A stretch of DNA of 64,000 nucleotides, from positions 1 through 64,000 of IMG/VR virus record IMGVR_UViG_3300048839_001082; one strand, written 5' to 3'. Below the pieces are notes generated by a model, which was given only the letters and a program-made list of their open reading frames with translations, had not been told where the DNA came from and ran no database searches. The DNA is from a virus. The position numbers were made by a program, and so were the translations under genes. Below, piece by piece: positions 1 through 64,000 of this stretch (the stretch's first letter is position 1; every line of letters begins with the position of its first letter).

Positions 1-263
1 CCTTCATTATCATTAGGGGCTGTATCTTTAACTGCTCCTTTAATTGATTCCACATTTACTATCAATGCTCCTTCATTATCATTAGGGGCTGTATCTTTAA
101 CTGCTCCTTTAATTGATTCCACATTTACTATCAATGCTCCTTCATTATCATTAGGGGCTGTATCTTTAACTGCTCCTTTAATTGATTCCACATTTACTAT
201 CAATGCTCCTTCATTATCATTAGGGGCTGTATCTTTAACTGCTCCTTTAATTGATTCCACATT
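1..263 (+). repeat. 69-bp perfect tandem repeat, about 3.8 copies visible, encoding PSLSLGAVSLTAPLIDSTFTINA
   Basis: Units start at 1, 70, 139 and 208 with identical sequence; in frame with the CDS. Confidence 0.95.
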
Positions 264-843
264 CCAAATATTTACAAGTACGTTGACTATGCAAGGAGTG
301 ATTGTTGTATCTTTCTTAACAACAACATCGGTAATTTATCCTCCAGTTTTTATTAGCGATCAGCTGATAACGACGAGTTTCTTGGAAAGTACTTTTAGTG
401 TAATTAGCCCTAAGCTCAATCTGAATGTTGTCACACCCACACTGGGTAGTAACTTTATTGCATTTACACCTGCACTAAATACGACAAATTCAATCACAAG
501 CGCTTTCATTGACTCCGTTTTCCAAGTTTTTAATGCGGGCGTAGTGCCGGGCGCAGTTGCTATAGCAGCACCTGTATTGCCGAGTTCGAATGCTTTCTAT
601 GTACCCAATCTTTCATTAGAAGCAAGTTCATTATCAGCGGCTTATATCGGAATTTCAGGTGCTATTTATGCACCGTCATTGAGTGGAGGCGCTGCTGCAA
701 TTCTCACCACATTAGATATCGAACGTATAGTTGATGCTTTGCTGTTAAGGTTAAATTTGGATATTATCCCGGTGAATGTCAAGAAAATGAACGATGCTTT
801 TGTTCAAGGCGATGGTACAATCAACAATAAATGGAGGGGTTGA
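1..843 (+). CDS. 5'-truncated repeat-containing putative virion protein upstream of the portal
   Basis: Frame 1 is open from base 1 and continues into the 283..843 ORF; Ser/Thr/Ala/Pro-rich with 23-aa repeats; true start lies outside the window. Confidence 0.7.
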   Translation, partial: PSLSLGAVSLTAPLIDSTFTINAPSLSLGAVSLTAPLIDSTFTINAPSLSLGAVSLTAPLIDSTFTINAPSLSLGAVSLTAPLIDSTFQIFTSTLTMQGVIVVSFLTTTSVIYPPVFISDQLITTSFLESTFSVISPKLNLNVVTPTLGSNFIAFTPALNTTNSITSAFIDSVFQVFNAGVVPGAVAIAAPVLPSSNAFYVPNLSLEASSLSAAYIGISGAIYAPSLSGGAAAILTTLDIERIVDALLLRLNLDIIPVNVKKMNDAFVQGDGTINNKWRG

Positions 844-992
844 TGTTTGATGAAAATTCATTTGAACAAAACTCTTTCAGTATTGACAGTTGGTGGTTTT
901 CAATCATTGAATTAATCAAGAAAAAGATAAAAACACTCGCAACAATGCCGAGAAAATACTTGGTATTCCCTCGTTTCAAGATAGGAGGCTGA
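843..992 (+). CDS. small hypothetical protein, 49 aa (MFDENSFEQNSFSIDSWWF...)
   Basis: ATG overlaps the upstream TGA (TGATG coupling); fills the gap before the portal; below the ORF-track cutoff. Confidence 0.55.
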   Translation: MFDENSFEQNSFSIDSWWFSIIELIKKKIKTLATMPRKYLVFPRFKIGG

Positions 993-1015
993 ATGCAGCA
1001 CAATGAAAGGCAATT

Positions 1016-2662
1016 ATGGCTGTCGTGAACGCCTCCCGTGGAGCGAAGACAGTCGCTGATCCGAACGCTAAATATGAATCATTAATGCGAGATTGGCTGG
1101 TATCTCGCGCAATGTGTAGTGGTGAACAATTTGTTAAAGCTTATGATAGTGTCATCGACAATGTGAGTTTTAACAATTTGTTAATTCCATTTTCACCGTC
1201 GATGAGCTCTTTGCAGTATAATTTTTATCGTGCTGAAGCGGAATTGCCTGGAATAACGGCTGAATTTTCAAAAATGATCGTTAGTGGTTTATTGAGAAAG
1301 CCACCAACGATCACGCTTCCACCATCAGTACCTAAAGAAGCTGCTGATTGGATTAAATATACCTTTAATCAAGATAACACTTCTATTGAATCTTTTTTAG
1401 GAACCGGGCTGTGGGAAGAAATTCAAACCAGCAGAGCATGGGTATATGTTGACTACCCTCATGTTATAAATCCTGAAGACTTGACACCAGATGAAAAGAA
1501 AGAATTAAAACCTTATCCAGTCCTTTGGCCCACAGAAACAGTAATAAATTGGAAAATGGGGTTTGACGATTTAGGTAAGCAAGTTCTTAAACAAGTAATT
1601 GTTAGAGGATTTACCGAAGAGTATGGCGATAACGAATTTCACCCTTCAAATATTGAAACTATTAAGGTGCATGAACTCGATGAAAAAGGTGAATATCGAA
1701 TTCGTGTATTTAAAGCTAAAGCAGATGTCGGTGATTTAAAGTTCGTGAATGGGCAGCAGGTGAAAGATATGAAAACCAAGCCTGCTTTTGAGCATGTTGA
1801 AACATTAGATAAAATTTTAGTTAACAGTGAGCGCTTGAAATTTATTCCGGCTTGGCCTCTTAATGGGCAAGTAGAGCCATCTCCGCCCATGCTCAATGCG
1901 GTGATTAACAAAGAAATTGCACTTTATAATAAAATCAGTCGACGTAACCACTTGTTATATGGTGCCGCGACTTATACGCCGGTGATCATTGCGGATATGT
2001 CTGATGAGGATTTTGAAGAAATTGTCAATAGTGGTTTAGGCACTTGGATTAAACTACCCGCTGGCAGTTCAGCTGAAATTCTTCAAACACCGACTGAAGC
2101 GTTAGCAGATATGGACAGAGCAATTATGTCCAGTATTGAAGAGATGGCAAAGCTCGGCATTCGAATGTTGACACCTGAAGCTGATCAATCCGGTATTGCT
2201 TTAGAGATTCGGAATGCTGCTCAAACTGCCAGACTTGGCACATTAAGTTCAAAAGTCTCTAGCGTGATGCAGCAAATAATTGCCTTCATGTTAGAATGGC
2301 GTTATGGCATTGTTGTGAAAGCTTCTGAAGTTGTGTTTAAATTATCTGAAGACTTTAATGCTACACCGTTCGGAGCTGATTGGATGCGATTGGCCACTGA
2401 GTGGTATCAACAAGGTCTTATTCCCAGATCTATTTGGGTACAAATGCTTAAGCAAAACGATATGTTGCCTTCCGATTATGATGATAAGGAAGGTCAGAAA
2501 GAGATTGACGAAGAGCAACTGATTGACAGACAAGCAGAAAATGATGATTTTGCTGATAGAGCAAAGTTAGAGTACAAATTGCTTGAAGAAGCTCCTGAAG
2601 TTGCTTTTGAAAAACGTAAGGAAGTGCCTGTTTCGAATAAAAAGAAACAAGCTGATTCGTAA
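1016..2662 (+). CDS. portal protein (DUF4055-like)
   Basis: 548 aa, first gene of the head module; YVDYP and E-V-INW motifs typical of this portal class; acidic C-terminus. Confidence 0.8.
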   Translation: MAVVNASRGAKTVADPNAKYESLMRDWLVSRAMCSGEQFVKAYDSVIDNVSFNNLLIPFSPSMSSLQYNFYRAEAELPGITAEFSKMIVSGLLRKPPTITLPPSVPKEAADWIKYTFNQDNTSIESFLGTGLWEEIQTSRAWVYVDYPHVINPEDLTPDEKKELKPYPVLWPTETVINWKMGFDDLGKQVLKQVIVRGFTEEYGDNEFHPSNIETIKVHELDEKGEYRIRVFKAKADVGDLKFVNGQQVKDMKTKPAFEHVETLDKILVNSERLKFIPAWPLNGQVEPSPPMLNAVINKEIALYNKISRRNHLLYGAATYTPVIIADMSDEDFEEIVNSGLGTWIKLPAGSSAEILQTPTEALADMDRAIMSSIEEMAKLGIRMLTPEADQSGIALEIRNAAQTARLGTLSSKVSSVMQQIIAFMLEWRYGIVVKASEVVFKLSEDFNATPFGADWMRLATEWYQQGLIPRSIWVQMLKQNDMLPSDYDDKEGQKEIDEEQLIDRQAENDDFADRAKLEYKLLEEAPEVAFEKRKEVPVSNKKKQADS

Positions 2663-2680
2663 TCACTCTAAAGGATTAAA

Positions 2681-3181
2681 ATGGCTGAAACCACAAGTCA
2701 AACATACAACACCGATATCGATGGCTTAGTCCGTCGTATCGATCGCATTATCACTGAAGTCATTAAGAGCCAATCGTCGGGTGTTAGCCAAACGATTAGC
2801 TTCGATGTCGTTCGTGCTAAGGCTTATGTTGAGAGTTTGCGTAGCTATATCGACTATGTTACTTCACAACCCTTGATGGATCTCCCGGAGACTGGTCCGC
2901 GTGCCATCTCAATGTTGCCTAAGGTTGTGATCCCGCGTCTCGAGAACGAGTCATCGTATGATATGGCTACGATGTTCGATCTGATGCGTGATGAGATGGC
3001 AGGTTCTAATTCAAGTCGCCTTCCTTCAGGCCTCATCAGCCATGATGAAGTTCGTGCTCGTTCGTATTTGGTACGTATTGATAATTTCATCAATGGTTAT
3101 ATTACCGTGATTGATCCTCTGGATCTTCCGGAATCTTCACCGATGACTCCTGTTTCAGGTCCCGGTAAGCAAGGCGTTTAA
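2681..3181 (+). CDS. hypothetical, probably virion protein with an internal two-fold repeat
   Basis: AAGGA RBS; duplicated S-S...D-VRA...DLPE-P motif; followed by a terminator. Confidence 0.7.
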   Translation: MAETTSQTYNTDIDGLVRRIDRIITEVIKSQSSGVSQTISFDVVRAKAYVESLRSYIDYVTSQPLMDLPETGPRAISMLPKVVIPRLENESSYDMATMFDLMRDEMAGSNSSRLPSGLISHDEVRARSYLVRIDNFINGYITVIDPLDLPESSPMTPVSGPGKQGV

Positions 3182-3185
3182 ACCC

Positions 3186-3207
3186 AAAGGCCCTTCGGGG
3201 CCTTTTT
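3186..3207 (+). terminator. intrinsic terminator
   Basis: AAAGGCCC-TTCG-GGGCCTTT followed by T run. Confidence 0.8.
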
Positions 3208-3210
3208 ATT

Positions 3211-6200
3211 ATGACTAATGTTAACACAAAAATCTACGACAAGGCGATAGATCGTGCCGCAATGGTGAGACTGTATGAGCGTAGAGTGAATAGCAAAGTC
3301 GCTAAAGATCTCGATGATCATATTGTTCGTTTAGATAGTCTGATTAGAAAGACAGATAAGCTTAATAACCCTGCCTTAATGGATGGAATTGACCTTGAAC
3401 TTTTAAACACTTATAAAAATACCTTAAACACAACTAAAAGATCTCTTTTAGATTTATTCACTGATCAAGTATCATATGCCTACCAAAATATTGAAGTGGC
3501 CATGGGTCATATTTGGGAAACTGAAAGACCTCATACACGATTAGCTGAAGATGTTGTTTTAAAGAGATCTCTAGTGGGTGACAAGACATTGGCCGGAAGT
3601 TGGGCGGGTGTTAGTTATAATGAAAGACTTCGATTACAAGCTATAATTCGTAAAGGTATTGCAGAAGGTGAAACCGTCGATAAGATTGCCCTTGCCATTA
3701 GAAAAGGCAATCTACATCGAATCACACGTTCACAATCTAGAGCATTAGTCGTGACTTCAATAACTAGTGTGGCTTCTCAAGCAGACCAGGCTGTTTACTT
3801 AGCGAATGAAAAGGCAATTCGTGGTTATCAATACGTGGCTGTGTTGGATAGTAGAACCACGTTACTTTGTTCTCATCGTGACGGTAAAATCTTTCCTGTT
3901 GAAGACACTGTTCACTTGCCTCCGGCGCATATAAACTGCAGATCAACCACTGTTCCTGTAATGGCATCTTGGGAAGATCTCGCTAAATTGGAAGGCGTGG
4001 CTCAAGTTAGACGTAAGAATATTGAAAAATTGAGTAAGCGACAAATTGCATATTATGATGGCCTTACACCGCTTAAAGAAAGTTATAATGACTGGCTGCT
4101 TAGGCAGCCTAAAGAGGTACAATTACGTCATTTGGGTGATTATAAGCGTGTTGAGCTTTTTAATACTGGTGAGCTCACCGTGGATAAGTTTTCCAATGCT
4201 GAGGGTAACTCCGTAGGTATTCGCGAATTAAGAGCAATTACTGAAGCAGGTTATACAATACCTGGTGACACTAAACGATTTGCGGCTGCTAAAGCACAAT
4301 TAGATTCAATGCAATTAGGTGCTTCAAAACCTGAAGATTTCTTTATTGATAAAAAGTTAGTGAAAACACTTGAAGATTATTATGTGCTTCAATCTAAAGA
4401 GCTCGGTGGTACTTTATCATTAACTAATTATCGTGGCGCTTTGATTCATACCAAAAAGAGCATGAAATCTCGTGTGCTCACTTCTCCACCTAGAGAGGAT
4501 CAACTCAAATTTAACCCGATTACTGGAAGATATGAAGATGTTCGATTGTATCAACCCAATCCTGGCGTATTAGCTAATAATCTTAAACTTGTTGAAGAAA
4601 GCGATGTTCTTCTAGCGAAAGACAAAGAATTCTTATTGCAATTTTCAGACTCTCTAAAAGATCGTATGAGTGTGAATGAGCGAGCTGTGGTAGTTGACAA
4701 TTTAAGAATTTTGTTTACTCGTTATCGGAATAATAAAGAAATTTGGGGTAATTTCAAAGCTGTATCTCAGGCTCAGATTAAGTTTGATGTGATGAACGTA
4801 TCTGACGCAATAGAAACACAGATTAGGAAAGATTCAGATATTCTTAAGAAATTGCTTCAAGATAATTATATTGATCCGGTTTTAGGTCCCACTCAACTTG
4901 AGGAGTTACAAGCCACCTTTCTCAGTAACATTCGAGAAAGAAATCTTTGGGAAGATAGAGTTGCACCAGGAATTGCAAAGAAACTTCGTTCAACCTTTGA
5001 TCTTACTATTGCTAAGAAAGTGCCCACTGTCTGGGGCAGACTTTCTGATAGAGAACTGCAGCAATTTTATCTCAAGTTTGCCCATAGACTCAGCCTCGCA
5101 GACTCTCCAGACAGAGATCAATTCGCAGTTCAACTAGGTAGAGATCTTTATAATTTAGCTAATTATAATGGTGATCGTAGAAAGTGGTATGAACTTGGAA
5201 TGGCGATTTTAGAAACCAAGAAGGTTCATCGTTTCTTCGAGATTGAAACATTCGGTGTTCAAAAGCGTCGGATGAAAAGTCGAATGAGCGGCAATTATTT
5301 TGGACCCTATTACGATACTGTTGCTTACAATATCAGAGTGACCGACCCAAAAATACAAAGATATTCTCAATTAACTCGTAAGATCGATGTTGGCCTCAGA
5401 GTGGCTGTGATTGATCCTAAGAATCGTCTTGTGGTTAGAGAAGGTTATAAGACATACTTTATTGATCGTGGTTTACTTGGTTATGAAGATACTCGAATCC
5501 CTATTACTTCAACACACAGTTTTAGTGATTTCCCGGAAGAAATGGTGGATAAGAGTCTAGTCGATGCACTAAATTGGGCCGGTAAAACTGAGTATAAAAT
5601 CGATGAGGACTATCATGATTTTATCAGAAAGTTGTTATATTTTGAAGATGACAAAGGGAAGGCCAAATATTATAATGAGCTTAATGAGTATCGAAAGTTT
5701 ATTGCAGCTAGAGGCGATTCTTATGAACGATTCAAAGCAATGGAATGGCTTCGAAATTCAGGAAAGTCATTTAGCAACCATCCTTTCATCGATCACAGAG
5801 CCCGTATATATGATCGTGGAATGATCTCTCCACAATCCGGTGAAACCTTTCGACCTTTCTTAAATACCACTGAACCTAAGATTTTAGGAATTGATGGATA
5901 TGAAAATCTACAAGACCAAATAGGATCCTTTTTGGGTGGTTTGAACGATCGACTTGAAGGCAGGTTTAATTCGCTGACAGTGACAGGTAGACAAAAAATA
6001 GCTCAAAAGTGGAAAGCTGATTTAGTGAAAATCGGCAATCACATGTTAAGAGGGAAGCCTGGAGATATACGTGCAATACTCGAGTCGGAAATTACGAAAG
6101 ATATAGATGGTGAAGATATCGGAAAATTTTACAGATTCGCTATTGAGCAAGCCAAGCTCGATAATTATTTGGGCGGTGACTATTCTATCCGTAATCTTAA

Positions 6201-7887
6201 TAAGCTTAACAATTATCGCACTTCTCTTGCCTTAGAGCAAGATGCTTCTTCTTCAGGCGCTCAAATAATCGCAATTACAACACGTAATAAACAATTGGCG
6301 GAACTAAGCAATGTCATCCCAACAACTCAAAAGAAACGATTGTACGACGAAATTGCTGCTGCCACTTTCAATGATCCCCGGTTTAAAAATCTCAATAAGA
6401 AATTGGGACTATCGGAGAAGGATCTTCGAAAAGCGGCGAAAGCTCAAAATATGGTTACATTCTACGGAGCAGGCGAACGCACCGGAATCTTAAATGTTGA
6501 AGGGAAGTTGAGCAAAGTCCTTGGAAAAGATACAAATACTTTAGTAGTCAAGGCAGCGGATCGAGATACAGTACTCAACGAAATTTCAGCTCAAATTGCA
6601 AGATATGAGAAGTTTGATCTTGATACTGCAGAAGAGCTTCGATTACTAAGGAATAACGTTAAAGATATCTTTAACAAAGGACTTGATCCTGGTGATGATA
6701 TTCTTGAACAACTCTATTTCTTGCAACCACAAACACGTGAACTTGTTGAGAGAATGTCAACGAATTATGAACGAGTGGTAACCCCTGATGATTTTAAACA
6801 AGTCGCGAAAATCATGAGTGAGCATCTCGCGGAACAAGTGCCCATTCTCAAAGAATTCACTAAGTTTTATGGTAGATTGGCTGAAGACTTTTTAAAGAAT
6901 TCAAAACCATCTAAGAGCGATTTCGATTGGGAAAGTATTGCTAAAACAAGCATTCGAGGCTCTAAGTCTAAAGGTTATGTTTTGCCTGATGTGGTAAGTC
7001 GTATTTTAGGTATAAAAGCTAGAGAGCCTGTATCTGAAAAAGTTTTGAGACGTTTTGGTTTTTGGAAACCTGACGGAACATTAAGTGAAATTCTCTATGG
7101 GGTCCCTTCTCCCGAAGATCGTAGAACAGGCGCCAAATTTATGAAACTTGAGATACTAACACCTACACTTCCGACTCCAGAAAATCTATTGAAAGGTAAA
7201 TTTTTATCTGAGCAAAAAATATCAGGTGTTGAGGTCTTCTATGCTAATAAATTGCCTAAAAGCTGGACAAACGTTCCTTCTGCTAATTTTGATGGAAAAA
7301 TTATAGAACAAAATTTCACTCAAACTTTTGAAGAGCGTTTATTCTATAAAAATCCTGACGGTACTTGGACAACGAACATTCTACAAGTTCTTCAAAAGAC
7401 TTCTTCTAATTGGTGGGAAGAAGCAGCAAATAAAATAGGTAAGATAAATGATATTGCGGATGCTACTAAAGCTAGAACAGCTTTTGGTGTTAACGCTAAT
7501 CATTCCAATGATGCTGTATTGGTGAAGAAATTTCATTTGTGGGGTAAGCGTGAAGGTGTTCCAACTTCCACGATTCATGACGCTTTCTTCGCGAATGCAG
7601 CTGATATGCTTAAAGCTAGAAAGGCTTTACGTACAATCTATGCTGAAGCTTTAAAGAATAATGTTATCAAACTTACATTAGATGAGATGTTAGCTAGAGG
7701 ACTTCCCAGACATCTTTATGATCAATATCTAAAAGAAGCCATAGATTCTGGTCTGATCCCTGTAGAAGGTATTTCCAAGATCAATGGAAGAACAATGAAA
7801 AAGAATGATATTCTCAATGAAGATGATATTTTGAAACCCGTTCCTGACGGTTTTAAAACGGACTATAGCTGGTATGGAGTTGGCTGA
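3211..7887 (+). CDS. MuF/SPP1 gp7-like head morphogenesis domain fused to a T7-like single-subunit RNA polymerase (putative virion RNAP)
   Basis: N-terminal AVLDSRTT..C...DG...PPAHINCRST (MuF). C-terminal DHRARIY, motif A EQDASSSGAQ, motif B RKAAKAQNMVTFYG, NANHSNDA, motif C TIHDAF. Confidence 0.9.
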   Translation: MTNVNTKIYDKAIDRAAMVRLYERRVNSKVAKDLDDHIVRLDSLIRKTDKLNNPALMDGIDLELLNTYKNTLNTTKRSLLDLFTDQVSYAYQNIEVAMGHIWETERPHTRLAEDVVLKRSLVGDKTLAGSWAGVSYNERLRLQAIIRKGIAEGETVDKIALAIRKGNLHRITRSQSRALVVTSITSVASQADQAVYLANEKAIRGYQYVAVLDSRTTLLCSHRDGKIFPVEDTVHLPPAHINCRSTTVPVMASWEDLAKLEGVAQVRRKNIEKLSKRQIAYYDGLTPLKESYNDWLLRQPKEVQLRHLGDYKRVELFNTGELTVDKFSNAEGNSVGIRELRAITEAGYTIPGDTKRFAAAKAQLDSMQLGASKPEDFFIDKKLVKTLEDYYVLQSKELGGTLSLTNYRGALIHTKKSMKSRVLTSPPREDQLKFNPITGRYEDVRLYQPNPGVLANNLKLVEESDVLLAKDKEFLLQFSDSLKDRMSVNERAVVVDNLRILFTRYRNNKEIWGNFKAVSQAQIKFDVMNVSDAIETQIRKDSDILKKLLQDNYIDPVLGPTQLEELQATFLSNIRERNLWEDRVAPGIAKKLRSTFDLTIAKKVPTVWGRLSDRELQQFYLKFAHRLSLADSPDRDQFAVQLGRDLYNLANYNGDRRKWYELGMAILETKKVHRFFEIETFGVQKRRMKSRMSGNYFGPYYDTVAYNIRVTDPKIQRYSQLTRKIDVGLRVAVIDPKNRLVVREGYKTYFIDRGLLGYEDTRIPITSTHSFSDFPEEMVDKSLVDALNWAGKTEYKIDEDYHDFIRKLLYFEDDKGKAKYYNELNEYRKFIAARGDSYERFKAMEWLRNSGKSFSNHPFIDHRARIYDRGMISPQSGETFRPFLNTTEPKILGIDGYENLQDQIGSFLGGLNDRLEGRFNSLTVTGRQKIAQKWKADLVKIGNHMLRGKPGDIRAILESEITKDIDGEDIGKFYRFAIEQAKLDNYLGGDYSIRNLNKLNNYRTSLALEQDASSSGAQIIAITTRNKQLAELSNVIPTTQKKRLYDEIAAATFNDPRFKNLNKKLGLSEKDLRKAAKAQNMVTFYGAGERTGILNVEGKLSKVLGKDTNTLVVKAADRDTVLNEISAQIARYEKFDLDTAEELRLLRNNVKDIFNKGLDPGDDILEQLYFLQPQTRELVERMSTNYERVVTPDDFKQVAKIMSEHLAEQVPILKEFTKFYGRLAEDFLKNSKPSKSDFDWESIAKTSIRGSKSKGYVLPDVVSRILGIKAREPVSEKVLRRFGFWKPDGTLSEILYGVPSPEDRRTGAKFMKLEILTPTLPTPENLLKGKFLSEQKISGVEVFYANKLPKSWTNVPSANFDGKIIEQNFTQTFEERLFYKNPDGTWTTNILQVLQKTSSNWWEEAANKIGKINDIADATKARTAFGVNANHSNDAVLVKKFHLWGKREGVPTSTIHDAFFANAADMLKARKALRTIYAEALKNNVIKLTLDEMLARGLPRHLYDQYLKEAIDSGLIPVEGISKINGRTMKKNDILNEDDILKPVPDGFKTDYSWYGVG

Positions 7888-7889
7888 AT

Positions 7890-7909
7890 AAAGCTGTTAT
7901 ATTAACCCA
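7890..7909 (+). promoter_or_regulatory. candidate phage RNAP promoter, class CTGTT-N4-WAACCC, upstream of scaffold/capsid genes
   Basis: AAAGCTGTTATATTAACCCA matches 32550..32569 at 19 of 20 positions. Confidence 0.6.
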
Positions 7910-7986
7910 GATGACCTATTTCAAAAGTCATTTGAAATTTTAACAAGGGTTGTACCCTTAAATGAGTAGTACTCAAAGGATTGAAA

Positions 7987-8652
7987 ATGCCTGATCAGAA
8001 TAAAGACGACACGTCTGAGATTGAAAACAAGGAAGAGCATAAAGAAGACAAACAGGAAACGGTTGTACCGCCTGACGTCGAAGAAATTGTTCAAAAGAAG
8101 ATTGCGGAAGCTCTCAAACCCATTAAATCTAATTTAGATAAAGCATATCAAGCAAGAGATGCTGCTTTAGACAAAATTAAGGAGTTTGAGAAAAAACAAA
8201 GAGAAGAAGAGCTCTTGAAACTTCAAGAAGCTGGAAAGCATAAAGAAGCTTTTGAATTACAACTTGCCGAAGAAAAAAGACTAAGAGAAGCCGCCGAAGC
8301 AAAAGCTGTCGAGTTGACACGAGACATGACGCTTAAAGGCGAATTGGGCGCTCTAAAATTTAGAAACAACAATGCTATGGAAATGGCATTCAGAGAGATC
8401 GTCCCACAATTGGTTAAAGATGCAAACGGTAATTGGGTGCATCGCTCCGGTATTAGTATTCAAGACTTCGTGCAAGGCTTCGCTGATAATCAAGACAATA
8501 CTTTCTTGTTTACTCAACGTGTCTCTACAGGATCAGGTTCAGGACCCGTAGCTCCTTCACCCGGTAGCAAAGGTGACAAGTCACTTTTTGAACTATCGCA
8601 GGAAGAAGTTTTAAAATTAGCTAGAGAAGGAAAACTTCCGAGGCGTAGATAA
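7987..8652 (+). CDS. capsid scaffolding protein
   Basis: Charged coiled-coil protein with Gly/Ser/Pro tail directly upstream of the major capsid gene; TTG at 7981 is an alternative start. Confidence 0.75.
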   Translation: MPDQNKDDTSEIENKEEHKEDKQETVVPPDVEEIVQKKIAEALKPIKSNLDKAYQARDAALDKIKEFEKKQREEELLKLQEAGKHKEAFELQLAEEKRLREAAEAKAVELTRDMTLKGELGALKFRNNNAMEMAFREIVPQLVKDANGNWVHRSGISIQDFVQGFADNQDNTFLFTQRVSTGSGSGPVAPSPGSKGDKSLFELSQEEVLKLAREGKLPRRR

Positions 8653-8663
8653 CTAGGAACATA

Positions 8664-9905
8664 ATGGGCGTTAAGACTAACCTTGCCGGTGCTACTAATA
8701 CTAGCAACCCCGGCGAACATAACTTTGTTTTACAAGAGGCCATTACTGGATATAGTGATGAAGCTTATACGACAGCTAAAAAGTTGTCTGGTACGGGCAT
8801 TGTCGGTTCTAATCCGAATATTGATACTTCGACGGAAACGTTCATTGGTCAAGTTCGTTGGTTCAAGCCGATGGATCATGTCGTGAACGTTGCTTCTCTG
8901 ACTGATTCGTCAGAAGGCGATTATGCGACGTATAGCTCCGACTATCTGCGTTACGTCAAGACTGTTCGTACGCACGGTGGCAAGAAGATCAATCTGCAAC
9001 AAGTCGTGACTCAACAAGACGGTCTGGCGAAGATCGGGCGTGATTTCGCTGAGACACGCGCCCAAGATGAGCATAATGCCATTTTGGCAGTTCTGCGCGG
9101 CGTGGCTTTGGCTGAACTTTTGAATGGCTGTGCAGCGGCATCTGGTGCTACAGGTCTTGGTGGCCAAACTTTCACCAATGATCCTGAAGACAAGAAGTAT
9201 GGCTTTTATGTCGATCTTGGTGCTGAGAAGTTGATTTCATTACCTGGAACGACACCCGCCGGTGTGGCAAACGCCGCTTACGTCGGCGCTCAACGCGCAG
9301 AAGGTTTCCTGAAGGCTTTCGGTATGGCTTATAAAGACTATGAGCCGGAATGGGCATATTTAGTTGTTTCACCTGAAGTCAAGGCTTCGTTACGTTCAGC
9401 GAATTTGGTTGATAGTGACGGTGTCGTTGAAGCCAATGTCAAGTTTGATACGATTTTCGGCGGCAAATTCAGACTTATCCAGACGCGCGCTTCACAAGGC
9501 TTCTCCGGTGCTGAAATTGATAAGATTCAGACTGGTGCGGGCACTGCTGAACTGACTGACGGCTCGAAGACGTCTTTCATTGTGTTGCCGGGTGCGCTTG
9601 CGATGCAGCAACTCGCTATTCCCGAGCCGACTGAAATTGAACGTAAAGCTGGAGCCTTTAAAGGCGGTGGCACCACGGCCATTTGGCATCGTTGGGGTTA
9701 TGTGCTTGCGCCTGTTGGCTATGATTGGATTGGCAGTGATGCTGCTTTTCCGAGCAATGCAAACTATTACGATGTTGTCGAAGGTGGCACTCAAAAGGCT
9801 CTTGCTTCTGTCGGTTCCGGCACACTTGCGGCCACTACGGGTGTTTGGTCACGTAAGACCAAGTCAGCACTCAGCCTGGGCATTCTTCCGGTCTTTCACG
9901 CTTAA
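8664..9905 (+). CDS. major capsid protein
   Basis: 413 aa; lies between scaffold and head-tail adaptor; high-expression codon usage; GGG...W.RWGY C-terminal pattern. Confidence 0.8.
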   Translation: MGVKTNLAGATNTSNPGEHNFVLQEAITGYSDEAYTTAKKLSGTGIVGSNPNIDTSTETFIGQVRWFKPMDHVVNVASLTDSSEGDYATYSSDYLRYVKTVRTHGGKKINLQQVVTQQDGLAKIGRDFAETRAQDEHNAILAVLRGVALAELLNGCAAASGATGLGGQTFTNDPEDKKYGFYVDLGAEKLISLPGTTPAGVANAAYVGAQRAEGFLKAFGMAYKDYEPEWAYLVVSPEVKASLRSANLVDSDGVVEANVKFDTIFGGKFRLIQTRASQGFSGAEIDKIQTGAGTAELTDGSKTSFIVLPGALAMQQLAIPEPTEIERKAGAFKGGGTTAIWHRWGYVLAPVGYDWIGSDAAFPSNANYYDVVEGGTQKALASVGSGTLAATTGVWSRKTKSALSLGILPVFHA

Positions 9906-9914
9906 GAGCTTAGC

Positions 9915-10394
9915 ATGGCATTAGTCAAAGGCACTAACTCTTATGGTACAGTTGCCGAGGCTGATGCCTACTTCTCTGATCGCATCGACGTAGCCGCTTG
10001 GACGGATGCGAGTGCGGAGGAGAAAGCTAAAGCTTTAGTAACAGCCACGAAGCTATTGGATGAGATTGAATGGCCAGGTCAAGCGGTTGATGTTGATCAA
10101 TCTTTGGCCTTTCCTCGTATTGGTTCATACTTTGATCCTAAACTCGGTGTTGAAGTGATTTTTGATGATGTAGACCCGCCACAAAGACTTACATCAGCTT
10201 GCTTTGAATTAGCTTATCATCTTTGTAATAATGATGGATTGCTAGATGATACAGGCTCGGTAAAGACGATTCACGTTGGTTCTATTACTCTGGAAAATAT
10301 TATGTCGGCCGGTAAGATGCCACATACAGTGAAGAGTTTGATTCGTCCTATTCGTGGTCAATCTGCTCAGAATAGTTGGTGGAGAGCTAACTAA
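9915..10394 (+). CDS. head-tail adaptor/connector (DnaT-like family)
   Basis: NSY.TVAEADAYF, KAL..AT..LD and Q.LAFPR motifs. Confidence 0.75.
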   Translation: MALVKGTNSYGTVAEADAYFSDRIDVAAWTDASAEEKAKALVTATKLLDEIEWPGQAVDVDQSLAFPRIGSYFDPKLGVEVIFDDVDPPQRLTSACFELAYHLCNNDGLLDDTGSVKTIHVGSITLENIMSAGKMPHTVKSLIRPIRGQSAQNSWWRAN

Positions 10395-10747
10395 TGTCTT
10401 ATAAAAATCTTATTAACAAAAATGTTGTCAAAGCATTTAATACGTTGAAAGATTTGGCAGAAGATGTAACACTTCAGAAGACGACAGTGGGCGAATTTGA
10501 TTTTGCCACCAAAGAGCTTGATCTGGCCCAGGAAAGTAGCACTGGTGCTAAGGTGGTGTTTCTAACTGAGTCAAAGAAATCATCTTCGAGGGACACGATT
10601 GAACGTGAAGTATTGATTAAATTTCCTGATATTGTTGATTTAACTCGATATGATACATTAACTCATAATTCAAAGGTGTGGCGAATCGGTGAAATCATTT
10701 TCAATAATGGTTTTATTTACACACTTAAAATATATAGTGGTGTATAA
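10394..10747 (+). CDS. putative head-closure protein
   Basis: Synteny, 117 aa, beta-rich, translationally coupled. Confidence 0.55.
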   Translation: MSYKNLINKNVVKAFNTLKDLAEDVTLQKTTVGEFDFATKELDLAQESSTGAKVVFLTESKKSSSRDTIEREVLIKFPDIVDLTRYDTLTHNSKVWRIGEIIFNNGFIYTLKIYSGV

Positions 10748-11154
10748 TGAGTAAATATCAAACAACATATGACGACGTTTATTCGATTTTTGCTTCTTCT
10801 GAATGGACCGCTGAAGGTATTAAAACAATTCCTGCGGATGTTTTACTTAAAGAAAACATTACCGAGTTTATTCGAGTTAGTGTGATTCCAAGCGGAGAGA
10901 GTGTCAACAATGCTTCCATCTCAGGTCTTATCATAGTTGAAATTTTTACACAGGCGAATCGCGGCCCATTACGTGCCATTATAATAGCTGATAAATTAGA
11001 CAGTTATTTATCAAAACGTTCTGAAGTTTCTGTAGCTGGACGAATGACACAATTCTTCTCCAGTTCATTAACAGACAATAAACCAGATCGCGACAATCCT
11101 GATTTAGTTAAAAGCACGTTTTCGGTTCCCTTTTCTCATTTCGGAGTTTTATAA
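10747..11154 (+). CDS. putative tail terminator protein
   Basis: G.IIVEIFT...G....A..L pattern; directly upstream of the tail tube gene. Confidence 0.6.
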   Translation: MSKYQTTYDDVYSIFASSEWTAEGIKTIPADVLLKENITEFIRVSVIPSGESVNNASISGLIIVEIFTQANRGPLRAIIIADKLDSYLSKRSEVSVAGRMTQFFSSSLTDNKPDRDNPDLVKSTFSVPFSHFGVL

Positions 11155-11742
11155 ATGGCACATATTTCCTCTATCGGCGCCGGCATGTTCTCGGATCTTT
11201 CCGTGGCTAAGCCTAGCGTTGCGCCGACTTTTAGTACGCTTGACTCAGCTTCTGAATTTAAGGCATTGTTCGCTACCATGATTGAGTCAGTTGGCGGTAC
11301 TGCAGCGGCCAATACGTATGTTCGTATTAAGAATGTTCGTGAATTTCCCGCGATGGGTACTCCACCTAATGTGGTGAACGTTCCTGTGTATGGCTCTTCG
11401 ACGTCGCAGCAAATTCAGGGTCAATCTGATGCGCCTTCGATGGAAATCACTATGAACTACGTTGCCACCGAATGGGCGGACGGCACTCTGCTCGGCAATA
11501 TGGTTGGTGATGGTAATCAGTATGTGTTCCGATTCTCATTATTGAACGCAAAGCCTAGTAATTATAATTCCACAGATGCCACAGGCATGGCTAATGGAAA
11601 TATTGAAAATAGTCAATATTTCTGGATTGGTAAGCTTGAAGCCCTCACAGTTTCGCCGCAACTCACCGATGCGAATACTGCGACTATCACAATTACTGTG
11701 CAGTCAGAGTTCTTTGGTGCTTACACCAGCACTCCTGTTTAA
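11155..11742 (+). CDS. major tail (tube) protein
   Basis: I.NVREFPAMG.P.NVVNVP.YG...QIQGQ.DAP.MEIT tail-tube pattern; synteny. Confidence 0.75.
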   Translation: MAHISSIGAGMFSDLSVAKPSVAPTFSTLDSASEFKALFATMIESVGGTAAANTYVRIKNVREFPAMGTPPNVVNVPVYGSSTSQQIQGQSDAPSMEITMNYVATEWADGTLLGNMVGDGNQYVFRFSLLNAKPSNYNSTDATGMANGNIENSQYFWIGKLEALTVSPQLTDANTATITITVQSEFFGAYTSTPV

Positions 11743-11816
11743 TTAGAGTTTTGGGGAGGGCTCGCTGTGTAGCGGTATCCTTAAACGACAAGTATTGTGT
11801 CCCCATTCTTAACAAT

Positions 11817-12041
11817 ATGAACGATATCCATAAGCCGTTTAGTACTGAGTACGTAATTCGTACCACTATTAAACATATGAGGAAATGTGTAGATATTAGT
11901 ATTCGAAAAACTTTTGAACGTATTGGAGAGTTTGCCGAACATCCTGAAATTTCGAAAGAGATTTTTGTGACGTTATCTAATCTACACCAAATGAGGAAGC
12001 AATTAGATGTCTTCCAAAATAATAATCCCGAAAATAAATAA
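11817..12041 (+). CDS. hypothetical protein, about 74 aa
   Basis: ATG at 11817 preferred over TTG at 11751, whose region looks like a hairpin. Confidence 0.55.
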   Translation: MNDIHKPFSTEYVIRTTIKHMRKCVDISIRKTFERIGEFAEHPEISKEIFVTLSNLHQMRKQLDVFQNNNPENK

Positions 12042-12051
12042 GGAACATAAT

Positions 12052-12366
12052 ATGGCAGTCGAAGTCGGTGGTATCAGAAATTTTGTTGGTCGTAAAATGA
12101 CTAAGAAAACAAAATTTATGGGCGAAGATATCACAATCTCTAAGCTGAGTGTAGCAGAAGTTCTTGAAGTTCAAGCGAAGGCCCGTGGAATTGAACAGAA
12201 TGAAGCAGAAGGTTTTAATGTTTTAAAGACGGTAATTCGTTCCGGTGTTGAGGGCGGTAAAGATCTTTCGGAAGAAGATTTTGAAAACTTTCCTCTTGAC
12301 GAGCTTTCAAAGCTTTCCGGTGAAATTATGAAGTTTTCTGGAATCGGGCAAGAACAGGGAAAGTAA
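12052..12366 (+). CDS. tail assembly chaperone (gpG-like)
   Basis: AAGGA RBS before ATG 12052; ends in the GGGAAAG slippery site; upstream of the tape measure. Confidence 0.75.
   Translation: MAVEVGGIRNFVGRKMTKKTKFMGEDITISKLSVAEVLEVQAKARGIEQNEAEGFNVLKTVIRSGVEGGKDLSEEDFENFPLDELSKLSGEIMKFSGIGQEQGK
12357..12363 (+). promoter_or_regulatory. -1 programmed ribosomal frameshift site GGGAAAG
   Basis: Same heptamer as lambda G/GT; the -1 frame is open (GKVILSDEELSIYEIAFHLKMPVY...) into the 12417..12704 ORF. Confidence 0.85.
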
Positions 12367-12704
12367 TATTATCAGATGAGGAGCTTTCTATTTATGAGAT
12401 AGCTTTTCATCTGAAGATGCCTGTCTATCGATTACTTGAAGAAATGACATATGAAGAGCTGATTGGTTGGTTTTCATATTTATCCAGAAGACCGATTGAT
12501 TGGCGCGATGATGAACGTACATATAGATTAATGCAAGCTCAAGGCGTAAAAGAAAAACCTGAAAATATCTTTCAAACACTAAAAGCTGTATATCAAACGG
12601 CACCTATAGTTGAAAGTCAGATTAATAGGTCTTTTAAAAATTCTGTTATGTTTCGTAAGTTATTATCAGCTACTGGTGGTGTTAAGTTGGATTCCACTTT
12701 ATGA
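12357..12704 (+). CDS. tail assembly chaperone frameshift extension (gpT-like part of G-T)
   Basis: Open -1 frame from the slippery site; MT..EL.GW..Y motif typical of gpT-like segments. Confidence 0.75.
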   Translation, partial: GKVILSDEELSIYEIAFHLKMPVYRLLEEMTYEELIGWFSYLSRRPIDWRDDERTYRLMQAQGVKEKPENIFQTLKAVYQTAPIVESQINRSFKNSVMFRKLLSATGGVKLDSTL

Positions 12705-13009
12705 TAAAAATAACGGGTATTAAGAAAACTATTCAAGAAATTGAAAGAAAAGCTGCAACTATTGTTCAACAAAAGAAGAAAGATATAACATTGCAATTGG
12801 TTGAAAAACTTGCCGAGGCTACACCAGTAGATACCGGAGAAGCACAAGCAGGTTGGAAATTAGAAAGTTCTTCTATTGTCAATGATGTTGAACACATAAA
12901 ATTCTTGAACGAAGGCTCCTCTCAACAAGCACCATCACATTTCGTGGAAAAAGTTGTTTTATCACAACCGGGCATCCGCCCTAGTGGTATTATAGTGGTA
13001 GATAATTAA
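12701..13009 (+). CDS. HK97 gp10-like tail completion protein
   Basis: TPVDTG.A..GW and N.V.HI..LN.GSS.QAP..FVE motifs. Confidence 0.8.
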   Translation: MIKITGIKKTIQEIERKAATIVQQKKKDITLQLVEKLAEATPVDTGEAQAGWKLESSSIVNDVEHIKFLNEGSSQQAPSHFVEKVVLSQPGIRPSGIIVVDN

Positions 13010-13013
13010 CCAT

Positions 13014-13055
13014 CCCGCTAGAGTAGATTTTATCTGCTTTAGCGGGTTTATTTTT
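13014..13055 (+). terminator. hairpin/terminator before the tape measure gene
   Basis: CCCGCTAGAGTAGAT-TTT-ATCTGCTTTAGCGGG followed by TTATTTTT. Confidence 0.5.
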
Positions 13056-13068
13056 GAATTGGAGTGAT

Positions 13069-16000
13069 ATGTCTGGCATTCGAATAGACGTAGATGCAAA
13101 GACTTCACAATCGGAGAAGGATCTTAAAAGGATTAATGAGTCTTTACGAAATATTGAAAAGACCACAAATAGTGCATCTAGAGCCCTTTCAAATACATTT
13201 AAGGGAATAAGCACCACAATAATCTCCGGCGGAGCTTTTTTAGCGCTGAAGAATATATCTTCAGAATTCACAAATTTAAGTAATAAAATTGCGCTTGTTA
13301 CAGGCAGAACTGAGAGTTTAATAGTCTCTCAAAGAAAACTCTATCAGATTGCAGAAGACACTCGTTCTTCACTCACTGGTACAGTGGACGTATTTTCAAG
13401 TTTTGGGAGATCTCTAAAGAGTACCGGGATCTCTACTGAAAATATTTTAAAAACTACTAAGACAGTACAACAAGCAATTGCATTATCAGGTTCAAATGCA
13501 GTTGCAGCTTCAAATGCGATTATTCAATTGGGGCAAGGTCTTTCCGCGGGTGCTTTGCGCGGTGAAGAATTGAACTCAGTTATGGAGCAAGCGCCACGTC
13601 TTGCTCAAGCTATCGCTGATGAATTAGGCGTTACAACAGGTAAAATGCGTTTGTTGGCTGCGGAAGGCAAACTGGCCACTGATGTTGTTTTCACCGCATT
13701 GTTGAAACAAGCTGCGCAAATTAATAAAGAATTTAAGGTACTTGCGCCTACGATGGAGCAGTCTACGAGTTTCTTAGTAAGCTCGATGAAGTTTTACGTA
13801 AATGAATTGGATAAAGGTTTAAACCTTTCCGCTTTCCTGTCCGCTAAAATGTTTGAAGTGGGAAAGGGTATAAAGGCAGCTTCTAACAATGCTCTTGAGT
13901 TAGGTGCTAATCTTGCAGCAAGTTACCACACTGTCTTAAAGAATATCAGAGCTATCGGCGGTCCTTTATTAGTGTCTTTGTCAGAGCTTGGTAAACAATT
14001 CGCGAATGTCATTCCGAAGTTGCATTTAACAAAGACTTTGAAAGGTGATATTAATGAAGCAATTCGCATATTTGATGATAAACTATTAGGTGGATTCATT
14101 AATAGCTTTAAGAAATTTAAATTTGTAAATGTATTCAGTATTCGAAGTGATGTTGAAAAGGCAATTACAGAGCTTAAACGACTGAGTCCGAAGTATTGGG
14201 CGGCGAGCGGCTGGGATATCCCTACATTTAAGAAATTCTTTAGTAAGGAGAACTTAAGCAAATACCAAGTCGCCTTTGGAAACCTTGCGAAAGCGATTAC
14301 CGGGAATACTAATTCAATAAGTTCAACAATTACCAATTTAGCAAAGACCGCAGACTATGGTTTTAAAGCGCTTTCAAGATACTTTGGATTTAGACCCGAT
14401 ACTCTAATTGCATTTACTGGTGGACAAATAGATACATTCTTAATGACGTTGTCTGAAGTGACCAGAGGCTTTTCAGGAATAACTGTAAAGATTTGGGAAT
14501 TTAATCGTCTAGTTATCGATAACTTTTTACCAGGTGTACATGCACTTGGTTTAGCTTTAGCAGATGTTTTTAAAGAATTACCAAATATTATTTGGAAAGC
14601 ATTAAAGAGTGTTACAATTGGATTTGTTTCTTTTATTAGAAACTTTACTCAAGTCTTGAAGGAATTGGTATTCACTGATTTTGAAGTTAATTTTAAGCAA
14701 ATCTTTGAAAGTGCTTTAGATGCTTTTAATAATTTTGTTGATGATCTTTCCGATAAAGATATATTTGAAAACATTTACAAAAATATAAAGAGCTTTGGAA
14801 TACGAGTTATAAATGTCTTTAAAGATATTTATGACAAAGTTATTGGAAACTCTTGGTGGACAGATACTATTGAAGCCATAATCGATACTAGTCATTCTTT
14901 ATGGGATAAAGCAAGTTCAGGGCTTAACGATTTCGGACGAAATACTATTAATCTATTTAAAGATATTTTTAATCAAAATAGACGATTGAAGTTTAGCATT
15001 CCTTCATTTAAACTGACATTTGATAAATTTCCCAGAATAGAGATAAATAGTATAACAGACGCTTTTGAAAGTGCTTCAATTAGGGTAAAACAATTCTTTA
15101 GTGATCTTTTTGATAGTTTTCCTTCTATTGCTAAAATGGCGTTTGTTGCCGCTGCGGGTGTTCTTGTATTTGCATTATTTCCACCTGGCATCATAAAGAC
15201 TGCGCTTTTAGCCGCTATTGTCACTAGTCTTGCCACAAGTGCGACAGTGATTGGAGAAGCATTTGGTGCATCATTGACTGGTGGCAGCTTTGTTTATGAT
15301 ATGGGTTATAAGCTAGGTAAAGTGGCTGGTTTGTTTGTGGCTACTGTTATAAGAGAATTTCCTAAGGTTGTAAATGTTTTTGGTGGAGCCATTTCAGCTT
15401 TCTTTCGAGGGATTATAGAAGAACTCCCTATATTGAACACCGCTATTAAAGGTGTTTTTAGTGTTTTTGACACGGTTGGTTTAGCAGGACCTCTGGGAAT
15501 ATTTGGAACTATCTTCTTTGGTAAGAAGCTTGGATTCTTCGATGCTTTGAAAAAAGTCTCTGTAGTCGGCCCTGCCTTAAAGTTCTTTGGACTGATTGAA
15601 ACGAAGAAAGGTAAGAAAGACAAGAGCGGCGATAAAGATGGCTCAATATGGACATCTTTATTTGGAACATTCGGTGCTGTACGAACAGTTTCTGCACTTA
15701 CTTTAATAACGAGCCAATTAGGCGGTTTTGATTCCATTTTCGCTGAATCTAAATGGATGAAGGCTGCATTAGATGTTGGTTTGTTATACTTGTCTTTGTT
15801 CGGTGATAAAGGTCTTGATAACTTGCAAGCAATCCTCTTCAAAACAGTCATTAAGCCCGTTAGAGAAATGTTTAGAACATTAAAAGGTGACTCTTTTATT
15901 GCAAATGGTATTTTTGATGTAATTTTCGGAGATAAAGGCGGCTGGATCGAACGTGCCAGCAGTTTTATGAAAGGTGTTTTTACCGCTATTGGTGAAAATG

Positions 16001-19000
16001 TTGCAAATATTGCTGCACCGCGAATTAAACAAGGTTATGAATTTCTTAAGATATTGTTATTAGGAAAAGATCCTTCAAAGACTATTGAAAGTATAAAGAA
16101 TGTGGCAAGATTGGCCATGTTTAATGTGCAAGATACAATTGCCAAGATCGGATCTGTCTTTAAGTTTTCTGGCCCTTTGATGCCGCGCGGTGCTAGTAAA
16201 TACGCTGCTCAATATCAAGACCTGATGTCTCAGACATTCGGGAAAACGGCTGCTGTCTTGGAAGCAGAAACAAAAAGAACTGCTGAAAAGATCACAAAGA
16301 TAGGTGGTGAGACTGGATTGATGGGCCGTGCGTTTCTCGGCAAACACGGTACAAAAATACTCGTTGGAAGCATTTTGGCAGCATTTGCAGCAATGGCAAT
16401 TGCCAGTCAAGATGCTGAAGCTAAAATAAGAACTCCATTAGACGATACTATCGACATTCTAAGAGATTTGAAAGTTCCAAATCCTTTTAAAGAATTTGCA
16501 TTAGAAACTACAGCTGTTATTCTTCCGTTACTATTTGGTGCACTTGTTTTATTTAGACAAAATGTCACTAATCTATTTAACAAATGGAGCGGAGCACTTG
16601 TTGCGGAAAGTGCCGCTAAAGGGATTTTAGGAAGAATTGCAAACTCTTCACTTGCATTCAAGAGAGTTGGTGCAACAATTGGTGCTGCTGTAGTGGCTGG
16701 CTTTGTTGGTTATGGATTATCAGATGGCAATGCAATGATGGCATTATATGCCGCAGATGCTGCTGGTACTTTAGCCTTTGTGTTTAAAGATCAATTAGCA
16801 AAATTATTCACTGTAAGCGCCTTTGCCAAGATTATTGCAATGATAGGAGGATTGATATCTTTCTTATTGAATCCTTGGGTTTGGATACCGGCAGCTGCAT
16901 TGACGGCAGGTGGTCTTTTAGGAATCTGGTTATTTGGTAAAGAAGGTGAATTCTTTAATGATCTTGATAAAGCAAAAGACAAAATACTTCAATTAATAAG
17001 TTTTGGGTATTTGGGAAAGCAACCTGAACTTGGGCCACGAAGTCTCAGCAAAAATTCAGAACAATTTTTAACGAAGCAAAATATTGATTTAGGCTTTGAT
17101 CTCGATGACATTAACTTTGAGAAAGTATCTTCTAAGGATAGAGAGCTTCTTAACGAGAGTATTAGAAATCTTGAAACTGCTATCGTTGACGCTATTAAAG
17201 AAGATAAGCAAGAAGGACGTATTGACTTTCCTACATATGACCGTATTAAAGCGATGGATAGAAAGATCGCTAATATGGCAACAAATTTGCGCATTAGCTC
17301 CAGTCAGAATGATGTTCCATTCTCGGAAGTCTTAAAGCAAAGCGCATACATACAACCAGAAGGCAGACTTGGTTTAAAGCTTAGTGAGTTGAAGAAATTC
17401 GGTGCTGAGCTTGCGTATAGTATCAATGTCGGTCTAACAAAGTTTTCAAGGTACGGTGCAAAACCTGAAGACAAACTAAGATACACTGAGCGTCTTGATG
17501 AGCTTAAAGCAGAACAAAATCGCAGATACAATCCTAATTTCCGCTTCAGAACAGACGCTGCCACCAAAGAACTTTTAGATCTCGCTAAGAATGCTGAAGA
17601 CTCTGTAGTATTCACTAATGAAGCAATAGAAACTGCTTTAGGTGAAGCTCGTATAAAATTAGAAAGAATTGATGCATTAGTGCGTGAGCAAGAAACTACC
17701 ATGTTTGGTAGTTATAAACCTTTAGAAATGACCGGAAGACAAGGCGAGTACAATCAGACTTTATTGAATGGTTTTAACAGTGCCAGAGATGAAGCACTGC
17801 AACGCGTCAGAGAAAAGTTAGCTTTCGATAGAGAAGAAAAGGCTATAAGAAAATTTAATAAACAGCTTAATGAAGTCGAAACCGTTGCTAAGAATATATT
17901 AAAGCTTGAGTTTGATGTTGAGGATATATTTGCATTTGATCAACACAGCTTCAACAATATGGTCAGAATAACGACTGAAGTTGATGCATTGGGCAAGGCA
18001 CTTATTAAGACATCAGATATTGCCAGTAGAAATGCAATAATTTTAAAGATTAAAGAACAACGTGATCAATTTGTATATGAGCAATCTGAAGCAAGACTTG
18101 CGGAACCTGTTTATAATCAATCCAGATTGCCTGAGTTCATGTCGGAAGCAGGCATGCAAATGTCACCCGAATTTGCGAATTCACTCAGTGACTTTAATGC
18201 AGGAATTATTGCAAAGATAGCTACAGACTTATCAAATAAAATAAAGAAAAGCAAGTTAAAAGTTCCGGGCAGTCCGGAGTATACAGTTCTTGCGGAAGAA
18301 ATTAGAGCTGACCAAGACGCGAATGCAAGGTTCATTGCTGATTTGGCTAAATCCAATCAAGAGACCTTTTTCTATGTAAAAGATCTTGCGGGTAAATATG
18401 AAGTAGACTTCCCTGGGCTAATGAAGAAATACGGACTTTCCGGGGCAAAGACTTTATTATCGAAATTGGCGGATAAAGAACAAGCACGTAGTGATGCCAT
18501 TGCCAAGGGTGATATAGGTATTCTACCTGGAATTGATAACGATATTGCCAGATTTAAAGAAACACTTGCTGAAATTCCTTTGGATGTGCAAACAATGCTT
18601 TCGACGATTGGAAATGTCGGCGTTTCGATTGACATCAATGATTTGTTTAATGCGCCTGAGCTTTTAGCAACACTTACAGAAGTTGCTAATAGACTAAGAG
18701 AAATTGATAAAGATTTTAAATTTAAAGGACCGACCCTTACTTCCGAAGGCCTTGATTCAATATTGATTCGTCAACAAGCTCAACAGAGAGCGGCTTTTGC
18801 GTCTTCTTTAAAGACGATTGACAATACACCTCAAAAATTGGGGACTTTGCTTTCAAATTACGGAGCGGATACTTCTAAAGATATTTCGGCATTAACAGAA
18901 AGCACTCGTAATTATATTGTGGAACTTGAGCGTGTTAAAACCACTATTGAATTTTTGAGAAAGTCTAGACAAAGCCCTGCAGATACCGAAGCACTTTTTC

Positions 19001-22000
19001 AGATGGACACACTATTTAATCGATTGACAGAAAGCTTTAAAAATCGTTTAAAGAAAGTGGGCGAAGTATTCGGTGAAGTGAATTCTACACTTAATTTAGA
19101 ACTTACGGAATCGCAATTCTTTGGATTTTCTAAAGCTGCTCGTAAAACATTATCAGATTACGCTAACTATTTTGCCAGAGGAATTGAGGCTATTAGAGAC
19201 TCATTTGATGGCAAAGACATGTTCGGTACAAGTGCTGAAGACTTCTATAAGAAATATAAAGCTGTTTTAAAGAAGTTAGAATTCATTAAAGTGGTGGAAA
19301 CATCGCTGGAATCTATTTCTGATGTCGTGACCGACGGTCTGGGTGCACAGTTTTCCAAGTTAAGCTCAGCCATGGGCGATCTTCAAATTGATAAGTCAAG
19401 CTTCGCCACATTGCCTTCAGAACTTCGTGAAAGTTCGACTAAGAGTGCTCTCGCCGTTAATGCATTATCTGGTTTGAATGATTTATCAGGTTTATCTGAA
19501 GAGCAACGTGCTTTGATAAATACATTGTCACCGGATGGCTCTAATGCAGAATCTATTTTAAATCAAATTGTTGAAGAATTACGTCGTTCCAATTTGACAG
19601 AATTGGATCCTCAGATAGCTGAATTTTTGAAGAGTCAGTCTGAATTCCCGCGATCACAATTAGACGCCACCAATAACTTATCGTCCGCAATATGGACATT
19701 AAAAGATACTATTGATGCATTGATTTTGAAATTTCCGATGGCAGTTCCGAAGTTTGCTTCAGGTGGTTCAATTAAAGGTCCCGGAAGCGGTATTTCAGAT
19801 TCTATACCGGCATGGCTTTCCAATGGTGAGTTTGTCGTAAATGCCAAGCAAACCAAAAAGCATCGCGGTCTTGTCGAAGCAATAAATAAAGATAGACTTC
19901 CTAGATTTGCTGATGGTGGGTACTTCGGGAATCCCCTTCACATGATCGATAGTCTTGACGATACGATTAATGTGGATGAATTGCTGAAAGTCTATCCTAA
20001 GTTTCAAGATATTCTAAATTTAAAAGAAAATACTTCTGCTGAATTGGTTAAGAGATTTGGAAATAATTTAGATCTTAATAATTTGAATCCAAAAGCGTTT
20101 CTTGAGTTTCGAAAGATTTCAGACAGTTACGCAGAATCTCTTGCGAATTTGTTAAATTTGGATTTAAATTTAACTGATGATCTAGACGTTTTTAGATTTG
20201 AACCTGATTTAAAATTAGGTTCGGAGCAAGTCAGAAAGTCATTTATAAATTTACCTGAACTTGGTGCAAAATACGCTGACTTTCCAAACAAGACCGCAGC
20301 GGAAGCAATCAGATACCATGAGTTTGGGCATGCAATTGCATTTAAATCTCGCAATCTTCCAATAGATCTCGGGCCTGATGTCGACCCTGGTTTAACAGCC
20401 GCAATGTTTAGAAGAGTAAAGGTTCCAATAACGGAATCTGGAAATCTTGTATTAAAAGATTTTCTCGGAACTCCCTTATCTTCGATAAGCATGGAAGATG
20501 CAATTAAACAATTTAATTTGCCGGATGCGCTATTAGAAAGGTATAAGAAGACTTCTCCTATTTTATTTGATGAAGTGGAAGCTTGGCGAATAGGTGATTT
20601 GATATCTCCTTTAAAATTGAATACAAAACCTTTCGAAAGAGCAGCTTTAGGGACATATTCAAATCCCGGACTTACTCAAACATTTGTTAGAATGCAATAT
20701 GCGGATGAATTGAAATCATTATCTTTTAAAGAAACTCCGACACATTCTGCGTTGGTATTAAAAGAAGCGACAGCAGCATTATCAAACCCCCTGGATGTAG
20801 ACGCTTATCTTGCTAGAGTGAATGCTTTTCCAGACTTTGCAACGCTTAAAGAGAATACGCCAGATGCGCTTCAAAAAGATCTTTTAATTTATAAAAGAAT
20901 GTTTGATGAAAAGGCTAGCCAAACATTAATGGGAAAAGCTACGCTTCCCCAGAAAGCTAAAGCTTTTGCAGAACTTTCCAAGAGTGTTCTAAAGAATGCT
21001 GCAAAGAATAGTATTGCTCTCATAAAGAATCCTAATTTTGTTCCCAGTTTGATCGGTGGTGTTGCCGTTGAAGAACTATTAAGGAGAACGCTACCTATTG
21101 AAGACCATTTCATAGGTCTTGCAGACCAAATGGAAGGAACCTTACCGATAGAAATGAGAGGTGTGATAGCAGCATACGGCGCATTTGCGCAATCGTTGTT
21201 AGGACTCGTGGTAGGAAACTTAGTCGGTGATAAAATTTTTGGTGCTAAGAGACTCTTTAAAGTGTTTTCCAAAAATACATTTGCGAATGGAGGCTCAGTA
21301 AAAGGCCCCGGTGGCCCTGTTGAAGACAAAATTCCTGCATTTCTCTCCAATGGTGAATTTGTCGTAAACGCGGCCAGTACAAAGAAGCACAGAGCTCTTC
21401 TGGAACGTATCAATTCAGCTAAAGGTTACAAGCTCGGCGGTCCTGTCGGTGACAATCAAGATGTGATTGAACGCGCCCTTAGAGGGATTCAATATGGACA
21501 AATTGACGCTCTTCAAGGTGTCAGAAAGTTGAGAGCGCAAGCTTCTATACTCGATATCAATTTGAATCCATTGCAATTTGAAGTGCTCGATCAAAAGAAA
21601 CGTGAAGAATTTAGAAGTCTTTTAGAAAATGCTTTCCGAGCAAGAATCGAAGCTTTAGATGCAAAGACTCCTGAACTTGCGGCTGCCGCTCACAGAGCTT
21701 TAACGAATGTCGATGAATTCATGGATAAATACATGACACGATTCGCTGATCCTGCAAAAGAAGCTGGAGCTAATTTTGCCAGAGATTCAGAAGAAAACTT
21801 CCAATCGGGCTTAGCTGATTTACTCAAGGGGAATACCGCAGAAGGTAAGTCAATTGGTAAGACATTTGCTGATAATTTTCTTGATCAATTCACGAATAGC
21901 GTTATAAATACATTCGCTAAGGGAATTACTGATCAACTTTTTGGAAAAGATTCGCCTATAACAGAAGTGTTAAAAGAAGCGGGAACAGGCATTTTTGGTG

Positions 22001-22662
22001 TGTTGAAAAAGAGTTTTTTCAAGAATAAAGAAGAAATTCCAACCGGTGCGCCTTTGACCGCGACATCCGGTACACTTTCGCCATTGATAGCCTCTGAAGG
22101 TAGTCCTTTATTGTCTGAAACGATTAATCCTTTTGAAAGCTTAGAATCGTTAACGGAAGACTTCAAAGTCTGGTTTGATGGTTTCGATGCGACATTAACG
22201 GATGGTCTAAAAAGTATCGAATCTATTGATCTGAGTACGCCACTGGCAGGATTGGGCAAGTTATTATCAGACAACCTAGATGAAGCTATCAATATGTTCA
22301 TAAAGTTTACTGGTGGTTTTGCTTCCGGTGGTTTTGTCAGTGGACCGGGCACGAGTACTTCTGATTCTATTCCCGCAATGTTATCTGCGGGTGAATTTGT
22401 TGTAAATGCAGCATCTGTCAAAAAATTCGGCCCATTACTTGAATCTATTAATTCAGGACGTCCTCGTAATTTTTCTGGAGGCGGTCTTGTGGCACCTTCG
22501 CCATTAGCTGAAAGACCTGTTTCAGTCGGTGGGCAGCAAATCATAAACCTTAATATAACTGGTGATATTAGCCGACAAACAAGAAGTGAGATTTACGCAA
22601 TGATCCCACAAATAGCCGGCGGAGTTAATTTACACAACAGAGAGAAAGGTTTAAAGGTATAA
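13069..22662 (+). CDS. tape measure protein, about 3200 aa, with three GPG..SDSIPA.LS.GEFVVNA repeats and an HExxH module
   Basis: N-terminal tape-measure domain (QLGQGLSAGALRGEELNSVMEQAPRL); hydrophobic helical middle; GGAG RBS before ATG 13069. Confidence 0.9.
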   Translation: MSGIRIDVDAKTSQSEKDLKRINESLRNIEKTTNSASRALSNTFKGISTTIISGGAFLALKNISSEFTNLSNKIALVTGRTESLIVSQRKLYQIAEDTRSSLTGTVDVFSSFGRSLKSTGISTENILKTTKTVQQAIALSGSNAVAASNAIIQLGQGLSAGALRGEELNSVMEQAPRLAQAIADELGVTTGKMRLLAAEGKLATDVVFTALLKQAAQINKEFKVLAPTMEQSTSFLVSSMKFYVNELDKGLNLSAFLSAKMFEVGKGIKAASNNALELGANLAASYHTVLKNIRAIGGPLLVSLSELGKQFANVIPKLHLTKTLKGDINEAIRIFDDKLLGGFINSFKKFKFVNVFSIRSDVEKAITELKRLSPKYWAASGWDIPTFKKFFSKENLSKYQVAFGNLAKAITGNTNSISSTITNLAKTADYGFKALSRYFGFRPDTLIAFTGGQIDTFLMTLSEVTRGFSGITVKIWEFNRLVIDNFLPGVHALGLALADVFKELPNIIWKALKSVTIGFVSFIRNFTQVLKELVFTDFEVNFKQIFESALDAFNNFVDDLSDKDIFENIYKNIKSFGIRVINVFKDIYDKVIGNSWWTDTIEAIIDTSHSLWDKASSGLNDFGRNTINLFKDIFNQNRRLKFSIPSFKLTFDKFPRIEINSITDAFESASIRVKQFFSDLFDSFPSIAKMAFVAAAGVLVFALFPPGIIKTALLAAIVTSLATSATVIGEAFGASLTGGSFVYDMGYKLGKVAGLFVATVIREFPKVVNVFGGAISAFFRGIIEELPILNTAIKGVFSVFDTVGLAGPLGIFGTIFFGKKLGFFDALKKVSVVGPALKFFGLIETKKGKKDKSGDKDGSIWTSLFGTFGAVRTVSALTLITSQLGGFDSIFAESKWMKAALDVGLLYLSLFGDKGLDNLQAILFKTVIKPVREMFRTLKGDSFIANGIFDVIFGDKGGWIERASSFMKGVFTAIGENVANIAAPRIKQGYEFLKILLLGKDPSKTIESIKNVARLAMFNVQDTIAKIGSVFKFSGPLMPRGASKYAAQYQDLMSQTFGKTAAVLEAETKRTAEKITKIGGETGLMGRAFLGKHGTKILVGSILAAFAAMAIASQDAEAKIRTPLDDTIDILRDLKVPNPFKEFALETTAVILPLLFGALVLFRQNVTNLFNKWSGALVAESAAKGILGRIANSSLAFKRVGATIGAAVVAGFVGYGLSDGNAMMALYAADAAGTLAFVFKDQLAKLFTVSAFAKIIAMIGGLISFLLNPWVWIPAAALTAGGLLGIWLFGKEGEFFNDLDKAKDKILQLISFGYLGKQPELGPRSLSKNSEQFLTKQNIDLGFDLDDINFEKVSSKDRELLNESIRNLETAIVDAIKEDKQEGRIDFPTYDRIKAMDRKIANMATNLRISSSQNDVPFSEVLKQSAYIQPEGRLGLKLSELKKFGAELAYSINVGLTKFSRYGAKPEDKLRYTERLDELKAEQNRRYNPNFRFRTDAATKELLDLAKNAEDSVVFTNEAIETALGEARIKLERIDALVREQETTMFGSYKPLEMTGRQGEYNQTLLNGFNSARDEALQRVREKLAFDREEKAIRKFNKQLNEVETVAKNILKLEFDVEDIFAFDQHSFNNMVRITTEVDALGKALIKTSDIASRNAIILKIKEQRDQFVYEQSEARLAEPVYNQSRLPEFMSEAGMQMSPEFANSLSDFNAGIIAKIATDLSNKIKKSKLKVPGSPEYTVLAEEIRADQDANARFIADLAKSNQETFFYVKDLAGKYEVDFPGLMKKYGLSGAKTLLSKLADKEQARSDAIAKGDIGILPGIDNDIARFKETLAEIPLDVQTMLSTIGNVGVSIDINDLFNAPELLATLTEVANRLREIDKDFKFKGPTLTSEGLDSILIRQQAQQRAAFASSLKTIDNTPQKLGTLLSNYGADTSKDISALTESTRNYIVELERVKTTIEFLRKSRQSPADTEALFQMDTLFNRLTESFKNRLKKVGEVFGEVNSTLNLELTESQFFGFSKAARKTLSDYANYFARGIEAIRDSFDGKDMFGTSAEDFYKKYKAVLKKLEFIKVVETSLESISDVVTDGLGAQFSKLSSAMGDLQIDKSSFATLPSELRESSTKSALAVNALSGLNDLSGLSEEQRALINTLSPDGSNAESILNQIVEELRRSNLTELDPQIAEFLKSQSEFPRSQLDATNNLSSAIWTLKDTIDALILKFPMAVPKFASGGSIKGPGSGISDSIPAWLSNGEFVVNAKQTKKHRGLVEAINKDRLPRFADGGYFGNPLHMIDSLDDTINVDELLKVYPKFQDILNLKENTSAELVKRFGNNLDLNNLNPKAFLEFRKISDSYAESLANLLNLDLNLTDDLDVFRFEPDLKLGSEQVRKSFINLPELGAKYADFPNKTAAEAIRYHEFGHAIAFKSRNLPIDLGPDVDPGLTAAMFRRVKVPITESGNLVLKDFLGTPLSSISMEDAIKQFNLPDALLERYKKTSPILFDEVEAWRIGDLISPLKLNTKPFERAALGTYSNPGLTQTFVRMQYADELKSLSFKETPTHSALVLKEATAALSNPLDVDAYLARVNAFPDFATLKENTPDALQKDLLIYKRMFDEKASQTLMGKATLPQKAKAFAELSKSVLKNAAKNSIALIKNPNFVPSLIGGVAVEELLRRTLPIEDHFIGLADQMEGTLPIEMRGVIAAYGAFAQSLLGLVVGNLVGDKIFGAKRLFKVFSKNTFANGGSVKGPGGPVEDKIPAFLSNGEFVVNAASTKKHRALLERINSAKGYKLGGPVGDNQDVIERALRGIQYGQIDALQGVRKLRAQASILDINLNPLQFEVLDQKKREEFRSLLENAFRARIEALDAKTPELAAAAHRALTNVDEFMDKYMTRFADPAKEAGANFARDSEENFQSGLADLLKGNTAEGKSIGKTFADNFLDQFTNSVINTFAKGITDQLFGKDSPITEVLKEAGTGIFGVLKKSFFKNKEEIPTGAPLTATSGTLSPLIASEGSPLLSETINPFESLESLTEDFKVWFDGFDATLTDGLKSIESIDLSTPLAGLGKLLSDNLDEAINMFIKFTGGFASGGFVSGPGTSTSDSIPAMLSAGEFVVNAASVKKFGPLLESINSGRPRNFSGGGLVAPSPLAERPVSVGGQQIINLNITGDISRQTRSEIYAMIPQIAGGVNLHNREKGLKV

Positions 22663-22663
22663 T

Positions 22664-23260
22664 ATGTACGGCATCCTCAATGGCACTACAGTCATTGCTA
22701 AATTCGTGGCACCTTTGTCAGTGAAAAGCAATGTACCGGTATTCGTGTCGGATGCCCTTTCATTAAAGAGAACAGTAACTAAAAGAAATGCTCAACGTTG
22801 GGAGATCTCAACGAATCTTGAGCCGTTATCTGTTGGTGCGAATGATTTATTCGCACTACTCGTTAATAAAGGTGCATCTGAAGTATTGACTATTCAAATG
22901 CCTCAAAATTATGGGGTTATTAAGAAAAGAGTATCCACAGCCTCTCCTAATGTTGATGGGCTATTGGGTGCTACAAACGTAAATGTTTCTCTAAACAATG
23001 GATTGATCCCTGCAGGTACTTTTATTAGATTTTCGAATCACAGTAAAATTTATATGGTGACTGCTGATTTCAATCAAACCGCAGGAATAATGAGTATTTT
23101 TCCTGGACTACTGATTGCTGTGCCGCCGGGTCAAATATTTAAACATCAGGACGATGTTGAAATGTTGTGCAGATTTGATACCGATGTTGTTATTGGCATG
23201 CAATACACAGACGGCATTCTAATGGATGTCGGCACAGTGAATTTAATAGAGGCACTATGA
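22664..23260 (+). CDS. putative distal tail protein
   Basis: Immediately after the tape measure; AQRWE and GTFIRFSNHSKIY motifs; ends in L.EAL. Confidence 0.6.
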   Translation: MYGILNGTTVIAKFVAPLSVKSNVPVFVSDALSLKRTVTKRNAQRWEISTNLEPLSVGANDLFALLVNKGASEVLTIQMPQNYGVIKKRVSTASPNVDGLLGATNVNVSLNNGLIPAGTFIRFSNHSKIYMVTADFNQTAGIMSIFPGLLIAVPPGQIFKHQDDVEMLCRFDTDVVIGMQYTDGILMDVGTVNLIEAL

Positions 23261-23826
23261 TTAAAATATCTACAGGGCTTTCTGATTTACTGTTAGAGCA
23301 AACTGTTGAGTCTTTCTTTCTTGTGGATCTGAATAATGGTTTTAGAAAGACATCAAATGCATTTAATATAACCTATAACGGTAATTTATATATTGCTGAT
23401 GGAACTCTTTTGACTGTGGAACCTCCTCAAATGTCTTCGATCGTTGATCGTCAAGCTTTTAAAATTGTTATGTCCGATGTGAATATGGAAATGGGTGTGT
23501 TGGCGGAAGCCGGAATGTTAGGTACGCCTGTAAATGTATATATGGGTTTTATCAACATTGGAACAGATCAACCCCATACTGAGCTTGATAAATTTTTAAC
23601 GATTTATAGCGGTCATATCGATGGTGTTAGTTATCGCTATGATACTTCACTAATCGGAGAAAGAGCCTTTATATTGACATGCACAACACCAATGAGTGAT
23701 TTAGATCTAAAGAAACCGATATATACCAGTCAAGACTATCTTGACAAAAATTATCCCGGCGATACCTCGTATCAACAGATATACGAGGGTTCCGGCCCGA
23801 TTGAATTAAGATGGGGTAAGATATAA
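23257..23826 (+). CDS. putative baseplate hub/minor tail protein (gpL/DUF2163-like)
   Basis: Synteny; Y.G.ID, YPGDT and terminal WG motifs. Confidence 0.6.
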   Translation: MIKISTGLSDLLLEQTVESFFLVDLNNGFRKTSNAFNITYNGNLYIADGTLLTVEPPQMSSIVDRQAFKIVMSDVNMEMGVLAEAGMLGTPVNVYMGFINIGTDQPHTELDKFLTIYSGHIDGVSYRYDTSLIGERAFILTCTTPMSDLDLKKPIYTSQDYLDKNYPGDTSYQQIYEGSGPIELRWGKI

Positions 23827-24197
23827 TGGTAGCTCCAGTAGTATTGTTTTGGATTAATGTAGCAGTTACAGCAGCTTCAATGGCTTATCAAGCAGATAAG
23901 GCACACAAGGCCAGAAAGAAAGCCAGAGAAGCAGCTGAAGCTCGTAAAGGTTTTGATGTGGTGGTTGAAGGTGAAGTGATGCGTCTTCCTATTGTATATG
24001 GAAGAGCTAAAGTAGGTGGTGTTCGCGTATTCCATGGCACTAAAAATAGTTTTGAATATGTAGAGCCTAATAGTGATCCTGCTTCGCGATTTCTAACTGG
24101 AACTCCTGATACTACTGCTCAGCAATGGACAGGATGGTCTGATAATGGCGGGAGTCCTGGTAATGGCGGTGGTATCGGTGACACCGGTGGTGGATAA
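23826..24197 (+). CDS. N-terminal part of a split tail-tip protein
   Basis: Hydrophobic N-terminus plus LPIVYGRAKVGG, typical of tail-tip N-termini; Gly-rich C-terminal tail. Confidence 0.65.
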   Translation: MVAPVVLFWINVAVTAASMAYQADKAHKARKKAREAAEARKGFDVVVEGEVMRLPIVYGRAKVGGVRVFHGTKNSFEYVEPNSDPASRFLTGTPDTTAQQWTGWSDNGGSPGNGGGIGDTGGG

Positions 24198-24213
24198 TTT
24201 ATAAGGAACAATC

Positions 24214-27200
24214 ATGCCCGGTGGAAATCCATATGAAGATTATGCAGCATCAGTTGATGCACAATCCGCTGCCGAAGCTGCGGTAGTCCCTGAACAATAT
24301 AATACAGTAACAATTCCCGGAACGGTTTTAAATAAAACTGTTGAAGGTGAAAAGAATGAGTTTTTATTTATTCAACAAGCATTATGTGTAGGACCAATTC
24401 AAGGTGTTTATGATGTGTTAATTGATGATGGTTTAGGGCTTACTGAACCTTCACTAGGTGCTGCAGGTTATGAAGATTTAGATGCAAAACCACTTTACCA
24501 AAGTGCGGCAATGCGTTTTGATATTCATAATGGAAATGGTGAAGAAGCTGATAATATCTTAGTAAAGAATTTTCCATCTAGATACTCAGCTAAATTTCCA
24601 AATACTGCGAATGCTTCTATCTGTGTTAAGCTAGATAGAGAAAATCCGCAATTCAATGGCGTGCCCAATGCGCAATTTTTCATCGAAGGTAAATTAGTAA
24701 GAGATATTACAAGGTCAGGCTCAGTTGGTGCTTATACTTACGCACTCACTGGTTTTGTTTACAGTAACAATTCCGCACTTTGTTTATTAGATTATCTTTT
24801 GTTATCGGAAGGTGGAAAAGGACTTTCAGCTTCACAGATTGATCTTGAAAGTTTTTATGATGCCAGAATTTTATGTGACACACCCGTATTAGATAATGCT
24901 TTAATTGGTGGACGTATTTGGAGACCTGAATCTGGCAGAAGAAGTGTTTCACAACGAAACCTTCCACTCTATGAATGTAATATTGTAATAGACACTGAAA
25001 AGACAATCCGTGAAAATGTCGAAGCAATTCTTAACACAATGGGAGACGCTCGACTCGTGTGGAGTCAGTCTAAATATAAACTGGTAGTGGCCTACCCTGA
25101 TTCAAATGCAGCGATTCCATACAGCGGTGAAATCACGGATGATGAATTGGTGCTCGGAGAGCCTATTGATATTTCTTGGCCAACTTCCTCAGAACGCCTT
25201 AATTTTTGTACAGTTCGGTTCAGAAATGAATCGATGGATTTTAAAGAGGATTCTGTTTCATGGCCTCCGAAACAATCAGGTACGTACCTCAGAGGAATTG
25301 GAGCATATTCTTACCCGATAGTTACAGGTTGGCCTTTGGGTGAAACTACCAGTGTGTTCATGAATGCGAATGCTGTTTGGACGGGCGGGACAGATAATAC
25401 ATTTGTTTGGAAGTTCGCAGTAAAGAATTCAGGTGCGCATACTTTAGACATTGCAGTTGATGATGATGGTTTACTCAATGTCAGAAGGAATGGTATTTTA
25501 GAAAGCAACGCCACGAATGTCGGTACTGGTAATAACTGGCGAAACTTCGTAACTCGCAGTTTTAATTGGGTTGAAGATGATATTATTGAAGTTACGATTC
25601 TCGCTAACAATTACCAAGGGCGTATTGCCGGTGTCGCTGGTAGAGTTCTGAATGTTGCCCTTCAAGCTCAGATATGGACCACGAGGTCACCTGCTTATAC
25701 TGATTTTGTTACAGTTAACCAAGATAAAACAGTTTATGATGAATTTTTAACTGAAGATAATAATATTCTTCTTGAAGCAGATATCTTCGCGGACGGTATT
25801 TCAGATTATTACCATGCTTTGGCGAAAGCTGAGGAAATGGTTAGAACAAGCAGAAGCGCATTTATTATTGAATTCACTTACAAAATTAAAGATAGATATT
25901 ACGAACCGGGTGACTTCGTTAAATTGACCAGTTCTACTTTGAATTTTGATGAATTGCCTTTAAAGACCGATGAGATTAAATCAAAAGACGATTTCACGGC
26001 TACTGTGAAGGCTACCAGATTTGACTATACTCAGTTAGCTTGGAATGTAAATGATAATGAATACATTGCTCCGAAAGCTGCCTACGATTTTCTTTTAAAT
26101 GCTCCGAGTGAAGTCGTTTTGGATCGTGAAATAATCTCTAACTTACAATCTTCAGGAACAGTTCGGTGGAAATCAACAGGTGATTCTAAGATAATTGGGT
26201 ATATTGTTTATGTAAATAAAGGTGGTGATAACGATGCAAATGGTTATCCTTTGTTTACTGAAGTGGGCAGAACTGGAATAAGTGAAGAATTCGAACTTCC
26301 AACCCTAGGCTATATGTATGGCGGTGTGGGTGTTAAAGCAATTTCTAATACATCCAGTTCAAAAATGACGGTTAACGCACAAGTCATTTTTAATAATCGT
26401 AAAATTGCATTGACAAGCAGCGATACACAGTTTATTAGAAGAGGTCCTGTTGATGAACCTAGTACAATAACACTGACAGCACACATTGCCGGATATGTGA
26501 ATCCAGTGATCCATTGGTACAAGAACGATGTGCTTTTGCCTGACTCTTCAACAACACTTGTTATTTCTTCAGATCCTGATGGTCTAAGTGTTGTTTATAG
26601 ATTAACAGTTGAAGAATCAGAATTTGTTTGGAATGGTGAACACAGAACAGCTCTCTATAGTACAATTACCATAGCCACACTGTCTGTCGGAAATGCGGCA
26701 TTTACGGACTACATATTTAGACGTGCTTTAACTATGCCGGCAACACCTACAGAACAAGGGATGCCGGCAGGGTGGTACGACACGCCTCCCACACCAAATG
26801 GAAATCCATTATGGGTAACGTGGGCTGAAAAAGATTCTGATGGTTTCCTGATCACATCTTGGGTCACTCCCGTGAATATTGAATCGGGTGATATTCATGT
26901 TCAATATAGTAAAGATGGTATTGCTGATTGGCATGATGTATTTGCTCCCGGCGATCTTTTCATTCATTACAATGTGAATGGAGGGGCTTGGTCAGCAGCG
27001 ATACAAATTTCTTTTGAAGGTATTGATTATTTAACAACTCATTTCATATTCACACGTTCCTTACTTGACCCTCCAGCTCTTGATAATACCGCAGATGAGC
27101 CTGTCGGATGGCTTGATGCGCCTCCAACAAACACGTTATTAGGTCCGCTGTGGTTTAGCACCGGCCAACGTTATAAAAATGGTCAGCTGAATAATGTGTG

Positions 27201-30200
27201 GAGTCCTCCCGTCAAATTAGAAGGCGAGGGTGTTATAGCTGAATACAGTGTTACTGGATTACCTGGCACATGGCACTCTGTATTTGCTGAAGGTGATCTT
27301 TATGGTCGTTACAAAGTTGGTGATGGTGACTGGTCAATTGCGGCAAGAATCGTTGCGGAAAATGGAACTTATGTTAGCTATATCTTTAAAAGATCAGCTA
27401 CAGATATAAGTGGAACACGACCCACGGGAAATGATCCCACATCAAATCAGGGATGGTTTGATGCGCCTCCAGCGGCTAATGTTAATGGTGATCCACTCTG
27501 GGCAAGTTTTGCTAATAAAACACTTGATGATGTTGTGATTGGGCTTTGGAGTTTCCCGGTACAGCTTGAAGGTGGTGCTTTTAAGATAGAATATAGTGAT
27601 GATGGTTTGGGAGATTGGAATGCTACTTTCAATGGGACCACACATAAATGGGCTCGCGTAAGTCAAGATAATGGTGCTCACTGGTCACCTTCATATAAAA
27701 TAGTTGGTGAAGATGGAACATCTTTTGTACTCAAAGGTACAAAGGCAACTGTGGGTGATCTGCCAGCTTCCGGAAATGCAGTGGGTGATATTTGGATTGT
27801 GACCGCGGACGGGAATGGTTATGCATGGGATGGTGATTCTTGGAATAATGTAGGCTCAATTCAAGGACCTGAGGGGGCTGCCGGTAAATATTCCACATTT
27901 GTGTTTAAACGAGCACCGGCAACACCGGTACCGACAACACCTACAGGGAACGATCCGACCGCACAAGGCTGGCTTGATTCCCCTCCAGCTGCGGATAACG
28001 GAAAGCCATTATGGGTCTCAACGACTTACAAAACAGCCGCGGGTGTATTGATCTCTCCGGGCTGGACCACTCCGGTACAATTGGAAGGTTCCGCCGTAAA
28101 GGTTCAATATAGTGATGATGCTGCTGGTACCAATGGATGGTTTGATACTTTCAATGGCACTACTCACAAATGGGCACACTACTCAACGGATGGTGGTTTC
28201 AATTGGTCGGCTTCAATAAAGATTGTCGGTGAGGACGGTGCTGACGCTATTTACGTTGATTTGACATCTGAATCGGATGTTACTGCAGCGGAGGCTGACG
28301 GCACCGGGTACGTACTCCCTTCAAGCAATCAATTAAAATTGTATGTTGGCGGTGTACATACAACAGTTGGTGTTACTTACGGTGGTAATGGGACTGTATC
28401 GGGCCTTACGGCAAGCATTAATACTTCAGGTGTGATCACATTCTCAGGTGCAAGTTGGACTTCAGATACGGTGGAATTCACGTTCACCGCGACACTCAAT
28501 TCTATCAGTTATTCAGCCAAATACACTTACGCAAAATCAAGAAAAGGTTCCGATAGTATTTTTCCGGATCTTTTATCTGAAGCGGATGTCATTTCAGCAA
28601 ATTTATCGGGAGTTTTGACAGCTTCTTTGCCGACGGGAAATAAATTCAATTTGCATAAGGGTGGTTTTATAATCCCATCAGCGCAAGTTGTCTTCGGCGG
28701 TAGTACTACGAGAAATGGATTGACATTAAATATTGGTGCTTCAACTGGAGTTATTACACTCACTCAAAATCCCACTTGGACAAGTCTTTCTGAATCCTTT
28801 GTGTTAACTGCTACATATGGCCCTCCAGGTTCTGAAGTTGTGTACAGTAAAATTTACACCATATCTAAAGCACAACAAGGTGCGACGGGTGATGCCGGAT
28901 CGAAAGGTGATACCGGTGAGCAGGGTGCACCGACCTATACATGGGTTGCTTATGCTAATGACGCTAATGGCACTACGCTCTTTTCGACGACAGACCCCGT
29001 CGGTCGTGCATATATTGGTCTAGCTTTCAATCAGTTAACACCGACACCTGAAGCATGGCCTGGATATTATACATGGTCTTTAATCAAAGGCGAACAAGGT
29101 ATTCCGGGTGTCGGTATTCAAGGACCTCCTAGCTATACTTGGATAGCTTATGCAAATAACGCTACAGGCTTAAATTTCAATACAGGAGCTTGGACTAACG
29201 AAACTTATATCGGTATTGCTGTAAACAAATCAACTGCGGATGAATCCGGAAGTGTTTGGTCGGATTATGTGTGGTCAAAAATTCAAGGTTCGAAAGGTGA
29301 TACTGGGAATCCTGGTCAACGCACCATAATTTTGACCTGTTATAAATGGTATATGAGCGCACCCGCAGTCAATGATTATACACAGGTTGTGACTTATACA
29401 TGGGCAGGCGGGCCTATAAGCTATCCAGGTGGTACTATTGCATGGGCGACAGCTGCTCCCGCAAATACCTTGGGGGAAGGCGCATCATTATATCAATTAG
29501 AATTACATATAACAGACTTAACGGGTATTTCGACTCAAACAGTTTCCAATTGGTCCGCGGCAAAACTAAATGTAATTGGATATACACCCGCAGGTATTGT
29601 TGGTGCCAATGGGCAATCCGCAAGAAAAGCCTACAAAGTTACTACCATACTTTCTCCAGCGCCAAGCGTTACTGCAGGAGTGGGAGATGCAGCTCCGACG
29701 GGAGGATGGTCGTTTATTGCCACAACAACACTTGCTTCGTATGAATATCAATTCACTGTGGATGGCATTCTAACTCCCGGTGGTAATATTACATGGGGAA
29801 ATCCTTATTTAGCTTCATGGAAAGTTGGTAATTTACAAGCTATAGCCGTCGATACAGGTGCTCTTAATGTTTCATTAGGGATGACGATTTCTGATACAGG
29901 GAGCATTGCGTCATCAGGTGCTACTGCTTTTGGAACAGGTGTTGGTATCTGGCAAGGTTATGAAGCAGGTCAATACAAAGCCAGATGGGGAAATCCCACA
30001 GGCGCTAGAGTGCAATGGACAGGTACCAACTTTCAAGTTTATAATACAAACAATCAACTTGTGTTGAGTGCGGGTGGAGCGGTGTGGGATTATGTTACAG
30101 GGACGGGCAAACCCGCGAACAATGCGGGGACGGTAATTGATGGTTCAAGAACCACAAACCCGCAACCTCAAGAATTTCCGCCTCATGAAACATTTTATCT

Positions 30201-31125
30201 TAAAGATGCAGCATCTATCCAGCACCCTACGACGTATGGTTCCCTTGGTATATTAAGAACTGTTCGTCCTTACGGACCAGCTGATGATCCAGATCTTACA
30301 GGTGGTGCTGTTAATCAATGGTTTGAAATTAACGGAATGGTGGGATTCCGAAAATCCACAAATGCAACTACGTGGGGCAGTTGGGAGTATGTTCCTAATG
30401 GCAAAATTAAAAGTAGCAATGTCACCACATTTATTGACTCCGCGGCTATTGGTTGGGCACAAATCGGTAATCTAGATATAAATGCCAATGGTTATTTACG
30501 ATCTGTCAAACCAAGCTATGGCAGTGCCACTGCCGGTATTTATCTTGCTTATAATAATGGTGTCCCTCATTTAGACATTGGTGATTCAACAAAGTATTTT
30601 CGTTGGAGTGGAACTGATTTATTGGTCGGTGGAGACATCATTGCCACCGGGAATATCAAGGCGAGGAATGTTACTAACTCTATATCCAATTCTCTTCAAA
30701 ATTTTCAATTGCCAGTAACAGGAGGAAATGGTGCTTATCAAAGACTTATTGTCGGTGATTTTACTAAAGAACATGCAGGTTCAAAAGTTTTTTTATACTT
30801 AACACTTGTTTTAAATATAAATATAGTGAGTGGAGTTAATGGAGGTCTTGCTTCTTTAGTAGTTCCAGTGGCAGTTATAGGTGGTAAAGGAGCTGAGTCT
30901 TACATTTTTAGATATCCTGTTTCATCTTATTATACATCAAGTCCTATTAATATTCCTATATCGTTTTCAATGGACATTACCCCTTATGTATACGATGGAT
31001 CTCCCAATCCTATAAATATTGATATTAATTATATACAGTTGGTAAATGCTAATCAAGTTTCATTTAATTGGATTAGTACTGCTTTCTTATCAGGATCGTG
31101 CATTGTAACAGAATTGAAAGTATAG
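24214..31125 (+). CDS. central tail fibre/host-specificity (gpJ-like) protein, 2303 aa
   Basis: SNNSALCLLDYL and ID.ESF tip motifs, FN3-like segment, four Trp/Pro-rich repeats, collagen-like G-x-x runs. Confidence 0.85.
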   Translation: MPGGNPYEDYAASVDAQSAAEAAVVPEQYNTVTIPGTVLNKTVEGEKNEFLFIQQALCVGPIQGVYDVLIDDGLGLTEPSLGAAGYEDLDAKPLYQSAAMRFDIHNGNGEEADNILVKNFPSRYSAKFPNTANASICVKLDRENPQFNGVPNAQFFIEGKLVRDITRSGSVGAYTYALTGFVYSNNSALCLLDYLLLSEGGKGLSASQIDLESFYDARILCDTPVLDNALIGGRIWRPESGRRSVSQRNLPLYECNIVIDTEKTIRENVEAILNTMGDARLVWSQSKYKLVVAYPDSNAAIPYSGEITDDELVLGEPIDISWPTSSERLNFCTVRFRNESMDFKEDSVSWPPKQSGTYLRGIGAYSYPIVTGWPLGETTSVFMNANAVWTGGTDNTFVWKFAVKNSGAHTLDIAVDDDGLLNVRRNGILESNATNVGTGNNWRNFVTRSFNWVEDDIIEVTILANNYQGRIAGVAGRVLNVALQAQIWTTRSPAYTDFVTVNQDKTVYDEFLTEDNNILLEADIFADGISDYYHALAKAEEMVRTSRSAFIIEFTYKIKDRYYEPGDFVKLTSSTLNFDELPLKTDEIKSKDDFTATVKATRFDYTQLAWNVNDNEYIAPKAAYDFLLNAPSEVVLDREIISNLQSSGTVRWKSTGDSKIIGYIVYVNKGGDNDANGYPLFTEVGRTGISEEFELPTLGYMYGGVGVKAISNTSSSKMTVNAQVIFNNRKIALTSSDTQFIRRGPVDEPSTITLTAHIAGYVNPVIHWYKNDVLLPDSSTTLVISSDPDGLSVVYRLTVEESEFVWNGEHRTALYSTITIATLSVGNAAFTDYIFRRALTMPATPTEQGMPAGWYDTPPTPNGNPLWVTWAEKDSDGFLITSWVTPVNIESGDIHVQYSKDGIADWHDVFAPGDLFIHYNVNGGAWSAAIQISFEGIDYLTTHFIFTRSLLDPPALDNTADEPVGWLDAPPTNTLLGPLWFSTGQRYKNGQLNNVWSPPVKLEGEGVIAEYSVTGLPGTWHSVFAEGDLYGRYKVGDGDWSIAARIVAENGTYVSYIFKRSATDISGTRPTGNDPTSNQGWFDAPPAANVNGDPLWASFANKTLDDVVIGLWSFPVQLEGGAFKIEYSDDGLGDWNATFNGTTHKWARVSQDNGAHWSPSYKIVGEDGTSFVLKGTKATVGDLPASGNAVGDIWIVTADGNGYAWDGDSWNNVGSIQGPEGAAGKYSTFVFKRAPATPVPTTPTGNDPTAQGWLDSPPAADNGKPLWVSTTYKTAAGVLISPGWTTPVQLEGSAVKVQYSDDAAGTNGWFDTFNGTTHKWAHYSTDGGFNWSASIKIVGEDGADAIYVDLTSESDVTAAEADGTGYVLPSSNQLKLYVGGVHTTVGVTYGGNGTVSGLTASINTSGVITFSGASWTSDTVEFTFTATLNSISYSAKYTYAKSRKGSDSIFPDLLSEADVISANLSGVLTASLPTGNKFNLHKGGFIIPSAQVVFGGSTTRNGLTLNIGASTGVITLTQNPTWTSLSESFVLTATYGPPGSEVVYSKIYTISKAQQGATGDAGSKGDTGEQGAPTYTWVAYANDANGTTLFSTTDPVGRAYIGLAFNQLTPTPEAWPGYYTWSLIKGEQGIPGVGIQGPPSYTWIAYANNATGLNFNTGAWTNETYIGIAVNKSTADESGSVWSDYVWSKIQGSKGDTGNPGQRTIILTCYKWYMSAPAVNDYTQVVTYTWAGGPISYPGGTIAWATAAPANTLGEGASLYQLELHITDLTGISTQTVSNWSAAKLNVIGYTPAGIVGANGQSARKAYKVTTILSPAPSVTAGVGDAAPTGGWSFIATTTLASYEYQFTVDGILTPGGNITWGNPYLASWKVGNLQAIAVDTGALNVSLGMTISDTGSIASSGATAFGTGVGIWQGYEAGQYKARWGNPTGARVQWTGTNFQVYNTNNQLVLSAGGAVWDYVTGTGKPANNAGTVIDGSRTTNPQPQEFPPHETFYLKDAASIQHPTTYGSLGILRTVRPYGPADDPDLTGGAVNQWFEINGMVGFRKSTNATTWGSWEYVPNGKIKSSNVTTFIDSAAIGWAQIGNLDINANGYLRSVKPSYGSATAGIYLAYNNGVPHLDIGDSTKYFRWSGTDLLVGGDIIATGNIKARNVTNSISNSLQNFQLPVTGGNGAYQRLIVGDFTKEHAGSKVFLYLTLVLNINIVSGVNGGLASLVVPVAVIGGKGAESYIFRYPVSSYYTSSPINIPISFSMDITPYVYDGSPNPINIDINYIQLVNANQVSFNWISTAFLSGSCIVTELKV

Positions 31126-31126
31126 T

Positions 31127-31717
31127 ATGCAATATTTTAAATCGGATGAATATGGAAATATTATTCAAATATTACAATCAGACCACGGAATTAACGATAT
31201 TTCTTTTATACAATATGAGAATGATCTTTCAAAACACTGGTATAACATAAGCACGCAGACCGTTATTCAATATACTGATCTACAACAGACAAACAAACGT
31301 AATTATAAAATTGGTGCTACGCATTGGTCTAATGCAACAATGGAATGGGTGATTCCTGATGCACTCAATAACGCAAAACGCCTAGCCAATTCAAAGATAA
31401 CATATGCACGTTCTCTCGCGACATTATCTAGCTTTACCTATGACGGAAAAGAAATTGCCACGGATTCATTATCAAGATCAGATATTGATGGAATTTCTAG
31501 TTATGTTGCGTTATTTGGAGCATTGCCGTCCAACTTTCCGAACGCATGGAAAGCGATGGATAATACATATGTTTCAATTCCCGATGTCGCGACTTGGAAA
31601 TTATTCATAACTGCGATGGTCGCTAAAGGCACGACAAATTTTCTCAATTCAGAAACAAAAAAATCATCAATTGCGTCAGCGCTCACGGTGGAGGAAGTTG
31701 AGGCCATCCAATGGTAA
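31127..31717 (+). CDS. tail fibre-associated protein (DUF4376-like)
   Basis: F.YDG....D..SR..I.G, WKAMDN.YV and terminal A.T.EEV.AI.W motifs. Confidence 0.7.
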   Translation: MQYFKSDEYGNIIQILQSDHGINDISFIQYENDLSKHWYNISTQTVIQYTDLQQTNKRNYKIGATHWSNATMEWVIPDALNNAKRLANSKITYARSLATLSSFTYDGKEIATDSLSRSDIDGISSYVALFGALPSNFPNAWKAMDNTYVSIPDVATWKLFITAMVAKGTTNFLNSETKKSSIASALTVEEVEAIQW

Positions 31718-31902
31718 TCCCTTTGCATGAAATCGGAGAAGATATCGCTAGATTGATTATTGAGGTACATCAAACGGCGGCTCAATTGGAGAATCTTGCA
31801 GTATCTAAAAGATTACGTAAACTAGCCGATGAGTTAGATGAATGTAGAAAAGTTGTTTTAGCATCAGACGAATATTTGAATTCAAAATGGGGAGATTTGT
31901 GA
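31711..31902 (+). CDS. hypothetical protein, 63 aa
   Basis: Coupled ORF with GAGG RBS. Confidence 0.55.
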   Translation: MVIPLHEIGEDIARLIIEVHQTAAQLENLAVSKRLRKLADELDECRKVVLASDEYLNSKWGDL

Positions 31903-32334
31903 ATGATTCGTGTCGCATTTCGCTATAAAGATCCCAGATTTTTTTCAAGAGCGGTTTGCTTGTTGCAAGGCGGTGATAGCGCACATTGTGAAATTGCTTG
32001 GAAATGGGAAAATGATACGCACATTTGCGTGAGTGCCTCTTTTCTTGATGGAGGTGTTCGTACTAAAAGTATTAATATGTCTAAAGAAAAATGGCGTATT
32101 TACGAGATGCAAGGCTCACCTGAATTGGTACGTGCTTGGCTTTTCAGAAATAAGGGCGCTCCCTATGATGTCTTAGGTCTAATGGGGTTCATCTTTAGAA
32201 GAATTAAAGGCTGGCGAAATGCTTGGTTTTGTTCTGAAGTGGCCGCTGAAGTTTTAGGATTGCCTGACCCTTGGAGATATGATTTAAATTTACTTGAAAG
32301 CATATGTATCAGATATGGTACTCGTGTTAATTAA
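31903..32334 (+). CDS. permuted papain-like (NlpC/P60-related) peptidase/amidase
   Basis: His-before-Cys arrangement SAHCEI...YDVLG...WFCSEV. Confidence 0.65.
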   Translation: MIRVAFRYKDPRFFSRAVCLLQGGDSAHCEIAWKWENDTHICVSASFLDGGVRTKSINMSKEKWRIYEMQGSPELVRAWLFRNKGAPYDVLGLMGFIFRRIKGWRNAWFCSEVAAEVLGLPDPWRYDLNLLESICIRYGTRVN

Positions 32335-32435
32335 AATGTATCAATGAAGCTCGTCGAATGAGGTTCGGGAACTCTGACCGGGTGACGCTCCAGGTTGCCC
32401 CAAGTCGGCCCGAAACGCGTCGAAGGCGAGCCGAA

Positions 32436-32490
32436 CGCCGCCACCCCCTGACCACCCCCATGCGGGGCGGGTCGCGGGGCAAGGTGGGCG
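32436..32490. other. GC-rich intergenic hairpin with G-quadruplex-type G-tracts
   Basis: C-tracts pair with GGGGCGGGTCGCGGGGCAAGGTGGG; strongly GC-rich against an AT-rich background. Confidence 0.5.
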
Positions 32491-32549
32491 TTTTTAGGTC
32501 ACGTATTTTCAGTGCGGATTTTTTCCACGGGAGCGCGATTTCGATTGAA

Positions 32550-32569
32550 AAAGCTGTTAAATTAACCCA
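32550..32569 (+). promoter_or_regulatory. candidate phage RNAP promoter upstream of the lysis genes
   Basis: AAAGCTGTTAAATTAACCCA, near-identical to 7890..7909. Confidence 0.6.
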
Positions 32570-32666
32570 TTCCGACGTGCCCCCTATATTAATTCCTTAG
32601 AGTTCCCCAAGGAGTTACCGTTAATATCCGCTGTTTCTAATTGATAAAGATTAGTAAAGGATAGTA

Positions 32667-33212
32667 ATGGAATTAATAGCTGCAGTATTCGGTTTCTTTG
32701 CTCCATTTCTGACTGAAGCGTTTAAGATATTTCAGAAGAAACAAGATAATGCTCATGAGCTCTCCATGATGAGAATTCAGATTGAAGCTAAAGCACAAGA
32801 ACATGTTTATAGAATGGAAGAGATTAATGCTAATGCTGATATCGCTGAAATGAGCACTCTCAGAGCTGCTCCTACATCTTTCGGTGTACAGTTGATCGAT
32901 GCAGCTGCTAATAAGAATTTTAGCAAGTGGATGATTGGCCCGGTATTTTATCTATTTGCCATTCTTGATTTTATATCCAGTCTCGTGAGACCCACGATCA
33001 CTTACGCGGCTTTCACGTTTTACGCGGCAGTGAAGTGGGCTCAGTTTGAGCATGCTCGTACATATCTTGGAAGCAATTATAGCGCGCTTTTGCAGATATG
33101 GACGACTTCAGATATGTCCATTGTTATTTTAGTGCTATCCTATTGGTTTGGACAAAGAGCAGCTAAGGCAGCCTTTGGTGGCTCAGCTAATACAATAACC
33201 AAAGGTGGCTAA
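32667..33212 (+). CDS. putative holin (3TM-holin-like)
   Basis: Transmembrane segments with VRP.ITY and YWFG.R motifs; directly upstream of the endolysin. Confidence 0.65.
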   Translation: MELIAAVFGFFAPFLTEAFKIFQKKQDNAHELSMMRIQIEAKAQEHVYRMEEINANADIAEMSTLRAAPTSFGVQLIDAAANKNFSKWMIGPVFYLFAILDFISSLVRPTITYAAFTFYAAVKWAQFEHARTYLGSNYSALLQIWTTSDMSIVILVLSYWFGQRAAKAAFGGSANTITKGG

Positions 33213-33712
33213 TGGACAAAGAAGTCTTAGAATTGGTGAAAACAATTGCAATGCCATTCGAAAGACTTTATTTAGATGCGTATTGGGACCCTCATCCTCA
33301 CGGTCTTCCGACACAAGGATGGGGTCGTCTCCTCTCTCGCTACAGTCGGAAAATGCATCTAGATGAAGGTAAAACTTTAGAGCAAGCTAATGAATGGCTT
33401 CGCACCACATATCCACGAATAACCAGAGACACGGCTGATGAATGGCTTGAAGAAGATATTGAAAAGGCTAATAAAGCGGTTAAACGATTGGTCAAGGTCT
33501 CACTCACTCCGGGACAAGAAGCTGCCTTAACTGATTTTGCCTATAACGTAGGACCGGGCAATTTACAAATTAGCACACTTCTTAGAATGATAAATCGAGG
33601 TGACTTCCCGGATGCCGTTGAAGAATTTGAGAAGTGGAATAAATCAGGGGGTGTTGTTCTTAAAGGTCTAGTTCGCCGTAGAGCGGCTGAAGTTTTGATG
33701 TTTATGCTTTGA
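33212..33712 (+). CDS. endolysin, phage lysozyme (GH24)
   Basis: FE.....AY.D...T.GWG, AL.DFAYNVG and KW.K.GG.VLKGLVRRR.AE motifs. Confidence 0.9.
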   Translation: MDKEVLELVKTIAMPFERLYLDAYWDPHPHGLPTQGWGRLLSRYSRKMHLDEGKTLEQANEWLRTTYPRITRDTADEWLEEDIEKANKAVKRLVKVSLTPGQEAALTDFAYNVGPGNLQISTLLRMINRGDFPDAVEEFEKWNKSGGVVLKGLVRRRAAEVLMFML

Positions 33713-33713
33713 T

Positions 33714-33935
33714 ATGGAAATCATACATTTGGTCGCTGTTACCCATATCAATAATACGACTTTGAGAACAGTTGAGATGGAAGATAAAACTTTTAGAACC
33801 ATTGAATTTCCATTTAAAGGAGAACCGACCGTACTTGAAAGTTATTCGAAAGTATTCGAATCGACCATTGGTCATGTAAATTGGGCGCATGTAATAAAGA
33901 CGCGCAGAGATTCAAACAATCAACTTGAGGAATAA
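33714..33935 (+). CDS. hypothetical protein
   Basis: Closely packed ORF after the endolysin. Confidence 0.55.
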   Translation: MEIIHLVAVTHINNTTLRTVEMEDKTFRTIEFPFKGEPTVLESYSKVFESTIGHVNWAHVIKTRRDSNNQLEE

Positions 33936-33936
33936 T

Positions 33937-34326
33937 ATGTTTAGTGTAACCGCAACTTTTTCTTTTCTGAACGCGAATGGCTCTCCCGCTAAAGATCCTG
34001 TGATCGAAAAGTGGAACGGTCTCGAGAAGATGAAAGTCGTCGATCAACTTGAAGATCGTTTTTTAGAATTTTTATTGAAGTTAAATCAAGTCGCCACTGA
34101 TGTTGGACATGGTAGAGTTGAAAAGCCCTCCACCACGAATCCTGTGGAAGTTCAATTGGAAGTTTTGGTTACTGAAGATGGAAAGAAGTGGACCAGAGCC
34201 GTTTTCGAATGGCCTAATATGGGCGAAGAGCAACAGGCAGTGATGTTAGGCTTATTCTACGGTGAAATGGCCACTCTCGATAAAGATACTGCTGATAAGA
34301 AAGAAAGCAAGAGCAAACAAAGATGA
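33937..34326 (+). CDS. hypothetical protein
   Basis: GAGG RBS before ATG 33937. Confidence 0.65.
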   Translation: MFSVTATFSFLNANGSPAKDPVIEKWNGLEKMKVVDQLEDRFLEFLLKLNQVATDVGHGRVEKPSTTNPVEVQLEVLVTEDGKKWTRAVFEWPNMGEEQQAVMLGLFYGEMATLDKDTADKKESKSKQR

Positions 34327-34429
34327 ATTTCCTATTTCGTATTAAACTCAGACTTCTGTATTGGGTGGGATACGCAGAAGGTCGCTTCGATTTACTCACT
34401 AAATTGTTAAAATAACCTTCTGAAAAATT

Positions 34430-34454
34430 GCGGAAAAAGGGGTATCTTATATGA
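34430..34454 (+). promoter_or_regulatory. candidate early promoter GCG-N9-GTATCTTATATGA (copy 1)
   Basis: 13-nt core repeated exactly at 38214..38226; both copies are intergenic and precede gene blocks. Confidence 0.55.
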
Positions 34455-34490
34455 GAAGTAGAGATACCCCTTAACCCAATAGGAGATCAA

Positions 34491-34685
34491 ATGCTAGACT
34501 TCCATGCCCATGCTCGTAGAGAGCTTGATGCAACAGCATTACGTTGCAGATTAGAAGCGAATGTACTCGAAGCGAAGCGGACATTTAAAAATGATCCTCC
34601 AGAGCTTCAGATGGAGATTGATTATCTCCGTCACAAGGCCTCTAAGCTTGATGCTGAAAGAGAACGACTGGAATTTCGAGATTAA
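34491..34685 (+). CDS. hypothetical protein, 64 aa
   Basis: AGGAG RBS. Confidence 0.65.
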   Translation: MLDFHAHARRELDATALRCRLEANVLEAKRTFKNDPPELQMEIDYLRHKASKLDAERERLEFRD

Positions 34686-34689
34686 GTTC

Positions 34690-34960
34690 TGTGGGTAACT
34701 CCTACGGCGTGGTGGTCACCACGAAATAAGTGACGCCTTCGACAGGTATGTCGACCCAGTCTTACAAAGGGGTATTAATACTAGTGAGGGCGGCTAGCAC
34801 CGTCTCAATTGCGATGAGTAACCATGCTAGTGGTCTCATGTCGGATTCGTAACCGACACAGCTGGTAGGCTATCCCTTCTACCGCCGGCTAATGAAATGA
34901 AGGAACCCATCTGAAATATGGTGGGACCACTTAAGCATCTTCGAAAGAGGGTGGTTTACA
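34690..34960 (+). ncRNA. putative structured RNA block A
   Basis: About 270 nt without an ORF, tiled by hairpins; complementary loops CTAGCA/TGCTAG; CTGAAA T-loop-like element. Confidence 0.45.
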
Positions 34961-34970
34961 GGAGAAAACC

Positions 34971-35195
34971 ATGTGCGAGCTTTGTGTTCTCGGGGGTTGG
35001 CCAGAAGGTGAATGCTTCTGGAGTGAAAAGAACAAGAACGAGGAATCAATCATGATTGACTCGATCATGATTCACGACGACGCGGCCGCGAATGATCTTC
35101 TCGCGAGTGAGCGTCTCGATCTGTTGTGGGAATACGTCTGTGATTTCTACAGTACACCCAGGCAGACTTACGCGCGTTTTGTTTTCGGGGTTTGA
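34971..35195 (+). CDS. hypothetical protein
   Basis: AGGAG RBS; alternative start at 35052. Confidence 0.5.
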   Translation: MCELCVLGGWPEGECFWSEKNKNEESIMIDSIMIHDDAAANDLLASERLDLLWEYVCDFYSTPRQTYARFVFGV

Positions 35196-35280
35196 ATACA
35201 TGCATGGTGCTGACCCTGTGCATGCTAAGCCTCCGACGAGGCGGAGTCAGCTAGGAAAAACTGTGTCACCGAATTGACAC

Positions 35281-35317
35281 GCCGGATCAGTAACCGGCAT
35301 TAATTTTTTTTTTTCGA
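35281..35317 (+). terminator. hairpin plus A-T11-CGA terminator-like signal (copy 1)
   Basis: GCCGG-ATCAGTAA-CCGGC then T11CGA; the same T11CGA occurs at 39351..39365. Confidence 0.6.
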
Positions 35318-35331
35318 CCAAAGGAGTCAAA

Positions 35332-35628
35332 ATGACGAAGTACATCGGAAATGCGTTTTCTCTGGCGATGGTCCGCGATGAGGATCTAAATAAGGTCTTC
35401 ATGGTCCCTTGCATGGAGCCTGATAGTCGTGAGTGTGTGTCCGTGGTTGGACACGCGGATACGGCGGCCATGCTGGGTGTTGCCTTCAATCGGGTCAGTC
35501 TTCAACTCGAGCCTGGCGACGAACTTTATGTTGCCCAGTATCAAGGAGGACGGCTTCCTGAGGGTGCCACAACGTTGCCGGAGGGTAGTAGTTTCCGGTG
35601 GATCCTTGTTAGTGTTAGAGATTTTTAA
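35332..35628 (+). CDS. DUF1874/STIV B116-like protein
   Basis: YIGNAFSL.M, S.VGH.DTA..L, NR..L.L.PGD and RLPEG motifs. Confidence 0.75.
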   Translation: MTKYIGNAFSLAMVRDEDLNKVFMVPCMEPDSRECVSVVGHADTAAMLGVAFNRVSLQLEPGDELYVAQYQGGRLPEGATTLPEGSSFRWILVSVRDF

Positions 35629-35637
35629 GGAGAGCAC

Positions 35638-35814
35638 ATGCAAATGCACATCGGGCAAATGTCCAAGCCGAAAGGCACAATGAAATCTCCCGCTCAAATG
35701 CGAGAGATGTCCGAGGCTCTGAATAAGAGTATTAGGAAACATGCGATGGACAATCATTGGGGAAGCCAACCAACGACATTTCCTGAAACAACCCGTAACC
35801 AACGAAAGGACTGA
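35638..35814 (+). CDS. hypothetical protein, 58 aa (MQMHIGQMSKPK...)
   Basis: TAAGGAG RBS; stop overlaps the next start; below the ORF-track cutoff. Confidence 0.6.
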   Translation: MQMHIGQMSKPKGTMKSPAQMREMSEALNKSIRKHAMDNHWGSQPTTFPETTRNQRKD

Positions 35815-36083
35815 TGATGTCAAACGACAAGAACCTCGGTAAGTTCATGGCCAAGATCGCCATGTCTGCCGATGAGGCGACCAAGGAAAGCATTCGTGCT
35901 TTCCAGGAAGAGCTCAAGCAGCGCAATCAGGAGATGATCCTGAACAAGCTGAGGGAGGTCCACACGTTGATTGAACGTCAGGTGCAGAACTTGCGTGCGT
36001 TGCGTGCACGCGAAAAGACTCATCTGGCTGAGATTCGTCGTCTGGAGGACTTGGCGAACAGCATCGTCTCCGGTAAGGAGTGA
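35814..36083 (+). CDS. hypothetical coiled-coil protein
   Basis: AAGGA RBS; heptad-rich sequence. Confidence 0.7.
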   Translation: MMSNDKNLGKFMAKIAMSADEATKESIRAFQEELKQRNQEMILNKLREVHTLIERQVQNLRALRAREKTHLAEIRRLEDLANSIVSGKE

Positions 36084-36085
36084 TG

Positions 36086-36375
36086 TTGCGCGGGGCATAC
36101 CGATGATCGGCACCGCGTTATAAATAAGTCGTGAAACGGTACGTAACGGTTCTCACGGACCGTTCGTCTATGCTATATTAAATTAAACTTTATAGGGTAT
36201 AGCTTGAGTCTTGATGACCAAAAAGCCGCCCCTCGCCTTGTGCAAAATCTCAATCCGTCCTCGTGACGGAGGCAGCCACCCCGTACAATCTTTATGGTCC
36301 TTTATCAGAACTATAATAGATGAAAAGGTGGAACCACTGCCTTAAGCGTCCCAAGTGGATTCTTAAGGCAGTGCA
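36086..36375 (+). ncRNA. putative structured RNA block C
   Basis: ORF-free, with multiple hairpins and pseudoknot-compatible segments. Confidence 0.35.
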
Positions 36376-36406
36376 ATTGTGCTCTGCAACGACCAATGGA
36401 GTCGAT

Positions 36407-36499
36407 ATGCTCGTACGTCTGAAGAGTGACCGGAGTGTTGTAACCTGGATGTCCATTGAGCATTTGGAACATCTGTGGCATCGGTGGGAACCTGCGTAA
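36407..36499 (+). CDS. small hypothetical peptide, 30 aa (MLVRLKSDRSVV...)
   Basis: GGAG RBS; lies between two long hairpins. Confidence 0.4.
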   Translation: MLVRLKSDRSVVTWMSIEHLEHLWHRWEPA

Positions 36500-36573
36500 T
36501 TAACGCAGGAAGCTGATAGTTAGGGCATCGATCAAAAGTCGGTGCCTTAAAATCAGTTTAACAAGGAGACTGT

Positions 36574-36807
36574 ATGGATTCAAGAGAGACTGCCCATTTT
36601 GTGGAAGGTGCGATGATGGAGTACTATCGTCGCAACGAATGGAATCCTGAAGACTATACTCGGTATACTCAGGAAACGATCAATAAGGTCTGGAGGTATC
36701 TGACTCAACCGAGTCAAACCATTGATGCGTCTTACACGGATATTCAAGCGCACATCGCGCTCGAAGCAGGTAAGATTCATTTTCCGCAAAGTCTCAAGCG
36801 CCGCTAG
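36574..36807 (+). CDS. hypothetical protein
   Basis: AAGGAG RBS; stop codon lies within the 5' end of tRNA-Arg. Confidence 0.65.
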   Translation: MDSRETAHFVEGAMMEYYRRNEWNPEDYTRYTQETINKVWRYLTQPSQTIDASYTDIQAHIALEAGKIHFPQSLKRR

Positions 36808-36873
36808 CTCAGGGGATAGAGCAACGGCCTTCTAAGCCGTAGGCCGCTGGTTCGAATCCAGCGCGGTGCGCCA
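36798..36873 (+). tRNA. tRNA-Arg (TCT)
   Basis: GCGCCGC/GCGGTGC acceptor stem, ACGGC-CTTCTAA-GCCGT anticodon arm, GGTTCGAATCC, encoded CCA. Confidence 0.95.
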
Positions 36874-36875
36874 GT

Positions 36876-37176
36876 TAACGAACGATGAGATGACGGGTTA
36901 GCGCCGTCATTGGTCAGAAGACTCCTTTCTCCGTAAACGCTGCTTCATGCGAGCTCATCGTTCGTTATTCTAACTGTCCTGCTCGGATACGTCCCTGAGA
37001 GTATTGGACGAAAGGCATTAAAAGCAGCTGAGACTTGGTTGCAACTCATGAGGCAGCTGTGCTATAAGTCGATCGAAATCTGGGAAGAGCCGGGATGTCT
37101 GTGTCCCGTAGTAAGAAAACAGAATAGGTTGAGACTGTACTGCCGAACCAGTACGCCGGAAGGACAGTAACCGGCA
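36876..37176 (+). ncRNA. putative structured RNA(s) D/E downstream of tRNA-Arg
   Basis: Perfect 14-bp stem 36876-36889/36954-36967; 8-bp pairing 36973-36980/37161-37168; three TGAGA T-loop-like hairpins. Confidence 0.5.
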
Positions 37177-37188
37177 TCCTACAATTGC

Positions 37189-37509
37189 ATGGAGAATGAT
37201 GTGACAGATTTCAGTAAACCTTTTGTTGTAAATTCGAATCCGTTCGGCTCTTTCGGAAGGGACTTTGAGAAGCTCGTTCCGAGACTCGAAGACATTCCTG
37301 AAGATTTCGATAATAAGCGTAAGTGGGAGGAGTGGCAGTCTGAATGGTTTTTCTCAGGTCTGACACCGACTCCGACACCTCGCCCTGGAATTGATGTCGA
37401 TTTGGCATTGCGACATCTCGCCGCAATTCAGCGTTCGTGGGAACCAAAGCACGAGCACAAGCAGATCTACGTAGCCTATCTTGCCAGTCTCTGGTTTGAA
37501 CATCCTTGA
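37189..37509 (+). CDS. hypothetical phage protein (SWEPKHEHK motif)
   Basis: Plausible composition; coupled to the next ORF. Confidence 0.6.
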   Translation: MENDVTDFSKPFVVNSNPFGSFGRDFEKLVPRLEDIPEDFDNKRKWEEWQSEWFFSGLTPTPTPRPGIDVDLALRHLAAIQRSWEPKHEHKQIYVAYLASLWFEHP

Positions 37510-37520
37510 AAGGAATTATT

Positions 37521-37856
37521 ATGATGAACACTGAAATGTTGGCCGCTTTTGAATCCGCCAAAAATGAAATTCAGAGAATTCTGGAAGACTGTGAAAAGAC
37601 GAGAGGTAAGAAATTCCGGGTGTATGTCGAACTGATGCAAACGCTGACACTGCTCTTTCAGTCCGGTGGAGTTGGGACCGGAATTCTCACCGCAAAAACG
37701 GCTGAAGTTTGCGGAGCAATCAGCGTGGAACTCGGCCTCAGTGATGCGGACAGCCGAGAAGCATTGAATATCGTGAGATCTCTCGAAAAGATCGGCAAAG
37801 AATTGGGAGATAAATTGTCACTTGCCCGAGCGGACGGTGTGTCCAATTTGAACTAA
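37521..37856 (+). CDS. hypothetical protein
   Basis: AAGGA RBS before ATG 37521. Confidence 0.65.
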   Translation: MMNTEMLAAFESAKNEIQRILEDCEKTRGKKFRVYVELMQTLTLLFQSGGVGTGILTAKTAEVCGAISVELGLSDADSREALNIVRSLEKIGKELGDKLSLARADGVSNLN

Positions 37857-37867
37857 AGAAGGCAATC

Positions 37868-37981
37868 ATGAACAAACAAAAAGGTTTCACGATTTTTGAG
37901 TTGATCGCAGCACTCGCCACTGTGGGTATTTTCAGTGTTGTAGCTTACGTGTTATTTCATTTCATCAGCAAGTTCTGGTGA
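37868..37981 (+). CDS. 37-aa prepilin-like peptide (MNKQKG/FTIFELIAALATVGIFSVVAYVLFHFISKFW)
   Basis: Class III signal: basic leader, G at -1, F at +1, E at +5, then a hydrophobic helix; GAAGG RBS; absent from the ORF track. Confidence 0.7.
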   Translation: MNKQKGFTIFELIAALATVGIFSVVAYVLFHFISKFW

Positions 37982-37986
37982 TTCGA

Positions 37987-38063
37987 GGGCCGTTAGCTCA
38001 GTCGGTAAGAGCAGCGGACTCATAATCCGTTGGTCGTTGGTTCAAGTCCAACACGGCCTACCA
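37987..38063 (+). tRNA. tRNA with CAT anticodon, most likely tRNA-Ile2 (lysidine) rather than Met
   Basis: Cloverleaf with GCGGA-CTCATAA-TCCGT arm and CCA; lacks initiator features; resembles enterobacterial ileX-type tRNA as recalled. Confidence 0.9.
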
Positions 38064-38078
38064 ATAAGGAGATAGTTC

Positions 38079-38198
38079 TTGAAAGAGCTCTACAAACCCT
38101 TAACCGAAAAGGAAGAAAAACTCGGTGTGATACTAAGGGCCATCACTGTTGTTGGGCTCACGGTTTTTTGGGCTTTTGTAATTGCATATCAATTTTAA
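38079..38198 (+). CDS. small membrane protein, 39 aa
   Basis: AAGGAG RBS, TTG start, one hydrophobic helix. Confidence 0.5.
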   Translation: MKELYKPLTEKEEKLGVILRAITVVGLTVFWAFVIAYQF

Positions 38199-38201
38199 AC
38201 A

Positions 38202-38226
38202 GCGCGTAAATCAGTATCTTATATGA
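38202..38226 (+). promoter_or_regulatory. candidate early promoter GCG-N9-GTATCTTATATGA (copy 2)
   Basis: Exact core repeat of 34442..34454. Confidence 0.55.
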
Positions 38227-38257
38227 AGAGATCCCTCTTCTAACTTTGGAGTAAAAG

Positions 38258-38557
38258 ATGACCTCTTTCCAATGGATCAGTTTGTTGGTGACATTCACGA
38301 TCAGTTACATTTACGGATTTGTGTTGAGCATTTTCTTCATGAGTCTGTTCCTGAGCATTGGTGTGGAAGCATTGGCGGCGGTGCTTTTGGCGACCGGCGC
38401 GACCTTCCTTGTCACTCTCGGAACGATCAACCCACTCATGACAGTTTGTGAGAATGCTTCGACACTCGCTTACAGTGCATACGATAACATCCGAAAGGGT
38501 GTGAAGAGTCTTCGGAAGTCTCCGAAGAAGGATAACGTATTTATTCTCAACTTTTGA
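38258..38557 (+). CDS. membrane protein
   Basis: Two hydrophobic helices and a basic tail; GGAG RBS. Confidence 0.65.
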   Translation: MTSFQWISLLVTFTISYIYGFVLSIFFMSLFLSIGVEALAAVLLATGATFLVTLGTINPLMTVCENASTLAYSAYDNIRKGVKSLRKSPKKDNVFILNF

Positions 38558-38567
38558 AGGAGATGTC

Positions 38568-38813
38568 ATGTTCAAGACTATTGTTAATTTTCTCTTCAGT
38601 GGCCTGAGTTTCGCATGGTTCGTTCTGCTTCTCGGTGGGCTGATCACCATGTTGACCGCGCCTTCGCTGTTCGGTTTCGTGCTCGTCACGGCGGGTGCGT
38701 TGGCCACCCTCAAACTGGCCGTGGCAATCGCGTTCGGTGTCGGCGGCTTGCTCGGCGCCGGTGCGCATTATCTACGGCGGCGTTTGACAGGGCATAAGTT
38801 CGAGCAAGTATGA
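38568..38813 (+). CDS. membrane protein
   Basis: AAGGAG RBS; hydrophobic helices and a basic tail. Confidence 0.65.
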   Translation: MFKTIVNFLFSGLSFAWFVLLLGGLITMLTAPSLFGFVLVTAGALATLKLAVAIAFGVGGLLGAGAHYLRRRLTGHKFEQV

Positions 38814-39037
38814 TCGCATCTTTAAAACGTGCGGTGCTGGCCATGACAGTAGTGCTGTTTATCGGAATGCTTTTAGCGTTCTTTAGTGCACCTGTTTTCT
38901 TAGGGTTCACTATCATAACAGCCTCTGTCGTGGCCACAGTGACCACATATGCTCTGCTGGCATTTACAGTTACCTTCCTTTGGGAATGGTTGAGGAAAAA
39001 GAATGCAAAACATTCAAACAATCAATCGACCGCCTGA
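38810..39037 (+). CDS. membrane protein
   Basis: ATGA overlap; two hydrophobic helices and a basic tail. Confidence 0.6.
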   Translation: MIASLKRAVLAMTVVLFIGMLLAFFSAPVFLGFTIITASVVATVTTYALLAFTVTFLWEWLRKKNAKHSNNQSTA

Positions 39038-39302
39038 AATACTGGTAGAAGGATTCTTTGCAACGCGCAAAGATTATCCAGATATCAGTAAGCAATTTTT
39101 GGATGAGCAATCGTTCAAACAGAGTGTGAGAAGATTTACTGCTGATGATCTATACATTACAGACATAGAAAAACTAAAAGGAAATCTTTTGAATGCAATC
39201 GAGGTAGTAGGTGTTATACAGCTGTCAGGGTCGCTCATCCCATTCTTCGTCACGAAGGAAAAAGCAAAACAATTGCGAATGTTGATTGGTAGACGGAGTT
39301 GA
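39003..39302 (+). CDS. hypothetical protein
   Basis: GAGG RBS; last gene before the terminator. Confidence 0.6.
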   Translation: MQNIQTINRPPEILVEGFFATRKDYPDISKQFLDEQSFKQSVRRFTADDLYITDIEKLKGNLLNAIEVVGVIQLSGSLIPFFVTKEKAKQLRMLIGRRS

Positions 39303-39311
39303 TAAAATAAA

Positions 39312-39365
39312 CTACCAAGCACCTTAAAAAGGTGCTTGGTAGAGTTCCCTATTTTTTTTTTTCGA
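39312..39365 (+). terminator. 14-bp hairpin plus A-T11-CGA (copy 2)
   Basis: CTACCAAGCACCTT-AAA-AAGGTGCTTGGTAG then T11CGA. Confidence 0.65.
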
Positions 39366-39594
39366 AAGGGCAATGTGAGCGAGAATGAAATCAAGGGCGT
39401 GCATTTTTTGATGATTGTGATTACCTTGATTGTTCTTTCTCCTTTGTCATTTGAAATGTCGGTATTAGTGTCGATTTTAATCTATATGTATCAGAAAGAA
39501 ATGACCAAATGAAAATTTTGATCTTGCTGTTTTTATTGTATGTAATTCCAAAAATTGTCAGTAAACTTAAATAAATTGTAAATCAGGAGTCGTC

Positions 39595-42351
39595 TTGAAA
39601 TCGAGAGTAGTGGCTTCATTGACTCGGAGAATTACCACTGAAGCTGTTCTGCAAGCTCAGTTACGATTCTTAAAAGAGCATGATGTGAACTCTTATGTAA
39701 ATACTGTAATTTCTACATTATACTTGTACACAAGACCTAAAAAGGGTTACGAAACAACTTCTGTTTACATGGCTGAATTGATTTCTGCCTTGGGTCATGG
39801 TGTGCGAACAAAACTTAAGCTCAAAAGAGACTCCAATGCCGCTGCTAAACTAGGTGCATTTTTATTATATACATTCGAAGAACTTGGTTATATAAAAGTG
39901 ATATTGGGTGTGGGAACGAGACACGCCACTTATATCGTGACTGTAACCAATGACAATGCAATAGTATCGATGTGGAGTGCGATGGAAGCTTCTCATATTG
40001 AGAAATTACCGTCCGGAACTCCATATGCTCCTTGGACCAGCACAAAACATAATGCTGGAATTCGAATGGTGAAGACTAATGATAAAGGAGTACTTGATAA
40101 AATCGCTCCTGAAACTCATCCAATTTTATTCAATGTACTTAACAAAGCTCAAGCCGTCGGTTGGAGAATTCATAAAGAGATTTACGACCTTCATGCATGG
40201 GCGCTAAGGAATAAAACGGATGCATTTGCCGATATTTGGGAACAACAAAATCCCGAAGCGAAGGCTACGAAAATAAGAGAAGTTAAAGCCATCGGCGAAA
40301 TGGCAAAGAAGTTTCTTAACAGTCCAATATATCATCTCTATTATTATGATTTTCGTGGTAGGAAATACACGAATACAGCTTATTTACATGAACAGGGTAA
40401 TGATCTGGCCAGAGCTTTACTCCAAAGAATTGACGAGAAGAAAATAGGCAGAGCAGGTTATTGGTGGATGCTGGTATCAATTGCGTCAAATTGGGGTGGT
40501 GATTCTGGCAGACTTGATGGACTAAAAACTGATAAGATTCCCCTTCAAGAACGTTATTTATGGGCGTTAGATAATGAAGATATTTTATTGGCATATGCTG
40601 AAAAGCCTAAGGTACATCAAGGTTGGATGAAGGCTGACAAACCTTGGCAGTTTCTCGCAGGATGCATTGAGCTAAAAAGACTCAGAGAATGGCAGTATCA
40701 ATACGGCAGTGTTAAAAACCCATTTGAAGATTATAATTATGAATCTCACATGGAAGCCTACATTGATGGTAGCAATAATGGTTCTCAACATCTGGCTGCT
40801 TTGACGCTGGATGAAGTCACGGCGCCTCACGTAAATTTGGTTCCGTTAGAACTTCCAGGAGATCTCTATTCTTATGTGGCCGGACATGTATGGGACCATC
40901 TGCATGAGCTCTTGAAAGATTATCCAGAAGAAGAACGTGAAGACTGTGAAATCTTTATCGATAACTTGATAGAATTGAAGAAGAAGATAACTGCGGCCGA
41001 GCCTAAAAGCGATGTGAGAAGAGAATTAATAGCTTCGATTCAAACTTTTAAAGAGGCTAATCAATATATTCTAGATAAATCTGCCGCGGTGTATTGGTAC
41101 AGGATCGAAGATAATAAGCACAAAAGAAAGATCGTGAAGAGAAACGCGATGACAATTCCGTTGTAAAGGCGGAAGTAAAAGAGGGTGAATTCAGTGGACA
41201 TCCATTCGCTGTGGACAATACTGAGCCGAGCCGTTTAAACGGAAGGTGCAACGACTATCATGTAGGGCAGAAGTCTGCTCGAAGCCCCCTCCACTCCTTG
41301 AGTGATGATATAGTCTGGTCTGCATAGTAATATGCAGCTGTATTAAGCAATTGGTATGAATATGAATTGGAACGAAATCTTTATCTACAACGCAGATGGC
41401 AGTTTAACGAGGCGTTATTCAAATAATCAGCATAATACTGTTGGCTGGATAAATAGTTCAGGTTACAGAGGTGTTGTTAGAACTAAAAATAATAAATTTC
41501 AAGCACGTTTAACGCTAGAAGGTAAAAAGCTTTACTTAGGCTTGTTCGATACGCCCAAGGAAGCTTTTGATTGTGTTGAAACTACACGTAAAGAGTTGTA
41601 CGGCGAATTTGCAACTCTTAGATAAATTGCTTAATACGGGTGAAGATTAACGAACTTCATTGAACACAACGATGGTGGAACAAGTTATGGAATGGGGCAG
41701 CAGATAATTGATGATTCTAGAAAACACGGTATTGACCAGTTACTCTATTTAGAACATAAATGGGGTGCCTTCTTGGGTAGAGCCGTCTTTAATGATTGTC
41801 GATTATCTTTAAAACGCCCTATGAAGCTGTTATCAATTTTTGAAGAAGCCGGAAAGAAAGCCGAGAAACAAGGTAGATTTCTGTCTTGGACAGTGCCTAT
41901 AACAAATTTCCCAGTAGTTCAACACTACACAGAAGGTGTGGTGAAGAAGGTCTGGTGTCAATATGGTCCTCCTAGGGGTCCTCGACTCAGTACAAATTAC
42001 TTCGAAAACACTTACCAAATTTCTATTTCTTTCATCGAAGAACGTGTGCCTTCCCGAAATAAACAATCTCAAGGTGCGAGTCCCAATGCCATTCATAGCT
42101 TAGATGCAGCTCATTTGGCGTTGACCGTTGAAAGATGTGATTTCCCAGTAACTACCATTCATGATAGTTTCGGGTGTTTATTAGCTGACATGCCTGTTTT
42201 GTTCAGGACGGTTAGAGAGACTTTTGTTGAACTTTATAATGCCAATCCGTTAGAGCATTTAATGAAAGACTTAGGCTGCAATATCAATGATGTGGATAGA
42301 GGTACGCTAGATATTTCACTAATACTCGAATCTGAGTATGCATTTTCATAG
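39595..42351 (+). CDS. T7-like DNA-dependent RNA polymerase, intron-split: join(39595..41161,41672..42351), 748 aa
   Basis: DFRGRKY, motif A IDGSNNGSQH, motif B restored by splicing (RKIVKRNAMTIP-Y-GG), PNAIHSLDA, motif C TIHDSFG, C-terminal YAFS. Confidence 0.9.
41162..41671 (+). mobile_element. group I intron in the RNAP gene (510 nt)
   Basis: P1 TTCCGT/GCGGAA with U-G at the 5' splice site; P7 elements ACGACTA and GATATAGTCT; terminal G; splicing restores frame and motif B Tyr. Confidence 0.9.
41356..41625 (+). pseudogene. intron-encoded HNH-AP2 homing endonuclease remnant lacking the HNH domain
   Basis: SGYRGV...KFQAR....GKKLYLGLFDT..EA...LYGEFA AP2-type domain; no HNH motif; flanked by the TATTAAGCAATT/AATTGCTTAATA stem. 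Confidence 0.7.
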
Positions 42352-42358
42352 GATCAAA

Positions 42359-42787
42359 ATGAGATTTATTACTGACGTTTCTCAAGTGTACCGTATGGCT
42401 GGTTTAGAACATGAGTGTCCAGTTACCTTCTCTGCGACTTCATTCCCACCATATGAGTACAATCTCAAAATCCCCAAAGCTGTTGGTAAACGCTTGATTG
42501 AAAGCTTTGAAGGAGTAACACTCTATCCTGGTCGAGATTTTTTGAATGATGATGGTGGATTTGCAATAATTCTCGATTCTAAAAAGGACCTTTCAGATTC
42601 GAGATTTGGATTGCCGGATCTTAATGTCGCTGAAGCTGTTCGATTGATAAATACCGAAAATAAAGAAAGATGGGCAAGTGTACTATTTATCACGAACAAT
42701 GAAACAGGCATTGAGTATGTCTTTAATATTGATCTCTTGAATGAAGAGCAATTGGTCCAGCTTCTTCATATGCACCAGGAAGATTGA
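42359..42787 (+). CDS. hypothetical protein
   Basis: AGGA RBS before ATG 42359. Confidence 0.6.
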   Translation: MRFITDVSQVYRMAGLEHECPVTFSATSFPPYEYNLKIPKAVGKRLIESFEGVTLYPGRDFLNDDGGFAIILDSKKDLSDSRFGLPDLNVAEAVRLINTENKERWASVLFITNNETGIEYVFNIDLLNEEQLVQLLHMHQED

Positions 42788-43020
42788 TGAACAAACTCAA
42801 CATCTTGTTTGAAGGATCTCAAGGCGTCCTCTTTTCAGTTTCTCCCGAACAATTGCCGGGGTTGTTATTGAATTGTCAATTCGTGAAGAAAGAATACGAT
42901 TATGAGTTACATAAATACGTATTCACGAAAGTTGATAAAGATACATCAATAAGCATTGTTCGTGAAGAGGATATGCCTTCTTCACCCCCAACGGAGATTC
43001 CCGTTGAATCTCCTTTTTAG
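42784..43020 (+). CDS. hypothetical protein
   Basis: Coupled ORF. Confidence 0.6.
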   Translation: MMNKLNILFEGSQGVLFSVSPEQLPGLLLNCQFVKKEYDYELHKYVFTKVDKDTSISIVREEDMPSSPPTEIPVESPF

Positions 43021-43047
43021 ATCGTCAAAACAATTTCAGTTAAAATT

Positions 43048-43064
43048 GCTGTTGACTAAACCCT
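43048..43064 (+). promoter_or_regulatory. candidate phage promoter (GCTGTT-GACT-AAACCC) upstream of SSB
   Basis: Same spacing as the 7890 and 32550 motif. Confidence 0.45.
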
Positions 43065-43101
43065 AAAGGGGACTTTCTATTTCAACATTTTAAGGTAAAT
43101 A

Positions 43102-43629
43102 ATGACAATTCTGAAAGACTGCCAATTGTGGTTCGTGAAGGCAAACCCTAAGTACCCTAATGATAAGTTTAATAAAAAGAATCCGACATGGGAATGTCAG
43201 ATTCGTACAGAAAGTAAAGAACAGAAGAAGCTTTGGGAAGATCTAAAGCTCGGCGTGAAGGCAGTCGTACCCGATGAAGGTGCTCCTTTCTACCGTGTTA
43301 ATTTACGTAAGAAGTCTATTAAAGAAGATGGAACACCTGCTTCTACAGTGATCACCGTCAGTGGAAAAATGGTTGACGGAAAGCTAGAGGAAGTCAATCC
43401 TGATTCTATTGGAAACGGCTCTATTGGTAATGTTAGAATCTTCCAATATGAGTATGAGAAGGAAGTAGGTGGTAAGGGTGTTGCTACAGTACTGATGGGT
43501 ATTCAAGTCACTAAGCACATTGTGTATAAGCCTAAGAAGAGAAGCGATGATTTCGGTGAAGCAGATACTGAGACCATCGGCGAATTCGATGAAGAGGCTG
43601 TGCCTGAAGATGACGACGTAAAATATTAA
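43102..43629 (+). CDS. single-stranded DNA-binding protein (T7 gp2.5-like)
   Basis: IGNGS.GNV and L.GIQV motifs; acidic tail ending in an aromatic residue; replication context. Confidence 0.75.
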   Translation: MTILKDCQLWFVKANPKYPNDKFNKKNPTWECQIRTESKEQKKLWEDLKLGVKAVVPDEGAPFYRVNLRKKSIKEDGTPASTVITVSGKMVDGKLEEVNPDSIGNGSIGNVRIFQYEYEKEVGGKGVATVLMGIQVTKHIVYKPKKRSDDFGEADTETIGEFDEEAVPEDDDVKY

Positions 43630-43633
43630 AAAG

Positions 43634-43651
43634 AGGGGACTTCGGTCCCCT
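43634..43651 (+). terminator. UUCG hairpin/terminator
   Basis: AGGGGAC-TTCG-GTCCCCT; identical core at 56273..56288. Confidence 0.6.
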
Positions 43652-43671
43652 TAAAATTCAAAAGGATAATT

Positions 43672-44211
43672 ATGACTGTTCCGTTGCAGAAAAAAGATCC
43701 ATTCGAGCGCTTTCGTGATCTTGAGAAATTTCCTGATGATAAAAAGAAAGATCCTACTGATAGATTTACTGATCATTACACAGACCATCTCGCGAAAGAT
43801 TATAGAACACAAGCGCCTATCGAAATGACTTCTGTTGATTTGGGAAATTGGGCAGCTGAAGACGATGCCGATAAACGTTTCAGCAATGCTCTGGCCCGTG
43901 ATAACAACGAAATGATCGAAAAAGACCTAATCGCGGCCGCCGTTAACCCTTCACACCACAAAGGATTTATTGATGACCTTCAATGGATTGATGTGATGTC
44001 ACGCATACCACGATATCGAAACAATCCTGAGGCTTTTAAAGGTGCCGTAGAACTTCAAATTCGAAAGTATCTGGATAGAAATGGTCGTAAAGATAACGAA
44101 CTCCAAGAGCTCCTCAAAGGGCTTTGGTACTACAAGTATCTTTGCGCTTATATAAAGAATGGCTGCAAACCCATTCGAGGTGATGACGTGGAGAGGATTC
44201 TAGCGAAATGA
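43672..44211 (+). CDS. DUF3310/T7 gp1.7-like protein (putative nucleotide kinase)
   Basis: AVNPSH and KYLDR.GRK.N..QEL.K..WY motifs. Confidence 0.65.
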   Translation: MTVPLQKKDPFERFRDLEKFPDDKKKDPTDRFTDHYTDHLAKDYRTQAPIEMTSVDLGNWAAEDDADKRFSNALARDNNEMIEKDLIAAAVNPSHHKGFIDDLQWIDVMSRIPRYRNNPEAFKGAVELQIRKYLDRNGRKDNELQELLKGLWYYKYLCAYIKNGCKPIRGDDVERILAK

Positions 44212-46160
44212 GCTTCGAGAAGATTCTGTTTGACATAGAAACGGATGGATTGCTTGACACTTGCACACGTATGTGGATACTTCATGCCGTAGATCTGAAA
44301 ACGGGTGAAATGAAAGAGTATCTTGAAGGTGACCTGGGTTGGCAGGATCTTCTCAGCAATGCCAAGCATGTCATCGGCCATAATGTTATCGGGTTTGATT
44401 TACAGGCCTTAAAGAAACTATTCGATTTCGACTTAAAGAGTGATTGTCAAATTACCGACACGATGATCTTATCATTGGTCTTAAATTACAGAAGATTTGG
44501 TGATGACGGTCATAGTCTTGAGGCTTGGGGCAAGTTTCTAAAACAACCTAAACAAGAGCATGAAGATTGGACACAATTCTCAGAAGAAATGAGAACAAGA
44601 TGCCGTTCAGACGTTCAATTGAATATTAAGGTTTATGAAATTGTCAGAAAAGAGTTGGTTGCATTATCAACTAAAGCCCCTCAGATAATTCATTATTTAG
44701 ATGCCGAACATTACACAGCTGAATGGTGCGCTCAAGCCGAAAGAGAGGGTTGGCCGTTCGATATGGAAAAGGCATCCATTCTTCAGCCAAAGCTTGAAGC
44801 TTCAGTACAATTAGCATATGAAGCACTATCCGCAAAACTGGGAACTAAAACAGTCGCCATCGATAAGAAGAATGGAGAAGTACTTCCTAAAAAACCAAAG
44901 TGGACTAAAGACGGTTTCTATGATGCGCATACTTGTCGATGGTTTGATATAGAACCACCTTCAGGTTTTGAAGGTGAAGAAAGAATGGTTTTAGGGCCAT
45001 ACTCTCGTATTAAGTTTGAACCGTTGTCTCTAGATTCTGTTACCGATGTAAAAATCTTTCTTAATAGAAATGGATGGAAGCCTACTCAATGGAATTACAA
45101 AACTGAATTCGATGATGAAACCGGAAGATACAAGAGAATAAAGACATCTCCCAAAATCACTGAGGATTCTTTGGAGTTTCTTGGTGGTGATGGTAAACTC
45201 TATTCGGATTTTGCGGTAGCAAGATCCAGATTGAGTATTTTAAAAACATGGATTGAAGCGGCTAAAAAAGATGGAAAAGTACATGGTGGCGCTTTCCCCA
45301 TTGGGACTCCTAGTTTCCGTGCAAGGCATAGCATTATCGTTAATGTTACTAGTGTTGATAGCGCGTGGGGAAAAGAAATGCGCGAACTCTTCACTTGTAA
45401 ACCCGGCTGGAGACTTGTGGGTTGTGACAGCTCAGGTAACCAAGCTCGAGGACTTGCGCATTATCTTAAAGATGCTGCGTACATTGACACTTTACTCCAT
45501 GGCGATGTTCATCGTGTTAACGCTAGGATTCTTGATTCAGTTCTTTTGGGAATGGGTATTGCCTGGGATGAATGGCTAGTCGAGCAGGGAATGACTGCCG
45601 ATGAAAAGCATACTCTCGAAGAGAATATCCTGGCAAGACAAAGAAGTAATGCCAAAAGAATTCTATATGCTTTCTTATTTGGAGCTTCCGGTGAAAAACT
45701 GTGGAGTTACGTCTTCGGTGTATTTAATAAGAGAAAAGGAAGTGAATTAAAAACAGGATTCATGAAAGCTGTTCCTGGATTTGAAGCACTAATCACCAAA
45801 CTAAACGATATCTTCAATAAGACTAAAAGAACGGGAGATGGCTACATACCGTCCATCACCGGTGCCAGAATATATGTGGATTCCCCACACAAGCTTTTAG
45901 TGTATTTATTGCAAGCCACTGAAAAAGCCACTTGCGCAGCTGCCTTAATGCTCACGGTCAAAGAGCTCAGAAAAAGAAATATTCCTTATACTCCTTGTAT
46001 TTTTATGCATGATGAAATTCAATTCCAAGTGCCTGAAGAGTATGCGGAAGAAGTGGGTAAGATCGGTAAGTTGGCCTTTAAAGAAGGTCCCAAGTTGTTC
46101 AACATTCAGATAATGGATGGTGAATATAAGATCGGTAATAATTGGTTTGAGACACATTGA
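44208..46160 (+). CDS. DNA polymerase family A (T7 gp5-like) with 3'-5' exonuclease
   Basis: FDIETDG, GHNVIGFD, HSLEAWG, GCDSSG, R..AKRILYAFLFG, HDEIQ. Confidence 0.95.
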   Translation: MSFEKILFDIETDGLLDTCTRMWILHAVDLKTGEMKEYLEGDLGWQDLLSNAKHVIGHNVIGFDLQALKKLFDFDLKSDCQITDTMILSLVLNYRRFGDDGHSLEAWGKFLKQPKQEHEDWTQFSEEMRTRCRSDVQLNIKVYEIVRKELVALSTKAPQIIHYLDAEHYTAEWCAQAEREGWPFDMEKASILQPKLEASVQLAYEALSAKLGTKTVAIDKKNGEVLPKKPKWTKDGFYDAHTCRWFDIEPPSGFEGEERMVLGPYSRIKFEPLSLDSVTDVKIFLNRNGWKPTQWNYKTEFDDETGRYKRIKTSPKITEDSLEFLGGDGKLYSDFAVARSRLSILKTWIEAAKKDGKVHGGAFPIGTPSFRARHSIIVNVTSVDSAWGKEMRELFTCKPGWRLVGCDSSGNQARGLAHYLKDAAYIDTLLHGDVHRVNARILDSVLLGMGIAWDEWLVEQGMTADEKHTLEENILARQRSNAKRILYAFLFGASGEKLWSYVFGVFNKRKGSELKTGFMKAVPGFEALITKLNDIFNKTKRTGDGYIPSITGARIYVDSPHKLLVYLLQATEKATCAAALMLTVKELRKRNIPYTPCIFMHDEIQFQVPEEYAEEVGKIGKLAFKEGPKLFNIQIMDGEYKIGNNWFETH

Positions 46161-46162
46161 CC

Positions 46163-46342
46163 ATGCCTATTGAAATTAAAATTTTTATTACATGTTTGAT
46201 TGTTTGGGTAGGCTCAATGATCACAATCATTGAAATTAGACCGGACTCTTATACTTTCATAGATATTATTTTGAAAATTTGTTTTAGTGGAAGTTTATTT
46301 ATTATGGCAGCTACAATATTATACAGTATTTGGAGATTTTAA
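46163..46342 (+). CDS. small membrane protein
   Basis: Two hydrophobic helices. Confidence 0.5.
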   Translation: MPIEIKIFITCLIVWVGSMITIIEIRPDSYTFIDIILKICFSGSLFIMAATILYSIWRF

Positions 46343-46566
46343 TGGCTGAAATGAAACAATATGGAATTACGGTTAAGTTCAATGAAAGAGGTTATTGGTC
46401 GAAACCTTATACATACAAGTCCATTGTCACATATGAAAAGAACGATATCGTAGTGGTTCCCACAGGTACATTTTATTCAGTGGGCAAAGTTCTTTCATGT
46501 GAAGAGAACTATCAATTCGATCCTAAGATTAACTATAAACACATTCATTCAAAGGTAATCCTGTGA
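46342..46566 (+). CDS. hypothetical protein (SH3-like YTY...DIVVVP)
   Basis: GGAG RBS before ATG 46342. Confidence 0.6.
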   Translation: MAEMKQYGITVKFNERGYWSKPYTYKSIVTYEKNDIVVVPTGTFYSVGKVLSCEENYQFDPKINYKHIHSKVIL

Positions 46567-46778
46567 AAACATTCGCTATCTCCTGGTTGCGATTTGTTGA
46601 TGGTGAAATCCACATGGCCGAGTTCGAAGCGCATTCTTTATATGAAGCTATTTGTGAAGCTTTCTTCAGAGCGACGGATACGAAGTATGAAGGCATTCCA
46701 ACAGCTGAAGATGTGATAGATGCAGGATATGACGATCATGAAACTGCTCTCGGAGCTATTCAAATAGGTGGAATTTAA
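46563..46778 (+). CDS. hypothetical protein
   Basis: GTGA overlap; AAGG RBS. Confidence 0.55.
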   Translation: MKTFAISWLRFVDGEIHMAEFEAHSLYEAICEAFFRATDTKYEGIPTAEDVIDAGYDDHETALGAIQIGGI

Positions 46779-47035
46779 TGACTATCAATTTTGGTGAGCT
46801 GTTAATCGAAGCAGTCGGTGATATTGAAGCTCATTATGATAAGCCTGAAATTCTTCCGGTTTCTATAATTGATATAGAACGCACTGATCAAACATTTGAC
46901 ATGAATCACCATATGTCAGACCCTTGTCCTGAATGTGGAGGTTTTAATATGCTATTAGGGGATTGGGTTTGCTACGGCACATGCCACGTATGTTTTGAAA
47001 AACGTATGGATGAAGATGACATTAGCAATTATTGA
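46778..47035 (+). CDS. hypothetical Zn-finger protein
   Basis: CPEC...C...CHVC. Confidence 0.6.
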   Translation: MTINFGELLIEAVGDIEAHYDKPEILPVSIIDIERTDQTFDMNHHMSDPCPECGGFNMLLGDWVCYGTCHVCFEKRMDEDDISNY

Positions 47036-47846
47036 TGGCGATGTCCTCGCATATCAGGCCTGCTACTCTATATGGGAAGACCGTCTCAAGGCCGCAGGTC
47101 GAATTCGCGATGAAATGATTTTAATCGCGTTGGATGAAGATGGCCATAAAGCACCAATAGAGTTCACTAAAGAAGAAGAAAGAAAAGCGCTTGAAAAAGC
47201 TTGGAAGTATTTTGTTTTTCTTCATCAAAATTTAATGGATAAACTTTATTGTGAAGATTATCTCATGGCCGTGAAGGGTCCTAACAACTTTCGTAATTTA
47301 CTTTATCCTGATTATAAGCTCAATCGCCATTCTGATCCTACTAAACGTAATATCTTTGTCCCTATCATTAGATCTCTTGCAGTGGCTGAAGGATTCGCCG
47401 TTGATTCCGATGGTCGTGAAGCGGATGATTTAATGCGAATTTGGGCCGAGCAAGCCATGGAATCTGGTGATGATTTTATTATCGCAACGATTGATAAAGA
47501 CTTAAAGTGTATTCCAGGTAAACACTACTTGATGAATAAAGAAATATTTTTTGAAGTTTCTAAAGAAGAGGCTCGAAAACATTATTATGAACAATTGCTT
47601 AAAGGGGATCCTACAGATCACATTCCAGGTGTACCTAAAATTGGAAATGTTAAAGCAGAGAAATTAATCAAGCCTTGCAAGAATGAAGAAGAAATGCAAG
47701 AAGTAGTCGTGAATGCATATATTGAAGCATATGGAGAAGAATGGTATAGTTACTTTTTATCTAATGCCAAAATGATTCATTTACAAAAAGACCCTAATGA
47801 TTATTTTAAGGCTTCTGATTGGCCTGTCTTATTGGAGTTGAGATGA
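47016..47846 (+). CDS. 5'-3' exonuclease/RNase H (T7 gp6-like)
   Basis: IIDGD, NFR....PDYK.NR, EADD, DKDL and GDPTD.IPG motifs. Confidence 0.9.
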   Translation: MTLAIIDGDVLAYQACYSIWEDRLKAAGRIRDEMILIALDEDGHKAPIEFTKEEERKALEKAWKYFVFLHQNLMDKLYCEDYLMAVKGPNNFRNLLYPDYKLNRHSDPTKRNIFVPIIRSLAVAEGFAVDSDGREADDLMRIWAEQAMESGDDFIIATIDKDLKCIPGKHYLMNKEIFFEVSKEEARKHYYEQLLKGDPTDHIPGVPKIGNVKAEKLIKPCKNEEEMQEVVVNAYIEAYGEEWYSYFLSNAKMIHLQKDPNDYFKASDWPVLLELR

Positions 47847-48490
47847 AATTAGAATGGCAAAATGCGCCCGTGAAAACGCAGTGGGGTGACTGTATGAGAG
47901 AATGTCTTGTTGAATTAGACAAAGATTCAACATTGCGACTTTTCGCGGATGTTGATGATTTGCACAAAGTGGAAAGTGCGCTCTTACGCGAACTGCTGGA
48001 CGAGCCGGTGCAGGAGTCAAGCCCACTCGCGGGCACGATGGCAGAGCAATTCCTGCAAGTCGTCGCCAGCATCTGGCACGATCACCCGGACTATTCGATC
48101 CGGCAGACGCTGGACGCGCTCAATGCGAAGTTTCCTGCAGAGCCGGTGCAGGACACGCCGCCGCAGCGTCCACCCACACCTGTAGGCTGGAGTGATACGG
48201 ACTGGCTGGCTCACCTATCGACCATGCCGCCGATTGCATACGCGCTACGCGACACCCTATACGGCACCAGCAAAGCCGGCGTGCTGCGTTTCTGCGCCGC
48301 CAACGAGCCGGGTGCGTTTGCTGTCTACACCCACCCACCGCAGCAGCGCAAGCCGCTGACGGATGACGAAGCACTCGCGCTTATCCGCGCCACGCCGCAA
48401 GAGGACGTTACTCAAGAAGGATGGATTCGCAGGCAGCGTCTTTCCTGGGTTCGCGCCATCGAGCGTGCCATCACAGGAGAGCCAACATGA
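47843..48490 (+). CDS. hypothetical chimeric protein (AT-rich N-terminus, GC-rich C-terminus ending AIERAITGEPT)
   Basis: ATGA overlap with the exonuclease; composition shift near 47990. Confidence 0.6.
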   Translation: MKLEWQNAPVKTQWGDCMRECLVELDKDSTLRLFADVDDLHKVESALLRELLDEPVQESSPLAGTMAEQFLQVVASIWHDHPDYSIRQTLDALNAKFPAEPVQDTPPQRPPTPVGWSDTDWLAHLSTMPPIAYALRDTLYGTSKAGVLRFCAANEPGAFAVYTHPPQQRKPLTDDEALALIRATPQEDVTQEGWIRRQRLSWVRAIERAITGEPT

Positions 48491-48849
48491 ACGACCTCAT
48501 CAGCAGACTGCGAGCCCTGTCGCGCCACGAGCACGACGACCTCACGATTGGGGATGAGGCGGTGGATGAAATCAAGCGGCTGCGGGTCGATCATGCCGCT
48601 GCGATGGCGGCAATGTGGAAGCGAGTCGCTGAGCTGAAGCAACTGTCGAACGATCGCTGGCGCGAGAACGAACGCTTGCAGGCCCTCAACAGCAGCCTCA
48701 CCCGTAAGGCGAACGCTTACCTCATCGAGAACGCACGGCTGGCAGAAGAGAACACACGCATGCGTAGTGTGCTTGGCGAGATCGAGTGGAGCAACGACAC
48801 CACATGGCAGTCCGAGGCCGCACGCGCAGCCCTGAAGGAGACGCCATGA
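48487..48849 (+). CDS. hypothetical coiled-coil protein (MNDLISRLR...)
   Basis: AGGAG RBS and ATGA overlap at 48487. Confidence 0.65.
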   Translation: MNDLISRLRALSRHEHDDLTIGDEAVDEIKRLRVDHAAAMAAMWKRVAELKQLSNDRWRENERLQALNSSLTRKANAYLIENARLAEENTRMRSVLGEIEWSNDTTWQSEAARAALKETP

Positions 48850-49508
48850 CCCCCACCCAACGCGCCGCCGCGAAGCGGCTGGCAAAAGAACTTGCCAGTG
48901 TTCACCCACTGCACCCTTACGCGCAGATGTGTGGAAGTGCCGCCGCCCTCCTGCGCGAACTGGCCGCAGAGCCGGATGACGTACCTGAGTTAGTGAAGGT
49001 ACGCCGTCAACTATTTGCCGCAGAGCCGGTGGTGACTGAATGCGCTGACAACGACTCACCGTGGCTGGTCTGCAAGACGTGCGCAGCGGCGGGGAAGTGC
49101 GTGAAGGAAGCAGAGCAGGTGCAGAAGCCGGTGGCGTGGGGGGTTTTTGTAGATGACGAGTTGTTCAAGCCGTTTAACTGCAAAGACGAGGCTGTGGACT
49201 GGTTCCAAGCACAATACAACCACGGATCGCGGTACGATTATTTGGTTCTTCCGCTCTACGCCGCACCGCAGCAGCCCATGCACTGCCCAAAGGACGGCGG
49301 AGAGTGCGGTGCCGGAGGGTACTGCCGGCCGGAGCCGGTGCAGCGCAAGCCGTCGATTGAACCATTTGTTGTGAGGCATTACGCTTTTGACGAACGGTCA
49401 AGCATCAAGGGCAACGGTTTCGACGGCCTAGCGATTGGCGAAGACCGCGAGGAGGCTGAATGCTTTATCAAGTTTGTGAATGCCGCAATCAAGGGAGAGC
49501 CGACATGA
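48846..49508 (+). CDS. hypothetical modular protein (PVAW...PLYAAP type, Cys clusters)
   Basis: AAGGAG RBS and ATGA overlap at 48846. Confidence 0.65.
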   Translation: MTPTQRAAAKRLAKELASVHPLHPYAQMCGSAAALLRELAAEPDDVPELVKVRRQLFAAEPVVTECADNDSPWLVCKTCAAAGKCVKEAEQVQKPVAWGVFVDDELFKPFNCKDEAVDWFQAQYNHGSRYDYLVLPLYAAPQQPMHCPKDGGECGAGGYCRPEPVQRKPSIEPFVVRHYAFDERSSIKGNGFDGLAIGEDREEAECFIKFVNAAIKGEPT

Positions 49509-49708
49509 GTGATTACTTTGAGGGATTGAAACTGGCGCAGCGCATTGGCGTGCCATGCAGAAACTGCGCAACCTCAAGCATCTGGTGCGAGCGATGCGCT
49601 CAAAAGTGGCGCAAGGCGTGTGAAGACACAGCAAGACAAGTGTCTCCACCAAACGCGGCCCACATGCCTGACGCCATCGAGCGCGCCATCACAGGAGAGC
49701 CGACATGA
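49505..49708 (+). CDS. hypothetical Zn-finger protein (CRNC...CERC)
   Basis: GGAG RBS; ATGA overlap. Confidence 0.6.
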   Translation: MSDYFEGLKLAQRIGVPCRNCATSSIWCERCAQKWRKACEDTARQVSPPNAAHMPDAIERAITGEPT

Positions 49709-49956
49709 AATTTAATGCGTTATTTGGTTTAGGCGAAATCGTCTGTACGCATCAGCGTGAGACAGTTAATGGTGTGTACCCCGACATGATACTGAAGGTG
49801 GTCGCCATTCAATTTGAGTTAAATGGATCGGTGATGTATTTGTGTCGCAATGCAATATCTGGTAATATTATCGTGTGTGGAGAGAATGAGCTGATCGGCG
49901 ATCCGGCATTTGACCAAGAGGCTGGCAAGTATCCACAGGAAACAAATGAAATTTGA
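49705..49956 (+). CDS. hypothetical protein
   Basis: AGGAG RBS; ATGA overlap. Confidence 0.6.
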   Translation: MKFNALFGLGEIVCTHQRETVNGVYPDMILKVVAIQFELNGSVMYLCRNAISGNIIVCGENELIGDPAFDQEAGKYPQETNEI

Positions 49957-50500
49957 AGGCAAATTACCGAAAGACTTCGAATCCGTGAAAGAGGCCAAGA
50001 AAGTCGCGATTCATCAATTATCGTATTACAACAAAATGATGAATCAAAAAATAATGGGGAGTTCCATAGCTTCAAATGGCCATTGGCAATTTCCTGAAGA
50101 AATGGGGCCACCATTCGTGGGCTTTATTTATGCGCTTTATGACCCTGTTTTGCATCGCGCCTATTTAGGAAAGAAGGCCTATTTAGGTACAGGTGTTAAA
50201 AATCGCGGCAAAGACAGTGGGTGGCGTAATTATGTATCTTCTTCAAATCTATTAAAAGAATTATTTCAGCATCGACCGGTGAGTGAATTTGAATTTATAT
50301 GTATTGAGCAATACAAAACCAAAGGTACCTTATCATACGCTGAAACATGGTCGTTGTGCATGGCTGAGGCACCAACAAGTAAACTTTTCTACAATACACG
50401 AATAGAGTCAGTTTCTTGGTCAGTTAAAGAGCCGATATCTGAAAGACATAAAGAAAGATTATCAATGATAATAAAGATAGTGAAAGAAAATAATGAGTAA
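49946..50500 (+). CDS. GIY-YIG-like endonuclease
   Basis: GFIY.......YLGKK...W..Y.SS...E...FYN pattern. Confidence 0.65.
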   Translation: MKFEGKLPKDFESVKEAKKVAIHQLSYYNKMMNQKIMGSSIASNGHWQFPEEMGPPFVGFIYALYDPVLHRAYLGKKAYLGTGVKNRGKDSGWRNYVSSSNLLKELFQHRPVSEFEFICIEQYKTKGTLSYAETWSLCMAEAPTSKLFYNTRIESVSWSVKEPISERHKERLSMIIKIVKENNE

Positions 50501-50717
50501 AATTTTAGCCGCATTGTCGGTGTTATCCGCATTTTCCGCATTGCTTTACGGTAGTTTCATTTTGATATCTAAGACGGTCCCTTTGGAAAGTGTTGATTAT
50601 ATCTTACTAGGGATTACATTTATGATCGGAGGCAAGGTTTTTATCAGCTTCACTGAAACCTCCAAGGACAAATCCAGCGATGGGAACGATAGTAGCCAAG
50701 AACAGACCTTGCCTTGA
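50493..50717 (+). CDS. small membrane protein
   Basis: Two hydrophobic helices. Confidence 0.55.
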   Translation: MSKILAALSVLSAFSALLYGSFILISKTVPLESVDYILLGITFMIGGKVFISFTETSKDKSSDGNDSSQEQTLP

Positions 50718-53316
50718 TAGTGCTTGTGGCTCTTCAGACGCGAGGCAAATATATGAAGATGGCACAAGCTTCTGTTTCTCTTGCATGAAGTTCTTTCCTA
50801 AAAATGCAGAAGATATCGTGCCAGATAAAGAAGAACATAACTATTTACCGAAAGTGGTAAGAACAGTGGAAGATATCGAAAAGAAGCTTAAAGAAATTTC
50901 CACCCTCCCAGTGAGAGGGTTTAAAGAGAGAAAAGTCTCAAAAGAAGTTTGTGAATTCTTCGATGTTAAGGTTTCTTATAATGCAGATAGTGGTGAAATC
51001 GCTGCTCACTATTATCCTTATGAAAATGGAAAAGCCTATAAAGTCCGAGAGCTTCCTAAACAATTCAAATGGATTTCGAAATCAGAAGATCTCTTTGGTA
51101 AAGACAAATTCAGCAGTGGCGGAAAGCGAATTTTCATTGTAGAAGGTGAAGTTGATACGTTGAGTGTTGCACAGACCCTTCACGACAAGTATGGAAAAAT
51201 TTATCCTGTTGTGGGTCTCTCATCAGCCACGATCGCTGGAAAGACACTTTTAAAAAATCGAGAGTGGTTACGAAGCTTTAAAGAAATTATTCTGTGTCTC
51301 GATAATGATGATGCTGGCAAGGTGGCCACAGAAACAGCCATCAAGATACTAGGTATTGATAAAATTAAAGTTGTCAAACTGGCCGGAAAAGATCCTAATG
51401 AAGTATATTTAAAGCAAGGCTCTTCTGTCTTAATGCAGAATCTATTTGATGCTGCTCCATATATTCCTTCCGGTATCATTACCAAAGAAGCACTATGGGA
51501 AGCACTGGTTAACTATAACAATACACCTTCGATTCCATATCCTGCTTGTGTGCATCGTTTAAATGAAAAAGTCAAAGGGATGCGTAAAGGGGAAATTACT
51601 CTCTTTGTGTCTGGCACTTCCTGCGGCAAGAGCACATTGTTGCGAGAAATCATGCTCAGTAATCAAGAATTGACCACAAGTAAAATTGGTGTTGTCAGTC
51701 TTGAGGAATCTCCCGCGGAAACTGCGCGTAAGTTGTCGGGAATGAAAATTAATAAAAATCCTGCTAAAGAGGAGATACCACTTGAAGAGCTCAAAGTCGG
51801 TTTTGACGCTGTGTTCGGAGATGATCGCTACATTGTATTGGACCATCAAGGATCACTTAAAGACGAAACGATTTTGGACAAGCTTGAGTATATGGCTCTT
51901 AGTGGTTGTGAGTATATATTTATTGATCATATCACGATTTTAGTATCTGAAGGTGCCGGTGAATTGACGGGCAATGAAGCCGTTGATAAGATCATGAACG
52001 ATCTATTAAGATTCGTTAAAAGACATAATGTCTGGATTGGGTTAGTTTCACATCTTCGAAAAACCACGAACACAGGTAAGTCATTCGAAGAAGGCAGAAT
52101 GCCCAATCTAGATGATATCAAGGGATGTTTAGCATACAATACTGAAGTGTTGCTCTCAAATGGTCATTCTACTGCAGTTCAAAATATTAAGATTGGAGAT
52201 TGTTTGATAGGGGATAATGGGATACGTCGTGTGCTCTCATTAAGGAGGGGTGAGCAACAGATGTATAAGGTTACCACTAAGACCACGAATGACAGTTTTA
52301 TATGTAATGAAGATCATGTTTTAACAGTATCTCATAATGATATTTTATTAGACATCTCAATCAAAGATTTTCTTAAAAAGAGTAGCAGTTTTCAGGAAAG
52401 ATGTAAACAGCATTACTCAAAGGGATATGAATTGCCTGAAAAAACTTTATTGATCCCACCATATGCTCTTGGTGCTTGGTTAGGAGATGGTTCTAAATCG
52501 GCATTTAGAATAATGGATGCTAGCGAACTCGGCATCGCTGAGAGAGTTGCAAGGGAACTTAATGCGGAATTGAAACAACCCTCAAATAAAAGAAGAGAGT
52601 ATTTCAACTTTGATACAGGTGTTCAGGGCGACATGCTCACGCGATTGAAAGAATTAGATCTCCTTTGTAACAAACATATTCCTGAAGAGTATATATTTAA
52701 CACAAAAGAAAACAGACTTCTTTTGTTAGCAGGTTTAATTGATACTGATGGAACATACAGCTATAAAGATAATGCTTACTATTTTTACCAAAAAGATGAA
52801 GTATTGGCAGAGAATGTAAAAAAGATAGCAAGATCATTGGGTTTCTATAGCAATGTTAGATCACAAATCATCAATGGTAAATATTCGTCCAATGGTAGTT
52901 TAATTTTTGTAGTGACAATTTCTGGTGATATTGAACAAATTCCTGCTCAGAAAAATATTAAATTAACTCTTAATGAAAGACACACAGATCCATTAAAACG
53001 TGGCATTATTATAGAAAAATTAGGTATTCAACCTTATTACGGATTTACATTAGATGGAAATGGCAGATTTCTATTAGGAAATCATACAATCACTCACAAT
53101 TCAGGCTCAATCAAGCAAATATCATTCGACATTGTTGCTTTCGCGCGTAACCTTCAAGAGCCAGATCCAATCAAATGTAATACCATCTCCATGTCAGTAT
53201 TGAAATGTCGTTTCTCAGGATTGACTGGAGAAATTGGCGGTTCTTATTATGACTATGATACCGGTAGGTTCAGACCGGAAGAGGAAATTCCACAAGAAGA
53301 TTTCACTTCGTTATGA
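50680..53316 (+). CDS. T7 gp4-like primase-helicase with intein
   Basis: Zn-binding PC..CGSSDA...FCFSC, TOPRIM EGEVD and DND, Walker A GTSCGKST, IDHI, SHLRK, KCRFSG. Confidence 0.95.
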   Translation: MGTIVAKNRPCLDSACGSSDARQIYEDGTSFCFSCMKFFPKNAEDIVPDKEEHNYLPKVVRTVEDIEKKLKEISTLPVRGFKERKVSKEVCEFFDVKVSYNADSGEIAAHYYPYENGKAYKVRELPKQFKWISKSEDLFGKDKFSSGGKRIFIVEGEVDTLSVAQTLHDKYGKIYPVVGLSSATIAGKTLLKNREWLRSFKEIILCLDNDDAGKVATETAIKILGIDKIKVVKLAGKDPNEVYLKQGSSVLMQNLFDAAPYIPSGIITKEALWEALVNYNNTPSIPYPACVHRLNEKVKGMRKGEITLFVSGTSCGKSTLLREIMLSNQELTTSKIGVVSLEESPAETARKLSGMKINKNPAKEEIPLEELKVGFDAVFGDDRYIVLDHQGSLKDETILDKLEYMALSGCEYIFIDHITILVSEGAGELTGNEAVDKIMNDLLRFVKRHNVWIGLVSHLRKTTNTGKSFEEGRMPNLDDIKGCLAYNTEVLLSNGHSTAVQNIKIGDCLIGDNGIRRVLSLRRGEQQMYKVTTKTTNDSFICNEDHVLTVSHNDILLDISIKDFLKKSSSFQERCKQHYSKGYELPEKTLLIPPYALGAWLGDGSKSAFRIMDASELGIAERVARELNAELKQPSNKRREYFNFDTGVQGDMLTRLKELDLLCNKHIPEEYIFNTKENRLLLLAGLIDTDGTYSYKDNAYYFYQKDEVLAENVKKIARSLGFYSNVRSQIINGKYSSNGSLIFVVTISGDIEQIPAQKNIKLTLNERHTDPLKRGIIIEKLGIQPYYGFTLDGNGRFLLGNHTITHNSGSIKQISFDIVAFARNLQEPDPIKCNTISMSVLKCRFSGLTGEIGGSYYDYDTGRFRPEEEIPQEDFTSL
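52126..53100 (+). mobile_element. intein with LAGLIDADG endonuclease (325 aa)
   Basis: G|CLAYNTEV...THN|S junctions; block B NEDHVL; LGAWLGDG and LAGLIDTDG; removal restores DDIKG-SGSIKQ. Confidence 0.95.
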
Positions 53317-53324
53317 AAGGTATA

Positions 53325-56042
53325 ATGAGCAGTATTCAAACACCTTGGAGCTCAGTCGGCTACCTAACTTATAAAAGAACGTATGCCAGAGAAATCACTC
53401 CAGGGGTTACCGAAGAATTTCCACAAACAATTGAACGTGTTTTAGATGCTTGTCAAACTCAGTTGCATTGTGGATTTATCGGGGAAGAGTTAGATCGTCT
53501 TAGAGAATACTTTCTTAAGCTTAAAGCGTCAGTTGCTGGAAGATTTCTTTGGCAATTGGGCACTCAGACCGTAGATCGTTTTGGTCTTGCCAGTCTTCAA
53601 AATTGTGCATTTACTGTTGTAGATAGTCCGGTAAGACCTTTCTGTTGGGCTATGGATATGTTGGCATTAGGCTCTGGAGTAGGCTACAATATCCAACATC
53701 GACATATAGATAAATTGCCCACAGTTAAGGAGTGGTTTAGAGCACCTACCAGAATGGACAATGGTGGAGCTGACTTTATTATTCCAGATTCAAGAGAGGG
53801 ATGGGTTAAATTTCTTGGCAAAACACTCAAAGCTGCGTTCCTCAGCGAGACGCCGGAAAAGGGCACTTTCACATATTCAACACAAGTTATCCGAGGGAAG
53901 GGCTCGCCGATTAAAGGATTTGGCGGAGTTGCTTCAGGCCCCGAAGATCTCTGTTGGGGGATTGGAAAAATATCTGAAATATTATCGAAGCGTCACGGGA
54001 AGAAAATTAGGCCAATCGATGCATTGGACATAATGAATATTATAGGTTATATTATTGTGGCCGGTAATGTTCGTCGAAGTGCTCAAATTGCCATCGGCGA
54101 TCCTGATGACGTTGAATTCCTTTTGGCTAAGCGTTGGGATATGGGCAATATTCCTTCTTGGCGTGCCATGTCAAATAACAGTGTAGCTGTTGATGACATT
54201 GAAGACCTTCACGATTATTTCTGGGAAGGATATGAAGGCAAAGGGGAAGCATATGGTCTTATTAACTTAAGACTTGCTCGCAAAGTTGGACGTTTGGGTG
54301 AAACACAATATCCAGATCCCGGTGTTGAAGGAATGAATCCGTTAATCGCTAGCGGCATACATTAGAAATTCTGTATGAAAATTTATCTAAAAACGGTGGA
54401 TCTCCCGATGGGACAATACCGTGCCAATCCGTTATGGAAGGTGTAACGACTATGAGTAAAGATCTGAACAAACGTTTGTATGCTTATGCGATGTTTGATG
54501 GCCACCTAATGTTTACTGGTAGTTCTTTAAACGCGTGTTTAGTAGTCAATATGCTTGAAAAACATAATGATTACATAGACAAAGTTATACAAACTCTGGA
54601 AGAACTTCCTGTAGGCTATAAAAGAAGTTTACCGGAAATTTATACAAAAGACGGTTATGAGCGACAGCAGCAAATAAGACTGCAATCACGCAACCATCCG
54701 ATATTTACGAAAATTCACAGTAGAATATATATTGACAAGCAAAAGACAATAGATCCACATATGTTAACAATGATGGATGAAGAACTGTTGGCAATAGCCT
54801 TCATGGCTGATGGTAGCAGAGATATAGATAAGCGCTGGGCAAACGCCAAGCCTTGTTATAGACTTCATTTTAACAATTTAACGTACGGTGATTTGATGTT
54901 GTTTAAGAAAAGCTTGAAAGATGTATTCAATTTGGAAATAAATACTAGGAAAAAAGGATCTAGATACGATCTTGCAATTCCTACCTTTCATTCCGAATTT
55001 TTCGAAGAAATTGTCGGGCCTTTTATTCTTCCATCGTTTCAGTACAAACTTGGACGATGAACCCCCGAAAGGGGTGGTGATATAGTCTGTTCTATACGGT
55101 AACGTATAGAGATTGACAGAAATGATCAATCAACGTTGTAAAACGTTTAACAACAAAGGTGCTGAGCAATCTTTGTACCCGTATGAGACTTGCTGTTTAG
55201 CGGAAGTATTCCTACCAAACGTCGACAGTAAAGAAGAATTCTTCGATATTCTTGAATTGCTTTATCGAATTAATAAACATAGCCTTTTGTTACCATCTCA
55301 CCATCCTGAAACAGAAAAAGTTGTTCATCAAAACATGAGGATGGGTATTGGTTTGACTGGACTTCTTCAAGTCTCTGATGAAAAGAACGGATGGTTGAGT
55401 GAAGGTTATGAGTATCTCAGAGAATTTGATGTTGCATATTCTGAAGAAAATGATATTCCCATTTCTATTAAACTAACAACGGTCAAGCCAAGTGGAACTT
55501 TATCACTACTTCCAGGTGTTACTCCAGGGATTCACCCTGGTTATGCTCAGTATATGTTTCGTAGGATTCGTATCGGCGCTAGCAATCCGCTCGTGGAAAC
55601 TTGCAGGAGTCATGGTTATCCTGTGGAGTATGTTCGTAATTTTGACGGAACTGAAGACTACAATACAGTGGTTGTGACATTTCCTTTCAGTTATCCTAAA
55701 GGGACAATTCTCGCGTCAGACATGACCGCCATTGATCAACTAAAGGAGATACAAAGGTTACAAAATGACTGGTCGGATAACTCTGTATCGTGTACTATCT
55801 ACTATCGCAAAGAAGAGTTACCGAGCATTCGAGATTTTCTTAAGAAGCACTACAGAAACGGATTCAAGAGTCTCTCCTTCCTTCTCCACAAAGACCATGG
55901 ATTCGATCAAGCTCCCTATGAAGAAATTACAGAGACCGAATTCAGACTACTCTCCAACCGAACTACAATTATTGGAAACCTTGAAAATGCCGAATTCGAA
56001 TCAAGCGACGAATGTGCCACTGGAGCCTGCCCCATTAAATAA
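53325..56042 (+). CDS. nrdJ: class II (B12-dependent) ribonucleotide reductase, intron-split: join(53325..54342,55159..56042)
   Basis: GRFLW, NCAF, GNVRRSA, NP-C-AEQ restored by splicing, TTVKPSGT, C-terminal CATGACPIK. Confidence 0.9.
54343..55158 (+). mobile_element. group I intron in nrdJ (816 nt)
   Basis: P1 CCGT/GCGG with U-G; AACGACT and GATATAGTCT P7 elements; terminal G; splicing recreates the TGT codon of the catalytic Cys. Confidence 0.9.
54452..55060 (+). CDS. intron-encoded LAGLIDADG homing endonuclease
   Basis: Two motifs LYAYAMFDG and LAIAFMADG; typical YKL terminus; lies between the P7 strands. Confidence 0.85.
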   Translation: MSKDLNKRLYAYAMFDGHLMFTGSSLNACLVVNMLEKHNDYIDKVIQTLEELPVGYKRSLPEIYTKDGYERQQQIRLQSRNHPIFTKIHSRIYIDKQKTIDPHMLTMMDEELLAIAFMADGSRDIDKRWANAKPCYRLHFNNLTYGDLMLFKKSLKDVFNLEINTRKKGSRYDLAIPTFHSEFFEEIVGPFILPSFQYKLGR

Positions 56043-56268
56043 AATCAAGGGTGAAATCATTCTTAATGATGGTCGATTCGTGACTATTTATAATGTTACC
56101 GTGAATCATGTTAGACTATCGTATTCTAACAATTCAAGTGACCTTGATAATGCTATTCGATTGGTTAATGCAGCCACACTGATTGATGGGAAACCATTCG
56201 CATTAAATGAAATAGCTAGTCTGAAAATGTCAGAATTCGATAAAATTATCAAAGCACTTTTTAAGTGA
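56014..56268 (+). CDS. hypothetical protein (start uncertain)
   Basis: 3' part of the 55765 ORF that extends beyond nrdJ; followed by a hairpin. Confidence 0.45.
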   Translation: MPLEPAPLNKIKGEIILNDGRFVTIYNVTVNHVRLSYSNNSSDLDNAIRLVNAATLIDGKPFALNEIASLKMSEFDKIIKALFK

Positions 56269-56272
56269 TTCT

Positions 56273-56288
56273 GGGGACTTCGGTCCCC
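56273..56288 (+). terminator. UUCG hairpin
   Basis: GGGGAC-TTCG-GTCCCC. Confidence 0.55.
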
Positions 56289-56305
56289 ATTTAATTGGAG
56301 ATAAC

Positions 56306-56515
56306 ATGGTTAGACCCGCAAAAGGTTGGCTATCTTCAGATGGTTTATTTTTTGAAGATAAAGAAGCAGCCGAAAAGCACGAATTGCGTCAAACAATTAT
56401 TGATGTGCTCGAATCTGTCTATGGGGATGAACATATGTCGATTGGCAAGTTCGTAGATCATCTTCTTAAAAGCCCAAAACTATATATTTCACGTATTGAT
56501 CCACTGGCACTATAA
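56306..56515 (+). CDS. hypothetical protein (SDG..F.DK..A.KHE motif)
   Basis: GGAG RBS. Confidence 0.65.
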   Translation: MVRPAKGWLSSDGLFFEDKEAAEKHELRQTIIDVLESVYGDEHMSIGKFVDHLLKSPKLYISRIDPLAL

Positions 56516-56877
56516 TGTCAATTACATTTTCAGTTGGTACGCCAATTTTGGCAAAACTTACTAATGAATATTATGATTTCAATTCATTGGAAGATGCCGT
56601 GTTCAACACTAAAGAGCATCTTGTAGAGTTAACTCCAAATCTTAATATGGCAAATGGCAACGCATTTGAATTCATGCGAATGTTGGCGTTGCCTCAAGAA
56701 TATTCAGGGATCATCCAACCAGGCGATATATATGCATTTCATAGCATGGTAGTCACATTGCACCGAAAGGCAAGATATTCAAGAACAGTGGAAGAACGCA
56801 TTTTGAGATATTATCTAGAAATGGAGCGTATTTCAGCCTATGCATTAGCGACCGAAGATTCAATTATTTGGGGATAA
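56515..56877 (+). CDS. hypothetical protein
   Basis: Coupled ORF. Confidence 0.65.
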   Translation: MSITFSVGTPILAKLTNEYYDFNSLEDAVFNTKEHLVELTPNLNMANGNAFEFMRMLALPQEYSGIIQPGDIYAFHSMVVTLHRKARYSRTVEERILRYYLEMERISAYALATEDSIIWG

Positions 56878-56878
56878 T

Positions 56879-57160
56879 ATGTTTATAGACCTTGATGATC
56901 AAAAGCGAGAAAAATGTTTTCAAGAATTAGTTCATTGGATTAATACTAATTCATTAGAAAACGGAAGTAACACCCCCGATTTTATTTTAGCTGATTTTTT
57001 GCTGGAATCTTTAATCCTTTTTGAAAAAATAAACCAAGACAAAAAAGAATGGGGACAGGTTCCTGATCCCGGTGAAATGGACGGCGATGCTCAAAGCGCT
57101 TTATCGTCCGCGGGAATGGGGACTGATGAAGATTACGGGGGCACTGATGAGCGTATCTGA
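56879..57160 (+). CDS. hypothetical protein (ENGSNTPDFILA motif)
   Basis: Packed ORF with a recurrent phage motif. Confidence 0.65.
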   Translation: MFIDLDDQKREKCFQELVHWINTNSLENGSNTPDFILADFLLESLILFEKINQDKKEWGQVPDPGEMDGDAQSALSSAGMGTDEDYGGTDERI

Positions 57161-57335
57161 AGGACTCTCTTCACAATCTGATGTTACTGTATCTGATTGG
57201 AAACTTCGAATGGTCTATTTTGATGCAGACGGTTATCCTATGTTACATAAGGAACCCGATCCTGAAGATATACGTGAAGCATTCTTGAAAACTTTTAAGG
57301 TAGAAGAAAAAACCGAGGTGATAAAGAATGTTTAA
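57147..57335 (+). CDS. hypothetical protein
   Basis: Start ATG 57147 (MSVSEG); shares V.FD.DG.PM...PD with 58218..58427. Confidence 0.5.
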   Translation: MSVSEGLSSQSDVTVSDWKLRMVYFDADGYPMLHKEPDPEDIREAFLKTFKVEEKTEVIKNV

Positions 57336-58218
57336 GCCAATGCTCAGCCCTCGGGAAGACCCTCTTTCATATCCGGACTATTTTAGAAAGCTTCAATATC
57401 CTCTGTTAGCCTCACCGAAGCTGGACGGTATTCGTGCGATCATCAAAGATGGTATAGCCTTTTCAAGGACTTTTAAAGCGTTGCCCAGTGGTCAGGTTCA
57501 AGATCAATTCACGTTGATTAATCATTTTGATGGCGAAATTCTTGAAGGAAACCCTTCAGACACAGATGTGTATAATCGTACTCAAAGTCATGTAATGTCT
57601 TTTGACAAGCCGGGTGAGCTTTCATATCATGTATTTGACTGGTGTCATGAAGATTGGCTGCACAGACCTTTTTATGAAAGGTTGGAGATGGCACGCAAAA
57701 TGTTACCTTCAACGCCTTCTTATAAATTTGTGGATCATATTTCTATTGAAACTGAAAAAGAATTATTGGAGTATGAGGAATACGTTTTGAAGCAAGGCTA
57801 TGAGGGCATTATGATGCGTAGTCCGGTTGGATATTACAAGACCGGTAGAGGCACATTTAAGGAAGGTTTAATTTATAAGCTCAAGAGATTCGAAGATGTG
57901 GAGTGCCCGATTTGGGACTTTATTGAGAAACAGATTAACACCAGTCCCAAGGAACGTGATGAGTTGGGTTATGTGAAAAGGGTTGATAAAAAAGACTTTA
58001 AGGAAGGCGCGGGGATGGTCGGTGCCTTCGTAGTTTCATTTGAAGAACAGAAGCTCATTGTGGCACCGGGCGCGTTCAGTCATGACGAATTAATCACCAT
58101 GTGGGAAAATCAAGAACTTTATCGCGGTGCACCTTTGAAATTTCGATTTATGCGTCACGGCATGAAAGATAAACCGAGATTCCCGAGAGCTGTGGGACTC
58201 AGAACAAAAGGTACATAA
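57328..58218 (+). CDS. ATP-dependent DNA ligase
   Basis: SPKLDGIR, FDGEI, YHVFD, EGIMMR, KLKRF and PRFP motifs. Confidence 0.92.
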   Translation: MFKPMLSPREDPLSYPDYFRKLQYPLLASPKLDGIRAIIKDGIAFSRTFKALPSGQVQDQFTLINHFDGEILEGNPSDTDVYNRTQSHVMSFDKPGELSYHVFDWCHEDWLHRPFYERLEMARKMLPSTPSYKFVDHISIETEKELLEYEEYVLKQGYEGIMMRSPVGYYKTGRGTFKEGLIYKLKRFEDVECPIWDFIEKQINTSPKERDELGYVKRVDKKDFKEGAGMVGAFVVSFEEQKLIVAPGAFSHDELITMWENQELYRGAPLKFRFMRHGMKDKPRFPRAVGLRTKGT

Positions 58219-58427
58219 TGAAATCAAGACTTTGTATTGTGCATTTTGATGAGGACGGTGAGCCGATGTCATACGAAGCACCTGATGAGCCTGTAGTTTT
58301 TCGTTGGAAGAGAGATTACTGGTCTGATTGGAATCCCTTGCCTTATGAGAAGCAACTTCATGCTAGTATTAAAGAGCACGGCTATCCTATTGAATATGCA
58401 TACAGTGAAAAGGTAAAACAACGATGA
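58218..58427 (+). CDS. hypothetical protein
   Basis: TAATG coupling. Confidence 0.6.
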   Translation: MKSRLCIVHFDEDGEPMSYEAPDEPVVFRWKRDYWSDWNPLPYEKQLHASIKEHGYPIEYAYSEKVKQR

Positions 58428-58765
58428 AAGCGGTTCTGTATTTTGGTAACAATCCATTTGTACTCGTGGACATTACTAAGAACGCAAAAGGCGAAATCAC
58501 AAGCGGATGGGTGGTAAACGGTGAATGGATGCTTGAAATGGATGATCAACGTATTTATGTAAAGAAAGGCAATAATATCGTTGATACGTATTTTAAAGAA
58601 CCATTTCTTTACATTGAGGTTCCCGAAGAAATGCGCTGTAATTCCACTACCTATAACAAAGTCATTGATTGGGCAAATAAAGAACTCTTAAAATACCGCA
58701 AAGCGCAAGATGAGCAAAAATCTTCTTCACAAGAAAAGATTAATGGAGTTCGCCACTTGGTGTAG
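58424..58765 (+). CDS. hypothetical protein
   Basis: ATGA overlap; AAGG RBS. Confidence 0.6.
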   Translation: MKAVLYFGNNPFVLVDITKNAKGEITSGWVVNGEWMLEMDDQRIYVKKGNNIVDTYFKEPFLYIEVPEEMRCNSTTYNKVIDWANKELLKYRKAQDEQKSSSQEKINGVRHLV

Positions 58766-58952
58766 AAAAGAAGGGTTTGTGGTATCTGATGCACAAATTG
58801 ATTATATTGTCCTACGAGTGCAAAACCCCAGCAAGCCCACAAATCCTATGATGGGTGTGTGGTATCGAGAGCATATGCCCGAACATCTAACAGTCGATTA
58901 TAGATTAATACCCATAGTTCGAAGATTTATTAAGGAAACTAAAGATGCCTAG
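58710..58952 (+). CDS. hypothetical protein
   Basis: Packed ORF. Confidence 0.55.
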   Translation: MSKNLLHKKRLMEFATWCRKEGFVVSDAQIDYIVLRVQNPSKPTNPMMGVWYREHMPEHLTVDYRLIPIVRRFIKETKDA

Positions 58953-59277
58953 CCTAGGTGTGGGTGATGTATTCTTGCTTAAAGAAGGCCAGAAAGTATT
59001 CTTCACTGGTTATAGAAAACAAGGTTTGGATGTTACACTGGAAAGAACCGAACGTTATGTTGTGTATAAAACAACGCATGACGGAGGCGGCACGGGACAT
59101 GGTATGCACGATATTTATCCAGATGGACATCATGTTTGGTGTGAACAATTGGACGTGATCAAACCTTTGCGAGTAAATTTTTATCAATCGGGCTGTTTCA
59201 GAAATATGTATCCTGATTTGGAGATTATTGGAACAGCCAAAAAGATGTGGGTATTCACCCCTAAGAAAGGAACTTAA
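58945..59277 (+). CDS. hypothetical protein (GGGTGHG..D.YPDG motif)
   Basis: AAGGA RBS; recurrent phage motif. Confidence 0.65.
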   Translation: MPSLGVGDVFLLKEGQKVFFTGYRKQGLDVTLERTERYVVYKTTHDGGGTGHGMHDIYPDGHHVWCEQLDVIKPLRVNFYQSGCFRNMYPDLEIIGTAKKMWVFTPKKGT

Positions 59278-60420
59278 ATGACCGGAATGAAGAGCTCCAC
59301 GATCAAGTCAGTCTTGAGGGATCAACTCAACTCTTGGATCTCCACAATCAATGAACCTGAGGTTAGAGAGCTCACGGAAAAGAATGCGTTCGTGACAGGC
59401 GGCGCAATCTCATCGATGTTGCTCGGTGAAATGCCTAATGATTTTGATATTTATTTCAAGACTAAGGAGGCCGCACTCGCGATCGCGACGTATTATGTTC
59501 AAGATTTTAATCGACGTGTCAATAATCAATATAAAACAGACTTGAAGTTATACAAGCAACATGAAGATTATGTAAAACAGCTCGCCGGTTATTATGAAAG
59601 TGAAGGGAAAGAATTCGTAGATACCAGCAAATGGCCGCCCAAGCCGGTGAAACCGATGCATGAAACATTGGTGAAATTGGAAGATCGCGTGAATTGTAAA
59701 GGAGTGATCGAGAATCGAATCATTGTATATGCGAAGAGTGCCGGAGTAGTTTCCGAAACTCAGAGTGAATACAAGTATTTCGAACAACACGGAGAGTTTG
59801 AAGCGGACGATTTTATGCGATCGTTGAAGGCCGATGAAGGTGTTCAATCTGAGATTGAGTATCAACAGTTTAGAGAAGATCCAATCGGTTATACAGCCAC
59901 GCTCGCAAATGAAGTCAAAAGACCGCCGGGTAAACCTCCTGGAGAAATTGTCGGAAAATTTAGACCTGTCTTTCTCTCAGAGAATGCCATCACATTGTCT
60001 CACAAGATGCAATTGGTGGTGAGGTTCTTCGGCACACCTGGAGAAATTCATGAAAATTATGATTTTGCTCATTGCATGTGTTGGTATGATCTTGAAAAAG
60101 ATCATTTGGAACTTCCTTCAGAAGCTATGCAGTGTGTACTGTCTAAGACACTAATCTATAAAGGCTCACTGTATCCGATCGCATCTATCTTCAGAATTCG
60201 CAAGTTTATTGAAAGAGGATGGAGGATCACCGCCGGACAACTTCTCAAAATCATCTGGCAAATTTCGAGTCTTGATTTGAAAGATTCTAGGATCTTGCGA
60301 GAGCAGCTTATCGGCGTGGACCAAGCTTATATGAAGCAATTGCTCCTGGCGTTGGAAAAGAAAGACGTCAAGATCGACGCCATTTATATTGTCAAGCTCA
60401 TTGATGAGATTTTCGAATGA
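59278..60420 (+). CDS. putative nucleotidyltransferase (Pol-beta superfamily)
   Basis: GGAISS....NDFDIYF signature; later YDF.HC and RIRKF..RGW. Confidence 0.7.
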   Translation: MTGMKSSTIKSVLRDQLNSWISTINEPEVRELTEKNAFVTGGAISSMLLGEMPNDFDIYFKTKEAALAIATYYVQDFNRRVNNQYKTDLKLYKQHEDYVKQLAGYYESEGKEFVDTSKWPPKPVKPMHETLVKLEDRVNCKGVIENRIIVYAKSAGVVSETQSEYKYFEQHGEFEADDFMRSLKADEGVQSEIEYQQFREDPIGYTATLANEVKRPPGKPPGEIVGKFRPVFLSENAITLSHKMQLVVRFFGTPGEIHENYDFAHCMCWYDLEKDHLELPSEAMQCVLSKTLIYKGSLYPIASIFRIRKFIERGWRITAGQLLKIIWQISSLDLKDSRILREQLIGVDQAYMKQLLLALEKKDVKIDAIYIVKLIDEIFE

Positions 60421-60758
60421 GAAAAATCTTTGTGTTTGGGAGTAATCTCGCGGGCAGACACGGCGCAGGGGCGGCTCTATTCGCGAGAAACAACTATGGT
60501 GCAATTTACGGTCAAGGAAAAGGACTTCAAGGAAATAGTTATGCCATTCCCACGAAGAATGGTGACTTGAGTGTTAGAACGTTGGATGAAATTTTTAAAG
60601 ACGTGATGGAGTTTCTCAATTTCGCGGAAGACCACCCTGAGATGACATTTGATGTCACTCCGATCGGTTGCGGATTGGCTGGTTATCAACCGGAACAAAT
60701 CAAACCTTTCTTTGTGGATGTTCCTAAGAATGTGAACTTACCGGATGTGTTTAAATGA
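60417..60758 (+). CDS. A1S_2505-like phage protein (macrodomain-related)
   Basis: IFVFGSNLAGRHGAGAA, G.QGNSYAIPT and VTPIGCGLAG motifs. Confidence 0.75.
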   Translation: MRKIFVFGSNLAGRHGAGAALFARNNYGAIYGQGKGLQGNSYAIPTKNGDLSVRTLDEIFKDVMEFLNFAEDHPEMTFDVTPIGCGLAGYQPEQIKPFFVDVPKNVNLPDVFK

Positions 60759-60979
60759 CATTCTATGATATTAAATCCTTTTTGACATTTCGATGGCATC
60801 ATTTTATTAAACCCAGAAGTCTTGAAGATATTATTAAGGAGGAACTCTATGATGCACAACGAAATCTGCTTTTAGATGAAAGAAACTTAGAATATTCACA
60901 ACAAATGGTAAAGTTTAGAAAATTTCAGATCGCACGCTTGGCCAAAAGATTGGAAACACTAAATGACAGAATTTTCTGA
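60755..60979 (+). CDS. hypothetical protein
   Basis: ATGA overlap. Confidence 0.6.
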   Translation: MTFYDIKSFLTFRWHHFIKPRSLEDIIKEELYDAQRNLLLDERNLEYSQQMVKFRKFQIARLAKRLETLNDRIF

Positions 60980-61223
60980 GTTTCGAACACCGAAAGAGAT
61001 GTCTAATGAGGAATTCTTTGAGTACATTTTTAACTATTCTAAAGCAGGGCCATTCGTATAGGTAATCGCTGTTCAGGCAATAATGTCTTTCTTAGAAAAT
61101 GAGGTATCACAACCTCGACCTGAGAAAGATTTGGGTTGGTCAATTATCAATAGACAAGCTTGGTACGATGCTTGTGTAATCCTCTATAAAGAGTTTCAGG
61201 AAAAATATGGCAAAGAATCTTGA
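60963..61223 (+). pseudogene. 86-codon ORF interrupted by one in-frame TAG at 61059..61061
   Basis: MTEFSEF...KAGPFV*VIAVQAIM...YGKES reads continuously and overlaps both neighbouring genes. Confidence 0.55.
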
Positions 61224-61452
61224 TGATTTTGTGAAAGCTTTGAGCGTACTTCAGAGCATACCTTTTGAAAAAGCATTGGGGCTAATGGTTGAAAATTTTA
61301 AAGTGTACGGCAATTGGAATCAAAACGCCTACACACTGGGCTTGCACAATGGGCTCGAAGTCGCTCTCGCATTGTTCCAAAAAAGAGATCCCGCTTTGAA
61401 GCAAATTCCAGAAGAGGGGTATATTGACGATTTCATGGATAAGGATGATTGA
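61207..61452 (+). CDS. hypothetical protein
   Basis: AGGA RBS; GNWN...Y..G..NGLE motif. Confidence 0.65.
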   Translation: MAKNLDDFVKALSVLQSIPFEKALGLMVENFKVYGNWNQNAYTLGLHNGLEVALALFQKRDPALKQIPEEGYIDDFMDKDD

Positions 61453-62285
61453 TGAGCAAACCCATAGTCATTTATCACGCCAATTGTGCGGACGGCTTCT
61501 CGGCTGCCTGGGTCTTCTGGCATAAATACAAAGATGCCCTGGAGTACTTCCCCGGTATTTACGGTAAACCACCCCCGAACGTTCAAAATCGTATTGTATA
61601 CATAGTAGACTTTAGCTATACTCTTGATGTGATGATCGAGATTATTAAAGATGCGATTCAAGTGACCTTACTTGATCATCATCAAACTGCTATGCAAGCG
61701 TTAGATGGCCTTCACGCAAATAATTATTTTCCACATTTTGATATTAATCGAAGCGGTGCTTCAATTGCTTGGGACTTTGTATTCCCTCATGAGAAACGAC
61801 CTTTGTTGTTGAATCACGTGGAAGATAGAGATTTGTGGCGATTTAAACTAGATGGCACACGTGAGTATTCAGCGGCATTGTTCAGTCACAAGTATGATTT
61901 CGAAACTTGGGAAAAATTGATGGCGATGGATGAGATCGCCATGGTTGATTTCAGAATCGCCGGAATGCATATTGAAAGAAAGCATTTCAAAGATATTGAA
62001 GAATTGTTGAAGGTCGGTACTCGTGAGATTGTCATTGATAAGATCCTGGTGCCTTGCTGTAATCTGCCTTGTACAATGTGCAGCGATGGTGGCGATATCC
62101 TTTCAAAATCAGCACCATTTGCGGCCACATATTACGACACGGCCACATATCGAGTCTTCAGCCTTCGTTCTCAAAAGGAAGGTGGAATGGACGTGGCGAG
62201 AATTGCCGAGAAATATGGAGGAGGTGGGCACAAGAATGCCGCCGGTTTTCGGGTGAAGAGAGATACTTTTCTAGCACAAATTTAA
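61452..62285 (+). CDS. DHH/DHHA1 family phosphoesterase
   Basis: YHANCADG, IVDFS, LDHH, DRDLW, SLRS and GGGH..AAGF motifs. Confidence 0.9.
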   Translation: MSKPIVIYHANCADGFSAAWVFWHKYKDALEYFPGIYGKPPPNVQNRIVYIVDFSYTLDVMIEIIKDAIQVTLLDHHQTAMQALDGLHANNYFPHFDINRSGASIAWDFVFPHEKRPLLLNHVEDRDLWRFKLDGTREYSAALFSHKYDFETWEKLMAMDEIAMVDFRIAGMHIERKHFKDIEELLKVGTREIVIDKILVPCCNLPCTMCSDGGDILSKSAPFAATYYDTATYRVFSLRSQKEGGMDVARIAEKYGGGGHKNAAGFRVKRDTFLAQI

Positions 62286-62433
62286 CTCTAAAAATAAGTG
62301 CGTTAAAAACTGCGATCCTGACACGCGTTTCGCCGCCCTTCCCTCCCCCATGACTTTCGAAAACGGTGGCGACTCGGGTCAGTTCTGGCCCACGGTGTGG
62401 CATCCTCGATGTGTAGGTATTGCACCGAGATTT

Positions 62434-62450
62434 CCTGTTGGCTTAACCCT
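62434..62450 (+). promoter_or_regulatory. candidate phage promoter (CCTGTT-GGCT-TAACCC)
   Basis: Same spacing as the 7890, 32550 and 43048 motif; upstream of a gene with high-expression codon usage. Confidence 0.5.
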
Positions 62451-62568
62451 ATGGGCAATCCTGGATGATCATTAATAAGTATTAAGGTTCTGGATTAGAA
62501 ACATACTCTCTTCGGAGAGCCGTTATCTGGTCGCGGTTCGGCCAGAATTTTTATTAGGAAACTTTCTC

Positions 62569-63216
62569 ATGAGTCAAGAACTCCGTCAAGTATATGTTAT
62601 CGGTGACAAGGAATTCACCACGAAGGCCGAAGCTCTGACATTCCTGCGTCGCCCTAAGATCGAAGCGGAAATGGTCAAGGTCACCGGTGGTAATAAAGAC
62701 TTGACTACATGGCTTCTGGATAATCAGGAGTCGGTGGAAGTTGCGTTTGAAGTTGGCACGATTCGTCGCGTCACTAAGTCTGAGCACAATAAGTTGTCCA
62801 AGGCCGTCGAAGCGCTGAAGGCCATTGAAGGCAATCCGAAGATTGCTTTCTTGCAAGAGAATGCCGGTGCGATCCTGGATTCTTTCCGTTGGCCCGCTGT
62901 TAAGCGTATGGATGAAGCTGAGAAGAATGCCGCGGCTCGTAATTCGCTCGTCGCCGCTAGCGAAGGTAATGAGGAATTGGCGGAGTGGATCGTCAGCAAT
63001 AAGGATGCAGTCCTGGCCGCTTATGACGCCGGTAAGGAGAAGCGTGAAGTCTCTACCAAGGCTACCGAAGGTCTGGCCGCTTATCGCGCCAAGAAGGCTG
63101 CTGAGAAGGCAGAAGCGGAAGCCCTTGAAATGGCGGAAGCTGAAAAGAAGGGACCTGAAGCGGTCGCTGCTCTTATTCAGAAGCGTGAAGCTGCAGCTGC
63201 TAAGAACGCTAAGTAA
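62569..63216 (+). CDS. hypothetical Ala/Lys/Glu-rich protein with an internal repeat
   Basis: AGGA RBS; strongly biased codons; GNKDLTTWLLDN and GNEELAEWIVSN repeat. Confidence 0.75.
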   Translation: MSQELRQVYVIGDKEFTTKAEALTFLRRPKIEAEMVKVTGGNKDLTTWLLDNQESVEVAFEVGTIRRVTKSEHNKLSKAVEALKAIEGNPKIAFLQENAGAILDSFRWPAVKRMDEAEKNAAARNSLVAASEGNEELAEWIVSNKDAVLAAYDAGKEKREVSTKATEGLAAYRAKKAAEKAEAEALEMAEAEKKGPEAVAALIQKREAAAAKNAK

Positions 63217-63224
63217 ATAATGTG

Positions 63225-63268
63225 AAGCCCCATTTTGAAGCACCCTGAGGTGTTTTGAGATGGGGCTT
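63225..63268 (+). terminator. long imperfect hairpin (terminator or RNase III-type site)
   Basis: AAGCCCCATTTTGAAGCACC-loop-GGTGTTTTGAGATGGGGCTT. Confidence 0.55.
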
Positions 63269-63302
63269 AAAAATGGAGATGGGCTTAAAAATGGAGATTA
63301 AT

Positions 63303-63434
63303 ATGCTTACTTTGATAAATATCGGACTTGCTTTGCTTTTCGCGGCCAATTTAACACTTTTTGTTACGCCTCATGGTTCTTGGTTCAATCTTTTCGCAGC
63401 TTCTTTCATTGGTCTTCTTTCAATTATCAAATAA
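63303..63434 (+). CDS. small membrane protein, 43 aa
   Basis: GGAG RBS; hydrophobic. Confidence 0.5.
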   Translation: MLTLINIGLALLFAANLTLFVTPHGSWFNLFAASFIGLLSIIK

Positions 63435-63440
63435 ATAATC

Positions 63441-63719
63441 ATGACCGCAAAACGTACATGTCTGACCGTTCGCCAGAACTGGCTTCTCTGCAACTATCTC
63501 GCGGAGAATTACACAAGTTCAAAGATGAACGATACGCAATTCGCGAAGAAGGCTTCCGAAGAACTGGGATTTGATGTCTCAGTACCTCAACTCGGACAGC
63601 GTCGTCGAGAGATGGAAATTCCTTCTTTCATGGAAACGTCCAAAGAACCTGAGACAGTGATTGAACGTGTGCGGGAACTCGAGAAACGTGTTGACGCACT
63701 GGAACAAATGTTCAAATGA
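63441..63719 (+). CDS. hypothetical protein, possibly HTH-like with a C-terminal coiled coil
   Basis: Plausible ORF; RVRELEKRVDALE tail. Confidence 0.6.
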   Translation: MTAKRTCLTVRQNWLLCNYLAENYTSSKMNDTQFAKKASEELGFDVSVPQLGQRRREMEIPSFMETSKEPETVIERVRELEKRVDALEQMFK

Positions 63720-63725
63720 TTAACA

Positions 63726-63815
63726 GGACAGTTGGCTGAGAGGCTTAAAGCGCCGGTCTTGAAAACCGGAGTTGGCGAAAGTCGACCGTGAGTTCGAATC
63801 TCACACTGTCCGCCA
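63726..63815 (+). tRNA. tRNA-Ser (TGA)
   Basis: GGACAGT/ACTGTCC acceptor stem, CCGGT-CTTGAAA-ACCGG anticodon arm, long variable arm, GTTCGAATC, CCA. Confidence 0.95.
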
Positions 63816-63841
63816 TTTAAAATATAAGAGGATTAAATAGA

Positions 63842-64000
63842 ATGATTACAGAATCAAGACCAATTAGCGTACTCCGACGTGTTTTAATATGGGGAGGTGT
63901 TACAATTTTATCTAAACATGTACGACAGTTTCCTGTTATTGAAATGCTCAATGCTGATGACATTGGGATTGGTTGGGTCATGACAAACACAGAATGGATG
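63842..64000 (+). CDS. hypothetical protein, 3'-truncated
   Basis: GAGG RBS; ATG 63842 open to the window end. Confidence 0.5.
   Translation, partial: MITESRPISVLRRVLIWGGVTILSKHVRQFPVIEMLNADDIGIGWVMTNTEWM

What the first reader, a model, noticed from the sequence alone, without database searches (positions are those of the whole stretch)
3211..7887. MuF head-morphogenesis domain fused to a complete T7-type RNA polymerase: candidate virion-delivered RNAP
Seen: the first ~330 aa carry the MuF/SPP1 gp7 signature (LDSRTT..C...PPAHINCRST). The C-terminal part carries all single-subunit RNAP motifs (DHRARIY; A: QDASSSG ~6238; B: RKAAK...FYG ~6427-6467; HSNDA 7501; C: IHDAF ~7573). The gene sits between portal and scaffold. 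Established: MuF proteins are low-copy portal-associated head proteins and often carry C-terminal enzymatic or toxin cargo; N4-like phages inject a virion RNAP, but not through MuF. Inference: this phage uses MuF as a packaging and ejection tag to inject its own RNAP for host-independent early transcription, a strategy distinct from T7 and N4. I cannot tell without a search whether relatives have been described.
Basis: partly seen in the sequence, partly recalled or inferred. Interest (0 to 1): 0.92.

Follow-up and report, generated by a model that had tools for sequence, protein, structure and literature searches.

The report
Capsid protein fused to RNA polymerase
A long-tailed phage joins its only portal-associated minor head protein (MuF) to a complete T7-type RNA polymerase, so it probably carries its own transcription enzyme inside the capsid to switch on early genes that are marked by a conserved promoter-like signal.

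The parts
3211..7887 (+). MuF-RNAP fusion gene, 1558 aa
3211..4245 (+). MuF / SPP1 gp7-like head-morphogenesis module (res 1-345; Pfam core at nt 3640-3951)
   Evidence: Pfam 48.9 bits; phrog_241 E 1.3e-55; signature L212 D213 T216 C220 P237 P238 H240 C243 R244 S245 invariant in 23 of 23; sole MuF in the genome
4246..4272 (+). Low-confidence linker (res 346-354) between MuF and the next domain
   Evidence: the only segment with pLDDT under 50 in the N-terminal model
4273..4902 (+). Helical domain of unassigned family (res 355-~564)
   Evidence: confidently folded; no informative match
4903..7884 (+). Complete T7-like single-subunit RNA polymerase (res ~565-1558)
1016..2662 (+). Portal protein
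   Evidence: phrog_145 E 9.5e-61, DUF4055
2681..3181 (+). 166-aa ORF of unknown family between portal and fusion gene
   Evidence: no Pfam or PHROG match
3186..3205 (+). Terminator-like hairpin (8-bp stem, UUCG loop, T-run) 5 nt before the fusion gene's ATG
   Evidence: -13.6 kcal/mol, z -2.63
7894..7908 (+). One of four CTGTT-N4-WAACCC copies (candidate middle/late promoter), between the fusion gene's stop and the scaffold gene
7981..8652 (+). Scaffold protein
   Evidence: phrog_206 E 1.9e-5; conserved position
8664..9905 (+). Major capsid protein
   Evidence: phrog_247 E 4.4e-16
34430..34454 (+). Early promoter-like element, copy 1 (GCGGAAAA-N4-GTATCTTATATGA)
38202..38226 (+). Early promoter-like element, copy 2
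35281..35317 (+). Hairpin plus T11-CGA, end of early unit 1
39312..39365 (+). Hairpin (14-bp stem) plus T11-CGA, end of early unit 2, 230 nt before RNAP2
39595..42351 (+). Second, canonical T7-like RNAP (RNAP2), interrupted by a group I intron (Rfam match 41141-41337) that is followed by an HNH ORF (41356-41625)
   Evidence: PF00940 105.9 and 76 bits; RF00028 63.6 bits, E 1.3e-15; phrog_99

Best explanation
The gene encodes a capsid-delivered RNA polymerase. SHOWN: the N-terminal 345 residues are a full MuF/SPP1-gp7 minor head protein and the only one this phage has. Residues ~565-1558 are a complete T7-type polymerase with every catalytic residue kept. The gene lies in the late head module, after the portal and before the scaffold. 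INFERRED: during assembly the MuF part docks a few copies on the portal inside the procapsid, as shown for the MuF protein gp44 of phage 80alpha. At infection the protein leaves through the portal and long tail with the DNA. The polymerase part then starts transcription at a conserved 25-27-nt bipartite element (GCGGAAAA-N4-GTATCTTATATGA at 34430 and 38202) that heads the runs of small early genes just upstream of the second polymerase gene. RNAP2, a canonical T7-like enzyme that needs intron splicing, then takes over middle and late genes, possibly from the CTGTT-N4-WAACCC sites. Those late genes include the fusion gene itself, whose product is loaded into progeny capsids. This is an N4-like relay built from different parts.
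Against: No direct evidence that the protein is in virions, is ejected or makes RNA. Which enzyme reads the element is not shown; RNAP2 or the host RNAP remain possible. The distant-clade version holds a perfect TATAAT, which a host sigma-70 could use as a -10 box. In this window the motif alone is not significant (3 matches at up to 2 mismatches vs 2.25 expected; 42 of 100 shuffles reach that); its weight comes only from cross-genome conservation. A strong hairpin plus T11-CGA lies between the second element and RNAP2, which starts 230 nt further on, so the element may not drive RNAP2 directly here. The MuF module has no solved structural relative to compare. Two representatives (P0152, P0158) start with Met near residues 611-632 and could be stand-alone forms. 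One contig with the element (77% complete) showed no fusion gene. The host is unknown, so my host-promoter scans may use the wrong consensus.
Confidence: 0.7

Rival explanations
1. The fusion protein is made late and stays with the assembly machinery. The polymerase works at the portal or procapsid (for example in transcription-linked concatemer processing or packaging), or is cut off to serve as a late polymerase. The early element is read by host RNAP or by RNAP2.
For: The gene is in the late head module. A low-confidence linker at res 346-354 could be a cleavage site. The distant-clade element contains TATAAT. From recall, not from a call: T7 RNAP has roles in T7 DNA maturation.
Against: A second polymerase already exists for middle and late genes in all 7 genomes checked. 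The element is 25-27 nt long and nearly invariant across clades whose proteins share about 30% identity, unlike degenerate sigma-dependent promoters, and no -35 partner is apparent at 17-nt spacing (my reading of the sequences). MuF proteins tested so far are virion components, and one is ejected.
Confidence: 0.12
2. The protein is packaged and ejected, but its main job is not mRNA synthesis. It pulls the genome into the cell by transcribing it, or makes primers for replication.
For: From recall: transcription-driven genome entry is known for T7, and single-subunit RNAPs prime replication in T7 and in mitochondria. The genome is transcribed almost wholly on one strand.
Against: These roles do not exclude early transcription and need the same promoter-dependent start. 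The element sits in mid-genome at the head of gene runs, not at a contig end. The phage has its own primase-helicase.
Confidence: 0.1
3. The polymerase module is an inactive relic kept as a structural or DNA-binding cargo.
For: Weak Pfam score (42.7 bits, partial profile coverage). Single-sequence search barely reaches T7 RNAP (E 0.67).
Against: All catalytic residues are invariant in 23 of 23 members down to 22% identity. The full fold is kept through the C-terminal residue. In relatives the gene is interrupted next to catalytic motifs at 1078/1079, 1082/1083, 1084/1085 and 1429/1430, as expected for mobile elements that target conserved, essential sequence.
Confidence: 0.03
4. The fusion is an assembly or gene-calling artefact.
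For: None found.
Against: One uninterrupted frame. The same architecture appears in 59 of 80 independent viral contigs, 112 of 120 database homologues and isolate genomes.
Confidence: 0.01

Closest known systems
Coliphage N4 virion RNA polymerase gp50 and the N4 polymerase relay (Schitoviridae)
T7-group single-subunit RNA polymerases and their promoters (Autographiviridae)
   Same: Whole fold and catalytic residues. The candidate promoter is a contiguous, nearly invariant signal of 25-27 nt with an A/T-rich block near its 3' end, about the size of T7-type promoters (size recalled).
   Different: T7 RNAP is a stand-alone early protein made by host RNAP and is not packaged. This enzyme has a MuF module plus about 220 extra residues at the N-terminus and about 200 extra residues between motifs B and C (positions against T7 numbering). 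The clade is compact: only 167 representatives at E 0.001 or better in 1.84 billion proteins.
MuF (Phage_Mu_F, SPP1 gp7, 80alpha gp44) minor head proteins and their cargo fusions
   Same: Same Pfam family, same gene position next to the portal, and the same principle of MuF carrying a C-terminal enzyme. Fusions to ARTs, RelA/SpoT, RNases, 2H, Nudix, PRTase and kinases are described (passages of PMC5512222 and PMC9503650).
   Different: An RNA polymerase is not among the MuF cargoes in any passage I saw. This cargo is far larger (about 1,000 aa) and would act on the phage's own DNA, not on host targets.
Naomviridae (DSS3_VP1, DSS3_PM1), dU-DNA roseophages
   Same: Orthologous fusion gene (29% identity over 94%; BFVD best match TM 0.77 to a 1463-aa protein, the length of gp108). 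Same head-module order, a second RNAP (gp080), a similar replication module and a related early element.
   Different: The window's phage belongs to a separate clade (55-77% identity among its own members). It lacks the dCMP deaminase annotated in DSS3_VP1, and has no ThyA, ThyX or dUTPase, so its DNA chemistry cannot be inferred.

Membership tests
Phage_Mu_F / SPP1 gp7 minor head protein family (PF04233) | Profile match above the curated cut-off | tested here: met
   48.9 bits vs 29.6; 54 bits in the genome scan; 23 of 23 clade members
Phage_Mu_F / SPP1 gp7 minor head protein family (PF04233) | Conserved core signature (LDxRT..C ... PPxHxNCRS) | tested here: met
   Invariant in 23 of 23; aligns with the same block of 80alpha gp44
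Phage_Mu_F / SPP1 gp7 minor head protein family (PF04233) | Gene placed next to the portal gene and before scaffold and capsid genes | tested here: met
   same order in 80alpha and DSS3_VP1
Phage_Mu_F / SPP1 gp7 minor head protein family (PF04233) | Low-copy incorporation into the capsid through the portal, and ejection | not testable with these tools
   Known for 80alpha gp44 from passages read; needs virion proteomics here
T7-like single-subunit DNA-dependent RNA polymerase (PF00940) | Profile match above the curated cut-off | tested here: met
   42.7 bits vs 22, two stretches, partial coverage; 19 of 23 members; clade profile vs T7 RNAP E 1.7e-22
T7-like single-subunit DNA-dependent RNA polymerase (PF00940) | Catalytic residues: motif A Asp, motif C Asp, motif B Lys/Tyr/Gly, DxxGR arginines | tested here: met
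   D1011, D1457, K1077, Y1085, G1086 and R863/R865 align with T7 D537, D812, K631, Y639, G640 and R423/R425; invariant
T7-like single-subunit DNA-dependent RNA polymerase (PF00940) | Whole fold including the N-terminal domain and the C-terminal end | tested here: met
T7-like single-subunit DNA-dependent RNA polymerase (PF00940) | Promoter-specific RNA synthesis | not testable with these tools
   Only a candidate promoter is in hand
N4-type virion RNA polymerase (Schitoviridae gp50) | Giant (~3,500 aa) protein with a central polymerase flanked by injection and encapsidation domains, fused to metallopeptidase domains | tested here: not met
   1558 aa with MuF at the N-terminus and the polymerase running to the C-terminus; PMC5512222 passage
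N4-type virion RNA polymerase (Schitoviridae gp50) | Polymerase domain closest to N4 mini-vRNAP | tested here: not met
N4-type virion RNA polymerase (Schitoviridae gp50) | Carried in the virion and injected | not testable with these tools
   Inferred from the MuF fusion only

The most novel reading that the evidence does not exclude
A large, globally distributed lineage of long-tailed phages, including the cultured dU-DNA Naomviridae, runs its whole programme without host RNA polymerase. A T7-type polymerase tethered to the MuF portal protein travels down a non-contractile tail with the DNA. It reads a 25-27-nt promoter conserved across clades, and so switches on a second phage polymerase. This would be a third, independently evolved way of delivering a transcription enzyme, after N4 gp50 and the multisubunit or two-barrel virion RNAPs of jumbo and crAss-like phages. 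It may be what lets phages with non-canonical DNA start infection.
Probability: 0.5. Interest if true: 0.88.

Novelty: new variant of a known kind. Interest (0 to 1): 0.8.

Why it matters
Virion-delivered RNA polymerases are known from only a few phage groups, and none uses the common MuF head protein as the carrier or travels through a siphovirus tail. If the reading is right, MuF can deliver a cargo of about 1,000 residues that acts on the phage's own genome. That widens what 'MuF cargo' means. It would also give a compact, self-contained polymerase-promoter pair of biotechnological interest. And it would explain how an abundant marine phage lineage, which standard metagenomics misses because of dU-DNA (PMC12669031 passages), begins transcription. 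The hypothesis is directly testable: DSS3_VP1 is cultured, and it carries both the fusion (gp108, annotated only as 'head morphogenesis') and the candidate promoter.

Tried and rejected
Single-sequence search of P0001 against solved structures barely reached T7 RNAP (E 0.67); only the clade profile did.

Literature: ten searches found no paper describing a MuF-RNAP fusion. Passages only were read in PMC5512222, PMC8323127 (0 occurrences of 'RNA polymerase', 'RNAP', 'MuF', 'head morphogenesis'), PMC12669031, bioRxiv 10.1101/2025.10.29.685362, PMC9503650, PMC12889711, PMC7290940, PMC11619397 and PMC11806420. Figures and supplementary files were not visible. The domain-architecture figures of PMC5512222 and the supplements of PMC8323127 and PMC11619397 could hold relevant annotation or proteomics.

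Complex prediction of portal (alignment A4) with MuF residues 1-350 (A1) gave no verdict (score 0.00). It is neither for nor against binding.

De novo k-mer scans of intergenic DNA in this genome alone gave only the 69-nt tandem array and AT-rich noise.

The CTGTT-N4-WAACCC motif is real in this genome but not conserved in four relatives, so I could not test it comparatively.

Recent duplication of RNAP2 as the origin of the fused polymerase is rejected: the intact RNAP2 of G001 scores 69.8 bits against the clade profile, no better than T7 RNAP (82.3 bits).

A conserved attenuator before the fusion gene is not supported: of 71 relatives' upstream regions, 37 fold at -10 kcal/mol or better, but only 1 also has a T-run by my criteria.

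A link to dU-DNA could not be tested: no dCMP deaminase, ThyA, ThyX or dUTPase in this genome.

The PF00940-only homologues are not unfused forms: they start at scattered internal positions and several lack an initial Met.

The look-up of sequencing runs and read laying were not used; the many independent assemblies already exclude a chimera.
Full report
OBSERVATION. The window is the first 64 kb of a complete 81,522-bp phage record (CheckV 100%, terminal repeat of 127 nt). ORF 3211-7887 on the + strand is one uninterrupted frame of 1558 codons. Pfam finds Phage_Mu_F (res 144-247, 48.9 bits, cut-off 29.6) and RNA_pol PF00940 (42.7 bits, cut-off 22). PHROGs finds head morphogenesis (phrog_241, res 1-344, E 1.3e-55) and RNA polymerase (phrog_414, E 7.9e-22). 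The neighbours are the portal (1016-2662), an unassigned 166-aa ORF (2681-3181), scaffold (7981-8652), major capsid protein (8664-9905), head-tail adaptor, tail tube, a 3202-aa tape measure, distal tail protein and a 2303-aa fibre-like protein. This is a siphovirus-type structural module.

A profile of 23 full-length members hits T7 RNAP at E 1.7e-22 in three collinear stretches. It aligns D861/R863/R865 with T7 D421/R423/R425, D1011 with D537, K1077/Y1085/G1086 with K631/Y639/G640, H1431/D1434 with H784/D787 and D1457 with D812. These residues are invariant in all 23 members down to 22% identity, as is the MuF signature L212 D213 T216 C220 P237 P238 H240 C243 R244 S245.

The N-terminal 570 residues fold confidently (pLDDT 86.2). 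The only segment under 50 is 346-354, exactly between the MuF part and a further helical domain (355-~565). That domain and the MuF part have no informative structural match. Architecture: MuF (1-345), linker (346-354), unassigned helical domain (355-564), complete T7-like RNAP (565-1558).

NOT A CHIMERA, AND WIDESPREAD. A word-indexed search gave 461 homologues at E 0.001 or better. Of the 120 listed, 112 carry both Pfam domains and are about 1,360-1,700 aa. The 8 polymerase-only entries are truncated gene calls that start at scattered internal positions. An exhaustive phmmer run with residues 359-1558 found only 167 cluster representatives among 1.84 billion proteins, so the clade is compact and well separated from ordinary T7-like enzymes.

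In IMG/VR, 59 of the 80 best loci match through residue 1558. The polymerase segment follows MuF in 75 of 80 (the other five contigs end inside the gene). The portal lies upstream in 65 of 80 and the scaffold downstream in 53 of 80; most of the rest appear to be cut by contig ends, which I did not check one by one.

Among GenBank phage records, only four cover at least 80% of the protein: EBPR siphovirus 1 (60% identity, there split around an HNH gene) and DSS3_PM1 plus DSS3_VP1 (two records; 29% identity over 94%). In DSS3_VP1 the gene is gp108, annotated 'head morphogenesis'.

In several relatives the polymerase part is interrupted at residues 880/881, 987-991, 1044, 1078/1079, 1082/1083, 1084/1085 and 1429/1430. 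Four of these sites lie inside motif B or directly before the HSNDA motif. Some relatives keep one open frame of 1,639-1,879 aa across the interruption. This is the pattern expected of introns and inteins that home to conserved, essential sequence.

WHY PACKAGING IS LIKELY. The fusion is the only MuF homologue in this complete genome, so whatever MuF does in head assembly here is done by this protein. 80alpha gp44 occupies the same portal-to-scaffold position, is a Phage_Mu_F member (47.2 bits) and aligns with this clade's MuF core (hhalign 96.5%, E 8e-10). Passages of PMC7290940 and PMC12889711 state that gp44 is incorporated at about two copies per capsid, is ejected with the DNA and depends on the portal crown domain. 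ZC01_048, a MuF protein that my query matched directly, was identified in purified siphovirus virions (PMC11619397 passages). Passages of PMC5512222 and PMC9503650 describe MuF fused to many enzymatic cargoes that are thought to be injected. None of the passages I saw lists an RNA polymerase, and N4-like RNAPs are said there to be always fused to metallopeptidase domains.

A TWO-POLYMERASE GENOME. The genome holds a second, canonical T7-like RNAP at 39595-42351 (PF00940, 105.9 and 76 bits). It is interrupted by a group I intron (RF00028, 63.6 bits, E 1.3e-15) followed by an HNH ORF. Five of five long relatives and DSS3_VP1 (gp080, annotated 'RNA polymerase') also have both enzymes. The partial EBPR record shows only the fused one. 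The two are old paralogues: the intact RNAP2 of relative G001 scores 69.8 bits against the fusion-clade profile, while T7 RNAP itself scores 82.3.

A CONSERVED PROMOTER-LIKE ELEMENT. Within this genome the repeat at 34425 and 38197 is not significant by itself. Its core, GTATCTTATATGA, nevertheless recurs exactly on the + strand in related genomes whose fusion proteins are only 55-67% identical: three copies in G003, three in G005 and a one-to-two-base variant twice in G002. Aligned, the copies show a bipartite signal, GCGGAAAA-N4-GTATCTTATATGA. All 10 copies are on the coding strand, each 31-195 nt before an ATG-start ORF. Nine of the ten lie 0.8-5.8 kb upstream of RNAP2.

Read as tightly packed + strand ATG ORFs, the region 34.4-39.4 kb of the window forms two small-gene units. 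Each is headed by the element and closed by a hairpin plus T11-CGA.

A scan of 2.9 million viral contigs for GGAAAA-N4-GTATCTTATATGA found 77 stretches; my own rough estimate of chance, from an assumed collection size and not from a tool, is about one or fewer. Of 23 searchable long contigs among them, 22 encode a homologue of the fusion, and 17 of 17 that are at least 90% complete do (5 further handles were not held). In 43 of the 77 loci RNAP2 lies inside the fetched stretch, and in all 43 the element is upstream on the same strand, the nearest copy 814-4,292 nt away. Bases outside the search pattern are conserved too (G 96% and C 99% before GGAAAA; G 81% before GTATCTT; 89 copies).

The distant clade has a related version, AAAAAGTGAGAAAA-N5-G[CT]ATCTATAATGA. 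There are two copies 2.3-2.5 kb upstream of RNAP2 in G001. DSS3_VP1 has one at about 36,256, in the gap at the head of the small-ORF run that leads to gp080, with a core-only copy near 67,793. That version occurs in 86 stretches. In the 80 listed loci RNAP2 was in view in 42, and the element was upstream on the same strand in all 42.

A signal this long and this invariant, kept across clades with about 30% protein identity, is what promoters of single-subunit polymerases look like, and unlike degenerate sigma-dependent promoters. That leaves a pre-existing phage polymerase or the host enzyme. Host-type consensus promoters are not enriched (sigma-70 type: 7 found vs 7.7 expected in the early region; Bacteroidetes type, a recalled consensus: 2 vs 2.09).

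QUALIFICATIONS. Nothing here shows that the protein is in virions, is ejected or is active. The distant-clade version contains a perfect TATAAT, so a host sigma-70 reading cannot be excluded, although I see no -35 partner at 17-nt spacing. In this window RNAP2 starts 230 nt beyond a strong terminator-like hairpin, so read-through or an unseen promoter is needed. The host is unknown; the only hint is one homologue that UniRef assigns to a Flavobacterium sp.. The portal-MuF complex prediction gave no verdict (listed under Tried and rejected).

A second motif, CTGTT-N4-WAACCC, has four exact + strand copies between ORFs (7 matches at up to one mismatch vs 1.61 expected; 0 of 100 shuffles reach that). 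One copy lies directly between the fusion gene's stop and the scaffold gene. It is a candidate middle/late promoter, but it is not conserved in relatives.

COMPARISON AND NOVELTY. In function the closest system is the N4 relay. It is not a member of that family: size, domain layout and nearest structural relatives all differ (see Membership tests). It is a member of both the MuF family and the T7-like RNAP family. Ten literature searches and the passages read found no description of the fusion. The two Naomviridae papers do not mention an RNA polymerase in their main text; figures and supplements were not visible to me.

This scan has flagged the same fusion on at least nine other genomes and the same early promoter on at least five, with follow-up agents reaching similar readings. 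Those are not independent evidence. I reached the promoter result from my own calls before reading those notes. I rate it a new variant of a known kind (virion-delivered RNAP; MuF cargo), of high interest, and readily testable in DSS3_VP1.

Noticed in passing
window 1-332 and genome 81391-81522: A 69-nt tandem array (3.8 copies at the start, 1.9 at the end of the record). The 127-nt 'direct terminal repeat' lies inside this array, so it may be an assembly overlap within a tandem repeat rather than a physical terminal repeat. The unit contains GGGGCTGTATCTT, reminiscent of the early element's GTATCTT core.
   Followed up: partly
window 39595-42351, 50680-53316, 53313-56042; L092 2829-3380: The genome is rich in mobile insertions. 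There is a group I intron plus HNH ORF in RNAP2. The ribonucleotide reductase is in two pieces (53313-54365 and 55113-56042) around a LAGLIDADG endonuclease ORF (54434-55060). The primase-helicase has an extra segment (res 483-739) that hits 'terminase large subunit' PHROGs, which may be an intein. A further HNH endonuclease lies at genome 66829-67380.
   Followed up: partly
relatives L001, L018-L020, L023-L026, L047, L059; G013, G016, G018, G023, G024: The fused polymerase gene is interrupted in many relatives, often inside motif B or just before the HSNDA motif. Some interruptions keep one open frame of 1,639-1,879 aa (intein-like); others change frame or carry an HNH gene (intron-like, as in EBPR siphovirus 1).
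   Followed up: partly
window 3186-3205: The best terminator-like hairpin of the head module (8-bp stem, UUCG loop, then T-run) ends 5 nt before the fusion gene's ATG. It could hold expression of the fusion below that of the portal. It is not consistently conserved in relatives.
   Followed up: partly
loci L029-L042, L065-L072, L084 (distant clade), just upstream of the fusion gene's ATG: A small conserved hairpin, TACTC-AATG-GAGTA, followed by CTAG-ATG. It places a GGAG (a possible ribosome-binding site) in the 3' arm and might limit translation of the fusion gene.
   Followed up: no
window 7894, 32554, 43049, 62435: CTGTT-N4-WAACCC occurs four times exactly, all on the + strand and between ORFs (before scaffold/capsid, lysis, SSB and a 215-aa ORF); 0 of 100 shuffles reach the count at up to one mismatch. 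It is a candidate middle/late promoter, not conserved in four relatives.
   Followed up: partly
window 48000-50000: A G+C-rich island (0.58 against about 0.40) with repeated GAGCCGGTGCAG-like words and three ORF ends sharing CGCCATC..GGAGAGCC.ACATGA. Its two larger ORFs (47819-48490, 48786-49508) have no PHROG match.
   Followed up: no
window 36798-36873, 37987-38063, 63726-63815: Three tRNA genes (Arg-TCT, Met-CAT, Ser-TGA), two of them inside the putative early region.
   Followed up: no
window 13054-22662: A 3202-aa tape measure protein with a 92-nt segment repeated three times near its C-terminus (19753, 21280, 22318).
   Followed up: no
G003 62412; DSS3_VP1 record ~67,793; G001 43743: Extra copies of the early element's core lie far from RNAP2, each in a gap before a further ORF (in DSS3_VP1 right after a terminator-like hairpin). 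This suggests additional early units elsewhere in these genomes.
   Followed up: no
proteins P0152, P0158: Two distant-clade representatives of 785 and 812 aa begin with Met near query residues 611-632. They could be stand-alone versions of the fused polymerase or internal-start gene calls.
   Followed up: partly

Follow-up and report, generated by a model that had tools for sequence, protein, structure and literature searches.

Coliphage N4 (Schitoviridae) uses the virion RNA polymerase (RNAP) gp50, then RNAPII (gp15/gp16) and then the host RNAP, as given in the available part of PMC4496689. In Thermus phage P23-45 a virion RNAP fused to the tape measure transcribes the pre-early genes including the gene of a non-virion RNAP, according to the available part of 10.1101/2022.12.01.518664. 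The accessible sections of PMC5512222 portray MuF proteins as parts of the head to which effectors are fused for delivery into the host; the same sections place N4-like virion polymerases only in N4-like phages and do not list a MuF-polymerase fusion. Both a MuF-type head gene with a polymerase and a second RNAP gene occur, in the same order as here, in the cultured roseophages DSS3_VP1 and DSS3_PM1 (Naomviridae; PMC8323127), and the main text of that paper contains 0 occurrences of "RNA polymerase", "RNAP" or "MuF". The order in DSS3_VP1 is portal, a 1463-aa "head morphogenesis" gene, head genes, tape measure, small ORFs and RNA polymerase gene. Our literature search found no paper on a design with a MuF-fused and a free T7-type polymerase.

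The phage described here is long-tailed and originates from wastewater. Its complete record comprises 81,522 bp, and a stretch of 64,000 nt (the window) was analysed. An earlier note on this DNA had claimed two single-subunit RNAPs in one phage, which the complete record bears out with exactly two RNA_pol (PF00940) loci, one fused to MuF and one free (RNAP2), and one Phage_Mu_F (PF04233) locus. The genome (G000) was compared with relatives (G001-G004 where named singly) and with a set of 80 related IMG/VR loci. The relatives fall into clade A and a more distant clade B, whose RNAP2 is 42% identical to that of G000. Features are collected in Table 1.

Table 1. Positions of the polymerase genes, motif copies and terminator-like elements.
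Feature	Position	Strand	Evidence	Context
Portal protein gene	1016..2662	+	PHROG phrog_145, E 9.5e-61; Pfam DUF4055	two genes upstream of fusion
MuF-RNA polymerase fusion gene, 1558 aa	3211..7887	+	Pfam PF04233 and PF00940	
Middle/late motif copy 1 (CTGTT-N4-TAACCC)	7894..7908	+		7 nt past fusion stop, 73 nt before next gene; head genes follow
Middle/late motif copy 2	32554..32568	+	exact copy	ahead of membrane protein and endolysin (32667-33712; phrog_7, E 1.5e-42)
Early bipartite motif copy 1 (GCGGAAAA-N-GTATCTTATATGA)	34430..34454	+	PWM 47.6 bits	37 nt before ORF at 34491
Terminator-like hairpin and T11 run	35281..35317	+	sequence	closes early unit 1
Early bipartite motif copy 2	38202..38226	+	PWM 31.6 bits	ahead of run of small membrane-protein ORFs
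14-bp palindromic hairpin, then T11 run	39312..39365	+	sequence	about 230 nt upstream of RNAP2; closes early unit 2
RNAP2 exon 1	39595..41161	+	Pfam RNA_pol, E 6.9e-31	ends after base 1 of motif-B Tyr codon
Group I intron, 510 nt	41162..41671	+	Rfam RF00028, 63.6 bits	
RNAP2 exon 2	41672..42351	+	Pfam RNA_pol, E 1.9e-23	holds motif C IHDSF
Terminator-like hairpin and T5	42993..43018	+		gap 43021-43101; 0.64 kb past RNAP2 stop, beyond a short unannotated stretch
Middle/late motif copy 3	43049..43063	+	exact copy	39 nt before SSB-like gene opening the replication module
Middle/late motif copy 4	62435..62449	+	exact copy	ahead of genes running via contig end to terminase (70610-71953, called by homology), portal and fusion

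From its N-terminus the fusion protein consists of a MuF head-morphogenesis part reaching to about aa 380, a linker of helices and, from about aa 700 to aa 1558, a T7-fold polymerase. Pfam RNA_pol matches aa 995-1106 in two stretches with 42.7 bits against a cut-off of 22 (45.7 bits summed in the search of the complete record), and the motifs DASSSG (aa 1011-1016) and IHDAF (H1456/D1457) are found. In an alignment (A1) of 27 fusion homologues with 19-75% identity, motif-A D1011, motif-B K1074, K1077, Y1085 and G1086, D1434 and motif-C D1457 are invariant in 27/27. The DxxGR motif reads DHRAR, with Ala replacing Gly, and its second Arg (R865) is invariant. An AF2 model of aa 700-1558 (pLDDT 82.7, pTM 0.80) superimposes on yeast mitochondrial RNAP with Z 30.6, and Foldseek relates it to the T7 RNAP fold with E about 1e-15 across 830-900 columns. 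The model predicts the whole T7 fold including its N-terminal parts, T7 residues 60-883 being covered in some chains. Domain match, catalytic residues and predicted fold thus identify this part as a probable single-subunit T7-like RNA polymerase.

Such an enzyme might also make no messenger RNA: it might provide primers for replication or form R-loops, or survive as a structural relic. The weak RNA_pol score points in this direction, as does a phmmer search against solved structures, in which T7 RNAP was found only at E 0.07; T7 and mitochondrial polymerases are, moreover, known to prime replication. The catalytic residues are, however, invariant down to 19% identity, the modelled T7 fold is complete, and the family is large and intact, with a full-length, stop-free fusion ORF of 1473-1567 aa in all 4 of the whole records searched that contain RNAP2. 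We consider this explanation highly improbable. Both Pfam domains occur in 112 of the best 120 database relatives.

RNAP2 is interrupted by a group I intron, for which the Rfam Intron_gpI match (41141-41337) exceeds the gathering score of 50 with E 8.5e-14. An 89-aa ORF in the intron (41356-41625) gave no Pfam match. Both exon halves were located in 75 of the 80 related loci; they lie exactly one codon apart in 58 of these, where the gene is uninterrupted, and 259-1022 nt apart in the other 17. Since the gene is uninterrupted in those 58 relatives, the junction is fixed at the motif-B Tyr codon. The joined exons encode 748 aa with no internal stops and bring DFRGR (252), DGSNNG (391), K515...Y523-G of motif B and IHDSF (H686/D687) into one frame. 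With RNA_pol scores of 108 bits for exon 1 and 83.5 bits for exon 2 (cut-off 22), and E values of 1e-20 to 1e-24 for exon 1 versus T7 and mitochondrial RNAP chains, RNAP2 can be assigned by domain and motifs as a predicted single-subunit T7-like RNA polymerase. The stand-alone spliced 748-aa enzyme described in the earlier note (39595-42351) is thereby confirmed, the intron by Rfam and the junction by the uninterrupted relatives. Judged by their sequences, both polymerases are intact and apparently active.

The strong divergence of the two enzymes, also claimed before, is reflected in BLASTP matches confined to local stretches (identities of 22% in 214 aa and 26% in 146 aa) and extends to the core motifs, DASSSG versus DGSNNG and IHDAF versus IHDSF. 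A phylogeny of both RNAPs, proposed in the earlier note as a check, placed the fusion and RNAP2 in separate clades. In this tree, a quick search with several long branches, RNAP2 is sister to the Autographiviridae polymerases (node value 98), and the clade of fusion polymerases (MuF, 98) stands apart from Autographiviridae as well as from N4 virion polymerases.

The N-terminal part of the fusion carries Pfam Phage_Mu_F at aa 144-247 (48.9 bits, cut-off 29.6). A model of aa 1-700 (pLDDT 85.6) found head-morphogenesis and minor-capsid proteins in BFVD, among them a protein of phage Halfdan (TM (target) 0.70, 385 columns) and a MuF-ADP-ribosyltransferase fusion of phage Xp12 (E 1.8e-13); a Foldseek search of this model against the PDB returned no match at E 0.001 or better. 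The genes follow each other in the order portal (1016), small ORF, fusion (3211), a homologue of a DSS3_VP1 head-module gene (7981) and major head protein (8664). By domain, predicted fold and portal neighbourhood, the N-terminal part is probably a MuF/SPP1 gp7-type head protein. The gene lies at the end of the packaging module, the place expected for a late virion component. Since the MuF part would dock at the portal, we infer that the fusion protein is packaged in the virion.

An identity with N4-like virion RNAPs was also considered and rejected. A tblastn search with N4 mini-vRNAP gave 383 phage records, the best 20 of which are all N4-like; DSS3_VP1 and EBPR siphovirus 1 are not among these 20. 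The architecture of gp50 is ruled out likewise: the fusion has 1558 aa, its polymerase extends to the C-terminus and no Pfam peptidase domain is present, in contrast to the C-terminal metallopeptidase region of N4 gp50.

RNAP2 had been placed after a putative early region, and this position is borne out: the content of 34.4-39.5 kb is limited to small ORFs, two tRNAs and the two early motifs. Scanning G000 with a PWM built from the relatives yielded these two sites only, none on the opposite strand, and the region 35.3-38.2 kb showed no early motif of its own in the scan. In the relatives 73 instances were found, all on the coding strand and 72 of them at 0.9-7.5 kb upstream of RNAP2. Among the loci whose upstream sequence extends over 3 kb or more, 33/39 have the motif; the other six all belong to clade B, from which it is absent. 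It combines a nearly invariant contiguous core of 12-13 nt, by which the instances were selected, with an upstream GCG-AAAA half. An inverted repeat overlaps with copy 1, but a shared hairpin is lacking at this place in copy 2 and in most relatives. The early 13-mer alone is not enriched in the window (3 matches vs 2.25 expected, reached by 42/100 shuffles), so the weight of the motif comes only from its conservation in relatives.

The hairpin and T11 run before RNAP2 also have counterparts. In 30/51 relatives the 600 nt before RNAP2 contain a T-run of at least 7, which, by eye rather than by count among the relatives listed, mostly follows a GC-rich hairpin. A search for a conserved word between T-run and RNAP2 start gave none in 30 distinct sequences; the commonest 7-mers there are AT-rich and reach 8/30. 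Because no conserved promoter was found between hairpin/T11 and gene, expression of RNAP2 needs read-through or an unrecognised promoter.

This situation would suit a T7-like scheme with host RNAP reading the early units and RNAP2, and RNAP2 reading the rest; the packaged fusion would then mainly aid genome entry or play another accessory role, and the early motif would be a host-type promoter or a regulator site. Besides the terminator-like element and the lack of a recognisable phage promoter at RNAP2, its kinship with the Autographiviridae, whose early genes the host polymerase reads, agrees with such a scheme, and in the phi-A318 record an early operon is annotated as transcribed by the host enzyme. 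The early motif itself argues against it through its nearly invariant core and GCG-AAAA half, its retention in phage relatives with polymerases about 60-75% identical and its absence from clade B. To our knowledge neither the sigma-70 promoter, with its 17-nt spacing, nor the Bacteroidota -33/-7 promoter resembles it. A sigma-70-like scan of 32-43.5 kb gave 25 sites vs 20.2 expected, also to the disadvantage of this scheme, which we regard as unlikely.

The middle/late motif is present in G000 in four exact copies, all on the + strand and 51-132 nt before gene starts. At up to one mismatch the window contains 7 matches vs 1.6 expected, a number reached by 0/100 shuffles. Across the 80 loci 75 copies follow the coding strand and a single one runs against it. 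The counts are 5 forward versus 0 reverse in G001 and 6 coding-strand versus 0 opposite-strand copies in G002, and reversed-pattern controls in the relatives gave 0. The motif occurs within 150 nt upstream of the SSB-like orthologue in 53/73 clade-A loci. In G001 and G002, too, it stands directly behind the fusion gene, no more than 12 nt from the stop in G001. In clade B, which lacks this motif, its place is taken by ACCAGGG-ACGCTAAAG, found solely on the coding strand with 5 copies in G003 and 3 copies in G004. The two classes of promoter-like motifs reported in the earlier note are thus both conserved in relatives, with all early and nearly all middle/late instances on the coding strand.

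Since both polymerases diverge between clades A and B, the change of motifs cannot assign an enzyme to a motif. A swapped assignment, in which RNAP2 reads the early motif and the CTGT/CCGT motif is left to the fusion polymerase, whether from the virion or freshly synthesised, draws on this parallel change of enzymes and motifs and on results that tie neither enzyme to either motif. With early motifs only upstream of RNAP2, however, the first RNAP2 transcript would have to come from another enzyme. The location of a CTGT/CCGT motif in the gap past the RNAP2 terminator and of another at most 12 nt from the fusion stop in G001 speaks against the exchange as well, as does the position of the fusion gene at the end of the packaging module, where a late virion component belongs. 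The exchange is improbable in our judgement.

The layout, with early motifs only upstream of RNAP2 and middle/late motifs directly after the RNAP2 and fusion genes and at the head of the modules for replication, head and tail, lysis and packaging, suggests that a particle-borne polymerase starts infection and hands over to a second one. We put the probability of a phage-encoded relay of this kind, fusion first and then RNAP2, at roughly 55%. During head assembly the MuF part would dock the fusion at the portal, and a few copies of the complete T7-fold polymerase would be packaged and exit the capsid with the DNA. The virion polymerase would start at the early promoters (34430 and 38202), transcribe small host-takeover genes, read through the hairpin/T11 element and thereby transcribe the intron-containing RNAP2 gene. 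After self-splicing, RNAP2 would be made and start at the CTGT-type promoters (7894, 32554, 43049 and 62435), and the packaging module driven by it would include the fusion gene for the next generation. The enzyme-to-promoter assignment and the independence from host polymerase are what we infer from this arrangement. The relay proposed in the earlier note therefore stands in part: two intact RNAPs, two conserved motif classes and a fitting layout agree with it, and the position of RNAP2 behind hairpin/T11, with no conserved promoter found in between, complicates it.

A broader reading, to which we give somewhat less than even odds, is that a widespread family of long-tailed phages including the cultured Naomviridae may run its whole programme without host RNAP. 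The MuF-borne T7-fold polymerase would read a nearly invariant 28-bp early promoter, and the second T7-like polymerase a clade-specific promoter for all other modules. If true, a T7-fold virion polymerase would for the first time be placed outside the N4 lineage, and two new promoter-polymerase pairs would be gained. The earlier note also suggested both enzymes as possible orthogonal transcription tools.

Compared with the available description of N4, the proposed relay shares a T7-family polymerase in the virion for early genes and an early-encoded second phage polymerase that takes over. In N4 gp50, a protein of about 3500 aa, the polymerase domain is central and a MuF domain is absent, whereas here 1558 aa carry MuF N-terminally and the polymerase C-terminally. 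The modelled polymerase fits T7 RNAP (1s76, VIA: Z 30.1, rmsd 3.0 A, 538 residues, 19% identity) better than N4 mini-vRNAP (Z 22.0, 12%), and N4 virion polymerases (N4v, node value 100) and MuF fusions form separate clades. The early motif appears linear and bipartite rather than an obvious hairpin, the form of N4-like early promoters; RNAP2 is one chain and N4 RNAPII has two subunits; and N4 is a podovirus. In contrast to N4, host polymerase may be unneeded here because the structural genes follow the second phage motif.

With P23-45, as far as the available text describes it, the proposal shares a virion polymerase fused to a structural protein and followed by a second phage polymerase; the P23-45 enzymes are two-barrel with the tape measure as carrier, while both enzymes here would have the T7 fold and the carrier is a MuF head protein. 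Like the MuF-effector fusions of PMC5512222, in its accessible sections, the protein combines an N-terminal MuF with a C-terminal enzyme thought to be delivered with the DNA, but the cargo here is a whole RNA polymerase. RNAP2 shares with the Autographiviridae the four T7 motifs and a segment aligning with the T7 specificity loop, and downstream of it come first a terminator and next a phage promoter-like motif, an order also annotated for phi-A318. Unlike those enzymes it has 748 instead of 883 aa, contains a group I intron and belongs to an 81-kb long-tailed phage with a second polymerase.

The DNA of DSS3_VP1 and DSS3_PM1 is dU-substituted (PMC8323127); for the DSS3_VP1 deaminase ORF no homologue was found here at E 1e-5 (first 50 kb of DSS3_VP1 compared). 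These roseophages have 19 ORF matches in common with this genome. Identity to G000 amounts to only 29% for the fusion and 31% for RNAP2. The RNAP2 of DSS3_VP1 groups with clade B (node value 99), and its repeated coding-strand motif is similar to that of clade B and different from that of G000.

The presence of two RNA polymerases in one phage, proposed earlier from reading the DNA alone, was confirmed in the complete record, which contains exactly two RNA_pol loci and a single Phage_Mu_F locus. The 1558-aa ORF at 3211-7887 is the claimed MuF fusion: Phage_Mu_F spans aa 144-247, and RNA_pol comes later in the protein. The second enzyme is the stand-alone RNAP2. Core motifs differ as described in the earlier note, with DASSSG at residue 1011 and IHDAF at 1455-1459 in the fusion versus DGSNNG and IHDSF in RNAP2. 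Alignment of the two polymerases gave identities of 22% over 214 aa and 26% over 146 aa, in accordance with the strong divergence stated there.

Joining 39595-41161 to 41672-42351 yields the expected 748-aa RNAP2 with the motifs DFRGR, DGSNNG, K...YG (motif B) and IHDSF. The interruption contains a group I intron (Rfam match at 41141-41337, 63.6 bits against a gathering score of 50), whose ORF showed no Pfam match. Both RNAP2 halves could be located in 75 of the 80 related IMG/VR loci. They lie exactly one codon apart in 58 of these, which places the junction inside the motif-B Tyr codon, and are split by inserts of 259-1022 nt in 17. Among wastewater contigs from two runs labelled 'RNA?' and available as contigs only, none links 41161 to 41672 and one crosses the 5' junction unspliced; these contigs carry no readable starts or ends and are uninformative both ways on splicing and start sites. 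In the wastewater runs X1 and X2, the summed contig depth at the intron core (41302-41341) reached 212 and 91, compared to about 16 and 6 in the flanking gene, and many contigs diverge there into unrelated sequence. Because of this excess depth and these contig breaks, the intron core seems to be present in many other elements of the community.

The structure of the fusion was approached by modeling. For aa 700-1558 the AlphaFold model (27 homologues in the alignment) reached a pLDDT of 82.7 and a pTM of 0.80, and the top Foldseek ranks were T7 and mitochondrial RNA polymerases with E values around 1e-15 over 830-900 columns. VIA-align gave a Z of 30.6 against yeast mitochondrial RNAP, 30.1 against T7 RNAP (1s76; rmsd 3.0 A, 538 residues, 19% identity) and 22.0 against N4 mini-vRNAP (3c46; rmsd 5.0 A, 528 residues, 12% identity). 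No substitution occurs, even in homologues with 19% identity, at D1011 (motif A), K1074, K1077, Y1085 and G1086 (motif B), D1434 or D1457 (motif C). With its catalytic residues kept in this way, the polymerase appears to be active. The model of aa 1-700 (pLDDT 85.6, pTM 0.57) had no Foldseek match in the PDB at E <= 0.001. In BFVD it matched head-morphogenesis and minor-capsid proteins, including a 1463-aa protein (E 5e-35), a MuF-ADP-ribosyltransferase fusion of Xanthomonas phage Xp12 and plain head-morphogenesis proteins of about 360 aa (TM up to 0.74). Pfam returned no match for aa 351-700. Taken together, the protein is predicted to start with MuF (about aa 1-380), followed by a helical linker and a whole T7-fold polymerase. 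Prediction of a complex between portal and MuF (aa 1-350) scored 0.01.

The MuF-polymerase fusion appears to be common, judged by protein searches. In a word-indexed search, 461 of 8000 scored candidate clusters matched at E <= 0.001. Identities among the best 120 range from 65 to 99%; both Pfam domains occur in 112 of them, and the remaining eight are shorter (879-1302 aa). When the polymerase part alone was searched exhaustively against 1.84 billion representatives, only 156 proteins reached E <= 0.001, and nearly all were fusions or pieces of fusions. In the full-length ones (1264-2073 aa) the aligned region is the C-terminal half. From these searches, the polymerase constitutes a separate family, found in the form of MuF fusions. 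RNAP2 and an uninterrupted fusion ORF (1473-1567 aa) were found together in all four whole records searched, two of which belong to the distant clade B. Public records label the fusion as 'head morphogenesis' or 'head protein' alone; in the roseophage DSS3_VP1 the gene pair is annotated as 'head morphogenesis' (1463 aa) and 'RNA polymerase'. In EBPR siphovirus 1 (25771-31144) the polymerase gene is interrupted by a homing-endonuclease insertion: the fusion orthologue is split by an HNH endonuclease gene and annotated as 'head protein', 'HNH endonuclease' and 'hypothetical protein', leaving the polymerase identity unannotated. Neither a MuF-polymerase fusion nor a two-polymerase long-tailed phage of this kind is described in the literature covered, which comprised main texts outside subscription journals. 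A term search for 'RNA polymerase' in the accessible portions of PMC8323127, PMC12669031 and PMC12697855 returned 0 occurrences, and DSS3_VP1 appears for taxonomy only in the available parts of PMC12390700 and 10.1101/2025.10.29.685362.

A phylogeny of both polymerases was obtained by a quick search in IQ-TREE (28 rows, 815 columns, LG+C20), a tree with several long branches whose root was not inferred. It contains three groups, namely N4-type virion polymerases (support 100), MuF-fused polymerases (98) and RNAP2 with three Autographiviridae polymerases (98), the RNAP2 sequences forming one side of a branch (92). DSS3_VP1 RNAP2 joins the clade-B loci L080 and L075 (99). N4 RNAPII was entered as two concatenated subunits and sits on a very long branch. 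As the groups are separate, the fusion polymerase seems to be neither a recent copy of RNAP2 nor a relative of N4 gp50.

The gene order was derived from PHROG and Pfam matches and is compiled with the motif copies in the table. Nearly all long ORFs of the window lie on the + strand.

Positions of genes in the complete record, of conserved motif copies in this phage and of repeated motif copies in DSS3_VP1
Feature	Position	Strand	Remark
Portal	1016		
Fusion gene	3211		
Middle/late copy	7894	+	7 bases past the fusion stop codon, before head genes
Major head protein	8664		
Tape measure	13054		3202 aa
Tail fibre-like protein	24214		2303 aa
Middle/late copy	32554	+	before lysis genes
Endolysin	33212		
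Small-ORF block and two tRNAs	34.4-39.5 kb		
RNAP2	39595		
Middle/late copy	43049	+	past the downstream terminator of RNAP2, before replication genes
Replication module	43.1-58.2 kb		SSB-like protein, nucleotide kinase, DNA polymerase, exonuclease, primase/helicase, ribonucleotide reductase, ligase
Middle/late copy	62435	+	before genes running via terminase and portal to the fusion gene
Terminase	70610		outside the window
DSS3_VP1 motif copies	2332, 6580, 7408, 19202, 19236, 29396, 45925, 46392, 46551	+	

Two classes of promoter-like motifs had been reported, and both were recovered. Four copies of the middle/late motif, CTGTT-N4-WAACCC, are present in the complete 81.5-kb sequence, each on the + strand and 51-132 nt before a gene start. 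With up to one mismatch, seven matches were counted in the window versus 1.6 expected, a number reached in 0 of 100 shuffles. Relatives carry the form CCGTT-N3-TTAACCC at equivalent sites. In 53 of 73 loci of clade A (the nearer relatives), the 150 nt preceding the orthologue of ORF 43102 contain it; its end is a median of 40 nt (range 26-57) from the start codon, and its flanks are not conserved. Over the 80 loci (1.16 Mb), 75 copies lie on the coding strand and one on the opposite strand. The two whole clade-A records behave similarly, with five forward and no reverse copies in G001, one of them 12 nt past its fusion gene, and six coding-strand and no opposite copies in G002; reversed-pattern controls in both gave 0. 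The exact CTGTT pattern was found downstream of RNAP2 in one of 74 relatives' loci, the CCGTT form being present there. CTGTT is unique to the window and locus L031, with CCGTT in the other relatives. As a pointer to the enzyme this variant was discarded: in the covariation alignment (41 clade-A RNAP2 sequences, the window and T7) the RNAP2 of the window and L031 share 0 unique residues.

The early class is a bipartite element, AAA-n-(T/C)GCG(G/C)AAAA-N3-(G/A)GTATCTTATATG(A)(A/T)A, conserved in relatives with 73 instances in 40 of the 80 loci, all on the coding strand; instances were picked by core and GCG, so that independent evidence comes from the other positions only. Taken alone, the early 13-mer at 34442 and 38214 is not significant inside the window. 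Almost all instances (72/73) are located 0.9-7.5 kb upstream of the RNAP2 start. Where a locus extends 3 kb or more upstream, the element is found in 33 of 39 cases; the six without it all belong to clade B. A weight matrix built from the relatives detected exactly two sites in the complete record (47.6 and 31.6 bits), none on the opposite strand and none in the 35.3-38.2 kb stretch. G001 and G002 hold two and four copies; the clade-B records G003 and G004 hold none.

We propose, with a probability of about 0.55, an N4-like relay assembled from different parts. The T7-fold polymerase would be brought into the cell on MuF and act first, at the early motif, and RNAP2 would then take over at the middle/late motif. 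This reading is weakened by a hairpin/T-run element upstream of RNAP2, and also by the 35.3-38.2 kb stretch, where the early motif is missing. Both early units close with a hairpin followed by A-T11-CGA (35281-35317 and 39312-39365), and RNAP2 starts about 230 nt past the second. A T-run in the 600 nt preceding RNAP2 is also seen in 30 of 51 relatives, mostly 160-300 nt away; its length ranges from 7 to about 50 bases, and a GC-rich hairpin stands before it in most printed rows. The hairpins of the window and of loci L009-L069 often have a TTCG or GAAA loop, then a pyrimidine-rich spacer and A-T(n). The element may act as a terminator or as a regulatory tract of variable length. No conserved motif was found in relatives, either in the last 140 nt upstream of RNAP2, searched for a promoter, or between T-run and start codon. 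With the hairpin/T-run upstream and no conserved motif in between, RNAP2 would be reached by read-through or by an unseen promoter. The main rival is a T7-like scheme, in which the host polymerase makes the early transcripts; we consider it unlikely. The relay of MuF-delivered polymerase and RNAP2 remains our preferred reading.

In clade B, with identities to the window of about 42% for RNAP2 and 31-33% for the fusion, both clade-A motifs are absent from G003 and G004. A different motif, ACCAGGG-ACGCTAAAG, occurs there in five and three copies, all on the coding strand, one sitting directly 3' of RNAP2. The first 50 kb of DSS3_VP1 contain about ten + strand copies of the similar ATAGG(G/T)T(G/A)CGTTAAAGAGG; as this phage is in culture, the motif offers a candidate polymerase promoter there. 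Phage-polymerase promoters are expected to change along with their polymerases. Since both polymerases differ between the clades, the change of motif does not pair either enzyme with either motif.

The named phages nearest to the window are EBPR siphovirus 1 (fusion 60% identity) and the roseophages DSS3_VP1 and DSS3_PM1 (Naomviridae; fusion 29%, RNAP2 31%). At the DNA level, window 39000-46000 gave just 36-106 bp matches to phage records, in the intron region (1% of the query). Near-identical DNA was found in wastewater metagenome contigs of one study, one 3434-nt piece showing 50 differences. A homologue of the DSS3_VP1 deaminase was not found in this genome (comparison with the first 50 kb of the DSS3_VP1 record), and no link to dU-DNA is claimed.

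The window covers the first 64 kb of a single virus record of 81,522 bp, whose two ends share about 58 bp within a 69-bp tandem repeat, so that the assembly is self-closing. The head-to-tail array comprises at least four copies at window 1-282 and two at genome 81396-81522, and the record closes within it. One unit corresponds to 23 codons; the open frame 1-843 has the array at its 5' end. Between the exonuclease and NAD-synthetase-like genes, a GC-rich island at 48000-50000 (58% G+C vs about 39% elsewhere) has the look of foreign DNA acquired recently. Pfam gave no match for its ORFs 47819-48490 and 48786-49508. A LAGLIDADG homing-endonuclease ORF (54434-55060) divides the ribonucleotide reductase into two parts (53313-54365 and 55113-56042) and is probably a further intron or intein-type insertion. 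In the 878-aa primase/helicase (50680-53316), aa 7-482 match phrog_239 and aa 483-739 match 'terminase large subunit' PHROGs; the latter part could be an inserted domain or intein. For the early-region ORF 35332-35628, earlier proposed as a ring-nuclease anti-defence gene, the sole Pfam signal is a weak STIV B116-like (DUF1874) match of 19.6 bits, below the 26-bit cut-off.

The relay is directly testable, as DSS3_VP1 and DSS3_PM1 are in culture. Both conserved motifs offer concrete in vitro templates and, if the assignments hold, two new promoter-polymerase pairs. Virion RNA polymerases are known from N4-like podoviruses, giant phages, crAss-like phages and the Thermus phage P23-45. If the proposed relay is true, a MuF-carried T7-fold polymerase in long-tailed phages of ordinary size would be a further, independent solution.

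Follow-up and report, generated by a model that had tools for sequence, protein, structure and literature searches.

Coliphage N4 is among the closest described precedents for the arrangement found here. Its virion-borne, T7-related single-subunit polymerase (gp50) reads a small set of three conserved promoters (P1-P3) ahead of the early genes, and the early genes provide another phage polymerase, which serves the stage that follows; conserved putative promoters are likewise few and ahead of the early genes at the present locus, and for both polymerases we propose the same roles (PMC4496689, as far as the excerpted text reaches). The N4 promoters are DNA hairpins with inverted repeats round a GC-rich heptamer at -11 and a 3-nt loop, and they need gyrase and SSB, while the duplex promoter of T7-type polymerases spans -17 to +6 (same excerpt of PMC4496689).

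The window, i.e. the whole stretch of DNA that was analysed, comprises 64,000 nucleotides of an 81.5-kb viral genome. It encodes two polymerases and contains two classes of motif, termed class 1 (the start motif) and class 2. We lean towards the reading that class 1 is a duplex early promoter of about 30 bp, belonging to a large family of long-tailed phages with two single-subunit RNA polymerases and read by the one that is fused to the MuF head protein. The features are as follows.

3211..7887, + strand: 1558-aa fusion of MuF (minor head protein) and a single-subunit RNA polymerase, putative reader of class 1
7890..7909, + strand: class-2 motif AAAGCTGTTATATTAACCCA, immediately downstream of the MuF-RNAP gene, with the scaffold and capsid genes following
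32550..32569, + strand: class-2 motif AAAGCTGTTAAATTAACCCA, upstream of the lysis genes
34425..34457, + strand: putative class-1 early promoter, copy 1, AAATTGCGGAAAAAGGGGTATCTTATATGAGAA (44.1 bits with a weight matrix from relatives)
34437..34472, no strand assigned: 11-nt inverted repeat overlapping copy 1, peculiar to this genome
34491..39512, + strand: early region, about 16 small ORFs, mostly without family
35263..35314, + strand: T1, putative terminator/attenuator with two hairpins, 5-nt spacer ATTAA and T11
36798-36873: tRNA-Arg in the early region
37987-38063: tRNA-Met in the early region
38197..38229, + strand: putative class-1 early promoter, copy 2 (33.1 bits with the same relatives-based matrix)
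39312..39362, + strand: T2, putative terminator/attenuator with a 14-bp hairpin (39312-39342), 9-nt G-poor spacer and T11
39595..42351, + strand: gene of the free T7-like RNA polymerase, the putative reader of class 2

Behind copy 2 the early region encodes four membrane proteins; its non-coding stretches add up to about 1.6 kb. In a search against Rfam at a loose threshold (34300-39650) the tRNAs were the sole matches. The free polymerase gene is split by a group I intron (41141-41337) with an HNH ORF (41356-41625).

Both exact copies of the start motif GTATCTTATATGA lie where the preliminary description had placed them, at 34442-34454 and 38214-38226, and GCG precedes each of them by 9 nt (34430-34432 and 38202-38204). 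The inverted repeat reported at copy 1 is also real, with 11-nt arms (34437-34447 and 34462-34472) spaced by 14 nt. Transcription from copy 1 is predicted to begin at or near G34453, and a Shine-Dalgarno sequence and an ATG follow at 34491. From copy 2 it would begin at or near G38225; the leader counted from there opens with the hairpin GAAGAG-AUCC-CUCUUC, and the ATG is at 38258.

Within this genome alone the pair of 13-mers is only weakly significant. There are 125 independent exact same-strand repeats of at least 13 nt in the 81.5 kb, only 3 of which have both copies intergenic (0.28 expected), and at least one such both-intergenic repeat occurred in 92 of 500 shuffles. When up to two mismatches were allowed, neither the start motif nor the T-run motif was found above shuffles in this genome. 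With the relatives-based weight matrix the next best site in 81.5 kb after the two copies reached 1.2 bits. It is the comparison with other genomes that settles the case for the start motif. The motif search in other phages that had been suggested was run on IMG/VR and revealed GCG-N9-GTATCTTATATGA in at least 160 stretches, compared to 7 for the reversed control. The logo of 162 sequence windows shows an element of about 30 bp, AAnTGCGGAAAAAnnGGTATCTTATATGAAA, in which the positions left free in the search pattern are nonetheless conserved. A scan with the upstream half only yielded 36 distinct sites; the exact TTATATGA came directly downstream in 20 of them, the other 16 were unrelated and intermediates were absent.

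Class-1 copies lie 20-60 nt ahead of a start codon and are usually clustered in groups of 2-4, mostly with 2-3 per contig, and a Shine-Dalgarno sequence with a start codon lies 10-59 nt downstream at 123 of 154 sites. In five complete syntenic genomes all sites (12/12) are on the gene strand, and the element follows the tail/lysis block and precedes the free RNAP gene by 1-5 kb. A free RNAP gene on the same strand (36-64% identity) was found 0.9-2.7 kb downstream at 41 of 159 class-1 loci. A point against the favoured reading is that G001, G002 and the roseophage DSS3_VP1 have additional copies some 20 kb beyond the RNAP gene. The latter phage carries a diverged homologue, GGCATCTATAATGA, with 10/14 core letters, in two copies directly after the tape-measure gene and upstream of the RNAP gene; a third core copy is at 67792. 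By DNA similarity to isolate phages the tRNAs were the sole matches. The record of EBPR siphovirus 1 is partial and lacks the early region, and a preprint on an Endozoicomonas phage proved to be unrelated.

The conserved sequence is contiguous over at least 20 bp and alike in the copies of one genome and in its relatives, as is typical for a duplex promoter, and the class-1 consensus contains no internal inverted repeat of the N4 type. An N4-like hairpin at copy 1 was rejected as a family feature, since arms of 6 nt or longer that would pair motif and leader are not enriched over shuffled sequence (41/154 vs 24/154 sites).

The fusion protein has the hallmarks of a polymerase. Its RNA polymerase domain was recognised by Pfam (RNA_pol, E=4e-11), its DASSSGAQ and TIHDAF align with DGSNNGSQ and TIHDSF of the free RNAP, and motifs A, B and C are invariant across 8 sequences, that of DSS3_VP1 included. 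With palm motifs A/B/C, the catalytic aspartates and a predicted T7 RNAP fold, the MuF fusion qualifies as a T7-like single-subunit RNA polymerase. The structural model is poor (pLDDT 54.7, TM 0.26-0.32); all 49 Foldseek matches of this low-confidence model at E<=1e-3 are T7 or mitochondrial RNA polymerases. A phmmer search of the PDB gave nothing, and a profile search gave only weak T7 RNAP matches (E about 2e-3). Residues 244-1558 contain 0 cysteines vs about 9 expected; the free RNAP has 7. The MuF domain and this absence of cysteines are the two features which suggest that the fusion is packaged in the virion.

Both polymerases are encoded in 10/10 complete motif-bearing genomes, and consequently their co-occurrence with class 1 cannot tell them apart. 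In these genomes class 1 is present in 2-4 copies, mostly in the early region, together with the presumably packaged fusion. The fragments G414 and G415 lack the fusion, yet they are merely 36-44% complete. MuF-fused RNA polymerases are common among environmental phages: relatives are encoded in at least 542 IMG/VR stretches, and the best 80 of them all show identities of 60% or more. A fusion of this kind is also present in the cultured Naomviridae. Literature searches found no paper on MuF-fused RNA polymerases or their promoters.

The second motif, CCCGTTAAATTAACCC, was found de novo, is unrelated to class 1 and is associated with the middle and late gene blocks. Strong copies number 2-8 per genome in 8/10 complete genomes; as defined here the motif is absent from G005 and G006, which is counter-evidence to a relay of the two polymerases. 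It lies directly after the MuF-RNAP gene in 5/5 genomes and after the free RNAP gene in 3/5. We had assumed that class 2 and a 7-copy motif of DSS3_VP1 resemble T3-type promoters, but this likeness was unsupported, as a matrix from 14 annotated T3 promoters scored neither class above random sequence (mean best scores of -18.2 for class 2, -16.6 for the 7-copy motif and -15.4 for class 1; -19.5 and -22.0 for random sequence). Consequently, it is the distribution of class 2 that links it to the T7-like polymerase.

Canonical intrinsic terminators consist of a GC-rich stem with a U-tract 0-2 nt away. The T-run motif ATTTTTTTTTTTCGA occurs exactly at 35303-35317 and 39351-39365, 849 and 1125 nt beyond the start motifs, and each run is preceded by a hairpin as reported (fold z-scores of -3.9 and -5.1, respectively). 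T1 consists of GCCGG-N8-CCGGC (35281-35298) and a second stem (35263-35280); a simple terminator scan accepted its short stem with a ATTAATTTTT tail despite the 5-nt spacer, and did not flag T2 with its 9-nt spacer on the + strand. T2 ends 232 nt ahead of the free RNAP gene, and a T-run in the equivalent position was found in 23/30 related loci. The genome has only three T-runs of at least 8 (35304, 39352, 69320), each of them behind a hairpin and on the gene strand; A-runs of that length do not occur.

The sequence-specific terminator A-T11-CGA of the preliminary description was not borne out, as both the run length and the A/CGA flanks vary in relatives. The family element is a hairpin, a G-poor spacer (4-24 nt between stem and T-run in 25/36 cases) and a T-run of 7-42 (9-42 among these 36 cases). 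The triplet before the run is TTA in 14/36 cases and the base after it is C in 24/36; CGA is rare, does not belong to the commonest triplets and recurs only in G004 (T30) and DSS3_VP1 (T7). The same type of element closes the middle region immediately before the packaging genes. Thus, with unconserved flanks and a presumed role in ending middle units as well, the element is neither sequence-specific nor private to the two early units. The motifs and T-runs of the two "matched units" are indeed present, but their pairing was drawn too tidily: about 2.9 kb of genes and two tRNAs lie promoterless between the first T-run and the second start motif. Since this promoterless part follows the first T-run and the free polymerase gene lies behind the second, both T-runs must be leaky.

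The presence of two polymerases alongside two classes of motif is consistent with a relay, with the fusion on class 1 and the free polymerase on class 2. The MuF-fused polymerase would be packaged via its head-protein part and enter the cell alongside the DNA. It would then bind AAnTGCGGAAAAAnnGGTATCTTATAT and start at the next G/A, here G34453 and G38225. By this route the small takeover genes, the two tRNAs and non-coding RNAs would be transcribed, and read-through of the two leaky hairpin and T-run attenuators would reach the free T7-like polymerase gene. The free polymerase would finally serve the middle and late blocks from class 2. The earlier proposal of a dedicated promoter is well supported by an element that is long, directional, conserved, ahead of early genes and not of the sigma-70 type; its assignment to the MuF-RNAP is presumptive and, judged from the sequences, the most economical reading.

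The alternative that survives best is a strong early promoter of the host RNA polymerase comparable to A1-A3 of T7/T3, with another role or other sites for the fusion. Class 1 occupies the position upstream of a phage RNAP gene that is held in the T3 annotation by the E. coli promoters A1-A3, its core is TA-rich, it is also found in bacterial chromosomes, and the DSS3_VP1 version holds a perfect TATAAT which the host polymerase could use in principle. However, a sigma-70 promoter has its hexamers 16-18 nt apart and a T as last letter of the -10, and the class-1 consensus shows neither. Its best -35-like hexamer, TTGCGG, is 13-15 nt from TTATAT/TATATG, a -35 at 16-18 nt is missing from DSS3_VP1 and the island copies as well, and the would-be -10 ends in G. 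About 25 contiguous letters are conserved, with invariant letters in the would-be spacer. A sigma-70 scan of the region was at chance (15 sites vs 15.0 expected) and flagged neither class-1 copy. Moreover, a constitutive host promoter would be odd before the replication and integrase genes of the bacterial islands described below. We therefore regard a host promoter as unlikely.

Class 1 might also serve the free T7-like polymerase as a second type of promoter, used in a feed-forward or early-middle mode, with the first transcripts made from an unrecognised promoter of the host or of the fusion polymerase. The resemblance to long duplex promoters of T7 type, TA-rich from -4 to -1 and with a purine start (PMC4496689, in the available portion), fits this idea, and in G003 one class-2 site lies amid the class-1 sites. 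Yet the free polymerase cannot make its own first mRNA, and the upstream DNA has neither another conserved motif nor sigma-70 sites above chance. The two motif classes have no common sequence. Class 1 also stays exact even where the N-terminal part of the free polymerase drops to 36-43% identity; in G006 this part is 43% identical, and the fusion polymerase domain is still 62-68% identical. Such a role is quite unlikely.

That class 1 is no promoter at all, i.e. an operator of a phage regulator, a signal for RNA processing or stability, or a recombination site, is very improbable: an inverted repeat does overlap copy 1 and two copies in Sphingomonas flank a 5.4-kb stretch with an integrase, but the motif lacks symmetry and keeps strictly to one strand, the counts given above show that the inverted repeat is unconserved, the conserved part reaches upstream of any plausible transcript, and each of the other four bacterial genomes examined has a single copy, so that the motif is not an att repeat.

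The same 25-nt class-1 motif was found in bacterial tRNA-Thr(CGT) islands of Sphingomonadales, Brevundimonas and a Marinomonas MAG. These islands hold a P4-type integrase, a VapE-like or AAA_25 replication protein and defence genes. They have no protein in common with the phages (tblastn, E<=1e-3) and no class-2 motif, which suggests that class 1 is a signal read in trans. In 401 genomes of one order the exact 14-mer was matched 7 times and its reversed control 11 times, and the full upstream part accompanies just 3 of the 7 matches; thus, the 14-mer alone is not enriched in that order. A tentative and rather doubtful idea is that the islands copied the phage early promoter as an infection switch, which would be silent with the host polymerase and fired by the injected capsid polymerase, turning island genes on for satellite induction or defence within the first minutes. 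Induction of an island via the promoter of its helper might be envisaged in this case.

With class 1 there is a first concrete candidate for the signal that the presumed capsid polymerase, the MuF fusion, recognises. If the assignment is true, an injected polymerase would have a second, non-hairpin route to early genes, a new orthogonal polymerase-promoter pair would be at hand, the unusual terminators with hairpin, spacer and long T-run would be accounted for, and the island copies would hint at hosts or satellites listening for the class-1 signal.

P4-like and PICI-like phage satellites are known to carry defence cargo. The islands resemble them in their integrase, replication protein and defence genes and differ in that capsid-redirecting genes were not seen. 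Rho-independent terminators, including Tphi for the T3/T7 RNAP (T3 annotation), likewise have a GC-rich hairpin followed by a T-run on the transcribed strand; their U-tract is directly at the stem, whereas the family element has a spacer and a longer run. In T7/T3 clustered early promoters also precede small takeover genes and the phage RNAP gene (annotation of the T3 record), and about fourteen dispersed 23-nt phage promoters for the later genes are a further likeness. A terminator bounds the early unit in T7/T3 (TE, after the RNAP gene), as a putative one does here, before the RNAP gene. The early promoters A1-A3 are host promoters, whereas class 1 misfits sigma-70 and a capsid polymerase is probably on hand.

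The N4 promoters are hairpins, whereas class 1 lacks a conserved inverted repeat and has the look of a duplex promoter. The N4 enzyme is a 3500-aa protein of a podovirus, and here a siphovirus has a fusion to a MuF head protein; the second polymerase is one T7-like chain here, unlike in N4 (for N4, according to the excerpt of PMC4496689). Like class 1, T7-type duplex promoters are contiguous and highly specific, TA-rich before a purine start and followed by a purine-rich initial transcript. Class 1 is longer, reaching to about -27 if the G is +1, and it is bipartite with a free spacer of 2-3 nt (compared with the same part of PMC4496689).

The phage contig of 81,522 bp (41% GC), whose first 64 kb form the window, carries nearly all of its genes on the + strand. 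The features relevant here are as follows.

1016-2662: portal
3211-7887 (+): fusion of a MuF minor-head domain and a single-subunit RNA polymerase, 1558 aa (Pfam Phage_Mu_F and RNA_pol)
7890-7909 (+) and 32550-32569 (+): class 2 motif
33212-33712: endolysin, preceding the class 1 region
34425-34457 (+): class 1 start motif, copy 1
35263-35314: T1, hairpins and T11
38197-38229 (+): class 1 start motif, copy 2
39312-39362: T2, hairpin and T11
39595-42351 (+): free T7-like RNA polymerase (free RNAP), its gene interrupted by a group I intron with an HNH ORF

The fusion is followed in gene order by the major capsid protein, the tape measure protein (3202 aa) and a fibre protein (2303 aa), and the free RNAP by a T7-like DNA polymerase, an intein-bearing primase-helicase, ribonucleotide reductase and ligase. 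This gene order places the class 1 region precisely where the late genes give way to the free RNAP gene. Start (1-263; 3.8 copies) and end (81397-81522) of the contig both lie inside the same perfect 69-bp tandem repeat, and the array falls in an ORF spanning the contig junction. The assembly is circular and broken within this array. The intron with its HNH ORF (41141-41625) splits an RNAP gene that is uninterrupted in relatives, and the primase-helicase (50680-53316) contains a Hint/LAGLIDADG intein; both inserts are selfish elements in essential genes. Ribonucleotide reductase is encoded by two ORFs (53313-54365 and 55113-56042), and the 208-aa ORF between them (54434-55060) may be another insert.

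A preliminary description had reported a start motif at 34430-34454 and 38202-38226 and an A-T11-CGA end motif at 35303-35317 and 39351-39365. Both motifs were found there exactly, a hairpin precedes each T-run, and the 11-nt inverted repeat overlapping copy 1 is present. Within this genome the evidence for the start-motif pair is modest: only 3 of 125 independent exact same-strand repeats of at least 13 nt have both copies in intergenic gaps (about 5 kb in total) versus 0.28 expected, and 92 of 500 shuffles gave at least one. Other genomes were searched as well. The pattern GCG-N9-GTATCTTATATGA was present in at least 160 IMG/VR stretches versus 7 for the reversed control, commonly with 2-3 copies within a few kb per stretch. 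The logo from 162 distinct windows is AAnTGCGGAAAAAnnGGTATCTTATATGAAA, in which the nine search-free positions and both flanks are conserved too. In order to avoid circularity the upstream half alone (TGCGGAAAAANNGGTATC) was used as query. This search gave 36 distinct sites, 20 of which run on into exact TTATATGA and 16 into unrelated sequence, with no intermediates. In this genome a weight matrix built from the relatives' sites gives exactly two sites (44 and 33 bits; next best 1.2). As judged from these comparisons, the start motif is conserved throughout a large family of phages and is a real and widely distributed candidate for an early promoter.

Synteny with this genome was found for four complete relatives, G001-G004, whose fusions are 58-65% identical to its own and whose free RNAPs are 47-61% identical in the N-terminal part. 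In each of the five genomes class 1 occupies the gap-rich interval that separates the tail/lysis genes from the gene of the free RNAP; the copies are on the gene strand and 1-5 kb ahead of that gene.

Class 1 copies in this genome and its four syntenic relatives
G000 (this genome): 2
G001: 1, plus one copy with 1 mismatch far downstream
G002: 3 variants (C/T-C-ATCTTATATGR), plus one canonical copy downstream
G003: 3
G004: 2

When 159 motif loci with a flank of up to 3 kb were scored, 41 had the start of a free RNAP (36-64% identity) 0.9-2.7 kb downstream on the same strand.

Counting k-mers in the gaps of the five genomes revealed, beside class 1, a second motif, CCCGTTAA(A/C)TTAACCC (class 2), which has the form AAAGCTGTTAWATTAACCCA in this genome. 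Strong copies number 4-8 in seven of ten complete genomes and 2-3 in this one; in G007-G009 all 4-8 copies are on the gene strand, and in G005 and G006 class 2 as defined was not found. It lies directly 3' of the fusion gene, ahead of the scaffold and capsid genes, in five of five genomes and 3' of the free RNAP gene, ahead of the replication genes, in three of five. In G002, G004 and EBPR siphovirus 1 it also follows immediately on a T-run terminator in front of the packaging block, and this genome has a degenerate copy in the same setting at 69434. The core of class 2 (CCCGTTAAATTAACCC in relatives; 7890-7909, 32550-32569 and 69434 here), GTTAA-A-TTAAC, is palindromic.

The presence of two phage polymerases and of two motif classes without relation to each other suggests that each enzyme has its own class. 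Class 1 would then be read by the fusion (or the host) and class 2 by the free enzyme, since the free RNAP gene, lying downstream of class 1, cannot transcribe itself into being. Class 2 is likely the promoter of the free T7-like polymerase. A presumed likeness of class 2 to T3-type promoters was not borne out: with a matrix derived from 14 annotated T3 promoters, neither class scored above random sequence. The polymerase assignment is therefore based on distribution only. The preliminary description had proposed class 1 as a dedicated promoter of the MuF-RNAP; the promoter candidate stands, and its reading by the capsid polymerase is the best explanation, which we regard as moderately probable.

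The fusion has the features of a polymerase, with its polymerase domain at about residues 650-1558. Two segments of it, 851-1054 and 1351-1493, align to one half each of the free RNAP; DASSSGAQ is thereby paired with DGSNNGSQ and TIHDAF with TIHDSF. Motifs A, B and C are invariant across eight sequences, including that of the cultured roseophage DSS3_VP1. All 49 matches of its low-confidence structural model (pLDDT 54.7) at E<=1e-3 are T7 and mitochondrial RNAPs, with low TM-scores (0.26-0.32). Residues 244-1558 contain no cysteine, with about nine expected from the proteome mean and seven present in the free RNAP, which would fit a protein exiting the capsid unfolded.

Of the main rival readings, transcription of class 1 by the host polymerase appears unlikely. 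Class 1 does not match a sigma-70 promoter: its sole TTG-hexamer is 13-15 nt from TTATAT/TATATG, the invariant GGTATC would be spacer and the last letter of the "-10" would be G; a consensus scan of 33500-42500 flagged neither class 1 site, and its 15 hits versus 15.0 expected correspond to chance. That the free polymerase reads class 1 is quite unlikely. Both polymerases are encoded in all ten complete motif-bearing genomes, so co-occurrence cannot tell them apart; G006, in which class 1 is exact, shares 43% identity with this genome in the N-terminal part of the free RNAP versus 62-68% in the polymerase domain of the fusion, a contrast that would weakly favour the fusion. A role other than that of a promoter is improbable. 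The motif is asymmetric, with about 25 contiguous constrained letters, and ends 3' in a TA-rich stretch, then G/A, then a purine-rich leader. At 123 of 154 distinct sites a Shine-Dalgarno sequence and start codon follow 10-59 nt downstream.

Within this genome the T-runs stand out more than the start-motif pair. Runs of at least eight T occur only three times in the 81.5 kb, all on the gene strand and after hairpins, and A-runs of that length are absent. Near class 1 sites of relatives we counted 36 distinct T-runs of at least eight on the motif strand versus 3 A-runs. The 60 nt upstream of them fold with a mean of -20.9 kcal/mol versus -9.4 for shuffled sequence, and a G-poor spacer of 4-24 nt separates stem and T-run in 25 of 36. 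Run length varies from 9 to 42; TTA precedes the run in 14 of 36 and C follows it in 24 of 36. CGA after the run is rare in this set and recurs in G004 (T30) and DSS3_VP1 (T7), whose T7 run lies at 42409. In 23 of 30 distinct loci a T-run of at least seven intervenes between the last class 1 site and the start of the free RNAP gene, mostly 150-300 nt before the latter (232 nt in this genome). Thus, the T-run at 39352 represents, in this genome, a conserved putative attenuator ahead of the polymerase gene. The same hairpin-spacer-T-run closes the middle region ahead of the packaging genes at 69320 in this genome, 48408 in G002, 25678 in G004 and 14052 in EBPR siphovirus 1, and is thus a general terminator type of the phage family, unusual for its spacer and long T-run. 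With flanks and run length varying in relatives and the middle region closed likewise, the sequence-specific terminator tied to class 1 units that had been proposed is downgraded to a putative family-wide hairpin-spacer-T-run attenuator. T1 and T2 must be leaky: the stretch 35332-38209 has no class 1 site of its own, and transcription has to pass T2 to reach the free RNAP gene. The T1 hairpin (GCCGG...CAGTAACCGGCAT; 35281-35300) recurs without T-run at 37158-37177, just before the ORF at 37189, and a perfect 14-nt inverted repeat with a 64-nt loop (36876-36967) lies directly 3' of tRNA-Arg. Pure T-runs of 24-42 stand at terminator positions in G004 (L177-L180), L076 and other IMG/VR loci; they far exceed any terminator's need and may be prone to slippage or length variation.

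In the early region of 5.3 kb, DNA similarity to relatives is restricted to the promoter, tRNAs and one 41-nt block: the early genes turn over and the class 1 signal persists. These genes are small ORFs. PHROG families, in both cases of unknown function, were matched by two of them and Pfam STIV_B116-like, below the cutoff, by one; no PHROG or Pfam family was found for the remainder. The 37-aa ORF 37868-37981, between the early genes and tRNA-Met, is scarcely more than a prepilin-type N-terminal methylation motif (Pfam N_methyl, E=4e-7). The 285-nt gap 34686-34970 contains a conserved two-hairpin RNA motif (AGGAACCCATCTGAAATATGGTGGGACCACTTAAGC...; 34891-34960) without a match in Rfam. Its 23-nt core is exact in five other IMG/VR contigs, each time in early-region non-coding DNA; compensatory changes affect two base pairs of the second stem, which is degenerate in this genome.

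The genome of DSS3_VP1 (Naomviridae) is laid out in the same way, with a free RNAP and a fusion 29% identical to that of this genome. Directly after its tape-measure gene, ahead of the first small genes, it carries AAAAAGTGAGAAAACTAAGGCATCTATAATGA twice. In the core of this motif 10 of 14 letters agree with GGTATCTTATATGA, and TG.G.AAA is retained upstream. This core, GGCATCTATAAT, lies at 35808, 36255 and 67792, the third copy coming after a terminator. The first two are also present in the nearly identical phage DSS3_PM1, where the stretch compared ends before the place of the third. DSS3_VP1 has in addition a 22-nt motif of its own in seven copies, at places comparable to those of class 2 and with CGTTAAA in common. 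The searched passages of the Naomviridae paper mention neither an RNA polymerase nor these motifs.

Class 1 also occurs in bacteria. With a stricter pattern of 25 nt, 14 stretches were retrieved from bacterial assemblies, several of them phage contigs binned into MAGs (one of 74,179 bp). Seven lie on contigs of bacterial assemblies with 46-61% GC, five of which exceed 150 kb (L341-L345, L339 and L349: Brevundimonas terrae, two Sphingomonadales, Erythrobacter, an Erythrobacteraceae MAG, Caenibius and a Marinomonas MAG). Five loci were examined over a wider range. In all of them a tRNA-Thr(CGT) gene in the same orientation precedes the motif by 2-7 kb, and in three (L341, L342, L344) GC drops across the stretch. 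The interval from tRNA to motif holds defence genes, including a Drt6/Drt4-type reverse transcriptase (E=6e-170) and a PbeA-like helicase-nuclease. In L341 two motif copies enclose a methylase and restriction enzymes, and a ThsB-like TIR gene lies just past the second copy; another locus has a PDC-M11B protein between tRNA and motif, and in L339 an OLD/GajA-like ATPase lies upstream of the motif. Small ORFs and a VapE-like or AAA_25 protein follow 3', with a P4-type integrase in two loci. The motif is single-copy in four of these genomes and is all that the island copies share; in three Erythrobacter-like copies it is followed by a unit of about 70 nt ending in a canonical terminator. Compared by tblastn (E<=1e-3) with the five complete phage genomes and the IMG/VR motif loci, the island ORFs gave no homologue, and class 2 was not found in the islands. 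The bare 14-mer was not enriched in 401 genomes of one order (7 matches versus 11 for the control), and three of the seven matches have the full element. The island copies are AT-rich 25-mers in GC-rich mobile islands, pointing at replication and integrase genes. We hypothesize that the islands listen for the phage early polymerase; retention of such a 25-mer would then be expected.

Finally, class 1 was compared with N4 and T7 promoters, using the features described in passages of PMC4496689. A hairpin promoter of the N4 type was rejected: the class 1 consensus is without inverted repeat, and motif-leader pairing scarcely exceeds shuffles (arms of at least 6 nt at 41 of 154 sites versus 24 of 154 shuffled). 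The inverted repeat overlapping copy 1 is peculiar to that site. Our literature search found no paper with the class 1 motif or on MuF-polymerase fusions; passages of Iyer et al. 2017 (PMC5512222) assign virion RNAP modules to N4-like phages only.
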